Below, in pieces: positions 1-64,000 of a DNA stretch of 64,000 nucleotides. The notes below the pieces were generated by a model. It searched no databases, had not been told where the DNA came from, and saw only the letters and a list, made by a program, of their open reading frames with translations. The stretch spans positions 9,977,812 through 10,041,811 of the forward strand of contig NC_092675.1 in the NCBI RefSeq assembly GCF_964355755.1. Reading direction: 5' to 3'. The number at the start of each line of letters is the position of its first letter. Positions within the stretch are counted from its first letter, which is position 1. A program made the position numbers and the translations under genes. This DNA comes from Antedon mediterranea (Eukaryota > Animalia > Echinodermata).

Positions 1-125
1 TTTCTTTTTTTACGATGTAGTATTTAATTTCATATTTCCCATGTTTGAAAGTTTTAATTAATTTAGATAGTACAGTAATAGAATATTGATATATATATAT
101 ATGCATTTGCTAATACATTTTACAG

Positions 126-221
126 TTAAGTCTCGTCCTCAACAAGGTCCTCCAAGACGTTCATCAAATCCGAGTGTGAACCGTTCGCAGCAAGCTGTTG
201 GGAAAGTGGCACTGATTAGTG
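126..221 (+). CDS. SORBS exon ([32 protein letters not shown])
   Basis: ttttacag|...G|gtgaga; 96 nt, phase 1-1, open frame. Confidence 0.75.
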
Positions 222-3200
222 GTGAGACCCATGTTTGCCGTTACAATGTGTTAACTTGCCTTGAATTAATGCAGTGCATGCAACAAACACAAATATTAAT
301 CAAAAATAATACAAAATTGCAAAATACAGTCAACTCTCTCGATATTGGACCCTGTGGGGCTTGCCCAAAATGCATGAATGAATGGCAGGTTTTCTAAATA
401 GAATTTTAATAGTACAGTAAAGGCAATCTAACAACAAGATGCTAAGCTCCAGGGATCAAATGGTTTATCTGTGGCTGCAACACAATCAGTTCCACGCCCC
501 TTAAAAGACACCTCGCCATTCGGAGAATAATGTACATAGTAGTGTACTGTTGGTATTTGTCGAAGCCAGATTTGTTTTAATGGAAAAAATTATGTTGGTA
601 CCTTTTAGACTGCAAGAAAAGTCTGATTTTGAGTTTCTGGTTTTCAGGACATTTTCAGTAGTATTTCACTATTGTATATTTGGGTCATTCTTCAGTGTCT
701 AAAATCGTGTCCCGATACTTTGGTGGGATGGAGACTGAAAATTCCTCATTAAAAAATAAAAATTCTTGACTTAAATCATAATCAACATTATTGTAAATAT
801 AATTAATTACATAAAACAAAGATAATTACATTGATATTGTTAATTTTTATAAAATGTTTCAGGCAACCCCCTAAAATCCTATGTCCCGATCGTACATCTT
901 CAATTTTATGATCGCCGTATATATTTGATAACAGGACTTTTGTTATCGAAAATATTGTAAAAAGTTAGTTAATCATGATTTCATGCGATTATATTCTTCG
1001 AAATACATCTCTACATACATTAAATCTCAAACTTTAAAGTTTTTGTTTGGAAAAAGCTTGTCCCGCAGTTTTGTGTCATTTCCGTCACATAATTTAAATG
1101 TGCCGTCTACAGTTTAATGAATGGCGGGGAAAAAAATTTACTGTGCGTTGTAAACATACGAAGATATTGAAATAAAACTAGCCGCACATCATTTTCAATA
1201 AAAGAGGAAAAAAGCTAATAAAACGAGGTTTTAGAAAAATTACAGTTGCGTACCTTTATTGAATGTCATATCCGAACGGTATAGAACTCATTAAATAATT
1301 ATAATTTCTGGTTTTTTTCAACTGGAAGTACAAGTTATTCATGGTATCCAGAAGTATGCAATCCGTCTCCGCTGTCAGACATGCCTACGATGTGATCCTA
1401 GGCTGTCCAATGTTAAATACATCATCTCTGTCACGGTCAGCTCCGTCACATTTCCCAATGTTTCGTTGTGACGGAGATGACGGCCCATGACGGATATGAC
1501 TTTTTGTTATTGCCAGGGCCTTTTTTTGTTTTATTATGTTATTACATTGTATATCTATGTGACTATGGTCAATAAACATAATCAAATCATATCTTAAAAT
1601 CATCTCGGTCACATGATTTTTTAAGTTCGTCATATCCGTCACGGTTTCATCTCCGTCACATGGATATTTTATCCTTTTAAATCCTAAGATATTTAAGTAA
1701 TGAACGCAATTATGTGGTATATTGAAATATAAACAATATTCTTCTACTATGTCAATGGATAGTAATATTAGTTCAACAGAATTTTGTAAAACATCAGTGA
1801 CAGTCATACTATTTTCTGAAAATTATTATTTTTTGGAATAGTAAATGGTTTTGAACGTATAACATCATACTAATAAATGTTAAAACAATCAATTTTTTGA
1901 TGAATAGAGACAAAAATAATATATAGTATCAAAGAATTAATAATGGAAATAATTTTATAATTCCTAAACCGTTATTTTTTCTATCTTTGTATATTCCATA
2001 AATGTGACGGAAATGACAGTAACATAGAACCATGTATTTATAAATACGAATAAAATACGAAATATATAATAAAGATTGCGCCAAACATACGCTTGCCATG
2101 TAATACATGTTCATTTATCTGAATAAACTTTTAAAATTTAAAAAATGCAAATTTTAAAATTGATTTTTTATAAACCTGAAATTAGACACTTACTGAAGAA
2201 TGACCCTCTTGTACAATATATTTATTATGGGACATTTGTCAATCAATGCCTCTTTGAATAATAATATACAATACATCATTTCTGTTGCATAGTATGTAAT
2301 GTATGAAATAGTTTTCAACTTTTTAAAATTTTACTCTTAATTTTCTTATATAATAGAATTCTAAATATCTGCACAATATGCATCACATGAATCTTCTGTG
2401 TTCAATGATATAGGAATTAATGCTGTGCAAAAGTTGTGCTGCTCTGTGGTATTAGTAACAAATTGTTATACTTTTTCTTAAATTACAATTTTTAATTCAG
2501 ATCCATCTGATCAGACTAAGTTGGAATTAGTGCAATTGCATGAAGTTGGAGGAAATGTGGTACATCGGGACCGTAACATCCATGTTGCACCCCAAGTTCA
2601 AGTAATTACAGGTAGGACTTAATTAATCTTCTATGAATATACTTCTTTTTATTACTATTGTACACAGTTCAAGACTATTAGGCAACGCCCAAACTTTCCA
2701 CAAAAGTTAATATAGTATTTGGAAAAATGTATTTATTAACACACCCGAGTAGATTCTTACCATTTGATTGGAGGATGGGTTGTATGACATTCAATAACTA
2801 ACTCCATTGAACTCTTACGTCATCTAGGGTGTAATTTTGTTATATGCCCGTTGAATTTTGTTGTATGAACATTCATTTTTGTTGCAATGAGCAACAATAA
2901 TACACAAAAGACGAGGCTGTTGACTCTCGTTAAAAATAGGGGTGTTATAAAATAAATAATGAATGTTTATTATTGAGCAAAGAACAAATAATTTAATTTT
3001 GGTGAAAGATAAAATGTTGAATTTCACCTCATAAATTTATTTGTACCATTGCAACATTCATTTATTTATGAAACATGCATATTTTGCAATACAAATCATA
3101 TGATTGTTTACACGTTTCTATTTATATGGATTAAATTCTTTGTAACCATGATTTATATAGCTAATATTTTGAATAATATTATGATTGAGATATTTTCAGT

Positions 3201-6200
3201 TTATTTTAAGTATATCGTAAGTTGAATAACCGCAATACAAGCATCACTTATTGATGTTTACTACGTAACAAACTATTAATAAAATGGATGTTGTGTCAAG
3301 GGAATTATAGTGACAGTAGTTACAAGCCAGTTGATGTATATAATCCTTGTTACCACACTACCTAAAAGAAATTGATATGCCATCAGTGTAATTCTCAATA
3401 AAATTGCAACTGGATATAAAATAATAAGTGATATTCTTCAATTGTCAAACATTTGTCAACATTTATAGCTTGCTAGTTCCAAAGATGATTGTTTTGTAAC
3501 TAACATTGCAGTGAAGACACAGAGATGCAGTCGCAGATGCATTTAATTATAAAACAGTGTCTGCCTCATATTTTTACATTATTATTTAGACTACTTATGT
3601 TTATAGAAGTTTTTATATTTTTTAATTTAATGCCATATTCAATTTCATTTGTGTCATAGTTATTGAAATCACAATTAGAAAACTAGATTTGAACTCGTCA
3701 CTACGGACGAGTTAGGTTATCCGCAGCGCAAACGCCACGTGCACGTCATACCGTGCACGTCATACGTTAGAATATTGCGCACAGAAAAACGATTATGCCA
3801 TTGAAAAAATGTTTGTGCGCTCTATTTTGTGTCATGTCTAAGTATATACAGTATAACACTGTATACATACTACATACAGTGCAGAATAGGTGAAAATAAG
3901 TGACCAAAGTTATTGACGCTTTTGGACATGATGACATCACAAAAAAAAAAATGTTAAATCATGCGAAAGATAATTGATTGACCTAGACAATATAAAAACA
4001 TGGGGGAAAATGAAATATGGATAAGTGGAGATGCGCTCTATTAAATGATTAAATGTGATGAGCTATGACGAAAGAGACAAAAATCCTCTATTTTATTTTC
4101 GAGTGGCCATACGATGACGTCACAATATTAGCCATATCAATGCATGATTCGATATCTACAATTCATCTACTTTCAGAATATGTAATAAAAAATAAAATTC
4201 ACCCTGTAGTTTAGAATCTATGACTGTTTAAAAAAAGGCATAATTTTGACGAATTGTTGAACTTTTTCATCAAAAACGCGCGCAAATTATCCAATTCCAT
4301 GTGCTCGTATGATGTGATTTTAAGTCAAAATTGTTTAAAAATTGGTAAAATTACTAGAAAAGGCTGGAAAAACATAAATCACGCAAAAAAAAGATGTTCG
4401 TTACCGCTACGTGCGCACCACGCGCGTAAAAATTTGCGTGTGTGTGGGAATTTTTGAAATGCTCAAAATGACATGAAACGCGTAGAAAGTTGATTAGAAG
4501 TTGATTTTTCGCAATTTAGAAATTTTAAACGCGCGTTACTTTTTGTGCAAAAATGCCATTTTTAATCCATAGAAAGTTTGCCCTTGATATGACTTAAATG
4601 TTCACTAAGTGTCATTACAAAATGACTTTTGGTTTGTAGTCTATATTAAATACACGCGTAACTTACGCCTGCGCGACTCTAAAGTAAAAAAACGAACGGT
4701 CCTGCACTTCTACAGATAGAGGTCAATCTTCTGACAAAGTTATACAATGTAATGTTGATAAGAATTTGAGATACACGTGACACAAAATTCTGGGAAAGAA
4801 GCCAAGTGCGGATAACCAATAATTCCAAACAAATGTTTTAAAAACCAATTAAATATACATAATATTAATGGAAGGTTAAAAAACATTTATTTATTTGTTG
4901 ATTGATCTTATTTTTAATAACATTTTTATTATTTTACAGATAAAAGTAAAATACCAAAAGGTGCTATCTATCAAAAACAAATCATAGAGGGCGACGTTGT
5001 ACATTATGATACTTACTACCCTGTAAAGGAGACAACAAGAACGTCACGAACCGTCCACCAAGAGAAGCCAGAATATTCTGGTATTGGACCCAGAGATGAA
5101 AGTGGCTTACCAGTAGGACTGCGACAGGTATTTTATTTATATTCAAAAATAGCTGTTTTTGTTGAATTTAGCATAACAGTTAAATTAATTCACAAATTCA
5201 TTTTAAAGGTCAATTCCACTTTTTTAACATCTTTTGTTTATTATATTGAATATGCGACCATATTGATAATTTATTCATTTTGCATACAATTTGAATTTCT
5301 ATCAATATGGTAGACATTATTATAGTTTACAGTATTGGTATATTTAATTTTCATTCTCTTAGCTAATTAGCTTCAGGATTTTAGAAGGCAAAACAGTAAA
5401 CTCCATCTAAAGTGCCACTACATTGGCAATTAACAAATCATTTATTTTTAAACTTTATTTAAAAAATTAAATATCCATCAATTTTTATTATTTATTATGC
5501 AAATTTGGACACAGCAAAAGGTAAACTATGCAATATTTATTGACTTTTAATTTATATATACCGGTACTATAATTCATATTTCAATAATTAAATTTAATTC
5601 TTAATTTGAGACAAAATAGAACTAAAATGAAGTTTAATTGGAAAATAATGACTTCAATATACTTTCATTGCAAAAGTTTTAGAATTTGATAAAGTATTTA
5701 ATAGAAATATTCATTTATGATATTGTATTATTCCTATATGATATAATTTTATTCACATTTATTTTTCAGTATCTTTGCAAATTCTTACTCATTAATTGTG
5801 ATAAAAACATTACATAACATTAACATTGTATAATTCTATAATAATAATATAATAAAAAAAAATCTGAATAGAAATTTCTTTAATTATAAAGTTTGTTAAC
5901 TTCTTCTTTTTTTCTGTAGCATGTAAAGGATGAGAATCGAAGCGACTGGTACAGACAAATGTACAAATCTATACATAAGATGGATAAGCCAGAGGGTATG
6001 TGTTCATTGATTGTCTTGAACGATAAAAAAATCAGTTATTCTTAACCGACTGTTTCAAAAGATTACAACTATCGGCAATTTCAAAGAGCAATTCAATTAC
6101 CAGCAAAATACATTTCCAATTTAAGTGGAATGATTTTGTTTTAGTTCATTTCGTTCTTTTCTTGTAGTTTGCCATCTTATTCCCAGTAGCCGTTGTCTCT

Positions 6201-9200
6201 TGTTTATTATAAGATTTATTTTCCTATAGGATCAATAATACATTTGATATTCTGTAACCTGAAGGCTTGCTTTTAAACTCTTCAACTTCCATGAACTATT
6301 CTGTAGCCTCATCTTGTAATTATTCCCAGTACTATTAAATGTATAAACTTTACTATTATTTGCTGTGAATGCAATAGGCCCACGGCAGAAATGTATGTTG
6401 TGTTGAAATATTAAATAATATCAGTATAGTCATACAGAAACTATTTCAGTGACCCAGGTTCATAGGTATGGTATGCATGGTAAAAAGAAATACTAACTAA
6501 TGAAATTAAAATTATGCATCATCTATTTTGTGTCGGCTGAGCAGGATAAAGCAGCAATAGCCTTCACTTTCTTGAGGGAGAGCTATAATAATGCACCAAC
6601 ATTTGTGGTGGTTAAGGCAGGGGTTCCACAAACCAATGATATACAATCAGCACATGTTCAACTTCTCGTCCATTGTTCTGGAGACAATCTTCTCAGATAA
6701 GGACATCTGGCTCGTGTGCACTTTCAAGAACCCAGTTCACCTTTCAGAAGGGTACTGTAGGGGTTACCCTGGTGGACTGGTCCATTCAGCCCCTGTCCTT
6801 GTGGACAGATGAACGGTGGCTTTTTGGTGGCAGCACTTGACACGAAGAGACCTTTGTTAGTTATTGTGTAGTCCACACCTGTACGCCTCAATTTAGCCCA
6901 GTTGGGCTGCAAGCCACAGCTTATTATTCTCCCACATTTATATCTAAACTTTTGTATCAAGACAGAATATTTGTAATTCTAAAAATGACATTGTTGTAAA
7001 CTTACGAACCACAAGCAAAACATAAAACCATTTCCTTGGAACAAATATGAATTAATTTACTGATACACACATTTACAATTTCCCATTTAATTTAAATTTA
7101 TATCCAAAGATCTGCTCTTAATCTTTAATGTTGTAAATAAACCTCAATATTCAACAAATATATGAAATGAAGCTGTAAAATATTGTGATTAAATTCCATT
7201 CTGCTCTTGTCAAAATACATTACTTTGTACATCTTTATTATTATGTTATTCCTATCATCAATTTTACTGCATCTAAATTTTAATAGAATTTTTGTAATGT
7301 AATGATACCAACACTCTAACACTCTAATTTTCTCTGATTCATCTACAGAAGAAGACAATAAGTACATGAGATTTTTAAGAGGTTAATAACATATTAGTTT
7401 ATAGTTCTAATTGTACACCTGTACTTTATGCATGCTTAATATTCTGCATGTTACTCAACAAAACAACATTGTTTATATCTAAAGCCCAAGCGTTGTACCA
7501 CGAGGCCTGACGAGTTGTCTAGTCGGTAAAAAATTTAACACTTTTGGTGTTCTTCCGATGACCTAAAACTATGCCCGACGCTGTCTCAAGACGACATGTT
7601 TTGGCTGGATTCAACTCGGACAGCACTGACCAGTCAAGACGTTTCGTCGGGAACCGTTGTACAACGCAGTCGAAGTTGGCCTTAATGCAGTCAGCTCTAT
7701 CAAACACTTGGACATCATTGGTCTGTCTGGAGTTTGAGTTGGTTTGCAACAAAATGATGGTTACTAAAACTTAAAATTAAACAGATTTAGTACATTTTTC
7801 AGTTTAAGCTTTTTTCACAATCTTTACCCTCCATTTTTCAGTTTAAGCATTTTCTGACAATTTTTTTTTCAGAGGCATGATATTTTTAAATTTTGTTTTA
7901 ATAAATTATTCATAGCATGTTTATGATTAAGTTAAGTTAATATTGCCACTTTTTATCGTATCTTATCCTTGTAAGTTCTTTTTTATGTGCATCATGTATG
8001 CAACCAGATACAACTGAATGTGAAGAAAGTATTTCGTTCATTGTAAAGCATGCACATTTTGTATGTTATAAAGTATTTAGCAGATAAAATGAATAACAGT
8101 GTACTCGTAATTACCCTATTTATTACATATTATTACATTGTTTTCCACAGAATGTGACCCGTATAGTCCTACATACAGTTTCCCTGATGATAGGAAAAGT
8201 GAAGATGGTAAGATTTTATATTGTTTTTTGTACTCTCTAATAAGGCACCTGCTCTGTTTGAACATGAATTTAATCAACTTATTTATCTCAGGGTATGCTT
8301 TAAGAATCTATGTATTTAAATTATTAACAACTAATTACAATTAGATCTAATAATTAACCCAAAAGCTATATGTTAAATTGTGGCCCTTCAGCACGAATAC
8401 ATACGGCCTTACCACATTGAAATACCGGTTTTCGTCAGATCAGACCATCTGGGAATATCGGGATGCTGTATATAGAGCTGGTCCTATTAGGCATTTGAAA
8501 TCAGCACTGCCCACTCTTATGGCAGCCTAATAGTATCTGCCTCAGAGGTATTAGCTTATGCCTCCCTGGCCTCTCCTCTGATCAAGGTGAGCACTGGAAA
8601 GAGAGAAGCCTTAACTGACATTGTCGTTTGCAATAGACGTCTGCCAATAATAAGCATGAATAAAATGTGCATTCTGTGGAATGCAGTAGTTTTCAAAAAA
8701 GAAACATTCCAAATAAATAAATAATGTAAAAAATAGAGCCTTTCTCCAGCTATGCAGAAAAGACTGTGTTTTTATTCTTAAGCATAAAATAATATGTTAT
8801 AGATTTGCATTTCTAGATTTGACAACATATTAGATGATACTGCCCTCATAGTTGAGAATGTACTGTGTGAATTAATATCGGTGTGCTTTATCTTACTAAA
8901 CCTCCATTGATGATTAAGCCTTTTAACTAAAATGGGTGTCTAGTATCAGAAAATGGTATAAATATGGTATATTAACATCTGAGTAAAATCTAAACATATT
9001 TTGTTGCCAAATTTTACACCTAGGTCATAGGGTTACTAGATGGAAGCACAGCATAATATTTTGCAATTTACTAATAAAACTGACATTTTTTGTAAAGAAA
9101 TTCTTGTTATTATTAATACAGCAAACTACTAATTTTATATATTTCTTAACTCTTTTCACTGTAACTAACATGGATTTCAGAAATTGTACAGACATTAGAT

Positions 9201-12200
9201 TTATTTATACCAATGGAAATGAAATCATCTTCCACTACCAATACTACTCCTACTAATCAGTTATCTTCTCTTAATAAAGGTGAGACACTAACATGTACTG
9301 ACACTACTATATTTAGCTTTGATTTAGTGTTAATGATAGCTTAGTAAGTTATAATTTTACATTTGAAAGTTTATCGCATAAGCATGTGATAATGTTTGTA
9401 TAAGTTAACCCAAGATACAACAATTTATAATCATACAGACTTTTAATCAAAATCAATAATAGATAAAAGGAATTTTTGCTTGTTTTATATATTTTTTATC
9501 ATCTTAATAAGGTATCGGCAATAACATAATTATTGTAATAGTTGTCGTCGTCGACGCCATCGTCATATACACATACGCAATAAATTTATCTTTAATAATA
9601 TTTGTTTGTGGTTGTTAAATTCAATTTGATACCAATTTTCTTACAGGAGAAGTGGTAATGAGACGTACTACGAAAGTCAACCCATCAGAAAGAGCGGATG
9701 CACAAAAAAAGAGGTACTCCGATGGCATATACCTACAGTATTTATCTAAGAAAGGGTAACATTTTGATTTTATCTCCCCTCCTTTTCTGGAAGCTTGCTG
9801 CAGTATCCGTGGCTGATTGCTATAAAATTGGGTCAACATTTAGAAGGGTGATGTTTGGCTTACTCAACTCATGATATTTACAATCAAGCCAGAAATATTG
9901 ATTTGCCTGCTTTCAAATATTTGTTTTTCTGAAGCTTAGTATAACTGACATGTAATCCATGCTGTATACAGGTATTATTGAAACCTGTACATTGGTATTG
10001 TATGATATTATACTATACTTTATAACGAAATGAATACAGAGTGAACGTTGTTTTGGATTGGTCAATTGATTTGTAGATCACAGGTCAAGTTTTTAGTTGT
10101 ATTAGGTCATCATGTTTCATAGAAAAACCTGATTACAATGTAAAAGGGTAGAGCATGAAGAATTTTAGATATAGGTCATTAATTTTACAGTGTTGTGATG
10201 CTTCTAAGGTAAAACATGAAACAAGTAATACAATCGCAATAATTTATTAGCATTGTAAACATATTTTCACAAATATCATGAGTTTTTTAAACCTTTACAT
10301 TGACTCTTTGGAATACATTGCTTTGATGTAAAACCTCTGTCTGGTGGCAGTCTGTGGTCTTGTATGTATAAATATTACAAATATTTTAAGTTAAATATTA
10401 AGTTTAATATATAACTTAAAGCAGAGCATTGGTTGGTTACTATGTTAACCAATAAGATTAAATATTTTTTAAGATGAGGGAGGATGTTGAGGTCGAGGTG
10501 CCCATATGACAAACAGTGATTCACTACCTAAATTATAGTAAATCACACAGTAACCATGCTTCTAAATTAAACATAGAAAAGATGATTGATTTAGTGCTAC
10601 TTTTCTAAATGCATGAAATTTCATTCAATATGATATATTGGCATGCTACATTTTACTGTTTATCACATCATTCCGTGTACTGTAAATGTTTTCTTATAAT
10701 GTATCTTATTTGCTTTTGGAAATTGCAATAATAAACTGCAATACTAGAAACTGACTATAACATTAACAAGAGCATTATCAACCTTAAGACATTACATTCA
10801 TCATTAAATACAGTATATGTCATTCTTTTATTCAATTCCATTTTGAACAAAAGATTTGCATTCATATAATTAGTTAATATTTTAAAATATTTTATTTTTT
10901 GTGAAGTAATGTACAAATAGATGCAAAGAACACAATAGACAGATACCAACAACAGCCTGGAAGTATACTTAACTATGTGCCTGGAAAATCATCCCTGTCT
11001 GAACGTGAGCGAAAGCATGTAAGTGAGCTGTGCATTGATTAATGAGAAGGTTGTAAGTGCAGTCCTTGTTGCAAACACTATGAGACACTAAATGTTAAGT
11101 GGTTATTTGTGAAGAAATTACAGAATGGTTCACTTAGTGCATAATCAAGTTTAGAAAACTGAGTAATAGAGTAATTTTTAGCCTCCTTAATAAATTTAGA
11201 GATTTTCCATTGCAACAGTATCTCATGATGTTTGTTTATAATATTTAAAATTGATTATTTTATAGCATCGCTTATTGTATATTGTTTGTTTTTTATACAT
11301 TTTAAATTAATTTTTAAATTTGTCCTTAATGTTTTAGCACAGAAAGTGTCACTCAGTATAAAGACAGAATAAATAAATAAATCCCAAGCAATTCAGTTTT
11401 TTTTTCTGATATTTTAAATAAAAAATAAATAAATAAAACGAATACAGCATATCAATTATATTTATAATGATTAATACCAATACCAATCCTATAGTTTTAG
11501 GTTTAAGTTTTGACCCCCCACACTACCAACATTTTGTTCATGATGACCATGTAATTGGCCTTAAGCTCTGTCTACACTATCAAACTTTACTATGTGACAA
11601 AATAATGTTATGTGCCCATATATGAACATGATGATGTCATATGACTACCATATTTTGGCATATGACTACCATATTTGGGCACATCAGATTTTTTTTGTCA
11701 AACTAGAGTGTAGACAGAGCTTTACAACAAGATTATTTCATTTCCAACTTTTGGAAATTGTTTTAAATACTAATATAATAATTTTATTTTATTCATTTTA
11801 GTCACTAGCACAAGAGCAATTCAATCCACCTCCAGAAGACACACAACCCAAGTTAGTATTTTGAACTTAATTTTTCCAACGAAAAACACATTTTGGCTGG
11901 AAAATGAATTTAGAGCAAATTATTGTAACAATGACAATAAATGACAATATAATTTATAGCGAGTCAAATGGCTGAGTGGTTAGATTCAAGGACAATTCGG
12001 CCCTGAGACGATTCGGCCCAGGACTTTTAGTGGGCTGAAACGTCTCACTTTAGACCAAATTCATATTCATTTTTTTGGTATTTATCCAGTTTTTAAAGGT
12101 GTTTAACAATCCGTATTTATTGATATTGACAATCTTGATATAATATATATAAAAAATTACTAAAAAAACTTAATTTTATATTCAATTTATTACTTCGAAA

Positions 12201-15200
12201 ACCCTGTTTATTTCGTGCATTCGCCAAGCGACCACCAACAAAGGGCGTACCTTGTTTACATCGTTCGCGTGACTAAGAAAATTAGTATTTTCGACAATGT
12301 TTTCAAAAGGTTTGCTTTATTGCATCTTTATCCCTAGTAGTACTACCCCATAGTCTCTCTGAAAATAAAGTTTGGGGAAAAAAGCTTATTTTATGCTTAT
12401 AAATGCATATCAAAGCTGATAAATTTAAGTGTGCCGAATCGTCTCAGGGCCGAATTGTCCCGGGCCGAATAGTCCTGGGCCGAATTGTCCCAGGGCCGAA
12501 TTGTCCCAGGGCCGAATTGTCCCAGGGCCAAATCGTCCCGGGCCGAATCGTCTCAGGGCCGAATCGTCCCGTTACCAGTGATTAAGGCAGGTGCGCTGTT
12601 TACCATATCTACAGGGCCAACAATAATCGGCATGGGCTCAAGGCCCACTCGCTGCTAGTTCTAGTGATGGAACAAGTCTTCTCAGATAAGGACTATAAAC
12701 CATAGGTCCTGTATTAGGACCACTATCTGATAGGACAGTGATTAATTTACTATTGGTACTTTTTGGCCACATGTCCCTAAAGACATTAAAAAAAAATAAA
12801 TAAATTGTTTGTAATGTGTATGACGATAGACTATTTTTATTGTTGTTTTTTCACAAGTAATTACTACTATAGAGTTGATCTGCAGATACAGCATTTGATC
12901 TTTGACCTAAAATATTGAAGAATCTAGAGGCAATGTTTATCCTTGGTACGCCCCCTATAATCTTGACATTAATCAAATTTTGACACAACTTTACACCCAA
13001 TTTATTCAAATCTGAATGTTAGATGTTTTTAATGTGTCATTATTTATACTTATGTGTCACACATACCCTTGCCCCATTTATTATATAAACTGAAAATCAA
13101 TAATCATAATCAAGAGTTTATCTTTCTTTCAAATGTATAAATCATCTAACGATCATTATTATTATGAAAAATGCCAATATTCCTATATAATGCAATTTTT
13201 TTTTTAGTTTTCAGTCTAAAACTCAAACCGCAAGAAAACTATATGCACCACCGCCAAATGCTTACACAGCCCCACAGCAAAAGCCACAACAGCAACCACA
13301 ACAGCAGCAGCAAGTAGTTCTAAAACCAAGTAAACCAGTGGGAGTAGATCATGGTGCTTATAAACAACTGATGCATGGAGGCTATATACCTGGAAAGGGA
13401 CTGCGGAAAACAGCAGCAGGTAGGACATTTTTTATAAATATAACATTTTTTGTACGTCCTTTAATTTGATAGAATTTCTTTCTGTAAAGCACAGCAGACA
13501 TTTTGTAAACGGAAAATCAGTAATAGAAAATCAAAAAAGGTTGATTTATAGTTATTTATCATTAAAGTATTCAAGGATTAAAAATGAATCTTTTTTTTCC
13601 AACCAAGGTCACACTTTATTGCATCAGTAATTGTAAAGAATAAGTTTAAAAAGCTTACAATTTGCACATTAGCCATGAGAAAATTAATGTCTTATTTATG
13701 TTTTGTTGAAAATAAGATCATCATAGAAGAATGATATAATGTGAGCATTATAGTATACTTTAAATAGAGAATTGATGAAATAGCCATGTTATAAACAAAA
13801 TTGATTTCTATATATTTGTCAATGTACATGTGTAGTGTGATTGTTTTTTTTTTTCATTAAGGAATTATTTGTTTATAATTACTACTAATCTATAATATTT
13901 TGTTCCTTCAAGTTCTCTACTAACAGAATCGTAAAAGGTTAAAAACACAATAACAGTTAACAATTACTAAATGTATACAAATAAAACATAAACAAAAGCC
14001 AAAATTTGTTGTTTAATTTTGTTATATATTTTTCTCTACTATAGAAGAATAAACACAATAAAAAAAGTTGTATGAAAGTTTATTGTTATATCGAATAAAA
14101 TAATAATTGTGCTTTTGTTTATATTTATTTGCTTATGATTCTAACAATATTTTCTTTTTCACAGACGCTAACACAAATCACAGTCTTAACCATCAAGCGT
14201 GTTTAGACAATGTTTCTAATTTTCACGAAAGAACTTTTAATAACCTTAGAAATAGTACTAATCCAGTAGAAATACCTAAACATAGCAAGACCAGTGGACA
14301 ATCATTTAGAAATACATCAAAATCTAAAAATGATCAGTTAACAATAACACAAAATATTGGACTTTTGTCTAATAAAGTTTCCACAAACTCTCAAATTACC
14401 AAATTTACTTCTTCCGTAATACCCACTCATGCATACATGTATTTTAATTTGCACAAATCAATAAGACTCTGGAATGCAATTAGCAAATCTAATTGTGTAT
14501 ACAACAATGGTTTCAGTGAGTTTGCTAAGGAGATGAACGGTTGCAGTGATGACATTTTAGTCTCACCATTTTTGCAGTCAGTTGTAGCTGAAGATATCTA
14601 TCCATCATGCTTCTCTTCCTCAGCTTTTCCAGCAAAAGCTGTTTCAGAATTTCCAAATATTGAAGGATCAATAGAGGAATTAAAGCTTCCACAATGCTCT
14701 TCCATGCTGTTGAAACCATCTTCTTTCAAAAGAAAATTATTAGAAGAGCCATTGAAATGCAGGTGGCACAAAGTATCGCCTACAAAGCAGTTGTGTTCAC
14801 TCGTACCTGATGGGCGTCTCACTTCTGAATCGGAACTTACTAAATTAAATTTGGCATACATCGATAAACTTGAGCACTGCAATATTACAGAAATGTACCT
14901 CCATAGTCTAGATGTAGAACATTTTAACAATTCTTTAAAGTCTCCTCCCATACAGAAAAAAACTGTGTGTTATCCTGTTCGTCCAGTTTTCCGAAAAGCT
15001 CGACCAATGTTAGGTGGTGCACCTCCACTAAATAAAGAAGTGCCTTCACAAACAGCACCAAAGACAGAATCAACAGAAGTATACCAAAAACTTGCCAATG
15101 AATCAGCCGAGCATTCTTCCAGAGACTGTAATCATTTAAACAGCAAAAGGGAGAATTTGTCGAAAGAAGGAGATAATAAACAAGAAGGTGAATTATCTAA

Positions 15201-18200
15201 TAATAAAGTGTCTGATTCAATGCATTCTGAAAACAAAATCATAAAGCAGAACAGATACCGATCCAGACAAAAGAAGAATAGAAAAAAGACAGAAAAGGAT
15301 AGTTCAATTGATAACTTCAGCAGAGTAAAATCCTTAAATAATCTTCATTCCAATGGGCCTGCTTTTGATTATAAGGATTATGTTGCAGAGTTAAGAGGTG
15401 CAGGATCTAGAGAATCTAAGCAAGAATACAATGACCTTATTAACTTTTTTGATTCCAAATGTTCAAAGTCACAAGTTAAACGCTCAAAATCATTGCCTAA
15501 CAATGATATGCTTCTACAAAATGAATCTTTTGAAGATGATACAGATGGTGCTTCAGCAGTAAGTCTTGCATCCAGAAAAGGTTCTGCCATTTATGAAAGA
15601 TCAAGTCAAATGAATATGCTAAAAGATAATTTTAAAAATGACACCAAAGATTTTAGGCATGTTAAGAGTGGACCTGAAGATCTTAGGAGGCCAATTGGAA
15701 AAATTTGGGATCGTGAGGATACTGTAAAGGATAAGGAACCAGCACCTTCAAGGCTCTGGCTTAAGGAACTCAATGACATTGAAAGGGAGCGAAGAGGAAA
15801 CCCACCAGAGAAAAAAAACATGCCTACCGCCACACATAGTTCTTCAGTGAGAGAAACCTTACCAAAATTAACAAATAGTAAACCAACTGTTGGTGATCAT
15901 TATCCAGATCCACTTAAGTTTGTTAGGACAGAACTAAGACCTCAACCGAAAATAAAACTTAAAAGGGATCCCACAATATCTGTTTTATCTGCAGTGCCAA
16001 AGAATGTGAACCTACTAGTGAAACCAAAAATAACAGCTGAAGTAGAATCAGATAATCCATTCAGAAATGAATTCTTATATGATGAAAGTGGTAAGGATAA
16101 GATAGCCACTGTGAAAGATGTTGATGCAATTATTGGTGGATATTTACAAAAGGATACCATATCAGATGCTACATCAGAAGCAGAATTGCTTCAAACACTG
16201 GCTGAAATTGAAGACACAGTAAAGGACATAAAAACCATAAATGCTAAACGTCCCTCACCAGAATTAGAGACATTATATGTGCCATCCAAAACAAGAGGCA
16301 ACACAGTAACCCTGGCATTAGATGACGGCAACCTCGAGATCCAGTTGCAGGAATCAGGTTTGTCTTCTGATAATGATAGTTTTTCATCTACCTTTTTACA
16401 ACAACATCAATCACACAAACGGGTTGATGAAGAACAAGTTAAAAGATCATCTGGGGAAACCTTAGAAAGCACACCTCAAATGTTTATTCCTTCTAGGGTT
16501 GTTGAAGTTAGTGATTGTGACAATATAAATCCTTTAGACAAATTACGAAATAACTATGTTATTGAAGTTACAATGGAGAAATCTAGTGTTGGGGATATAG
16601 ATAGTTATCGTAATGAAAGTTCATTTAGTCATGAAGAAACAAGCACTTCAGAGTTATATAGTAGTTTAGATCATTGCAGACCTATATACCAAACTGAGAG
16701 CATTCCAGTTAGAAATGGTCGTAAACCAAGATTTACGCAGAGAAATGGAGTTTCATCAGCGTTATCAAATAGATCCAATCCAACGCCTATCTCAGATTCT
16801 TACAATGGTTATGATAGAATTTCAGTAGATCCTAGATTAGGGGTTGGCGAATTAGACCATTGCTTTAATACTAATAAAGTGCATGACATGAAGTATTTAC
16901 CACAGCAAGAGGATTTTGTAAACATTCCTGGAGTTGAGGATATTGTACAGAGCTGGAATGAGAGAAATAGTCATGCTCTTAACGCATCTGCGCCAGCTTA
17001 TTCTGATAATCTTGATGAGCCTACAATGGCATCCAAATTTAGGTCAGAGAGTCAATTAAGTAGCAGTAGTAGTAATTATAGGGCAGAACCTCAAGTTTAC
17101 ATGCCAAAAATAAAGTCAGTTCCACCTGACTTCAAAAGAAAAAATAAAACTAAGATTAAAAATAAACGGAATCAAAAAGAAGCGAGCTACAACAGTGTCT
17201 GTGATAACAACTTGAAAGAACATCCGCATGGTTGGAATGGACGGTTCCAAGATGGTTTATCCTTGGATGGAATGTGTCATGATCAGGCTAGAAAAGATTC
17301 ATCAATACAAGGTTTTGAATTGTTGCTGGATTTTTTATTTATAATCAAATTAAGCATGTACATCTCTTCACTCATGTCATGTCTGCATGCACTTCAAGGG
17401 CTTTCATTTGACAAATATGGGTTCTGGACTTTCAGGTGTCAAACTTTTCATGTTTCCATTCATACTATCACCAATATATCTAGATTTTAGATTGCATGCA
17501 TCTTTATTACAACAATACATCAACAATTCAATACAATTAATTCTTTCATTGTAAATTGCAAACATAGAGTATATACTTTATTTATCAACATTTCTTCATC
17601 GTATAACAAATTTCACTTGTATTGCACAGAACATGTCAACATTCATTCATATTCTTTGTACATTATATATGCTTTTGTAAAACACCGATTAATAAAGTGT
17701 TGATGTACTAATGTGAAAAAGATGCATATAAAGTAAACTACCTCCTGACAATCAAATATTTTTTTAAAGAGAATGTCTGACTTTATCTGAAAATTTATGT
17801 CTGAAAATTATTCAAGTAGATTAAAGATTATCTTTTTAAAAGTAAATTGAAGGACAATTCAGCTTTAATTTTTACTTTAAGAAAGTAGATTGAATATATT
17901 TAAAGTAACAATCTATTATTGTATTGCCTGTGGTAGTCTTGCCGATCAATTTCAAAGGTTTTCAGTTTAGTCATTCCCGTCCACAGCCTGTAGACATTAT
18001 ATACATTAATTGCTGGAAAAAAAGTATATGTTTTTGGTAATATTAAGTTTACAGTACTAATATTGCCTGAGCATATACTTTGCATTTTTAAAACAGCTAA
18101 TTTAGCAATTGGCAATAATCGATAATACTTACTATGTAACTAACTTTTTTTCTTTTTTTTTTTTATTTTTTTCTGAAAAGAAAACCTCTGATTGTGTTAT

Positions 18201-21200
18201 CATTTCATAGTTTCACTTTAATAATCAATAAAATATTTTATAGTTACAAAATAATATTATCTATTTCATAAGTGAGATTAATGTAAATTTTTCTAGTACA
18301 TCATGGAACCATTTAAAAGATTATGTAACATCTGACTTGATTTGCCTATCTTAATTAACCTCTTAATTTGTGCCTACTTGTTCTTATTTCTATAACTGGA
18401 TTTGGTTGTGCCTATCCCAGATGTTTCAAAATGCTAAAATTTTGACTTTTTAACATCATAATTAATTTGTATCTTGAAATAATGTTGGAGTTCTTAAATA
18501 TAAAAATGTAATTATTCCTATACAGTCCTATACAACTATGGTATAGAAACCACTTTCAATTTCTTGATTGCTTCTGTATGCTATATTATGGCGTAATTCT
18601 TTTATGTTGTGTACTATGAGTATTGTTTTATGGATATAATATGTATGTGTGTTCGATGTCTTAACCTAAATAAACATTTATGTTGCCTTTAAGCCACACA
18701 TAACTATTGCAATTTAAATTCCATGATGCGTATTTGAAATATGCGTGGCTGGATCATGTGACACTGCATATTTTATGTTTTATAATGTATACACAAAAAA
18801 CGCAATCTTATTTTTTCGATTTATGTGCCGGGCTGGCGAGGATGACATAATAAAATGTCAAAATATCTAATCCTAAAATATACTGGCATGTATATCATTC
18901 TTAACATTTAAGAATTGTGTAACATGGTTAATGTCATTTCTACTAACTTCATATTCTGTTACAGTTGTTTGTTCCAAGTTTCGTCTTCTGTCAGTGACTG
19001 ATCTGTTTTTATATCTCAACTATCTTATTTTCAGCTGCCATACAGTATTTTAGGAAATTATTAGATTTAGGATCAACTTTACAGTATATCATTTAGATTT
19101 CAATTTAATATTATTATACTTTACATTTCAACTCAACTATTAATGGTTTGCATATTTTCTTTAATGAATTTTATCCAAGTATAATTATTTGCATAATATG
19201 CAAATGACTAATTTACATACTGGTGCATGTCAGAAGTGTCTAACCACATCCTTCTCTCTTACAACTTTGCGTGAACAGATATGCAACAACCCATAAAGTC
19301 GAACATCGCTAACGTTCAGGATCTTTCTAAAAATGTCAGTAAAAATCAATTCAACGGTAAAGATCCAGACAGAAACTTGTCTGTTGCTGTGCCACCTCCA
19401 GCGAAGCTACCCAAACCACGTTCAGTATCTAGCAGCAGTGGCGGTGGGATGTCTGCAGCTGAGCAACTTAATGTGATGTCAGCACCGCCACAAAGGCAAC
19501 CACAAGGTTCTATTCCAGATTCTTTTTTCCCTGTGTTTTAACTCAATATTTGGTTGTTTGCTGTTTGTTTTAATGGTCTATGTTAACTAATATTTTAATT
19601 TTGGAAAATGCTTTATTCATTTCTAATATTAATGTCTTTATTTCCCATTTCTATTAATTTAACTGACAGTCTTTGTTACTGTTTGGTGGAAATACCTACC
19701 TTGTCATATGTATGTTTTTATGCTGCTAATAAGTTTCTATGCGTCATTAACTCAAATATTTATGTTGTGTATTAATATTATAGTTAAATGTAAAAGTGAA
19801 ATTATTTACCAAATTCACATTATTATTTATTTACAGTGGTAAAAAAGAAAACAGTCAACATTATTTGTTCTGGAATATATATATTTGTCTTGTAATTTGT
19901 GCTTTATATTATATTTGCTCTAAATACGCTTATAGGTAACATATATTTTGTTTGGTTTTATAATACTCTTCTATCACATTCACATCTTTGATGTAATGGT
20001 TGACTAATATAATTATTATTCCAAAGAAAGATTACTGAAAAATGACATTGCTGTGGGTAACCAAGGCTGAATCTCAATGGAGTACAATCAGGTTCACTTT
20101 CTCCAAATATTATATAATAAATGACATACAATAACAAAAATGCATTAAAATCTATAATAGTAAATGTATATCTTTATAGATACTTTTTAGGTAAATGGTA
20201 TTCAATTTCCAGGTAGAACTAATGGTAATAAACAATAAGGCCCTGTTTCTGCTGCCAAGAAAATACCGTATTTTATACAGTATTTTTAGAATACCGTATA
20301 TATACCATATTTTTTTGGCAGCAGAAACTGCGCTCATAAAAAAAATACCGTATTTTGTATACCGTATTTTCCCCACAAAATTTGTGGATAAAATACGGCA
20401 TTTACAAATTTATACCGTATTTTTTGTACCCTTTTCTGCTGCCAATAAAAAATACCGTATTTTTTTTTACCTGCGACATGAGGTCAACATCGTGTTTTTA
20501 TTTGCTGTCGCTGTCAGCTGTTTTACACACGTGTATAGATATATTCGGCGAAAATGTGGAGCGAAGACGTCACAGTATTTACTATTTAAATCTGTGTGGG
20601 GAAGCAGCGGTGGGGAAGGAGGGGGTTGAGAAGGAGGGGGTGGGGAAGCTAAAATTTCCGGCAAACTAAAAGGTAATAAAAGGGACAACCACATTTATAA
20701 AGACATTTCTAAAAAAGTAAAACAGGAGTACGGAATAGACTTGTCTCCAAAGCAAGTAAACTCAAAGCTGAAGAGCCTGGGAAAGCAGTCCAACATTGCA
20801 AAAGACAATAACTCGGGGAGGCAACGAATTACTTGTCCCCATTACGATGTTTTCTGTGCTCTCACAACCTCTCTATCACTAGGGCTTTGAACTTAAACTT
20901 CCTTTTTTACGACTTTTAATTATCGACCAAATAAATGATTGGCAATTTGGGTAAAAAGGATGAAATTTTACACGATCACCCAAGAAGTATTGTTAGCAGA
21001 AACGGGGTACTAAAAAATACGGTATAAAAAAATACCGTATTTTTATACCATATTTTGAGCAGTTGCAGCAGAAACAGGCCCTAAGAGGTTCACTTTTTCT
21101 AAATATTATATATATATTCTAAAACTTAATAATAAAGAAGATATCTACAAAAATAAGAATTTTATGCAGTATACTGTTATGTATATGTTCTTTCCACTCC

Positions 21201-24200
21201 CAAATAACATTTTAAAAGAGACTAGATTTGGTTGATGAGCTGTGAACTCTGACCTATATATTAATAGTCTTCACACTGGATATTTTCACTACATTCCAAT
21301 CACAATATTATTTAAGTCTGTTAAGTTGTTTTTATAGCATCTTTTGAGCTAGGTGATATAGTTCCTTAATTACTTATTGTAGGTGTTGATAAAATATACT
21401 TGTACGTATGTAGGCGGTGTTTTTTCTTTTTCTTATTTAGTTGGAAAACGGTTTACAGAGAAAAAAATAGATAGAGGAATACAAACGCATGTTGTTATTG
21501 ATAGATAGATTTAAGTAAAATCTAAAATCTACTAGTAGTTTATGTAGGGTGTGGGAGGGAATTAATAAGTGGGAAAATGGTTTCCTGAGGGGGAAAATAG
21601 AGCGTTGTTTCTTCTTGTTGAATTATAAGATATGTTGTTTGATTCTGAGAATTTAGTTCCCACACATGCTATTATTTGAATAGATTTCCTATGTGGCACC
21701 AACTCAATCTCAATTCCAATTTCCTCGTACTACTCTCCCATCAGTAAAAAATGTTCTTTTCTATTATTCACCATGACGTAAGTTGGGAAATTTACCTGAT
21801 TAAAAAATAATTTTAAAGTCTTTCTTTGAGCAATCTTTGATGTCGGGCAAGATCTCTAATGAAGCAAAATTCAATGTTAATTATGTAATGCATCCAAGTT
21901 AATGAATAATTTCTATGGTAACTGATCATTATTTATGATTTTCAGTTTACGTAATTGCATCTTGCTGAAGGAAATGTGGTAAAAAACCGCTATAATTTAG
22001 AAAAATAATTTTCTACTATAGAATATTATATTCATTGTTTTTACTTTATGTCAACTGATCATCTGCATCGTGGAGTTAAGTAAAATATACTTCTATTCTA
22101 TCTATGTCTTTAGGGATAAAGAATAGCCTACAGTAATTGAAGATATAATTTTTTACTCACCTGTCTGCATACTTTACATTATCAATCTACAATTTCTTGC
22201 TATGAGACATACATTATACTGTTTATATAATACCTAAATAATACCTGTCATTTGATTTGACGATTGTGGGTCACATGGCGTGCAATAGTACGCACTATTA
22301 AATGATCGTTTATTAGTACTTTTTTTCGTGTAAGATAAAAACAGCGCAAATGTAATTGTTATGACTGGTTTTGCAATTGAAGTACATATTTGGAAAGATG
22401 TATATGTTAAATTTAGATCAAAAAGCCATTTAAATTGGCTTTTGATCGTTTTTAGGATTTTGATTAATTAATGGGAACATCTCTACAAGACGTGGAATCG
22501 TTGCAATAAACTAATTAGCCTAGATGATTTCCAGTTGCCTGTTGAAGTTTTGTATTGCTGCCTTTCAACCTAGCTAGCCCTGTTAGTATTAGGCTAGGCA
22601 TTTTAGCCTTGCTAGGCCTAGGATTGTTTGGTTGTTTTCATAATTACCACTACAGTAGGTACGTTTATAAAATCCATATCAATAATAATATTTAATATAA
22701 TTATTAAAAACCAAATGTTACTGTTTTAATCATTGTGAATCAAATGTCTTGGCTTGGCCTACTTTTTATTTGATTCAAATGAGAGGAATCTATTTAGATG
22801 TTTATAAAACAAATAATGAATGTTTTATATTCGTGTAATGATACAAATAATGGCAATTGGTGAATGATGAAATGTTAAATATCAACTCTGCTTTACCTCG
22901 TTAAAATTTAACCTTTCATCATTCACCTCATGACATTATTTGTATTATTACACTCATAAACATTCATTATTTGTATAAAATTTGACTAATATATATCGGA
23001 AAACACCCCTATTTGGGGCAAATTCATTATAATCATCAATAAATAATTATCTAACTCAACTTAATTTTAAAACAGGGTTACATTAGGTGTTTAAAATCAG
23101 TGCCAAACATATGAACCAACTTTATATACCATCGAGTAAAAATTCTAGAAGTAATGTGCTAAATTTTGCCCTTACGTAAATTTATATATAGATACAATAA
23201 TTTGTAGGCATGAGTTTTAAAAGAGTTAGGGTTAGCCTTTAGGGTAACCTTTATCAATGAAATTTAAGACAATATAAATGAACAGAATGTCTGACCAATA
23301 TTGAGTTATTGAAAATCTTTGATCAAGTTTCATTAATTTAATGCATTCACTCCATATATTACTCCTGTAATCTGATTACAATGTATTGTATATAGAAAAT
23401 TAATTAAATTTCAAGTCTATAAAGAGTTTAGGCTTCTGAAATACCTTCTAGGTTAGGGTCATGAAAACAAGGACATTATTAATTTATAGAATGAGTTTAA
23501 TTGGATAGATGGAGGAATTCATATCGGTTTAATCATTTACCGGGCCTCCTCATCTTGATATCATCTTTATGGGTTGTCTCACTCTTCCTTATCGGTTGAC
23601 TAATTCTCCCTTTGGAATGCGAGATTAGAAAACGTAGGCCCTATAGCGTGCAGCACCAAATAGGCTATAGCATTCAGCTGTTGGATACTGATCATTCACA
23701 TCATAGGTATTTTGCTTGTAGGAGGTTCAACTCGGGTTAGCAAAGCAAAGAAGTGTTAAATTAAAATGCGACACAGATAGTGATTACAACTATAAAGAAG
23801 TTTCAATTACCGTACCGTACGATAGGAATAGTTTTCTGAATAAAAATGAGTTCATAAGATCTACTGCAAAATTCTAAAACTGAAACAAGATCTACTGTGT
23901 ATGTTGTATACTTAGTATCGCCTAAAATTATAGGTGTATTACGTTCTTACAAACTGAACAGGAGAATTTATTGCTATATCTGATCCTGTTACAAATTTTA
24001 AGTACATAAAAGTGATACTTTTATTTACTTTTACAAGAAAATTACATTATTACAGTATATTTCTACTGAAATCTTTTTTTTTTAATATCGAAGGATTCTG
24101 CAGACTAGAATGTGCTACAAGATTTGATGTAGTGTGTTTATTGACATTGATTGCTGACGTCTTCGAAATACAATTTGAACTAAATTGATTATTTTGCTGA

Positions 24201-27200
24201 AGATTGTTCTACATTTTGCTATCATTGACGTTTGTGCAGTAGATGGGTTATTATATTCTTAATTGATTTAAACACATAAAATTACAAAATTCAGTTTTAT
24301 TGGTACATTTTTGGTCAATTTAATAAAGTTTGAACTCATATTTGAAGTCTTAAGTTGTGTTGTTTATTTATGAAGCATTAGAATCGTTCACTTTGTTAAG
24401 TCCAAGTGGCTATTGGATTGCCTATCATGTGATGAAACTGGATCGTGCTTTGTGGATTACTAACTATTGTGACATCATTTAATGTATTCTTATTCTACGA
24501 ATCTTGGTATTCGTTTCACACCCACATACTGAAGAATACCAGAATAAATTGAGTTCAGAGCTGTACAATTATTTCAGGTATATATATTTCTTGTGCACAT
24601 ATGTGATCTATACATTGGACAGGTTGTAGTATTTTTTTGCTGTTTCCAAAGTTAAATTTTTACAATACTCTGAACATTCAGTTTGTTTTTTTTGTTCCAT
24701 TTGAAAAAAAAATGCGTGTTGGTTGGTGTTGGTGTTTTTATTTTGAAAACTTGACATATGTCTTTGTGTGAATATCCATTATTTTTGTTATACACTGTAT
24801 CACCAATGCGACTATGTTATATTTAATGAATTCTTTATATACACGCACCTACTGTATTGTATTGTATTGAGGTTTTTTCATTACGTCATTCAGTTTCAAT
24901 TGAACATTTAACTGGTAGTTTTCATTGGCTGATGATTCAACGGATGTGGCTATTGATTGGTTAGCTTATATTATCCCTCAGGCAGCTGTCTATGCATTGC
25001 TATATTATGTCAACAATCAAGACTAAATTCAGACTATATTAACGAAGGTTTTGGCAATAGTAAGACATCTAAGGAATATTTACCATCTTTGAATCTGTAA
25101 CTTCTATGCTGTGTTTTCAGAAATCGTAAATGTGAAAGAAGAAGAAGTTGACTTTTATCAAGTACATTTATTAGTAGATTGTTGATTCTTTTTGCTGTTT
25201 TACTTATTCTATATTAAATAATCATGATTTTTCTACCGTTAAACAAAAAGATGGTTGAGAACCTTACGAAGAAGAGTAAAAATAAAGGACCAAAGTTAAG
25301 TGATAAGAGGCACATGAAATCAAAAACGGATTCTTCCATTATAATAAAAGGAAAGATCAGCCACTTGCGAGCGAATGATGAGATGACGCAAGCTTTAGGG
25401 CATTCAATGAGTGATACCGACTTACACCGTGCACGGTTACACGCTCATTTTTATACCGCTGCTTCACAGCGTGGTATTAAGAAGCCAGCACCTTTGCAAA
25501 AAGGTTGCTTACTCGTTCCCAGACCTAGGTGTCTCATCCATTCAAATTCACATTCTGATGTGCTACAGCTTAAAAAATTAGCTGATGCGCTCCCGGACGT
25601 TTCATCGAAAACCCGCATTTCAACTACTTCAGAGAATGAAAAAGATTCGAGTGCTGAACCAAAAACTGTTAAGAAACCATTAACTTTACGAGAGAAGTTT
25701 AATGCAAGAAAGTCACGGACTGTTGTTGGAAAGAACTAAGAATTGCAAAAGAAATATTTGACATTGTTTGAGTACATTTTAACAGTACAACAGTGCAGTC
25801 AATTATTGACATTTGTTATATCATATTTGTAATGTCTTTATGATGGTACAGCTTTTACAAGCTAGTTTTATATGTCCATCTATAGGATAGTGAAAGATCT
25901 CCAGCATTGGATTGTTGCAGTGCAACTTTCTAGCATTGGATATCATGTTTGTGAGTTTGTATTTGTTTTCTCTCCCAGTGTTCCGTATTTAAATACACAA
26001 GAATAGTAGTAGGAAGAAATTAATCTAATTTCCATGCAGAAATGTGGATAAAATAATTATGTCAAGAGATATAGAAAAATATTTATGTTCTTACTTCATA
26101 TATACACCATAGGGTAATATCGGTTTGTTTGTTATTTTTTGTGTATTAATGTGCAACTTTTGATTATTACGCAAGACATTTTGTAAAAATATTCTGTTTA
26201 ACACTAATACAATAGTAAATCTATTTGAAGGGCGTAGTACTAGAATATAAGAAAGTGGTGATGGTTATATCTGTTGGAAATTATTTAAATTTATCAACCA
26301 TAGAAGTACCGTATACTAAATTCTATATATTTATATAAAGAATCAACATTATTTTGATATATTTATTTTTTTTGACTGGTGATACATTTATAGTCAATTT
26401 TATTTTATTATCCTATGACATTTTCAAGCTGTGCTTGAAATATTGAGAGTAACAACCGATATATATATATATATTTTTTTGGTTATTATAACTATTTCTA
26501 TCTATTGTATAATGTAAGTTAAATCAAACTATTTATTATAAAATTCAAATTTATTCTTTAGAGAAACTATTAATGTTGATACTTTATAATGAATAAAGTT
26601 GAGGATATAAGTTAATATATTCTGTGTAGGTGTCCTTAAAATCAATATAGTAAGAGCGTGTAAGATATTCTAGAATTAACATATATTAATTCATAATAAC
26701 GTCACATAGCCTGAGGTACCATACCTTTTGAAGGTGTTATGCAAGAAATGTTAAAGCCAATATTCATAACTTAACATTAACTGGAGGGTAGGCTCAAATT
26801 GAGGAATCAATTTATCATTTGAATTCAAATATATTGTGTACACTTTAGAAGCACAAACAATTGTTTTTGTGCCAGGCTAGATACTGTTGGGAAATCACTG
26901 TAATCCTCTCCAACAGCATCAAAATAACATTTCCTTTTTTCACAGAACAAAGAATAACAAACCTTTTAAAACAAATACAGTATATAAGAGTCAAATTAAT
27001 AATAGATAATTACTATTGGAAATACTTTCTATAAATAAATAATACTACTAAAGCTACACATAATGCAGTTCAGAAACAACGAAACCTCTTTCTAGTAGGC
27101 ATTGACAGTTCTTATCTTGTAATTGGTAAAGTAACTTTCTGTTTAGGTTTGTTGGAATAAATTAGTATTTCTCTACACAAACTTAAAGGAATAGATTAAA

Positions 27201-30200
27201 GCTCTGTCTACACTACCAAACTTTATGTGACAAAAAAATATGATGTGTCCATAATATATAGACATGAGGATGTCATACCACTACCATATTTGGGAATACC
27301 ACTACCATATTTGAGCACATCACACTTTTTTTAACTAGTTTGATAGTGTAGATAGAGCTTAACAAATCTAGTGGATGCGTCAGTGGTTTTTTCATAACAT
27401 GTAGAATATGAATCATAGTACAAGATAACGTGTAAGTCTAATGCTATTTTGTAATACTTGGTTATATGTATTCTTTAGCTATATGTATCTATATAGTGAT
27501 TACTGTTTAACTTGCTCAAAGTCAGTAACAAAAAGTATGGTGATTTCTTAGACCAGTTCCATTTTTAACTGCAATCTAAGATGAACAATTACGATGAAAA
27601 CTTTGTAATTCATATCTTTATATAATATCATTCATATTACTAATATTTTATATTCTATATTTAGGGCTGGCTCCTATAATATTATATGCACAGTTTTTAA
27701 TTACATTTTTAATATTGTACCACTAAGTGGTGATTTTGTTACCGATGGTTGAACTGACTATGTTACTTGAAATTTATCAAATTTAAGAGTGGTTTTTACA
27801 CAGTAGGTTGTATCCAACAACACTGTATACAAAGGTAATTAATATGTATTATAATAAGCATATTATGTTGGAAGCATTTTGTGTAAACAATTTCATCTTG
27901 TTTCAATAATGTAGACTAAAGGTAAATTTCATAGTGTAAAATTTTACAGCTAGACTTCATAAGTTGATATGTCGTTAGGTTACAAATAGAGTCCTCTGGA
28001 GCCACACATGGTTTTGCAGCATAGTCTTGAAGGGATGAAGGTGTGCCCCAACTCTCTCATATGTCCTTAGAGACCATGCTGAATTTGTAGTACAGTATTT
28101 GTCATCTTGATAGGCAGACAAACTGAAAATCATTCTCACAAATTAAGTACATTCCCTGCCTGTCTACAAATTTCCAGATTCATCCTCTATGGATGTTGAT
28201 AAAACTGAGTGTTGTAATGATTTCTATAAAGAATGCTGATCATTTGCCTGGAGTGGCATTGGTTTTAACATAACACTATATGATGTAGAGTGTTCAAACA
28301 AAATTACACTTAACCGCATTCTAATTGGTTATTGTTTATAACCACTCATTCTTCTATATGTACCAATTTTACTTGATTCTGCAATTATATACAGCAAAAT
28401 ACATTTAAAATTATTATACAAGTACGCATTTTTGTGTGCCATGATATAATATAGCACAAAATAAATTTAGTAACAAGTAACAGTATACTATAGTTGTTTT
28501 TGTATTTGTCAATTATCTTCTAAGTTCTGATTAATTCAATTCTAGAAAATATTAGTGAGCTTTTGTATCAGAATGGTAGATGAAAGGGGACGGTAAATGA
28601 ACGGATATGGTAATTTATACAATGCGCAATGCATGCTTATATAAGCCCAGTATACTGCCCTATTTTGAGATTTTTTTTCAAAATTGAGAATTTTGTCTTA
28701 TTTGACTCTTGGGGTATATTTTATCATTGAATTGACCATTTATCCTAAAATATGTCTATAAATATGAAATTTATAATAATTATTATTATTATTGGGGGTA
28801 TCTACAAACACTTTTGAATATTTTGACAAACGGCCTCAATTACAGCAAATGACCAAACAGTATGATGAATATATAATGAGACAGATCAATGCTCTTAGGA
28901 GAATAGCCTTTTCATATATTTTGTAAATTTTTTACAAATTACCTGATCTAAATTACATTTATAATTATTTCAACTAAATGTTTTGGTAAATTTTTATCCA
29001 AAATCAAACAAAATAACTGCAAAGGTGCCCAGTTTTCGAAGTATTTCCTGCCATTTTTAAGTACAAATAATTTGTAAAAAGGCTTTATCTGCAATTTGAC
29101 CCCCAAAATAAAAAATTATGTCAGATATTTTTCAATAATGTGCTTTTGAAATATATTCATTGGAAAATAAAATACTACATGAACTTTTGTAAACAAAAGT
29201 AGCTTTTTGTACATAAGCCCTTTTCTTAAAGTATGGCAGTCATATAGTGTACTACGTTTTGTTCATTATCGTGACTGTTTTGGTTGATTTTACGTACGGT
29301 TCAATAGACGAAGCAGAGTTTATGGCTCATTTTAAAACTTTTTACAAATTAAAAATGGCCGATCAGTACGAAAAGGATGCATGATGAGATTTTTTTTTTT
29401 TTTAATAAAAACACTTTTTATGTATATTTTAGTACGCGTAGGCTGTGATTCTTCTGGGTTTATATTTTATAACAAGCATCCTCGAAAGTTCCTTTTAAGG
29501 TTTTGATTATTTGTACTTTCAGTCAACCTTTTGAACTTCGCTAACTAATACCTAGCCTGGCTAACCCAAAATTCTCAAATAAACCCACCAAGCCCATGTG
29601 TACAGGCCAGTGGACTATGTCTAGGAGAAGGAGGCTGACGCTTCTGTCTCAAATTGATCATCACGAAACATTAGAGTGATACCAATTAATGGTTATTTCT
29701 ACATTCTTTTACAATGGGATCCAAGAAATAATGTTTTTTTATTTCTAAATAATTAACTGTATTGTATTTTTGTTATCATGATAAATAAATAGGAATAATA
29801 GTATTGGCTGGATTTTCTGGATTTATACTTCTATGATACTGTAATTACCATGACTATTTGGAAAGTGGCTTACCTGTAAAGAACTCAATTCTTTGAATAC
29901 TCAATAAATGTGTTTTATGTGTGTGGTGTCATTGGCCACAATAGTGAAATTTGAACTTGAATATCATCGTACATGTCCTAGTTTCATTCTTGTTTCTACT
30001 GGTCATCATTGATTATAGCATTTTTAACATCATACTGTTGCTTTTGTAATGTGTTTTTGTTTTATCTCCCTTTGTTGTCTAATGAATATTTCCTATTGTC
30101 TATTCTCCTTAAATTTAGACACTCATAATCATCTTTATAAAACATCTGCTCTCTGATAATAGTTTACAAATAAAATATGTTTATACAGCCAGTCAACAGC

Positions 30201-33200
30201 CTCATAATTGCACTGTATTCATATAGTACATATTTCCCATAGATTTAAATTTACTCATTAGCCATCAATAAACATTATTATAATATTTGTATTTATTAAA
30301 TCGAAACCAACAGCGATAAAAAGGCCACTAACAGGTTTGATAAATATAAAATATACAATATCGTATATTATATAATATACCTGTAAACGAATAGGCCATC
30401 CGTATGACATCATCTTTACAAATAAGATGTTTTTAATTAAATAAAACTTTTACTGTGTTCCTTTTTTCTGCCTGGTTTAATGGCAAATGTTTTGGTTCTA
30501 AACACTGATTAGTAACCCATAGTAATACTAAGAGAGTATAATCCTATTTCTTAAGCATAACTCAATTTGTTTAATTAATAACCTGAGTCTCTAAGTACTT
30601 GAACCTAATTATGAATTTAGCTTCAAATTATTGAATTTAGAAATGGGATTGTCTTCCATCCATCCACATGATCTAATTAAATGATGGTATCTATTCTAAA
30701 GAATCTAGGCTATATAAACAATCTACAGAATAACTTAAGATTGTTATATAAGTAATATGTTTTGTGAAGTCTCTACAAATCTTAATATAGTTAATTAGAT
30801 AGTAATTAGCAATTATTAATTAACACAAATCCAAACTATTATGACAAAAGCAAATATTGTACAATTAAAACATTAATGTATTTGTTTTTATTTTAAATAA
30901 AAGCAAATTTGGAAAATGTTTATAGATACTACAGTAGTTAGACTTGCCCAAATTATTTGTTCATGTTTTTAGTCAACGAGTCAGCATTTTGATTTTTTAG
31001 CTCAAGTATTATGAGGGCATGTGGCACTGATCCTGAGAGTTCTAATCCAACACTCAACGCATTGCTTGTATCTTTAGGAACACTTAGCTTATGTTTGCGT
31101 CTCTACATCCAGGTGTATTGCGCTGATTTCTATGTAGTATGTTTCCATACATGTTTTATCCAAAAAAAGGTCAGGATAATAATGTGAAGCACTTACAAGC
31201 ATTGTGCAATAAGCACTATATAAGAAGAAGAAGAAGTTTTATTATTATTATTATGCATATGAAGTGACATACAGTATTAATCTTGTTACCAAAACTACAA
31301 CAACCTATGATAGAGTGGGACTTTTCCATACCATTTTGCTTTTAACTGTATACATAACAATATATTCTGTGTTCTTTCGTTATTGTTACTTTAAAAAAAA
31401 TCATCTTTTATTTGTAAAATTTGTATTATATTGTCATATTGCATATTTTTTGTACGTTTTGTTTATTTTTTTTTTAACATGTCAATATTTATGAACTAAT
31501 TTGTATTCCAGTGATGAAAAACATTTAACATTCACAAAGAATGATAGATAAGTTGTAACAATTGTTAATCAATGTTGTAACAAATTATTGATATTTACTG
31601 TTATTCTTGTCTAATTACTACAGTACATAAACCATATTATACATATACATTCATCCATTTCTGTCCAAATTATTTACCGACCACCTCCATACAACACCCT
31701 CACCACATGAATGCACATTTTTATATTGCACTTTTTATATTTCATTATGGTATAAAGGATCTAGTTACACCTTAAAAATGATGGGTAATAATACTATTTT
31801 GTCAGATAAATGTTAACTTTAAGCTTTCTATGTGAATGTGTTAGATTCAAGGTACATAATCAATCTTGGTTGTTACACCTCATCCTTGATTCCTTTGTTA
31901 TAATTCAATTTCAATTTCAATTTATTTCCAGTATATAATAAAATAAATGCAATGAAGTGATTATGTGGGGGGAAGAGTCATATAAGTCATAAAGACTTTA
32001 AGTTTGACCCACCCCAAGATATAATTCATTATTTTCAAATTTTTTATTCACAATTATTCTGTCAGATGTTTTTTTTTTTTCTTTAATTATTAATTCAGCA
32101 TTGCGCTTTGTTTCCTCAACTTGGCACATTTTCCTTTAAAATAAACTCTTAGTATTTTTGTTTGTTTTTATAAAACAATTCCAGCAGCTTATATGTCATG
32201 CTTAGCAACTTATCTTATGTCAGATATTTTAATTGAGATTGGTTTTGTTTACAATGCAGAAATCTTAAGAAGTGACGTCAATGCAAACTACAAAGGGACC
32301 AATGCAAGGGACAAAGCTGTAGTTGAGGTAACGTCACTTTTATCAATAAATGGGAAGGTCCTTGTCAAAAATGTCAAGATACAATTTACTATTGTTTAAA
32401 ATAAAATACAAAAAAATAACAAATTCTGCTACCTGTGTGTATGCTTAAACCATGTCATCATATCACTTCTGATTATCATCAAGGTGCTGTATTACGATAT
32501 TATTCAAAATCCTTATTTTAATTATTTTCCTGTCCATCTTACATTACCAAACTCATCTCTGAAAAATCATTATTCATTTCAAATATATTAGGAGTTTTGG
32601 TGAACGCACCACTTTTTTTTCTTTGCTTACATCCACTCTTTCAAATTAAGTACCGCTTATTACAAAACAATCACCACAATCAATTATTAAAATATAAATA
32701 TAAAAATCGTACCAAAAAAAAGTTAAAAGATGGCAAGGTTTCCAAAAGTGGATTGCTACGCGCGAGTCACCACTCAAGGAAGGCATCACAAAACCAGGGC
32801 TATTATTTAGCATAATTCAGGATACAGTGTGCCTTTGATAATTTTTGGGGTGGAATTTGCACAATATATATGTTTGATTAATACTAATATTAAAGAACGC
32901 GGTACATTATTCAAAAAGAATATACTGATCATATTATGACTGGACATAGTCTTGTGTAATAACACATATTTCTTCGTTTTCAGTAAACTTTCTGAGGATG
33001 CTTAATATTTATTGAGTACTTAGTATGATAATCATCGATTCTTGTTACATAGGTTTTATTGGTCTCTAGCTACACACATACATGTATGAGCTCATTAAAT
33101 AGGTACCACCTCGCTATAAAGAGGAGTCTGATGTCTGATAAAAAAAAGAAAGGTGCTAAAAGTAAAATAAAAATAATATACTTATGTTTGTTTCGACTAT

Positions 33201-36200
33201 TGTTTGTGTATGAAAATCATGAATGTAACACTATTGCTATCTTTTAATGGTATTTCATTAACTTATTTACATTTAGCGGGCTATTGAAGAGGAAAGACAG
33301 AAACGATTTCGGTTAGAACAAGAAAACCAGAGATCCAGGCGTCATTCGGACAACACTGCCGGTAAATCACCTATTATCACGGATGAAAGATTTGGTAGTT
33401 CACCAACTGCAGGGCATCAACATAGCCGATCTCCATCTCAGGAGGTAATATAAATGATTTCTGTTTTTAACATTGACTTTGAGTATAAACATACCATTCT
33501 TTAAACATAAATTGGTGTTGAAAAGGGAAATTCCCAAGATGTAGTGTGCGGGCATATGCTTGTACATGTTCTGTTTACCCATCAACGTCATTATATTTTC
33601 CATGAAATACAATGAGCAATTTGGTCATTAGTTTTGCTGGTATAACCATATGCTATAGTAAAGATTTAGTAATTAAAAACATGTGGTTGAATTTAATTGT
33701 ATCATATTTGTATTGGGAAAGTTTATAGGAAATTTGAAAATAAACTGCCATCTTGGATATGAAGCCAAGCCAAATTCTCTACTTAGGTGGTTTGTGCTAT
33801 TGCATAATTACATAGGGCATCAACATTTCAATACTGGGAAGGGTTAAATCTACATTGGAGTGGGGTACGTGAAGGAGTACCTGCTCTGAGGTGGTATAGT
33901 TAGTATAGTATTATAAATCAACAAAGAAGTATTTCTAAACCTCCTGGTGATATACTGAATATTAATTCATTCATTTAGAAATCATAAAAATGAGGACACT
34001 TGTGAGACTACTAAAAAAAAATCCATATATATCTGAATTTCGTTTTTGTATTACTTTTTGCAGTTTAGGGCACATGCCATTGCTTTGTACACTTTCTCAG
34101 CTCAGTCTTCAAAGTAAGTTATTTTCACTATGCTCACATTATTGCTAACATTGCCATACATAAATACTGTACAGTCAAGTTCTAACAATCTCCAGCTCAC
34201 CCAATATGGTACTTTTTCCGGAAAGTGTAGTTTTAGGAATGAAATACATAACAGCTATGAGAGCTCACTGGGTAAACTCAGAGGACCAGAGCTTAGTGGT
34301 CCCAGAGCATGAGAAGCCCAATGCAACTACCCAGCGTTGGAGGGCCTGTTAAGAGTGGTAAACCAGGGGCCTTTGCACCCAATTATGCCACAGGGCATAC
34401 TATAATTTTTGTTTATCTTCACATAGAGTTGTGCACTTGCTGTATCTAAATATATATATATATATCCATTAATTAAAGATTGAACAGTATTATTTAGTGC
34501 CACTCTAGTCTGTTGACTTTATTCTGTCAGATCCAAATCAGCTTCACTTTCTAGATACCAGGTATCTGTAGACATTTTTGTAGACAGTTTCTGTAGAAAA
34601 TTATTATTTTCTTTCTTCCATATCATTGTCATAATGCATTTAAAACAATGTTATTTAGCGTAATTTGTGAGGTATGACGTTGTAATACCCTCATAACTAA
34701 GCCCACTTGAATATATAAGAACAGAAAGTTCTTTTATTTGGCCTGCTTTAACCATTGGCTTCTTTTTGAGGTTTTATAGTATTCTGTTATTAGATATGAA
34801 CAAAATTAAATTATGACTCTTTGAGGAACACAATTTAGTAATACTGTACATTTAATTTAAATGTATTATTTAGCATAATACCGTAATAGGAAACTGTAAT
34901 TTGTCGGTTTATTTATGATTTTTTAAAGTGAATCCTGCATGAATAATAAATAAAGCTGTAGAAAAATGTGTTCTTTTTCACAGAGAGTTATCTTTCAACA
35001 AAGGTGATACCATTTACCTAACAAGAAAGATTGACAATAATTGGTATGAGGGGGAGCAGTATGGAAGAGTTGGCATATTTCCAGTTAGTTATGTAGAGGT
35101 AGGCCCTAAAAGTAATTGTATGTGTTATTACATCACCATTTCCATTCATTTGTTACAAGATTTCTTGTATTAATCAATAAGTTGGTTATGTAACATTTGT
35201 ATATATTATGTTGATACACAGCCTGCAATTATTGGTGTCATTTTTTTTTATTACATAACATTTAAATCATACAATATGAGAATCTATATATTTAAAAATT
35301 CATTTATTTCCCATTTATATTATCAAACAGGTTGCTCTGTCTACATTATCAAACTTGTTTGACGAAAATGTCTTCAAATATGGTAGTGATATGCCCAAAT
35401 ATGGTAGTGATATGCCCAAATATGGTAGTGATATGCCCAAATATGGTAGTGATATGCCCAAATTTGATAGTGATATCATCGTGTCCATTATGGGGACATC
35501 ACATTTTTTTTGTCACATAAAGTCTGCTGGTGTAGACAGAGCTTATGAAGCAATCCATTTTGTTTGCCTTGACACAAAGCTACTTTATAGTAGTTGAAAT
35601 TATCATTCTTTTTACACAAACTTTAAAGCTTTCTTATAATAAATCATGACTTTTTAATGCGTATATGCAAAGAGATATATCTGTTTGTGTATCTGCATTG
35701 TGAAGTCATAATTTTAAATTTGCCTGCTGTGAGTGTACAATCGAGATCTAGCTGTTACACCATACCATATTCAGATTAAAATGAGTTGTATCTATTAAAT
35801 TAAAATTAAGCCATGAAAGCCTTATAGTAATGATACTTTGAATCTCTCTTGGCCAGCTTTTCACCTCTTGCAGATGTTCTCATCCTTAGGGACATTTACA
35901 TGTTAGGCAACGGTGGATATTTAGATTTTTCTCGTTGAGTTCAGGAAATTATATCCATTTAACGTACCTACAAAATAGTTGCTATAGCGATGAAATGGCT
36001 CTTCATTTTAGGTGGGAGTGATTGATTAGTAAAACATTCATTAAAACAAAATTCATTCGTTTTATTTGCTTTGAATCACTTGATTATGAGTTTCAATCCA
36101 CCTTGAACTTAAAAATATAACCTATAAGATAACTGACTATTATATATTCTATTTGCTAGATTATCACGACATTGGAAGAAGCGCGCAATGCACAGATTTC

Positions 36201-39200
36201 ATCGCCATCATTTGAAGGCAAAGCAAAAGCCAAGTTTAGATTCACAGGAGAGACGGCCATGGAACTTGCTTTCAAGAAAGTAAGTGAAATCTCCTCATTT
36301 AAATAACAATAATACTGTAATGATATCCTTGAAAAATCGCCTAAGCATATACAAACTGAGAAAAAGGCTAAACCCAAACTGAAATATGTGTATACGCCCT
36401 CGTTGCTAGAGTTTGGTCTTACTTGAATCCTGGTTAGCACCAGTTGAGTCTATCACATCTTTTAGTTCAAGATGACTTAATTATTTATTTTTACCAGAGA
36501 AACTTTGAATAAATGTCCCTGAATGTTATCAAATAGATTTACAATCTTGAGAATTTGCAGTACATCTCATACCTGTAACATCTAGTTAATTAGAATTTGG
36601 TGAGGCTTACATGCAAATATGATTATTTTTCCATGAAAACTTACGTTCATAAAGTTGCATTGTAATTAAATTATATGGAAACAATGAAAATGAGTATAAA
36701 TTTACTGGTTTATTTTTCCTGGATTCTTTCTCATTATGATAAATTTAATTATTGAATAATTTTATTTCCAGATTCCTTTTTAAATGAAATTTAAATAATT
36801 TGTCTTGTTTTTCAATCTTGTCTCTCTCTCTTTCGGTCATCATACCTTTTCCAATCTGACCACTAATAAAGATAAACTACAAGCATTAACATGTTTTATT
36901 TGACATCATTACATTTAATGCTACCCACGATATTATAATTATAATAGTCATGGCATTTGATTTTTAGTGTTTCTTCCTTCTCATTTTAATTGAAACGTAT
37001 TGCACGTAGCTCTTAACAACAAGAGGATGAGGTAAACACTTTATTTCATCATGACTTCCATGAAATGTGTCGCACATAATTGAATGTTACATGGTGAAAT
37101 ATAATCTGTTTATACTATAATGTAGTGTAAAGTGTTTCTTCTCGGTAAATGTGTTTTAGACATGGGTGTAATTGCTTTTCATTCTGTAATTTATTCGTGG
37201 ATGATAGTATCATCATTTAATGATGGTTAGATGTGACCTTTCCATGCAAGTATCTCATAAAACATTCTAATGATAGTAGACACATTGTATTTTTTTTGTT
37301 TGGTTTAATTTGGAAACTGAATCCAAAATAAAGGCTTATAACACAACATTCATCTTATTCCATAATTTAAAAATAATTCTAAGAATTTAAGATGTAACAA
37401 AATATAAAAAATGAACTATAATAATGTAATAATAAAAATATGTTTAGATAATCCAATCTCATAACAGGATCAAAACATTTGTTATAAACATATTAGTATT
37501 TTAAAAAAAAGATTAAAGATAAAGTTTTTCTAAATCTATAATATTATAGAGAGAATCAAGAAAAAAGTTTACTTCTTACTTAACGTCAGTTCTCAAAATA
37601 GATTGTGTTAAACGATTGCCTGATTTCAAACTTTATGTGACTGAAAAAGGCAGTAAACATCTGAAGAACTAACTTCACTAAAATGACCATAAGCGAATTT
37701 ATTCAAGACATGGAGGAAAATAAACAAGACATGATATTTTACATAAAGAAAGTTTTAACAAAGTCTTTGGCTGTGGATTTTTTTTTTATCATGCTGAAAA
37801 ATCCAAACATGCGACAGGATTTGAACACAAGACCCTGGGATCGGTAGCCAAGTCTCTGAATTATAAAGCCGCTACAACTTCACTCTAATTACGTGGAGGT
37901 GCATAAGTTATTCTTAATTCATTATGAAAGAAAACATATTGCAAAATATGATTGGCAGATTAATTTTTATAAATTTCCATTAGAAAGCAATCAAGCTAAG
38001 AAATAATAGAAAATATATTATACGCAAAAAATATATTCTCTGTACAAGAATAATATACTACAGTATTAATGATGATGATGATAATATTTATAAACATATT
38101 TGTTCATGGTGCTTGGACCGCAAAATTGGGGAATAATTTATCTGGAGTTTTGAATGAATTATAGTTATGGTAGAGGGCAGTGTTTGTAATTGTCACACCT
38201 TCACAGTTAATTTATTTGATTATTTGAAATCGTTTTGAACAATTATTTAATCTATTTGGTAAAGCATTAGGACAAAAGTGCATGTTATATATTTAAAAAC
38301 ACTCTTTTACCATGATAAAACGTGTGAAATTGACAAGCTATTAGAGTAGTTGATAGGTAATGAATCTGTTTACGACATAATGGCTACTCATTTTCATATA
38401 TCTATATATTTCTTTAGGGTGATTACATCAACTTAACTAAGAAAGTGGACAATAATTGGTGGGAAGGCAGGATAGGCAACAAGATTGGAATATTCCCAGC
38501 ATCATATGTTGAAGTTATAAAAGAGCCACAGGGTAAGTACATTAAGTTATTGTTACAATCATAGATGCAAACAAACCAGTGCAAATGATGGATTCTTGTA
38601 CTGATTTTGCAATGAGAAGAGATGTGTGTGTGTCCCATACCATATCTTACCAATCTCATCGATTAGTGCACCAAACTTTTCTGTATTTTCTCTCTCTTGA
38701 CATCCAAGGTTTCTGAGACACCCTTCGTCTAGGGTAGTTGGTGGCACAGTCCTGGTTCTTGCGCTGCCTTCCATATGGTGGTGGCTCACACAAGCACTTA
38801 GGGCCAGTCACTTTTTGAGATCTTGCTATTTTTTATTTAGTTTTTTTATGTTTTTTTCTGCACAATTTTTATTTTTATATAGTCTAACAATTGTAAATGA
38901 GTGTCCCAATTAACACTTTGACTGCCAAACACGAAGATCTTCGTTTTTGGAAACACAACCCTTGACTGCCAAACACGAAGATCTTTGTTTTTCGCGTTTT
39001 TTTACGAAATCCGGTAGATAGGTTAATTATTGGTATATACTATAAATATGGACACTATATTCGGTCTGGACCGTGAATATTTTACTTTTTGAAAGTAATT
39101 AATCTGGTTACGAACGATTGTCAAAATGGTACCTGTCGAAATAACATACACCGCGCATCACAGTAGCGCGTACAGCGATGGTTTGGCGCATTGTGTATCG

Positions 39201-42200
39201 GTCGCGCGCTAGCTATGCCGCCGAAGCATTACAAAGGTTTATGTGGATTGGCATGTTTGTTTGTTATCTGAATAAAAAATAATGGATGAATTTTCAATAT
39301 GAAGTCTTTAATTTTATTATTGTATGTATACCCTAATTGTTTTGGTGTTTCAATGTAAGTGGCCGAGTTTCACGCAACAAACTTGTTTAGAAATGGTATG
39401 AATATTATCATCAGTTTACTAGCTAGGCTAGTAGTACTAGGCTATAGCCTAGGCCTAGTCGTAAAACGGTTCTGGACCAACTTTAGGCCTAGTTAACTAG
39501 GCCTGGTGTCTTTACTATGTGGATTTTGGGGAAACATTGATGTAAGATTTATGATTTATAAAATGTAATACATTTTTCGATAGTGATAACTTGTTTTTAA
39601 GTAAATTTTTCGTTGTTGGTTGATCTCACCAGGCGATATTTTCATATTGTGATGTCTTGCACAAAATCGCGAATATCTCGACTTTCTTGCGCGAAACTAC
39701 GAAAAACTCAAAAAGTGGGTTACTTTCATTTTACTATTACGATTTACATATTGCGATTTGAAAATTGTTCTTGGTACCATTGTAAAGCTAAAATCTTTAT
39801 GATTATTTTAGTCTAAATTACATGTAAATCAGATACATAGTTTCAATCAGCTTTAATAAAAACATCAAATTGGGCTATAAACGCTGGCGGTGGCAGTTTC
39901 TAACTGGAAAAACCTCTGGCAGTCAAAGTTTTAAACAATATTGGTTGCCATGGCACTTATATTTGTTATATTGTATTCTATTTTTAATGTTCTATGGAAA
40001 TAAATATATCAAAATAGTCAAATTCCTAACTTCCTTTTTAGGAAACCCAAACATTACAACCCTTACCAAGTGTTTCTTATTCATTCAAATCATTTATGAA
40101 AAAAGAAATGTTTTGTTGTTTGTTGTAATTTCAAATAATATAATTGTGTTTGTTCTCTGCTGCACCATACAAACCATCTAATAAGTTGCCATGGTTTTTC
40201 AGCTTGCCAAACGTATGAAAATTGAGTATGATAATCAAGGTACACAACATAATAGTTCTTGTATTATATAACATTATTGAATTCATGCATTCTATCGTTT
40301 TTGACACATTAAAAAATGATTAACATGCTATATTCCCCCCAAAAAATACATTTCTTGTACTTCATTTTACTTAGAATTGTTATTCTAAAAACATCATCTT
40401 CAATTTTGACCTTGCTTAGGATCTTGGAAATTAAAATGCAATTGCTAATGAAAATGTAACATATAATGTTACCATAGAGATGTATATCTCTTCCAGACTT
40501 TAGCAAAACAATGTCATTAAATTAATCATTAATGAAGATTGTAAATTCACCGTCAACTAGTACTCAATGAACTTTTTGAACGGCACCAACGAATTTACTG
40601 ACTCTTTGTTCTTTATTTCTTTCCATATAATTCTAGCATATTTCAGCGTTATTTTAACTTCTTGTCTTTAGCCGTAAATTACTGAAATTAAACATTAACA
40701 ACATAACAATAATAAGCAATGTAGAATAAATCTACAATAAACGATTATCACAGCTTCAAAGAAATACCGCATACCTAATACAGAGTCCCAAATTGACCCT
40801 TGACCTTACATGCTCACTCAAGCGGAACGACAATATGCCCATCACATATTTCCTTGCAACGCACGTGCGATGAAATCATAGTACTTAGGCAATAATGCGG
40901 TGTCTGTTCTAGGCTAAATTCTATATTAATAATAGTCAAATAAATTTACGATACGCATCAATTACTTCTATAATGATTCTAACATTAGATGCATTATTCC
41001 ATATCATGATAAATGGTCAAACAATAAAAGTATGAGCAATCTAAAACAATGAATAACTCTCAACTACTACTGTGGTGAAAACAATATCGCCGCCAGCCTC
41101 TCAATACGAGCGAAACCCAACAGAATGCTAGCTCCAGGTGAGAACTTATACTCCTTTGATATCATTATAATTAACATAAAGTAAAACAAAAAAAACATAA
41201 TGAACCATGTATTACCGGTTCTGGTGTCGTAACCTTTTTACAACTTCTTATGGCTTTTAAATCTTGCGAAGACATTCGTCAGCACATCACATTCTTTATC
41301 ATCATGTCTGCCCAAAGGACCGCTCCAAGAGTGGGGGCACTATAACTTTAAACTACTGAAGTCAAATCAGTACAAAGATCAAAGAATAATGTTCAAATTT
41401 TTTCTCAGTATCATAATCAACATGGTATTTTGATCTATCAACATTGTTTTCATCCCTGTGTTGCAGTATTCCTCCTCGTGATCAATGTTACCATAGTTTA
41501 TTCATCTTCTTACTGGTCTTTATTTATTTCTATACTTGTAATCATCATTTTCATTCATTTCCTTGCTTGTACTTTTGTTGCTTTGTATCAATATACTGTA
41601 TTCATTAACATGATTGACATTGTCATCAAGATACAAGCAATGCACAGGTCAATATTGGTTGGTTGTCAGATCAATTTAATATCTGTGGTCTCTTTAGCTC
41701 ATAACAAGCGAACATTTTCTTAGATTTTTTAGACAGTTTTTGGAAGATAAATAAAAATTAAAGTAACATTTTGGGTTGGGCAAAAATTAAAAATATATTG
41801 TGTGACAATAAATGAAGTTTTTTTTGGTGTCCTTTTTTCTTAATTTCTATCCCTGTTTTTCTTTTCATCATAACAATCTCGTGATCAACATCATATTGAA
41901 GTTTTTTATCATATATTATAGACTACTCTCCATAATGCGTACATAAATAAATATATAAATCTAAAGCAGTAGCAAGTGAAGACGTTCAAATTGTAGTATT
42001 ATTTTGAAGTATGCCCTCTATAATTCATTGAAGTCGCACACTGTACATGTTTGGGAATATCTAGACTGACATTCCTAACATGTTTCACATACCATCTATG
42101 AAAGTTCAACTTTGTTGAAGTTTGCACAGGTCTTGCTCTTAATGAAGTTAATATTGTTTGACTTAAGTAATTCATTGAGACATCGGTCACAAGAAACCTT

Positions 42201-45200
42201 TTTACACTAAATCTTATTTGAAAGCATTATTTAACACGCACATAAGTTTATTTTATATTAAATTAATTCTTATGTTGTATTCGGGTCAATGGCTATGTAT
42301 ATAATAAATTTCCTAGGAAAGAAAGAAAGAAATATAGCAGTTGATACTTAATATAAAATGTTGTCTGTTACAGTATTTTAAAAAATAAACAGTATATTAA
42401 GTAAATATTAATTAAATGTTTTTCTAAAGACTGAGTTTTTATACTGTGGTAGTAGTTTTACCTTCATTATGTTATAAACATTTAAATCCATTGCACTAAT
42501 GATTGCTGCAGCCATTTTCCAAATAAACTATAACAATAACTTGCATGTATTTATTGAGCAGTCAAGAAATGAAATGTGTGTTATTCAACACTGTATCAAC
42601 TGTTATATAGCATAGGTGGATCCAATAGGACCCAGTCATCCCCTAAGTTTTGAAAATTACAATACAGTATATAGCATATTAGTTCAGCCACTGTACAGTG
42701 CCACATTAATTTACTTCCCCTTCCACCTGTTTCACAATGTCTTTGAGAATGAATGTTAAGGTAACATGTTTTCCATGTACATATACAATGTAGATAATAA
42801 AGACATAATATCAAATCAATGGGAAGCTAAAATAAATATTGGCATAATTTCAATTCTATTGTTATTATCTATATATAATAATGTATACATGTTTGGTTTT
42901 GAATATATCATTTTTCTATTTTACTGCATTGCAGTAGCAATATATTATGCTACTCTATGAAATTACAAAAAAAGGCATTAGAACTAATTGAATTGGGAGC
43001 TTTTAAGATATACAGTACTTTTACAATTAACTGATTAGAATAGAACTGTTGCTTCTTTTTAGGTAATGTTCAACCCAAGTCACCAGTTTCTAGGACGACA
43101 CCATCCCCAAATAGAACAAGCCCTTACCAATCCACATCATCCACACCCTATCGTCGTACAAGCCCTCAAAGTCAACAAATGAGAGTACAACAGGAAAACC
43201 CGAAAAGCTTTCAAAAGCAACATCAAACTTATTCCCAACCGCCAAAGGTACAGGTAACTATCATTTGATTTGTTAAAAAAGTAGTTTTCGTTTTACAATG
43301 GCCTATGAACTACACATATTGTGTCATTTACATCTGGACCTACAATGTGTGAATGTCCCAATGTCCATGTACATGACTAGTTTTGACCTACAATGTCCCA
43401 ATGTCCATGCACGTGACCAGTTTTGACCTACAATGTGTCAATGTCCATGTACATGACCAGTTTTGACATACAATGTGTCAATGTCCATGTACATGACTAG
43501 TTCTTACGTTCTAGGTTGTCGCAAATCTACAGCTCCATTTTATATTTGGCGGCGGGGCAATTGATTTCAACACCTGTATGCTAATTTAGAACTGGACACT
43601 CTTGAGGCAGCCAGAAGAAATTAAGATTTTTGAAATGCATAAAAGTAGAAAGGAAATAGGAAATTTCTGTGGAATTTTTTTTTCATCAGGGTTTTAAAGA
43701 GAATTTCCTGTACAAATTAACAAAATTAAACTAATTATTTTCTACATGGAAATTATGATTTATATATTAATTGCGTATGTAAAATAAAATTTATATTAAA
43801 AATGGTTAATTATTTTTTCAACAGTCGGCATTTTTACCACCTGCTTCTTCTTCATTCAAGGTAAATGAAGTATCTGGGTATAAGGGAGGCGGAGTTTCTA
43901 AGCAACCACAAGACACGTAAGTACAGCTTATTATTTGTACTTAGCATAACTCACTTACCATAGAATTGATAACTCTAATTAGTAAACCAGAGCCAATTTT
44001 TTTTTTATGATTTATTTAAATTCCAAAAGCAATCAGAGATAATTGGGAAAACTTAAAATTGATATGCTTTAATTAAAAAGAGAATCAAATGTATGTTTAC
44101 GTGCTTGTCAATCCCAAGGTCTAGGGTTCAATCCTGACCTTTGCTTCATAGTGTAAAACTACTCCACTCCCGAAGTCTCAATTGTAACTTTTTATAAGCA
44201 TGAAGTTTAGTTTATCCTGTAATTGGTGAGTAAACTTGCTGTTGGATGTGTATACAGTAATAAAAAAAGAATAATAATTAAGGTGAGGAGTTCTGAAATG
44301 CAGCGTGCGAATGCATTTCATATGGCCCGCAAATAGCTACTGCAAAAAAAAAAAGAGTAAATAAATAAAAGTAATGTTAGAAAGGGGGTTAACTCTTTAA
44401 AGCTGATGTGTGGCTACACTGCAGGTTGACATCCAGAAACCATCCATAGTTAATGAGTTCATGAACTAGCCCTGACAATGTGTGCATCTTTATAATTTAT
44501 TGACCAATCTAAGTGTCAAAGGTTAACAATGTTACAACTAACAACGTTAAAATTGAAATTATTAAAATGTAAATTATTATGTACTGATGTTTTAACCTTA
44601 CAAACACAACATTAAAATATTGAAATCAAATTTTAAATGATTTATTTAGATTCCATTAAGAATTTTGAAATTATTTTTGCATAATAACATTTTAAAATGT
44701 TTGCGTATAACGTGTTGCAATATTTTACACAACCTAGTCCAATCTTGTAAAGATATCCAAACATCAAACTGTACAGGATTTTTTTCAGTGCTCACTTCTC
44801 CCATCTCCATTGTTTGGCCAACAATAAATATAAACTAATTGTAATGTTTATCATAATGTTTTAAAATGTTTATTGATTTCGATGCATTCTATCCTATTGC
44901 CTCAGCAACATATTCATTTAAAATACTGTTTGTGTGTAACTTTTTTTCTTAATGTTTCTACTTATTTCATATATTATAATATCAAATCATAATTAATTGA
45001 TTGCAATATAAGATTTTAAACCTTTGAAAAAAAAAAACATTTAAATCTTTGTTTCCACAGTTTATTTTATTAATTATTCTTTAAATTAACTAACTAAATA
45101 TTCTTTATTCATTTTCACAATATTATCTCAAAGATTCTAATTAATATATAAGATGCCCGATTGTATACATGAATCAAAAGTTAAGTAGCAATTTAGAAAT

Positions 45201-48200
45201 CTGAAGAAGATCCCTGGATACCACAGATTCCATATCACATTCTTTATCTATATGATTTCACCAGACTCATCTTATATATTTTAAGCAATCAAGCTGTGTA
45301 TTTAATTATTACTTAAGAATTTCGTCATTTGTTTGTTAGCACAGTGCCTACAATTTTCAAGTTATCATTCTGAATTTTTCAGTGTAAATAGGTATATACT
45401 AACAAAACATGCAGGCCTATTGAAATTCAAGAAAATTAGCTGCACAATTTATTTTAAAAAAAGAACAGTTTTTTTTAAATGGGCCAAAATATCAACATTT
45501 TGCCAAGTACTTCACTTAGTCTTCACTAAGTGCTCTCATTTAGTTATTCTTTCTCATTCACAGAATATGTTATCATAATAAAAGTTGTTTTAATGGTGTT
45601 TTGTATTGTTTTAATGGTGTTTTGTATTGTTTTAATGTTGTTTTGTATTGTTTTAATGGTGTTTTGTATTAATGGTGTTTTGTATTAATGGTGTTTTGTA
45701 TTAATGGTGTTTTGTATTGTTAAAATCATATAGAATTGTTGTATTTTGTTCTTTCTTATACTATCCTTTATTATTTAGATTTGTATTCAATATTTATGAA
45801 TAAATAGATTACAACATTACATATTAAACATTTTGTGCACAGTATGAATTCAGAAAATATGAATAGAATATGAAACTATATTTTGTTATAAAAGAGAGGT
45901 TTCGCAATCTTACGAATAATACGATAACGAAAACGGATATGTCACGCACACGTATTCGTTTTCGTAAGCCAGTAAAAATCTGTTTCGCATGGCAACGAAA
46001 TATTGAGGGTGCCATGCAAAATATGACTGCAGTAAATGTGAGCGAAGCGCAGGTACTTGTTGCTTGGTGCTTGGTTGCCTAGGCCTAGCGTAACACCAAA
46101 GCAAACTTTAAAAACTGCTATTTATCAAAATTGACCTGGCATTTTAGTAAATTACTTTCAATAAATCTATAATTATATTATAATCATGAATCATTCCTGA
46201 TTCAAATGCAAAATGTGCAAAATAGATCAAAAACTATACTCGTTTTGTAGTTACGAATATGACTGGTGATATTCGTCAACACGAATACGCTTTACGAATA
46301 TGAAATGGGGATCAGCTCAAAAGTTTCACAAATGTGTGACGTTTTCGTTATCATATTCGTAAGGTTGCGAAACCTCACTTTCACCTTCTCTAACGAAAAC
46401 AAAAGTTTATTAATAGTATTCAACAAATTTGTAGAATTTATGTAAATTTGCATAATATCACCTGCATATAATTAATATAAAAAAAAAAATATTGTATTAT
46501 TTGAATCACCTGATAGTATCTCGATCAGATATATTGTCCCTATTCTGATTTTTTTTTATGCCATTTTAATGTTAGATAATTAGTTCACTTTGTCCAAAAA
46601 TTGGATCCCCAAATATTGGTTCCCCACAAAAATGAATTACATTTGAAAAATATAATTTAAGGCAAAGAAATAGTAAAATTGTCTGTCAGAAAATGGGTTT
46701 TTGGTTAATTTTAACTGTTTATTTTGTCTTTTTATAAGTGAAGTCATGGTTTTTAACTTCTATTAAAACTGCAAAATGGCCTATTCAAAGTCTTTTTATA
46801 AATCTTTATTTTTCATTGTTTTGGAAAATACATCTTTAATATTTATGTTTTTCTTTATTGTTAATTATTTGTGAATTTTCCACATAATATAATTATTATT
46901 TTTGTGTTTCATTATCTATTTTAAGCTGGCACGTGATAGATTTTATTTACACAAAATTTGATCCGTATGTAAAATCATTTATTGTAGTCGCATTTTCTTT
47001 TAAATTTGCTTTTTTGTATATTTTAAATGTAGTTTGGTACAATTTTGTCACAATCATAAAAAGAACATTTATAGTTCTTGAATTAACTCCAATGATTCAT
47101 TGCTTTGTTGTGTTGTTCTTTTATGCATTCTTCAATTTCACATCTGCAAAAAGGAACAACTTGTAACCAGGTTTGCATAGTAGGAAGAATGAAAAATCTC
47201 CCAAGATTTCACAGGGGTCCCCATACTGCGCATGTGTATTGCCCGTGAATTTAACTGACCAATCACAGTACACTAGTAATAAAATAGCGCCCCTAACTAT
47301 GCAATGACATTACTTTCTCCCAAGATTTCTCACAGTTCACAGATGTGTGTATGAAAGCGTGTAATAAACCGGGAGATCAAACCTGGTTACAACTCGTAAT
47401 AAAGAGGTTTCGCAATCTTACGAATACGATAACGAAAACGGATACGTCACGCACACGTATTCGTTTTCGTAAGCCAGTAAAAATCTGTTTCGTATGGCAA
47501 CGAAATATTCAGGGCGCCGTCCAAAATATGACTGCGGTATATTTGAGCGAAGCGCAGGTACGTGTTGCTTGGTGCTTAGCTGCCTAGGCCTAGCGTAACA
47601 TCAAAGCGAGTGGGGACTTTAAAAACTGCTATTTATAAAAATTGACCTGGCATTTTAGTAAATTACTTTAGTAAATTACTTTCAATAAATCTATAATAAT
47701 ATTATAATCATGAATCATTTATGATAGATCAAAACCTATACTCGTTTTGTAGTTACGAGTATGACTGGTGATATTCGTCAACACGAATACGATTTACGAA
47801 TATGAAATGGCGATCAGCTCAAAAGTTTCAGAATGTGTGACGTATCCGTTTTCGTTATCGTATTCGTAAGGTTGCGAAACCTTCCTATTACCTAGCTATA
47901 TTAACATCGGCAAGGGTTCGAGCCTCACTCGCTCCATAGTTCTGGTGGATCGTAGGTCCAGTGTACACATCTGGCTCATGTGCACAAGAACCTAGTACAT
48001 CTTTCGATACGAGTAGGGGGTTACACCGGTGTAATAGTATACACGCAGCCACTGTCACTCATCAAGAGGGCCCCTTGATTGTCAGCATACACTGTTTGAG
48101 TCACTCTCTCTATAAATAGGGTATAATAAAAAATGGAAAATAGGTGTTGGTCGTAGTACTAAATCATGAATTACTCCTTGTTCTTTTTTTTGAAAAAGTG

Positions 48201-49330
48201 TAATTTTCAAATGAAATTTACCTTTATTTGTTATTTTCTCTATAATTTATTAATTTTAATTTGTATACATTTAATGTGTTCTCTTTATTTGTTTAAAATA
48301 TAGTATTTTCTTTTTAAATTGTCTTATTAGTTGTAGCCTTTATTATGTAAAGTAGTTTTGTATTATTACAGTGTAGATTAAATAAAAGAAATCATATCTT
48401 TACAATCTAGTTGTTACAAATGTAATTTTTCTATACTTACAGGTACCGAGCAATTTTTGCATATGCGCCTCAAAATGAAGATGAATTGCTTTTAGAGGAA
48501 GGTGATGTAATTTTAGTAATGGAGAAATGTGAAGATGGGTGGTTTGTGGGTACATCTGCAAAGACTGGCCAGTTTGGAACCTTCCCTGGAAACTATGTTG
48601 CTAAGTTCTGTACGTATTAATTATGTATCAATATCATTTTATAATAATAATAATTATAAAGTTCAATTTTAGCTGAAAAATTAAGGGCATCTGTAAGGCT
48701 ACTTTCACATCACCCCTGGATTAGATTCGCCACCCTGAGAAAAATATCACAAGCGTTGAGCGTGCTTTCACATCGAGCACGAATTCGGTTATCAGTTGTA
48801 AAGCGAGGTTATTCATGCTCACTTCTGATTCTGATTTCAGAAAACAATTGGATTCTTGATCCATCGAGTCCGAATTGGGTACGAATTTGGATGAATGATC
48901 CTATGCTTTATTACAAAATTTTTCTCAGGGCACCAGTCCGAATCCGGGCATGGTGTGAATTCAGGAGTTTTTTTGCCAGTACAAAACAAATTCAGATTTA
49001 TTGTTTCTTTCAGAAATGAATTATCTTAATACACTTCATGTGCACATTTACCTACCAATCCTGACTTGAGGCCCATGTTCAATTCTGACCTAGTGCCAGG
49101 GTTATAACTCACTGTCAACTTTTTGTAAACCGCTCCCTAAGCCCCAAGTGTGACATTTTAAATAGCTGTATATATTTCTGTATATCCTTAAGTTAGAATA
49201 TCCAAGCTATATAATAAATTAATAATTTCATATTTTATCTGTTGTATACATTGTTGTATATAGATATTTTACCATTAATATTTTGATTGATTTATTATTA
49301 TTGTTGTTTTATATTTTAGATCCTGATTGA
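126..49330 (+). CDS. SORBS1: SORBS/CAP family adaptor gene (co-ortholog of SORBS1/2/3: ponsin, ArgBP2, vinexin); SoHo + 3xSH3; multi-exon, 5'-partial
   Basis: Phase-compatible GT-AG exons give SoHo '[39 protein letters not shown]', the family motifs 'YSPTYSF', '[15 protein letters not shown]' and 'RRHSD...ITDERFG', and three SH3 domains ending '[11 protein letters not shown]'. The symbol is a family label; the paralog cannot be resolved. Confidence 0.95.
682..2206. mobile_element. Non-autonomous TIR DNA transposon (~1.5 kb)
   Basis: Terminal inverted repeats GGGTCATTCTTCAGT...ACTGAAGAATGACCC; CpG-richer interior with internal CCGTCAC repeats; superfamily not assigned. Confidence 0.75.
2501..2611 (+). 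CDS. SORBS exon ([37 protein letters not shown])
   Basis: ttcag|...ACAG|gtagga; 111 nt, phase 1-1. Confidence 0.8.
3683..4822 (-). mobile_element. Helentron/HINE-like non-autonomous rolling-circle element
   Basis: Subterminal IRs GGTTATCCGCA (3715) / TGCGGATAACC (4807); stem-loop AACTCGTC-actacg-GACGAGTT (3692-3713) next to terminal CTAG. Confidence 0.65.
4940..5127 (+). CDS. SORBS exon, N-half of SoHo domain
   Basis: ttttacag|...CAG|gtattt; encodes ...[21 protein letters not shown]. Confidence 0.93.
5920..5995 (+). CDS. SORBS exon, C-half of SoHo domain
   Basis: ctgtag|[25 protein letters not shown]|gtatgt; phase 0-1. Confidence 0.93.
7349..7381 (+). CDS. Probable 33-nt cassette microexon ([11 protein letters not shown])
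   Basis: CTAAC/CTAAT upstream, ctacag acceptor, G|gttaat donor, phase 1-1, two TGCATG motifs downstream (7429, 7445). Confidence 0.5.
8151..8207 (+). CDS. SORBS exon ([19 protein letters not shown])
   Basis: ccacag|...G|gtaaga; resembles the post-SoHo YSPxYSF motif of SORBS1. Confidence 0.88.
9181..9279 (+). CDS. Probable cassette exon ([33 protein letters not shown])
   Basis: tttcag|...AAG|gtgaga; 99 nt, phase 1-1, open; ACTAAC on both sides. Confidence 0.6.
10921..11018 (+). CDS. SORBS exon ([33 protein letters not shown])
   Basis: aatag|...CAT|gtaagt; family motif PxSIxxYxPGKSS. Confidence 0.9.
11564..11721. mobile_element. Harbinger/Tourist-like MITE, family A copy 1
   Basis: TIR AGCTCTGTCTACACT; TSD TTA on both sides; internal 21-bp repeats. 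Confidence 0.85.
11802..11851 (+). CDS. SORBS exon ([16 protein letters not shown])
   Basis: ttttag| phase 0 start; AA|gttagt donor gives phase 2, matching the next exon. Confidence 0.7.
11957..12710 (+). mobile_element. tRNA-derived SINE (Meta-SINE-like core) split by the 11990-12576 insertion
   Basis: A-box TGGCTGAGTGGTTAG on the left; B-box-like GGGCTCAAGGCCC and TCTTCTCAGATAAGGACTATAAACCATAGGTCC on the right; related fragments at ~6670-6790 and ~47905-48060. Confidence 0.55.
11990..12576. mobile_element. DNA transposon with inverted subterminal 15-bp repeat arrays
   Basis: Left (GACrATTCGGCCC)n and right (GGGCCGAATyGTCyC)n arrays in opposite orientation; ends GTTACC. Confidence 0.7.
13208..13419 (+). 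CDS. SORBS exon (Q/P-rich, ...[20 protein letters not shown])
   Basis: poly-T ag acceptor (alternative at 13214), G|gtagga donor; YKxxxxGGxIPxxGLRK motif typical of invertebrate CAP. Confidence 0.85.
14165..17311 (+). CDS. Giant (~3.1 kb) alternative exon of SORBS gene, ~1049 codons, Ser/charge-rich
   Basis: 1127-aa ORF 14107-17490 has a ttcacag acceptor at 14164 in phase 1. Candidate weak donor CAAG|gttttg at 17311; alternatively a terminal exon reading to the stop at 17490. Confidence 0.8.
19279..19506 (+). CDS. SORBS cassette exon (DMQQPIKSN...[12 protein letters not shown]...PPQRQPQ)
   Basis: gaacag acceptor in phase 1; CAAG|gttcta donor; 228 nt, frame-preserving. Confidence 0.7.
20239..21081 (+). 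mobile_element. PIF/Harbinger deletion derivative with decayed Myb/SANT (trihelix) ORF
   Basis: TIR GG(C/G)CCTGTTTCTGCTGC, TSD TAA; frameshifted [48 protein letters not shown]...[14 protein letters not shown] at ~20554-20855. Confidence 0.8.
22803..22978. mobile_element. Palindromic MITE (~175 bp)
   Basis: Long imperfect inverted arms (ACAAATAATGAATGTTT/AAACATTCATTATTTGT; GGTGAATGATGAAA/TTTCATCATTCACC). Confidence 0.7.
25224..25739 (+). CDS. Intronic 171-aa basic ORF (nested gene or alternative first/last exon)
   Basis: Stop-free for 516 nt in very AT-rich DNA, protein-like composition; reverse CCAAT boxes and a CRE-like site ~270-350 bp upstream. Confidence 0.5.
   Translation: MIFLPLNKKMVENLTKKSKNKGPKLSDKRHMKSKTDSSIIIKGKISHLRANDEMTQALGHSMSDTDLHRARLHAHFYTAASQRGIKKPAPLQKGCLLVPRPRCLIHSNSHSDVLQLKKLADALPDVSSKTRISTTSENEKDSSAEPKTVKKPLTLREKFNARKSRTVVGKN
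27200..27359. mobile_element. MITE family A copy 2
   Basis: Same TIR; TSD TAA on both sides. Confidence 0.85.
28654..29240. mobile_element. Degenerate TIR element
   Basis: ACTGCCCTATTTTGAGA ... TCTTAAAGTATGGCAGT imperfect inverted ends. Confidence 0.4.
31015..31255 (+). mobile_element. Decayed SINE with L2-like 3' tail
   Basis: TGTGAAGCACTT...AGCACTATATAAG followed by an (ATT)n tail. Confidence 0.45.
32260..32327 (+). CDS. SORBS exon ([23 protein letters not shown])
   Basis: tgcag|...GAG|gtaacg; supplies the needed phase 1 to 0 transition; SDVNxxY motif. Confidence 0.8.
33277..33444 (+). CDS. SORBS exon ([25 protein letters not shown]...ITDERFG...)
   Basis: tttag|...GAG|gtaata; coiled coil plus RRH...ITxERFG, as just before SH3-1 in SORBS1. 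Confidence 0.9.
34064..34113 (+). CDS. SORBS exon, start of SH3-1 ([17 protein letters not shown])
   Basis: ttgcag|...AA|gtaagt; ALYxF motif. Confidence 0.92.
34984..35098 (+). CDS. SORBS exon, SH3-1 ([38 protein letters not shown])
   Basis: Canonical SH3 sequence; cacag and gtaggc splice sites. Confidence 0.97.
35333..35543. mobile_element. MITE family A copy 3 (inverted, expanded 21-bp array)
   Basis: Same TIR; (CCCAAATATGGTAGTGATATG)n array of about 5 units. Confidence 0.85.
36160..36279 (+). CDS. SORBS exon, linker + start of SH3-2 (...[22 protein letters not shown])
   Basis: gctag|...AAA|gtaagt; phase 0-0. Confidence 0.95.
38418..38532 (+). CDS. SORBS exon, SH3-2 ([38 protein letters not shown])
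   Basis: tttag|...G|gtaagt; canonical SH3. Confidence 0.97.
38914..39930. mobile_element. piggyBac-like non-autonomous element
   Basis: TTAA flanks; TIR CACTTTGACTGCCA / TGGCAGTCAAAGT(T); duplicated subterminal repeat TTGACTGCCAAACACGAAGATC. Confidence 0.8.
43063..43253 (+). CDS. SORBS exon, S/P/Q-rich linker ([16 protein letters not shown]...PPKVQ)
   Basis: ttttag|...CAG|gtaact (tandem alternative donor at 43247); phase 1-0. Confidence 0.85.
43335..43502. repeat. ~40-bp minisatellite (~4 units)
   Basis: AATGTCCATGTACATGAC(C/T)AGTTTTGACCTACAATGTGTC tandem units. Confidence 0.85.
43825..43916 (+). CDS. SORBS exon ([31 protein letters not shown])
   Basis: caacag|...AC|gtaagt; phase 0-2 fits the SH3-3 exon. 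Confidence 0.85.
45585..45721. repeat. 21/16-bp minisatellite
   Basis: (TTGTTTTAATGGTGTTTTGTA)n shifting to (TTAATGGTGTTTTGTA)n. Confidence 0.85.
45896..46376. mobile_element. MITE family B copy 1
   Basis: TIR GAGGTTTCGCAA(T/C)CTTACGAATA; near-identical to the copy at 47404. Confidence 0.85.
47161..47392. mobile_element. Small MITE
   Basis: TIR TTGTAACCAGGTTTG / CAAACCTGGTTACAA. Confidence 0.65.
47404..47883. mobile_element. MITE family B copy 2
   Basis: Same TIRs and interior as 45896-46376, same orientation. Confidence 0.85.
48443..48620 (+). CDS. SORBS exon, SH3-3 ([55 protein letters not shown])
   Basis: Close to the SORBS third-SH3 consensus. Ends CTY* at 48620, or splices T|gtacgt (48609) to 49320-49330 to give YPD*. 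Confidence 0.97.
48697..48962. mobile_element. Decayed Harbinger-like MITE
   Basis: TAA-GGCTACTTTCACATCACCCCTGGATTAG ... CGAATCCGGGCATGGTGTGAA imperfect inverted ends. Confidence 0.45.
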
Positions 49331-50123
49331 ACAGATGAATAAGACGAGGTAATATTATTCTTCATTTGGCTAGATGTTGTTTATTAATCCTTTTGCTATT
49401 AGAACCAGTAGTCGGATTGTTTCAGTTTTACAGGACACCGGTTTAAACCGCTGTATATTAAAACAAATATTCTTTTCAAGCAATAAATAATGTATATGTA
49501 TGTTGTTGAATTAGGTAAGATGCTATTTATTTTCTTCTCTTTTAAAATACTTTCCTCAGAGGTATGTTATATATATATATAAATATCATTCAGCTTATAG
49601 GAAAACAAATCTATTTATATCAGACAGGTACAATAAACTATGTTCAATATAATTATGAAATATTACATTACATTTTTATATTTTTTCATATAGTTGAATT
49701 CATTGCAATAATTGAATAACAATGTTTAGATATAATAAAATTTAAATATAATAAAATTATTATTAAATTAATTTTTAATATTAATTAAATATCTAGCAGT
49801 AACTATATCACTTTAAAAAAAATTTTGAGATGATCAATTTTATAGAAAACAAATTAAATTTAGATATAATTATAAGCCAAAGTATTGTAAGTTTATATAG
49901 AATATTAAATTGTAAATCTCAAGAAATGCCATCATTTCATAAAGAAATTAATAAATTGTAAAATAATTTAAAATAACTTACACAAATTAAATAAAAAAAA
50001 AAATCAGTAAATTTTTATAATAAATAAATGATATGAAGAATAGACTTTATATACAGTTATATTTAAAAATAGTTTTACAATTATTAGTTTGTTTTCTTGC
50101 ACATTTATAACAATTCAATTTGA

Positions 50124-50244
50124 AGCTCTAGTTTGACAGAAAAAGTTTGATTTTGTGCCCAAATATGGTAGTGATATGACATCATGGCCATTATGAGAAC
50201 ATGATATTTTTTGTCACATTGAGTTTGATAGTGTAGACAGGGCT
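50124..50244. mobile_element. MITE family A copy 4 (left TIR partly deleted), in the likely SORBS 3'UTR
   Basis: CCCAAATATGGTAGTGATATG unit and right TIR AGTGTAGACAGGGCT-TAA. Confidence 0.75.
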
Positions 50245-52526
50245 TAAGCTTCAATATGATGAATTCTTTGTGAATTATCAAATACATTATTTATAAATTT
50301 ATAGTAAACAGCTCAGTATTCATGCCATTTAAAAAAAAATGGTTATATTTTGTAAAGTCTTCCTGCTAATTTGTTAGTTTTATATTTCTAAATAACCAAA
50401 TAAGGCTGATATATTTCCGCTTAAGTTATTTTATGCTTCCTTATAATAATGTAGATAATGCAATTACTTATAGATATTTTTATTTTGCTATGTTAATGTT
50501 GTTTTAGTAGTGATATATTGGCTAAATTATCCCTGCTATAAATTATTGTAGTTTGTTGACGTGTTTCACTTGTGCTATGCATAGTCTCCATTATCCTCTG
50601 TCAGGTTTTTGAGTAGCCTTTTAATATATAATTTTTAATTTCTTTGTTTACACATTTTTAAAAAATCACTTTAATCCAGATATGCCACCTAAATACATTT
50701 TGTAAAAATTATTTAATTATTATGTCAACTATTTTATTTGTTATTGACATTAGTAATTTAAAGATAACAGTAAATTAAAAAAACTTTAATATATTTAGTA
50801 TCGCTGTATGTTTGTGTAGTTAAAATCGGTTAAAGTTTCAATACAGTATGTTTTTGCACCTATATAGTTGTTTTTTATTTAATAAATGTTAATTATATTG
50901 TTTTGAAAGGAAAATGTATGTCCAGTGTTTAGATATATTTTTGAACTAATTACGCACATTTTAACAAAAAGTGAGGAACTCTAAAGCGCCCTGCAATAGT
51001 ACTAAATTGAAACCGTGACTATTTTGAGGATTAAATAATTATGAGAATATGTTAATGATGATAAGTTATCATTGAGTTTAGGAAAGATAATGTGATTAAT
51101 ACATTGACTTTCCATATTTACAATATACAATGTATTTTAATGATAGATTGAAACAAATTATTTAGACATTTTTGTTAAGTTGGTTTTGAAAATAACATGT
51201 AGTTAATGCATTGATTTTATGATTTCTAATTACTGTACACTTAAATATAATTATAATCCACCTATGAATTATATGGATTTAGATATTGGATTAATATTTA
51301 TGATTTAGTTTTAAAGATGATTTTAATGTCAAGTAGATTGGATTTGGTTTGTGTGGTAGAAAGATGTAATTTAATGATAGTTACCACGATTAGTTGGCGG
51401 TTTATTTTAACATAAAGATTTGACAAAATATAGTAATTCATTTTTTGAGATTTCTTAAAATTGATTGAGAAACACATACATATTAACATAAATTAGGGAA
51501 TTGTAATAATAAATTTCAAGACTCTTTGGATAAAATTTAAAAAACTTTATATTACAAAACATCAGCGTGTATATAAGATTTATAATGCATTTTCAGAGTA
51601 TTGCGTAGATATTATTATTATTAATATATCTTGATTTAACTATTAACATTAATTTATTTATTTAATTAAGAAGGAGTGTTGTTTATATTGGCGTGTATAG
51701 CACTGAGACTGCGCAGTTAATCACATTATTGTTGTATGCACTGCCGTTCTTAGACATTAAAGTGACACATTTTGCAACTTACTATTTTAGTTGTATCATG
51801 TTTGTTTGTATTTATTAATCAACCCGTAGTCCTTTAAGCCGTGTTACGCAGCCAATAAAAGCCGATAATTAACCGATAAAGTTCCTGTGGAAACGGGGTT
51901 TAACCGATATTCCGCTGGAGAAAAATTAACCAATAATTATCTCATTCAAATCAGATAATTATCGGATAAATCCTTGCGTTGTGGGCTACTCATTTCTAAA
52001 TCATCACCAAGTCCTTTTATACAGTAGTTTCAGTGTGACACGAAATTTTGAACTATCGTTATCTATATCGTTATCGTTTGTTTTTGCCAATTTTAACACC
52101 CGTCCCTAACATTACGGTTTACCCCAAACTGTTGGAAGTTTCTTCCAAATTACTAAAGAGCAAAATTCATAAAGGGCTGAAATTCATAATCGCTGGAATC
52201 ACCTCGTTAAAGAAAACGGAAATATGTCTAGTTAAATTGACAACAATACAATTCTCTAAACGTCAAGAAACCGGTACCGGTACAGTACCAGCTGCACCAT
52301 TGCTTTGGTATATTCCAAATTATGACATGAACAAGTTTGATGTGACAATAACTTTTAATTTGAGGACTAAATGTATGTTTCACAGCACATTAAGATTTAC
52401 GAATTCAACAGATGTTTCGAAATGTGAACGGCTTCCAATCAACTTTATTCATGTCAGCTGTCATGTTGTTTTCACATATATATCAGATCAGCTTTTCACA
52501 AAAACTCTGAACATATCACATTATAA

Positions 52527-52690
52527 AGCTTGGTTCCCACTAGGAAGCAACGTAAAGACGTAGACGCAACGCAAACAAGTTGACCAATGACAAGCGCGAC
52601 AGTTCGAATAATCCATCGCATGTGATTGGTCAAATCCATTACGTTGCTACGTCGTTGTGTTGCGTCTGTAGGCCTAGTGGGAACCACGCA
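52527..52690. mobile_element. Harbinger-like MITE
   Basis: TIR GCTTGGTTCCCACTAGG / CCTAGTGGGAACCACGC, preceded by TAA. Confidence 0.75.
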
Positions 52691-54029
52691 TTGGGCATTC
52701 CACCGTCTTTGAAGTTGTCTGTTTCTTGTTTATAGTCCCATACTAGTAAAATTCACAACAAAATAAGCATCAGACAACATTATACCTTTCCGACATTTTT
52801 ATTGCATATATTTTTTTAATTTCAAGATATGAAATCAAAATGACACTGTGTAAAAATGATAAATTATCGTTATTATTTTATCCAGTCTCCATTATAGGCT
52901 ATCGACACCTAGTATTTCCCCGGATTCTATGACGTCGTGTGAATTTTACTGATGCCATTCTTCTCTTGTGTAATAATTACATTGCTTTTCTGTGATTAAC
53001 AAAATGGAGGCCAAAACTACACATCAACATCCAAAATCTAGGCAGATACACCAATCGATTTCTACTCAACATCCACTCCATTTGAATGATTTATTAGTAG
53101 GCCTAATGCCTACTATAATGAACAGTTGATTCCAGCATTGCATTGTTCAGTACACTTTTCCTTTTCTTTATAATGTTTTTTTTTCCATACCTTTTCCTTT
53201 GATAAATCAGATAACTGTTCATTTTGTCACGGATACATTATTAAATCCAGTTCTTACAATAATTTAGATTCTTTTATACTAGAGAATGTGCTTATAAAAG
53301 TTTCTTTTTACAATTTTTATCGAACGAGTCACCATCATTTTGAAATTCCAACATTTGTCTATAAAACTACATGATTAACTAATCAATTTATACGGCTAAT
53401 TTTCAAGATCCGCAAAAACACGATAGACATATAATAATGTATATCAAGTTGTCTCTTTTTATCATTTACCAACACAATTTTTAGTTGGTTAAATAGTTTA
53501 AATACATATCTTTTTCATATTTTATTGCATTTAACAACATGCCGAAATAATGGATATAATTGGGTTATTTTGTTGTCACCAAACCGGATTTTGATTTGGG
53601 AATTCATAATTTAATTTTGCAAGAACATGATGCTGACCTCCATTAGATCAAAGGTTTTATGTTTGGTTGCGACACGATCAGTTCCACGCCCCTAAACAGA
53701 AACCGGATAATAATGATACTTGAAACTGTAAGCGTATAGTATGAATTTGTCACAGCCAATCCTAAGATCAAAGGACTGTTAAAAGTTCCTATCTTGGCAA
53801 GGTGAGCTCAGTTGTTGTTAGATTGCCTTGTTGTCACTAAAATAGTGTGAATTTTGATGTCTTTTCCGTTGGAATAATGTCTTTTGTTATCATCAAATAA
53901 AATGTTTAATCATTGCTTTGTGAAAGTTTAATTTTGATATCATATTTGAAATATAAAAACACACTAATGTTTATTTCTAATCTGCAAATTCCATAACCAA
54001 CGTCTATACTATCAATTAAAAAAAAACGT

Positions 54030-55049
54030 TTATAAATCTTCACTTTGTGGTAGCCACATTTTCGGACCTTTTACCGGACGAATTTTTAACGCAGATTGGT
54101 TGTGTCGACTGATTCTCGGAGATGTAGAGTGTTGCTCAAATTGAACTCTTCTGCTACGTACTGCCGTAGAAGGAATGATCTCCTCTTCTTCTTCCTCCTC
54201 GTAATAATCTTGAACCCATGATTTGGGTCTTGCGTTAAAGTCGCTTAGTTTTTCTTGCCTTGCCTTCTTCGTAGAGATTCGGAATTCACTTTTTGGCAAC
54301 TGTGTATCAAGAATTCCAAGATCGAACGCGTCTTCTGAGCATTCTGAGCTATTCGCCCAGCCGGTTGGCGCACGGTTGTAGTTCATTTTGAACGGCTCAA
54401 CTTCTCGATGAAACCGTTTTAGACGTTCAGAATCACCTTTCCAAGATTTGGTAGAACGAGGCCGAAATCCATTGGTGTAACTGTAATCGACTTGTTCTAT
54501 TGATCTTTCTTGACTTCGTTGTTGAACTTTCCTAGGAATGCGTGGACTTGTGACGTTTTGGAATTTTCTTGTAGCGGGTTCCTCGTAGGTTTTATCAGCA
54601 GAGATGGTTACTTCTCTGAAGGTTTCTTCCCATGGTGAATAATTCCTAACTTGCTTTTTCTTAAAGACTTTGTCGTCATCGACAACGTGTTGATCTGTAT
54701 GTTCACGAGCACGCACAAACATTTCCGCCGCTCGACTCCCGCGTTTTCCCGTAATTAGCTCTTTACTTTGAATTTTAGGCCTAGACGGCGAAACCGTCCG
54801 CCGTTTCGGGCGGTCTTCTTCAGCCATGTGTTGGGGATTCACGTAATAATCCTTCGATTGACTAGTGTGTCGCACCGGCTTCGGTTCGTATTGTTTAAAC
54901 TTTTGTGATTCAGGAGCATATTGTAATTCATTGTGAGGAATTTCATACCCTGCCTGTTGTTTCATATACATCATTCGTCCTTTTGAAGCAGGATAGCCTG
55001 TCAACTCGTACATGCTTACACCGTATTCCTCAGCGTATGGTTTCCACAT
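54030..55049 (-). CDS. Myozenin/calsarcin (FATZ)-like protein, 339 aa, single coding exon
   Basis: Motifs 'ELTGYPASKGRMMYMKQQ', 'RGSRAAEMFVRAR', 'YSPWEE', 'NYNRAPTGW', 'DFNARPKSW' and C-terminal 'QSEDL'; splice acceptor directly before the ATG. Confidence 0.8.
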   Translation of the reverse strand: MWKPYAEEYGVSMYELTGYPASKGRMMYMKQQAGYEIPHNELQYAPESQKFKQYEPKPVRHTSQSKDYYVNPQHMAEEDRPKRRTVSPSRPKIQSKELITGKRGSRAAEMFVRAREHTDQHVVDDDKVFKKKQVRNYSPWEETFREVTISADKTYEEPATRKFQNVTSPRIPRKVQQRSQERSIEQVDYSYTNGFRPRSTKSWKGDSERLKRFHREVEPFKMNYNRAPTGWANSSECSEDAFDLGILDTQLPKSEFRISTKKARQEKLSDFNARPKSWVQDYYEEEEEEEIIPSTAVRSRRVQFEQHSTSPRISRHNQSALKIRPVKGPKMWLPQSEDL

Positions 55050-55941
55050 CTTAATAAAACAAAAGTTGTCAACTCAATACTCAAATTATTTTCTCATTTG
55101 TACGAAATAATAAAGTCACATTGACAGCAACGTTAAAACGCGTCAGTAAAGCCGCCTTGATTAAATCGTTTCTTTATTTTTTACTGACCACGATAGTGTA
55201 TATTTCCACGTAGTGTCCATATATAAATTTCAGTCAATAACGCCTATAAAGTCGAATCACAGTTTGTTCATAAAGTTTAACAGCTGTCCAACTGCGATGC
55301 TGTAACGTATATTGCGTTAGGACGTCATCAGACACGTGTACGCCTCAGGGGCATGCGTTTTACCTGTTCTGACTTCTCTCCCTATGGATAAAATTAAATG
55401 AAATCATAACATAATACAGTAGGTTGTTTAACGTTAAAGTACTTAGTACTTTGCCCCAGTAGGATCAAGCTAGGATTACGATAAGTTTACATACTGACAA
55501 ACTGAAACAATACTGGATTCGACCTAGACCAGTCAGTGCTCATACAAATTATTAAATTAATGTTGAATTTTTGGTTTACTCCAAATACCTATCAATAATT
55601 TTACTGTATAGTTCATTGATTTTTTTCTGTTATCTTGTTGTGAATATGATTTGAAATGCAATAAGTTCAATAATTTATATTTTGCCATGCAATATTATAA
55701 TTTTACTTATAAGCTCATAGTTTCTAAAACGTCTGTTTCTGATTGGACGTGTTTTATCGCATTTGTGCTTTTCTAGTCCAGAATGGCTTTACATTAAAAG
55801 CTGTATGATCCTGAATAGAGATCAAACCATCATCAAACTGATTAAACAAATTAATATTTCCCAAAAGAGATTTAAAACAGACTTTCTGCTTGTTTTACCG
55901 ATGGTAAACAATTCGTTCCATTTCCATTTATTCATTAAGCG

Positions 55942-56118
55942 ATTAAATAGTCTCCAATACATAGGCCTAACGGTATATTTTTTATTAAATAGTCTCCAAT
56001 ACATAGGCCTAACGGTATATTTTTTAATAAATAGTCTCCAATACATAGGCCTAACGGTATATTTTTTATTAAATAGTCTCCAATACATAGGCCTAACGGT
56101 ATATTTTTTATTAAATAG
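55942..56118. repeat. 42-bp minisatellite, 4 units
   Basis: ATTAAATAGTCTCCAATACATAGGCCTAACGGTATATTTTTT x4, near perfect. Confidence 0.92.
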
Positions 56119-56659
56119 CGTACACAAATTAAATAAAGAGAAAACCTTTTGAAATGACTGAGGGTTTTTTTTTTTTTAATGTTAGTTATAAACTTAAATA
56201 TATATTGTCCCAATACCCCCACCATTCGCTTAAAGTGACTATGCCATTTTAATGCCACATAGGCCTATTAGTTATTCGCTTTGACAAAAAAAATGGATTG
56301 GACACAAAATTATTTAGGTCTACCTAATGTTGTTTTGGTTGTATTTAACCGTTTATTTTGTCTTTTTATAAGTGAAAACATATTTTTTACAGTTTTTTTT
56401 CTCGAAAGTGATTAACTTTAAAACTGCGAATAGCAACATTGTCACATTGGTTCACGCATTAGACACATGCGTAACATAACACACACGTTCACTGTACATT
56501 TGAACTTGGTACCGTACACCTTTGTGGGAACATTGCGTCTTGAAGGTCATTTACGATTATTCTATATTAAAAAGTTTAAAAACGAATATTTAATCTGAAC
56601 GATGAATATAGAAAACAAACAATGACAATAAATGAATTAAAAAAAAAAATAAAAAGGAA

Positions 56660-56749
56660 CATCTCCGGTGGGACTCGAACCCACAACCTTTGAATACCAT
56701 CACATTGCACATTAGAAGTCCAACGCGCTATCCATTGCGCCACGGAGAC
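56660..56749 (-). tRNA. tRNA-Arg(TCT) with 17-nt intron
   Basis: GTCTCCGTGGCGCAATGGATAGCGCGTTGGACTTCTA-[ATGTGCAATGTGATGGT]-ATTCAAAGGTTGTGGGTTCGAGTCCCACCGGAGATG, followed by a T-run terminator. Confidence 0.96.
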
Positions 56750-57600
56750 ATCTGAATGTCATACATATGTTTGTTGTTTCATAGATACTTTTTAACAATT
56801 AATTAATTATTAACGATAATGGAACGTGTATCCTAATCTTACGTATCCGTAAAAAACTCAAAACGGTGTGTTTAAAATACAGAATAGGCCTATAGCAAAT
56901 AAAAACGCGTGATTTGAGAAACCCAGACAAGATAATAATCTTGTTAAAAGTCCACTGTGTCCTTTAATACTGACACAACTGGACACACCAGGGGTAAAAA
57001 GACCCTTCTGATGATGAAAATTAAATTTACGCCAACCCTATTTGAATACTGCGACTTATTCATAGCCTAACTGTACATAATGATGAGTCGTATATGCATA
57101 TAATGTGAAACATTTTGTATCAGATTGAATTATAATTTTACAGTGAGTATTAGTAACAGGTTCCCACGATAAACTTATAAATAAGTCTACTTTTTATTTA
57201 TATTTTCGTGTTTATACATATCGTTTGTCATTCCACCAATTATAAAAAATTGAAATAGGCCCATCTTTATATAAACGCTTATTCTTGAATAATATGTGAT
57301 TTATTTTTTAATTTAAACTACTAGTGCGCACATTAATGTATAATAAAGATAACCCAAGTGTTTGCTTATTATCGCATAATGTGTAGTATTATTATAATCA
57401 TCAAATACACGATAATTGTTTTAATTTTGAGAACTACCGTATCTTAACCTATACCGGTAGGCTACATTGTTACCGTACTTCTTATATCACTCGCAGTCGC
57501 ACGAAATAAAAAAATCATATTTCCTTCAATTATGGCTAAATCAACAAGACAATTTTTCTAAATCCCTGTCAGGTAATTTATGAATAACCATAAAACTTAC

Positions 57601-57715
57601 CTTCTGTTTTGCCTGTAAAAACGTCTAAAATACAGCCGCCTTTTTATTCTGAAGTGACAAGCAGTCCGGTTGGATCCGTCAACGTTAAATTCCCAGGCAA
57701 GTCTGTTGCATTCTA
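57601..57715 (-). other. Putative non-coding first exon of the myozenin-like gene
   Basis: Consensus donor AAG|gtaagt at 57601/57600 on the - strand; in-frame TAG upstream so 5'UTR; 5' boundary approximate. Confidence 0.5.
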
Positions 57716-57742
57716 CCCAGGCCTCAGCTCGATCGCTCGACA

Positions 57743-57773
57743 GATAATTTATTCATCATGGATCCATATTTGG
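57743..57773 (-). promoter_or_regulatory. CArG box (CCATATTTGG, 57764-57773) plus AT-rich TATA-like element
   Basis: Perfect CC(A/T)6GG just upstream of the putative first exon, outside any MITE context. Confidence 0.45.
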
Positions 57774-59984
57774 AGGTGAAGAGGTGACATGTGCCCAGTC
57801 CGTCTCACTGAGAGGTACATTTATTTTCAATGAAAAGACTCATTAATAGCGAATACAATTGTTAGTATATCGGGTACTTAATATTTATAGAATGGTGTTC
57901 TGGTGTGAACCTAGGCCAAAACGAAATTTAAATTCCCAATTTGTGGGAATCGGTATCTAGAGGCTATATGTATCCCTTGTATCCACTTAGTGATGTAGTC
58001 CTATTGTAATGTAAACATAACATTCATTTTCCCGGCCAAATTTTGACCTTTATTTTTTGACATAAAGTGTTCAATTATATACTAGATCACGATGCTACGT
58101 ATAAAAATATAGGAATATTACCGCATAATAATTGAATTAAGCTCGTATTTTAGGTGATTTAGCAAAAAAAAATCTTCGACATAAAACGCTTAATTACCAT
58201 ATAAGACGATGATAACACAATATATGGTTTTATAAGATGATGATTTCAATGTACGCGCAATATACAAATATTAGACCATAAGATGTTTTATTATTAAAAC
58301 AAGAATGATTTAACAATGGTTTGTTAAAATATTTATTTATTGCAGTTCAAAGGCAAACTCAAAATGAACATTCAATTCTAAAAATGATGATTTAAAAAAA
58401 AACTAGGTCTATAGATAATAATTTTGGTGAATTACAATAAAAACTCTTTGTAAAAGCTACAACAGAAAAAGATATTCTTAACGAATTCGATCGGAAATTA
58501 TTTAAAAAAAAGCTTTAATTTAATTAATAGCATTTCAACATGTTTAAATTGACGTATGGTGTTGTATTGTTTACTAGAATAAAATTATCCAGATTCAATA
58601 TTGTTCTCTCCACCGCACTTTCTATAACGATTGTTTTACAATTATTATCATTATGAGTATTATTAAAGTAACCTACATTTTAAATGTTGCCTAATTTAAA
58701 TAATTTTTATTCATTATATTATTTCCAAGAAAAATACAATACCATATCATGATTGTATGTACTGACTACTCTGGCAAACACACGAATACAACTTCCGTCC
58801 TTCAAAGTATCTCATCAAAAAAATACCTTCTTTACATCCAAAATACCATCATCATGTAAAAATAACTTTCTTTCAAAAAATATGACTTAATTTATTAGTG
58901 AAAACTAAGCTGACGGCATTATTCTCAACTAGACTCGTACACACGACCTATATCCACAATGTAATTACGTCATAGAAAGACTAATAAGAGAATATACACA
59001 TAAACAATCATCAAAATACGTAAAATTAGTACATTATATTTCACATAAAAATAACAAATAAGGCTAAAAATAACAAGAAGTGACTGAAGTTGTTCAGAAC
59101 ATAAATAAGCAAGATTAATTGATCACACTCCTGTTTTGACGGTTATCACTATTTTTAATTTCATAGATACCGTGGTTAAAATACATTTCTATTTAGTTTC
59201 ACATTTCAAAATATATTCGCATGATTAGACGCAAAATATATTGAAAACAACATAGGCATATTTGGCCAAACGAATTATTTATTGTTATTTACTCGAAAAC
59301 AAAAGTTATCTAAAGTTTCGCCATCGCATATTAGAACAAAATAATTCTAAATGCCCGATAATGCTAGAACCAAGATAAAACCATCAGCTCCTCATTACAA
59401 TTTTTTTGATTGATTTAGTTCCTTTCAAAAATTATTTCAGAAATGTAGTATAGATACGACTGCTAACAGACATTATAGATACACATTCCTAGTTACCTGA
59501 TTCTGAAATCAAATAAACGCAGGTTCTACGATCTTTTAACACACATATTAGCCTATTATAATTATTTTAATGAAATACCGCAGATGAAATACAACAGAAT
59601 ATTTAAAAATATCTTTGTTAATATTATTATTAAGTTATTGAACGACGATTCGATTTATATCAAGACAGATAGATCAAAGTCACATGGCACATAAAAAGTA
59701 ATTTGTAGGCTTTAGTTATATTGTAGGACTATGGCTAGTAATTTATTCTAATAACACTGCTGAGTATGGGTATAGAACCAAACATCAGCCACATAATAAC
59801 CTAGTTAGGCCTAATATTAACAATTATCTAATACAAAGGTCTTCGTGTTTTTTTTTCTGAGTACACGTGAAGAATCTGTCTCTTTATTTTTTTTTACCGT
59901 TTTGAATGTGTTAATAATAATTCCTTCAACTTACATTATTTCCTAATGAGAATTCTAGACATATATTATATAATATATATAGTA

Positions 59985-61165
59985 TTACAGATCGTCGCTT
60001 TCCACAATAACTGCGGACGTTGGACTGGAGTAGTCCCTTGTAGGTGAGTCGTGTTGGGTGGGAGATCGGAAACCTCTGGGTTTAGAATTAAAATTAGGTA
60101 CCTTGTGTGGAACAGTGGGAAGACCCGCATTTGGCTTGAATTCATTAGTTATCGAAGACTCTGATAAGGGTGGGGAAATTATACCTGGTGTACTGTCTGG
60201 GGACGTCCAAGACCTAGGATTTGGACGAAAGTTAATTCGTGATGAGCCTGGACTAGCATTGACGTCGTTGTGCGTATTTCTGGCGTCAAATTTTGGCTGA
60301 AATCGTGGAGGTAATTCACCATTTGTCGTCGGTTTATCTGTCGATACTTCATCTGCTTTGAATGTCGGCCTTGCAACAGTGTAACCGGACTTCTTCGGCC
60401 TAAAATCTGGCACGATTGTAGACGACTGCATCCAGGAAGCCGGTGGTTTAGGTTTTTCAAATTTCTTAGTGAATTCAATAGGTTTAGTGCTTGTGTTTAA
60501 ATAATCAAACGCGGCGTCCACCCTGCCTTTAGGATCTTGTGAAGCAGCTTCCCAGGGGGTTATTTTTGGTTTACTAACTGGAGCTGTTTTGCCCTGCATA
60601 GCAATAAATTCCAAGGATACATTGAGTGGTTCATCGCGTTCTGATTTCTTGAGCACAACTTGCGGTGCCGTCATCGTCGGCTTCTCAGGCACCACATACT
60701 TTTCAGATCGCTTTCGCCGTTTTTCAAACATTTGAGCACCGCGTCCTGTTTGTGACGTCAAATCCTGCACAAGAATGTTACATCGTTCTGGCGGAAGTAA
60801 GTCGTGTCTACACTTCTCTTTATCCTTCAAGTTGACATTGAAGTCAATAGGTTCTATAATTAATTTACGCACTGGGGGTAATTCGGGAGGGGGTAACGGT
60901 ATAAATCCAGGAGGAAACATTGATACGCCACCTGAAGGGCCTGTGGTTGTCACTTCTTCAAATACCTCTGTTGTGGTGGTCACCGTTTCGTCAGGTCCTT
61001 GTCCAACACTTTCTAATGTCCATTTGGCACTTCTTTTTCGCCGCTTTGCGAACATTCTAGCTCCTTTTGTGTTCTTATTGGTCGGGAATAATAATAGATC
61101 AGAAATCGTTTTGCAGGCTTTACGGACATCTTCCGGATGTACGTCTGCGTCGACGGAGACTTGAG
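59985..61165 (-). CDS. SYNPO2: Synaptopodin-2/myozenin-like gene, last coding exon
   Basis: ttttag acceptor at 61166 extends the 356-aa ORF: 'VRKACKTISDLLLFPTNKNTKGARMFAKRRKRSAKWTL', 'GRGAQMFEKRRKRSEKYVV', 'TPWEAASQDPKGRVDAAF', 'NFNSKPRGF', ending ESDDL*. The symbol is a family label. Confidence 0.88.
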
Positions 61166-61496
61166 CTAAAATATTTGAGTATTGAAAATTTTATTAATAT
61201 TAATAATCTGAATTACCGTCTGTATTATTTTATTAATCAAATATCATTAAAAACCACTCCACATTCACAGTGTAATGACATTAACCATAGGCCTACTGAG
61301 TCCTTAGTGTCGTAATGATCTAAATCGTCATCATAATCATCTCTGCATCAACATCATTAGGCCTACAATCATGATAATCATAATTAAACTCTGTAATCTT
61401 CATCATTCATCCAACATAAACAACAAATAAGTAATGTTGGGTTTCAACAAATAAACAATCATCATCATGAGAGATAATATTGATTGATCAACTAAC

Positions 61497-61778
61497 TTTT
61501 AATTTCCTTAGGATTCACTGGAATTCCTGCTTGTAAATTGCGCAGAATAACACTCGGGTCGTTAATCTTATCGTCTCCGTTTTTCAAACTAGCCGACTCT
61601 GGGAGTGGGGGAGTGGGTGGGGCTGGTGGGATGGGTGAAGTGTTTTCTATGTCATTCTCAGTATCAAGTGTCATTAGAGTTGCATCCCCAGGCGCTGCAA
61701 AGCTGATCTCGATGGTATTAGGCTTGTGAACGATTGGCGTAGTCCATGTGTTAGTTTCCACATTGTTCATTTTGATTT
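61497..61778 (-). CDS. SYNPO2-like gene, internal Pro-rich exon
   Basis: ttttatag|...A|gttagt; 282 nt, phase 1-1; SPIPPAPPTPPLPES. Confidence 0.85.
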
Positions 61779-61984
61779 CTATAAAATAAAATTTCAAAAA
61801 AAGTATAAGCCTAATGTTAAAAGTAGATAATGGTTGTTGGGTTATTTGTTATTTATATGAACTTAAACTCTCTTTTAATTCGTGATTTCTTTAATGTTAA
61901 CAGCATTTTACAATTTTTTTAGACGTGACGTGGTCATAGCCTAATGTACTTAAATAAATATAGGCCTAAGTCATTACAGTAGTA

Positions 61985-62485
61985 CAGGGAGACCGGGGGC
62001 GCTTTGAAACAGGGTCGATAATTTTCGATACGAACAAATTGGCCGAAATCTATTTACCAAGTAGGCCTATCAGCGAATTTCGATTATTAATTCAAGAAAT
62101 ATCCCTATTTATTAATTTTAACACCTGAAAGTAATTATTAGTGACGTCACTTGATTATAAACAACTAGTGTTTACTATTTTTTTTTAGTGTTTCAATGTA
62201 CCCCATGTATATTTTATAACACAATGTCCTGTGTTTTTTCATTATTTTAGTCATTTTAGGACTTAGGCCTAACATTTTGTATTATTAATTATATTTTATC
62301 AGTATTGTTAGATCCATATTATTTGATGATTTGCTAGCATTATTATAGTTTATATGTTTAAGCATATATACTGATTGCCGTTTCAATGCACCCCGGGATA
62401 TTTTGGAAGTTTCAAGACAATTTTTTTCAGAATTATTATCAAAAACACAAAATTTGTTTCAAAGCGCCTAGCCTCTGTCTCCCCT
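61985..62485. mobile_element. Tc1/pogo-like MITE
   Basis: TA-CAGGGAGACCGGGGGCGCTTTGAAACA ... TGTTTCAAAGCGCC..TGTCTCCCCT; internal TTTCAATG(T/C)ACCCC repeats. Confidence 0.65.
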
Positions 62486-62885
62486 AATAGCAATCTCATT
62501 TTATTGAGAAACTTCATTCTCCCCAAGCCCTATTCCACAACCCACCAAAAATAAACAAAGAAAAAAAAACAACAGGCAAGTATTGAGAACAATGAGGATC
62601 AACCATGGACCTATGGATCAACCTTTGTACTAATGATTGATAGTAGGCATACTGTATAACTCATTCTAAATTATCTCCAGATTACAGAGGGCGTCCTTTA
62701 ACCAATTATATTTGTGCACCACTTTATTGATTACAAACTTCTAATCACATTACGAATTAATATTTTAGTAAAACTGCAATGAATTTATTTGGAAAATTTT
62801 AAAAATGAAGCAGCAACAGTCAAAAAAACAATATAAGAGTCCATCAAAAGAACTAGTTTGTTTAATGCTATTCACAAATCAGTTC

Positions 62886-62974
62886 GTCTCCGTGGCGCAA
62901 TGGATAGCGCGTTGGACTTCTAATGTTTAACAGCTGGCATTCAAAGGTTGCGGGTTCGAATCCCGCCGGAGATG
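62886..62974 (+). tRNA. tRNA-Arg(TCT) with 16-nt intron
   Basis: Same exons, intron ATGTTTAACAGCTGGC, T-stem GCGGG/CCCGC, long poly-T terminator. Confidence 0.96.
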
Positions 62975-63494
62975 TTCTTTTTTTTTTTTTTTTTTTTTTT
63001 AAACTCTATTTTTTAAAACTTTAGATTAAATAACAACTACTTTATGTTTTACAAATTTTGTTTTCTATTTATATTTTTCGTTTTGAGTTTTTTTTTTTGG
63101 TACATAAAAAATTATTTCCGTCACAAGAAACATGCAATAAAAAAGAGGGCGCTATTTATATTCAATCCCGAGCCATAATATCCATGGCTCTGATTCGATC
63201 ATCTTCCTTCAGTCACCAGGATAATAAATCAAAGTTGAGCATTAAAAAAAAACCAACATTATACCGGTATTCTATATTAAACTTTAAGCTGTGTGACATA
63301 AAAATGTAAAGTGTAACAATGACGAAGTCGATGAAATTATTCATACATAAATACAGTGTGTATTGTTGATGTAAAGACACAGATACAGTATATTAATAAC
63401 ACAACAGGCCTATTTTATAATTTGTTTTATGCGAAATAACGGTAAAAGAAATAGAATAGGAAAACGAACGTCTAAAACAACATTATTATTTTAC

Positions 63495-63845
63495 CTTTTA
63501 AAACTGTATTTTCATTGGATATAGGTGGCGTCCACGTCCTTGCGACAGGTGCCGATACAGGTGTAGTAGTAGCCGCTGGCGACCAGACTTGATTAACTAC
63601 CCCATTTTGTAGATTGTTTGTTACAGTAAACTGTTTTTTGGGAGAAAGATGTATTCCAACGTCTGGACAGTCATCGTTAGTCCGGCGAACGCGTGACGTG
63701 GTTGTAGTGGTAGTTTTCTTGTAACTAGTCATCACTTGGGGCTGGTCGGCATCGCTTGATTGCTGTTTGTGTGGGGTTGCTGACCAGAGTGGTGCTTTTA
63801 TCCCCGGGACTATTGTAGAAGGTTGGAAACGTATACTATGGAATC
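63495..63845 (-). CDS. SYNPO2-like gene, internal exon (gene continues beyond window)
   Basis: Pyrimidine tract + atacag acceptor; G|gtaaaa donor; 351 nt, phase 1-1; FHSIRFQP...VWSPAA...TWTPP. Confidence 0.82.
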
Positions 63846-64000
63846 CTGTATTGGAGTGACAGCCAGAAAAAGAGAAAGAGAGAAAACCGTCACGATCTCA
63901 GTTAAATTAAATTGCCATGCTGAGTTGTTACAATAATCGTTTATTTTTCCACAAACAACAGCAAACCCTCTCTTCATCATCCACCCACACCCTCGACATT

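Follow-up and report, generated by a model that had tools for sequence, protein, structure and literature searches.

A 64,000-nucleotide window (the whole stretch of DNA analysed here) from the crinoid Antedon mediterranea raises the question of whether Z-disc genes with linked functions once shared a physical cluster: in it, three scaffold-protein genes matching RefSeq proteins lie together. A SORBS gene on the forward strand faces a tandem pair on the reverse strand, which consists of a short gene and a long synaptopodin-2-like gene. The preliminary description placed SORBS tail-to-tail, about 5 kb apart, with two calsarcin/synaptopodin-family genes, and this arrangement held: the SORBS stop and the short-gene stop are separated by 4,700 bp, the long-gene stop lies 4,936 bp from the short-gene ATG, and the homology of both reverse-strand genes was computed. 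The family assignment is correct because the last exon of the long gene matches Pfam Calsarcin and the short gene is homologous to the long gene. The best explanation, to which we give about an even chance, is that these are three separate genes forming a block of likely echinoderm-ancestral age, which regulation shared in muscle has probably held together. The features of the locus are as follows.

125..49330, forward strand: window part of the SORBS/CAP gene, 22 coding pieces in isoform P0092
4939-5127 and 5920-5994, forward strand: SORBS exons with the SoHo (Sorb) region (P0092 mapping; PF02208 on the whole protein)
34064-34114, 34985-35098, 36160-36279 and 38418-38534, forward strand: SORBS SH3-1 and SH3-2 exons
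48444-48609, forward strand: SORBS SH3-3 exon (Pfam and P0092 mapping)
49320-49330, forward strand: final SORBS micro-exon, encoding the RefSeq end YPD; stop 49328-49330
49331..54029, no strand: 4.7-kb interval separating the two facing stops, which probably contains the 3' UTRs of SORBS and the short gene
54030..55049, reverse strand: short synaptopodin/myozenin-family gene, single coding exon; ATG 55049, stop 54032-54030
55050..55381, reverse strand: portion of the short gene's coding exon that is 5' UTR; acceptor AG at 55383-55382
57602..57970, reverse strand: putative first exon of the short gene, without coding sequence; donor at 57601
59985..61163, reverse strand: synaptopodin-2-like last exon, with two calsarcin helices, TPWEAA, FNxxPRG motifs and C-terminal ESDDL
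63846-63496 and 61779-61498, reverse strand: synaptopodin-2-like upstream coding exons (P0077 mapping)

RefSeq isoform P0092 matches 21 window pieces of the SORBS gene letter for letter, from 125 to 48608, and a 42-nt alternative exon at 46927-46968 is one of its 22 coding pieces. The N-terminal ~340 aa, including the PDZ exons, are encoded upstream of the window, while all 14 SORBS isoforms share the C-terminal end AKFYPD. Pfam detected PDZ, Sorb (PF02208) and SH3 domains on P0092 and P0093, giving an architecture of PDZ, SoHo and three SH3 domains; the Sorb region, a weak match in any single exon, was also recovered at exons 4939-5127 and 5920-5994 by tblastn with other invertebrate SORBS proteins. 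The best PDB matches of the SH3 domains (residues 857-985 and 1094-1150) were SORBS1, SORBS2 and vinexin, and those of the N-terminal PDZ, which is of ALP/Enigma type, were PDLIM5, PDLIM1, PDLIM7 and LDB3. An N-terminal PDZ is also carried by amphioxus, snail and soft-coral SORBS rows, which suggests that vertebrates have lost this domain, and PF00595 occurs in none of the vertebrate-named SORBS rows among the SH3 matches listed. No other named echinoderm SORBS was present in the best 120 of 5,818 SH3-search matches. Fission of such a PDZ-bearing SORBS into PDLIM and SORBS genes was considered and judged unlikely, because the PDZ is N-terminal whereas PDLIM sits 3' of SORBS. No PDLIM/LIM coding motif was found within the window.

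Between the converging stops, contig pieces of X1 (an RNA run by guess only, used solely for what its contigs cover) span 50211-51702 and 52794-53702. These pieces are probable 3' UTRs, reaching about 51.7 kb for SORBS and about 52.8 kb for the short gene, an assignment to genes that we infer because X1 contigs carry no strand. A further X1 contig spans 53673-55383 and then continues into 367 letters located elsewhere, and an X2 contig continues to 55971. Position 57601 is the sole strict consensus donor between the two reverse-strand genes, and the upstream limit of the putative first exon, 57970, was guessed from how many letters of the X1 contig are unplaced (367).

The PDZ exons of the long gene lie beyond the window end, and its protein P0077 begins with PDZ-type sequence. 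Its last exon matches Pfam Calsarcin (PF05556) in two stretches with 37.5 bits (cut-off 24). Among 15 aligned long-family relatives, 13 match this profile at E<=0.1 and eight contain PF00595; P0001-P0003, three relatives without a name, correspond to short versions of the long gene that lack the PDZ. The long gene, we infer, is the one pro-orthologue to which all three podins of vertebrates correspond. Vertebrate and fly podin relatives are described to bind actin and alpha-actinin and to locate to Z-discs or dense bodies.

The short gene encodes a protein of 339 aa (P0212 in NCBI) without PDZ, which carries a degenerate calsarcin helix 1, helix 2, SPWEE, two [FY]Nxx[AP]xxW motifs and a C-terminal QSEDL. 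Sequence comparison shows that it is homologous to the last exon of the long gene, though diverged. HHalign gave 98.5% (E 3.3e-15), the window's protein scored 36.4 bits against a profile of long-gene C-terminal halves (reached by 0 of 200 shuffles, best 3.8), and all six short proteins scored 19-53 bits with the same motif order, with 0 of 200 shuffles as high in each case. Moreover, all conserved short-gene motifs are found within the long gene's last exon. The expectation that both reverse-strand proteins would match calsarcin/synaptopodin profiles therefore stood for the long gene and failed for the short one, since 0 of 6 short-family members matched PF05556 at E<=10 with HMMER filters on. 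The Pfam Calsarcin profile is built mainly on myozenins. Thus the short gene falls outside the Pfam Calsarcin profile, though it is homologous to the long gene; as a diverged last-exon homologue without a profile match it is at most a candidate myozenin orthologue, and "myozenin-like" is a label by architecture only.

Myozenins end in a PDZ-binding sequence of class III, E[ST][DE][DE]L. The short-family tails are ESDDL in five of six proteins and QSEDL in the window's, and since the long genes end alike, the xS[DE]DL tail cannot separate the short from the long group. An SPW motif, present in four of the six short proteins scanned, resembles the P-W of FATZ-1 LM1; FATZ-1 has P187-W188 in LM1 and a ZASP site in its last five residues. 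PDB searches with short-family, long-exon and mixed profiles gave no match to the FATZ-1 chain. A whole-library search with the short protein returned five matches including itself, all of them echinoderm or unnamed records. In the ESM Atlas, the window's short protein retrieved no relevant cluster, and the top named cluster of its Patiria orthologue had 22% Calsarcin members, mostly chordate (score 0.85), which is a lead only. A predicted complex of the SORBS PDZ (1-88) with the last 35 residues of the short protein scored 0.27 against a mark of 0.34 and, its controls being unfolded, speaks neither for nor against binding.

In the phylogenetic tree, the five short proteins formed one branch (100/100), and a crinoid-only duplication giving rise to the short gene was rejected with a p-AU of 1.29e-5. 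The best tree placed the short genes and the echinoderm long genes on one side of a branch whose support of 35/64 leaves it unsupported; this tree has long branches, contains no myozenin rows and gives no resolution at the root of the short branch. The short gene likely arose through terminal-exon duplication of the long gene. A tandem copy of the terminal exon with a promoter of the short-isoform type would have yielded it, the duplication would predate the crinoid/eleutherozoan split, and it would run parallel to the vertebrate SYNPO-MYOZ pairs without necessarily being the same event.

The block is not confined to Antedon. According to the position-sorted Table S2 of PMC11310086, chr15 of the brittle star Amphiura filiformis carries Synp2 (forward strand, with PDZ) at 15,496,391-15,557,531, three unnamed forward-strand models, and Srbs1 (reverse strand) at 15,599,729-15,721,091, in the same order and orientation as in Antedon, and 6,778 bp separate an unnamed 13-kb model from SORBS. 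The chance of this Synp2/Srbs1 arrangement in a random order was estimated at about 1e-4 to 5e-4. Previous work described this genome as the most rearranged among echinoderms, and the rearrangement of echinoderms other than brittle stars as slow (PMC11310086). AFI22439, the model found where the short gene would be expected, is given an 'Amphiura filiformis'-specific age in that table and corresponds to the short gene by position only. In Patiria, the short XP_038060766 and long XP_038060767/8 have consecutive accessions on a scaffold of 23,093,800, and in S. purpuratus XP_003724370 and XP_011680477.2 are both on a scaffold of 29,984,350; in both, linkage is by proxy, from scaffold length and accession, and the comparison is of the tandem pair, the position of SORBS having been compared in one other echinoderm, the brittle star. 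Accession distance as a negative test of linkage was discarded, as SORBS and Synpo, though adjacent in Antedon, have accessions about 1,440 apart. Linkage beyond one species or genus, on which the preliminary description had made its proposal depend, was thus found, with the SORBS/Synp2 order kept in the brittle star and the tandem pair in starfish and sea urchin. Because the brittle star keeps the order and orientation of the outer genes, the trio block likely goes back to the most recent ancestor shared by all living echinoderms.

No synaptopodin row was present in the part of PMC12588293 File S1 (Paracentrotus) searched, and the Pliv/PL gene numbers in that part of the file are not positional at gene scale. 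The supplement of PMC10396339 gave 0 matches for the locus genes, the part of the PMC11959729 supplement searched gave no relevant match, and no publication on SORBS/short/synaptopodin linkage was found in the literature searched.

As for what has held the block together, SORBS acts in an alpha-actinin/actin network. The podin and FATZ families are described as working in the same network. Both podin-like proteins would be mostly disordered and serve as actin/alpha-actinin scaffolds at Z-discs or dense bodies, their xS[DE]DL tails would be ligands for PDZ domains of the ALP/Enigma type, and the SH3 domains of SORBS would connect to adhesion sites. Shared enhancers or a common chromatin domain in muscle would make splitting the block costly, and shared muscle regulation, for which the expression evidence is weak and mixed, is the likely reason for its retention. 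In the brittle star, four of the five block models peak in the adult arm, compared with 6 of the 31 other rows read. That common peak, the membership of all three families in one network and an order kept in the most rearranged echinoderm genome argue against neutral retention, in which tandem duplicates simply stay paired, no breakpoint has fallen in the few-kb SORBS gap and no regulation is shared. The slow rearrangement of most echinoderm classes, brittle stars apart, makes such an account possible, and a gap this short between genes gives breaks little room to fall. In its favour, the brittle-star block models also differ in time-series cluster (A1, A1, A2, A2 and minor4) and in peak level (84 to 5,974 TPM, an about 70-fold spread in whole arm, which is not equivalent to muscle), and CArG/MEF2 motifs between the two reverse-strand genes show no clear enrichment, as high a value being reached in 60 and 40 of 500 shuffles. 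We regard neutral retention as improbable. A cluster of two genes, in which the short ORF serves the synaptopodin-like gene as an alternative last exon, is highly improbable. An in-frame acceptor-like AG does stand directly before ATG 55049, and the upstream joint of the X1 transcript is not seen in contigs, but the X1 contig passes 55049 to the acceptor at 55383 with an in-frame stop between, four of five short proteins have their initial Met at one shared alignment position (the fifth is a fragment), and the Patiria short protein has its own LOC in NCBI, apart from the long isoforms X1/X2.

A deeper reading sees the block as what is left of a Z-disc cluster of greater, deuterostome or bilaterian, age, in which the short gene is a myozenin orthologue, a single ancestral Synpo-Myoz duplication took place and SORBS was separated in vertebrates. 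SYNPO2-MYOZ2 and SYNPO-MYOZ3 are neighbour pairs, the three human pairs are on the same strand with Synpo upstream, and human SORBS and the SYNPO-MYOZ pairs lie on the 4/5/8/10 paralogon, together with the human homologues of the brittle-star neighbours Sprc and Sh24b; all this would suit a relic. Likewise, human MYOZ1 adjoins SYNPO2L (PMC11477451). The layout of the short protein (short, no PDZ, P-W motif, xS[DE]DL tail), the Calsarcin share in the Patiria cluster and the lack of resolution at the root of the short branch are also consistent with it. Myozenins, however, are multi-exon genes, while the short gene has one coding exon, its relatives in the whole-library search are restricted to echinoderm or unnamed records, and the Calsarcin profile separates the short family (0/6) from the long one (13/15). 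In addition, the synaptopodin-like CG1674 of Drosophila is on chromosome 4 with no CAP, the fly SORBS, in its 80-gene list. Among the matches examined, no species outside the echinoderms supplied both genes. Hence we consider this relic unlikely. A deuterostome-wide Z-disc cluster as such is rather doubtful, and we hold with little confidence the fuller proposal that the trio is the ancestral deuterostome Z-disc locus, with the short gene an unrecognised invertebrate myozenin, the SYNPO-MYOZ tandem predating vertebrates, the vertebrate SORBS-PDLIM and SYNPO-MYOZ pairs being halves of one muscle cluster, and SORBS having retained an ALP/Enigma PDZ that could recognise the tails of the neighbouring genes' products.

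Myozenins are usually viewed as chordate or vertebrate Z-disc additions, and no origin of the SYNPO-MYOZ pairs was described in the literature searched. A block spanning the echinoderms, with another calsarcin-superfamily gene that has no name, offers a handle on the age of the SYNPO-MYOZ tandem, and if the echinoderm duplication is independent, a short podin lacking the PDZ arose there in parallel. Because AFI22439, the positional match of the short gene, reaches about 6,000 TPM in the adult arm, the short gene may be a major unannotated muscle protein. One of the vertebrate pairs, SYNPO2L-MYOZ1, is an atrial-fibrillation locus according to PMC11477451.

Compared with known systems, the crinoid SORBS shares SoHo and three SH3 domains with SORBS1/2/3 (CAP/ponsin, ArgBP2 and vinexin), but unlike the vertebrate proteins it has its own N-terminal ALP/Enigma-type PDZ. 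SORBS1 adjoins PDLIM1 in birds and human (PMC3786927), whereas the 3' neighbour of the crinoid SORBS is a podin-family pair and not a PDLIM. The long gene resembles fish synaptopodin-2 in its N-terminal PDZ, calsarcin helices and [ST]PWEAA, and several of its orthologues are named 'synaptopodin 2-like' in RefSeq; its ESDDL tail and FN..RGW motifs, however, are unmatched in the two fish SYNPO2 rows. CG1674, described as the fly orthologue of the SYNPO2/SYNPO2L podins with a conserved calsarcin domain (PMC11753949), is not linked to CAP, while the crinoid long gene is in a block with SORBS. Finally, the tandem is like SYNPO2L-MYOZ1 in that a long podin gene lies beside a short calsarcin-superfamily gene, but it differs from the SYNPO-MYOZ pairs in that the echinoderm short gene has a single coding exon and no Calsarcin profile match, the crinoid long gene ends in ESDDL, and SORBS is the next gene.

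The window holds a real and apparently undescribed block of microsynteny that extends across echinoderms and includes a calsarcin-superfamily paralogue without a name; the SORBS, synaptopodin and calsarcin families themselves are already known. No description of the SORBS/podin linkage or of the short echinoderm family was found in the open-access literature searched. The sequence has a G+C content of ~31% and no N, and the Antedon mediterranea RefSeq proteins of all three genes belong to the same 31,698,884-base contig. The genes are arranged as follows:

125 to 48608, + strand, SORBS/CAP gene, 21 pieces from the exact mapping of its RefSeq isoform P0092
from 49320 (stop 49328-49330), + strand, 11-base final exon of SORBS, encoding the YPD end
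55049-54030, - strand, short gene, a single coding exon of 339 aa
63846-63496, 61779-61498 and 61163-59985, - strand, three exons of the long synaptopodin-2-like gene

The preliminary description had set SORBS tail-to-tail with the - strand pair, about 5 kb stop-to-stop, and the mapped stops of SORBS and the short gene indeed lie 4,700 bp apart. The SORBS protein combines PDZ, Sorb and SH3 domains (Pfam), and its best solved-structure relatives in a PDB search are SORBS1, SORBS2 and vinexin. Its last SH3 exon is 100% identical to the Antedon mediterranea RefSeq protein, and the YPD ending is common to all 14 stored isoforms (14/14). If the donor at 48610 stayed unspliced, the SH3-3 exon could be read further (48609-48620, +) to a stop at 48618-48620, with the ending KFCTY, which is absent from the stored isoforms, all of which splice to YPD.

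Several further elements were observed in the SORBS introns. An open frame of 1,127 codons (14107-17487, +), with an acceptor-like AG at 14163, is present in 0/14 stored isoforms, has no Pfam match above cut-off, and gave no blastp match against the proteins gathered in this analysis; it is probably an alternative giant exon (one Saccoglossus SORBS isoform reaches 3,832 aa). A 173-codon frame in a long intron (25218-25736, +) is likewise absent from the stored isoforms and without a Pfam match above cut-off. A Myb/SANT-like DNA-binding ORF fragment (20630-20887, +; PF13837, 41.8 bits) is a possible remnant of a Harbinger-type transposon. The last long intron carries two copies of a ~500-bp element (~45870-46390 and 47390-47895), one with 58-nt terminal inverted repeats; the element has very high contig depth in sequencing runs X1 and X2 and is a MITE-like repeat.

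Residues 1-85 of P0092 form an N-terminal ALP/Enigma-type PDZ, encoded by exons upstream of window position 1, whose best matches are PDLIM5, PDLIM1, PDLIM7 and LDB3. Among the best 120 of 5,818 SH3-search matches, PF00595 also occurs on amphioxus, Biomphalaria and soft-coral SORBS rows and on no vertebrate-named one, which suggests that this PDZ is an ancestral domain that vertebrates lost.

The ORF of the long gene is 100% identical to an Antedon mediterranea RefSeq protein; isoform P0077 of this gene starts with a PDZ whose exons lie past the window end. Several orthologues are labelled 'synaptopodin 2-like' in RefSeq (starfish, sea urchins and the hemichordate Ptychodera). Both - strand genes had been assigned to the calsarcin/synaptopodin family, and against Pfam Calsarcin this held for the long gene, matched in its last exon at 37.5 bits (13/15 members of its family), but not for the short gene, with no match in the window's protein or in any member (0/6). 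The short gene nevertheless joins the family by profile-profile alignment with the long genes (98.5%, E 3.3e-15). When a profile was built from the C-terminal halves of 17 long genes, all six short proteins scored 19-53 bits with it, and 0/200 shuffled versions of each came up to its score. The motifs follow the same sequence as in the long gene's last exon, namely a degenerate calsarcin helix, a second helix, [ST]PW, two [FY]Nxx[AP]xxW and xS[DE]DL. Searching 1.84 billion representatives with phmmer returned five matches at E<=0.001 for the short gene: itself, a Patiria protein, an S. purpuratus-containing cluster and two unnamed proteins. FATZ-1 was not reached by PDB searches with short-family, long-exon or mixed profiles. 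In the ESM Atlas, the Patiria orthologue led to a mostly chordate Calsarcin cluster (score 0.85, a lead only), and the window's short protein gave no such lead.

In a tree of 22 rows and 458 columns, without myozenin rows, a single long branch unites the five short proteins (support 100/100), and short and echinoderm long genes lie on one side of an unsupported branch (35/64). A duplication confined to crinoids, grouping the Antedon short gene with two crinoid long genes, was rejected (p-AU 1.29e-5), so the short/long duplication is older than the divergence between crinoids and the remaining echinoderms.

A contig of run X1, which we guess to be RNA, covers 53673-55383 and continues with 367 letters placed elsewhere. 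Its matched part stops two bases inside an AG acceptor, and an X2 contig extends to 55971. This pattern fits a spliced transcript of the short gene whose putative first exon is non-coding; in the interval separating the short and long genes, a donor of strict consensus occurs at 57601 only. Two intron-containing tRNA genes (56660-56749, -, and 62886-62974, +) were also observed, one inside a synaptopodin-like intron and the other inside the short gene's putative first intron. Rfam alignment gives both the anticodon UCU (Arg), and the Pyl identity from ARAGORN in its bacterial setting was a miscall.

The linkage extends beyond the species and genus. By proxy evidence, the short and long genes are recorded on contigs of equal length in S. 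purpuratus and in Patiria, where their accessions are also consecutive (XP_038060766 and XP_038060767/8). In Table S2 for Amphiura filiformis, whose rows are sorted by position, chromosome 15 carries (PMC11310086):

Synp2, + strand, with PDZ, 654 TPM
AFI22677, + strand, 83 bp beyond Synp2, probably its split last exon
AFI22439, + strand, 13.3 kb, 5,974 TPM
AFI22148, + strand, 634 bp
Srbs1, - strand, 84 TPM

Order and orientation are as in Antedon, and 6.8 kb separate AFI22439 from SORBS; the match of AFI22439 to the short gene is purely positional, and the table dates this model as species-specific. Under random gene order such a match has a chance of ~1e-4 to 5e-4, and this genome is described as the most rearranged among echinoderms (PMC11310086). 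AFI22634 (15,727,351-15,814,471) shares the strand of Srbs1, sits immediately upstream of it and has an adult-arm peak; this model may be the split 5' portion of SORBS. Synp2 also has Sprc and Sh24b as neighbours within 0.3 Mb.

At Z-discs and dense bodies, SYNPO2, with PDZ and PDZ-less isoforms, is described as binding both alpha-actinin and filamin C (PMC10778272). In FATZ-1, two linear motifs are described as binding the rod of alpha-actinin, and the five C-terminal residues as binding ZASP (PMC8163081). Both podin-like proteins may be disordered actin/alpha-actinin scaffolds, disorder of the short protein being suggested by its Atlas model (pLDDT 0.42), and their tails would suit ALP/Enigma PDZ domains such as that of crinoid SORBS. 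Shared muscle regulation is the likeliest reason for the block's persistence, on weak evidence, since 4/5 block models peak in the adult arm versus 6 of the 31 other rows examined in the Amphiura table. These models fall in different time-series clusters with a ~70-fold spread in level, and no CArG/MEF2 enrichment was found between the short and long genes.

That the block is an ancestral Z-disc cluster older than echinoderms, as the preliminary description proposed, seems rather unlikely. Among the hemichordate, amphioxus and mollusc sequences covered, no species yielded both SORBS and the synaptopodin-like gene. No LIM motif was found within the 64-kb window. Human SORBS-PDLIM and SYNPO-MYOZ pairs presumably lie on the 4/5/8/10 paralogon, and we take SYNPO2-MYOZ2, SYNPO-MYOZ3, SORBS2-PDLIM3 and SORBS3-PDLIM2 to be further vertebrate pairs. 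In Drosophila, CG1674 is described as the synaptopodin orthologue (PMC11753949), and a list of all 80 fourth-chromosome genes includes it, with CAP and Zasp absent (PMC11917476). Among vertebrates, MYOZ1-SYNPO2L (PMC11477451) and SORBS1-PDLIM1 (PMC3786927) are reported as neighbour pairs.
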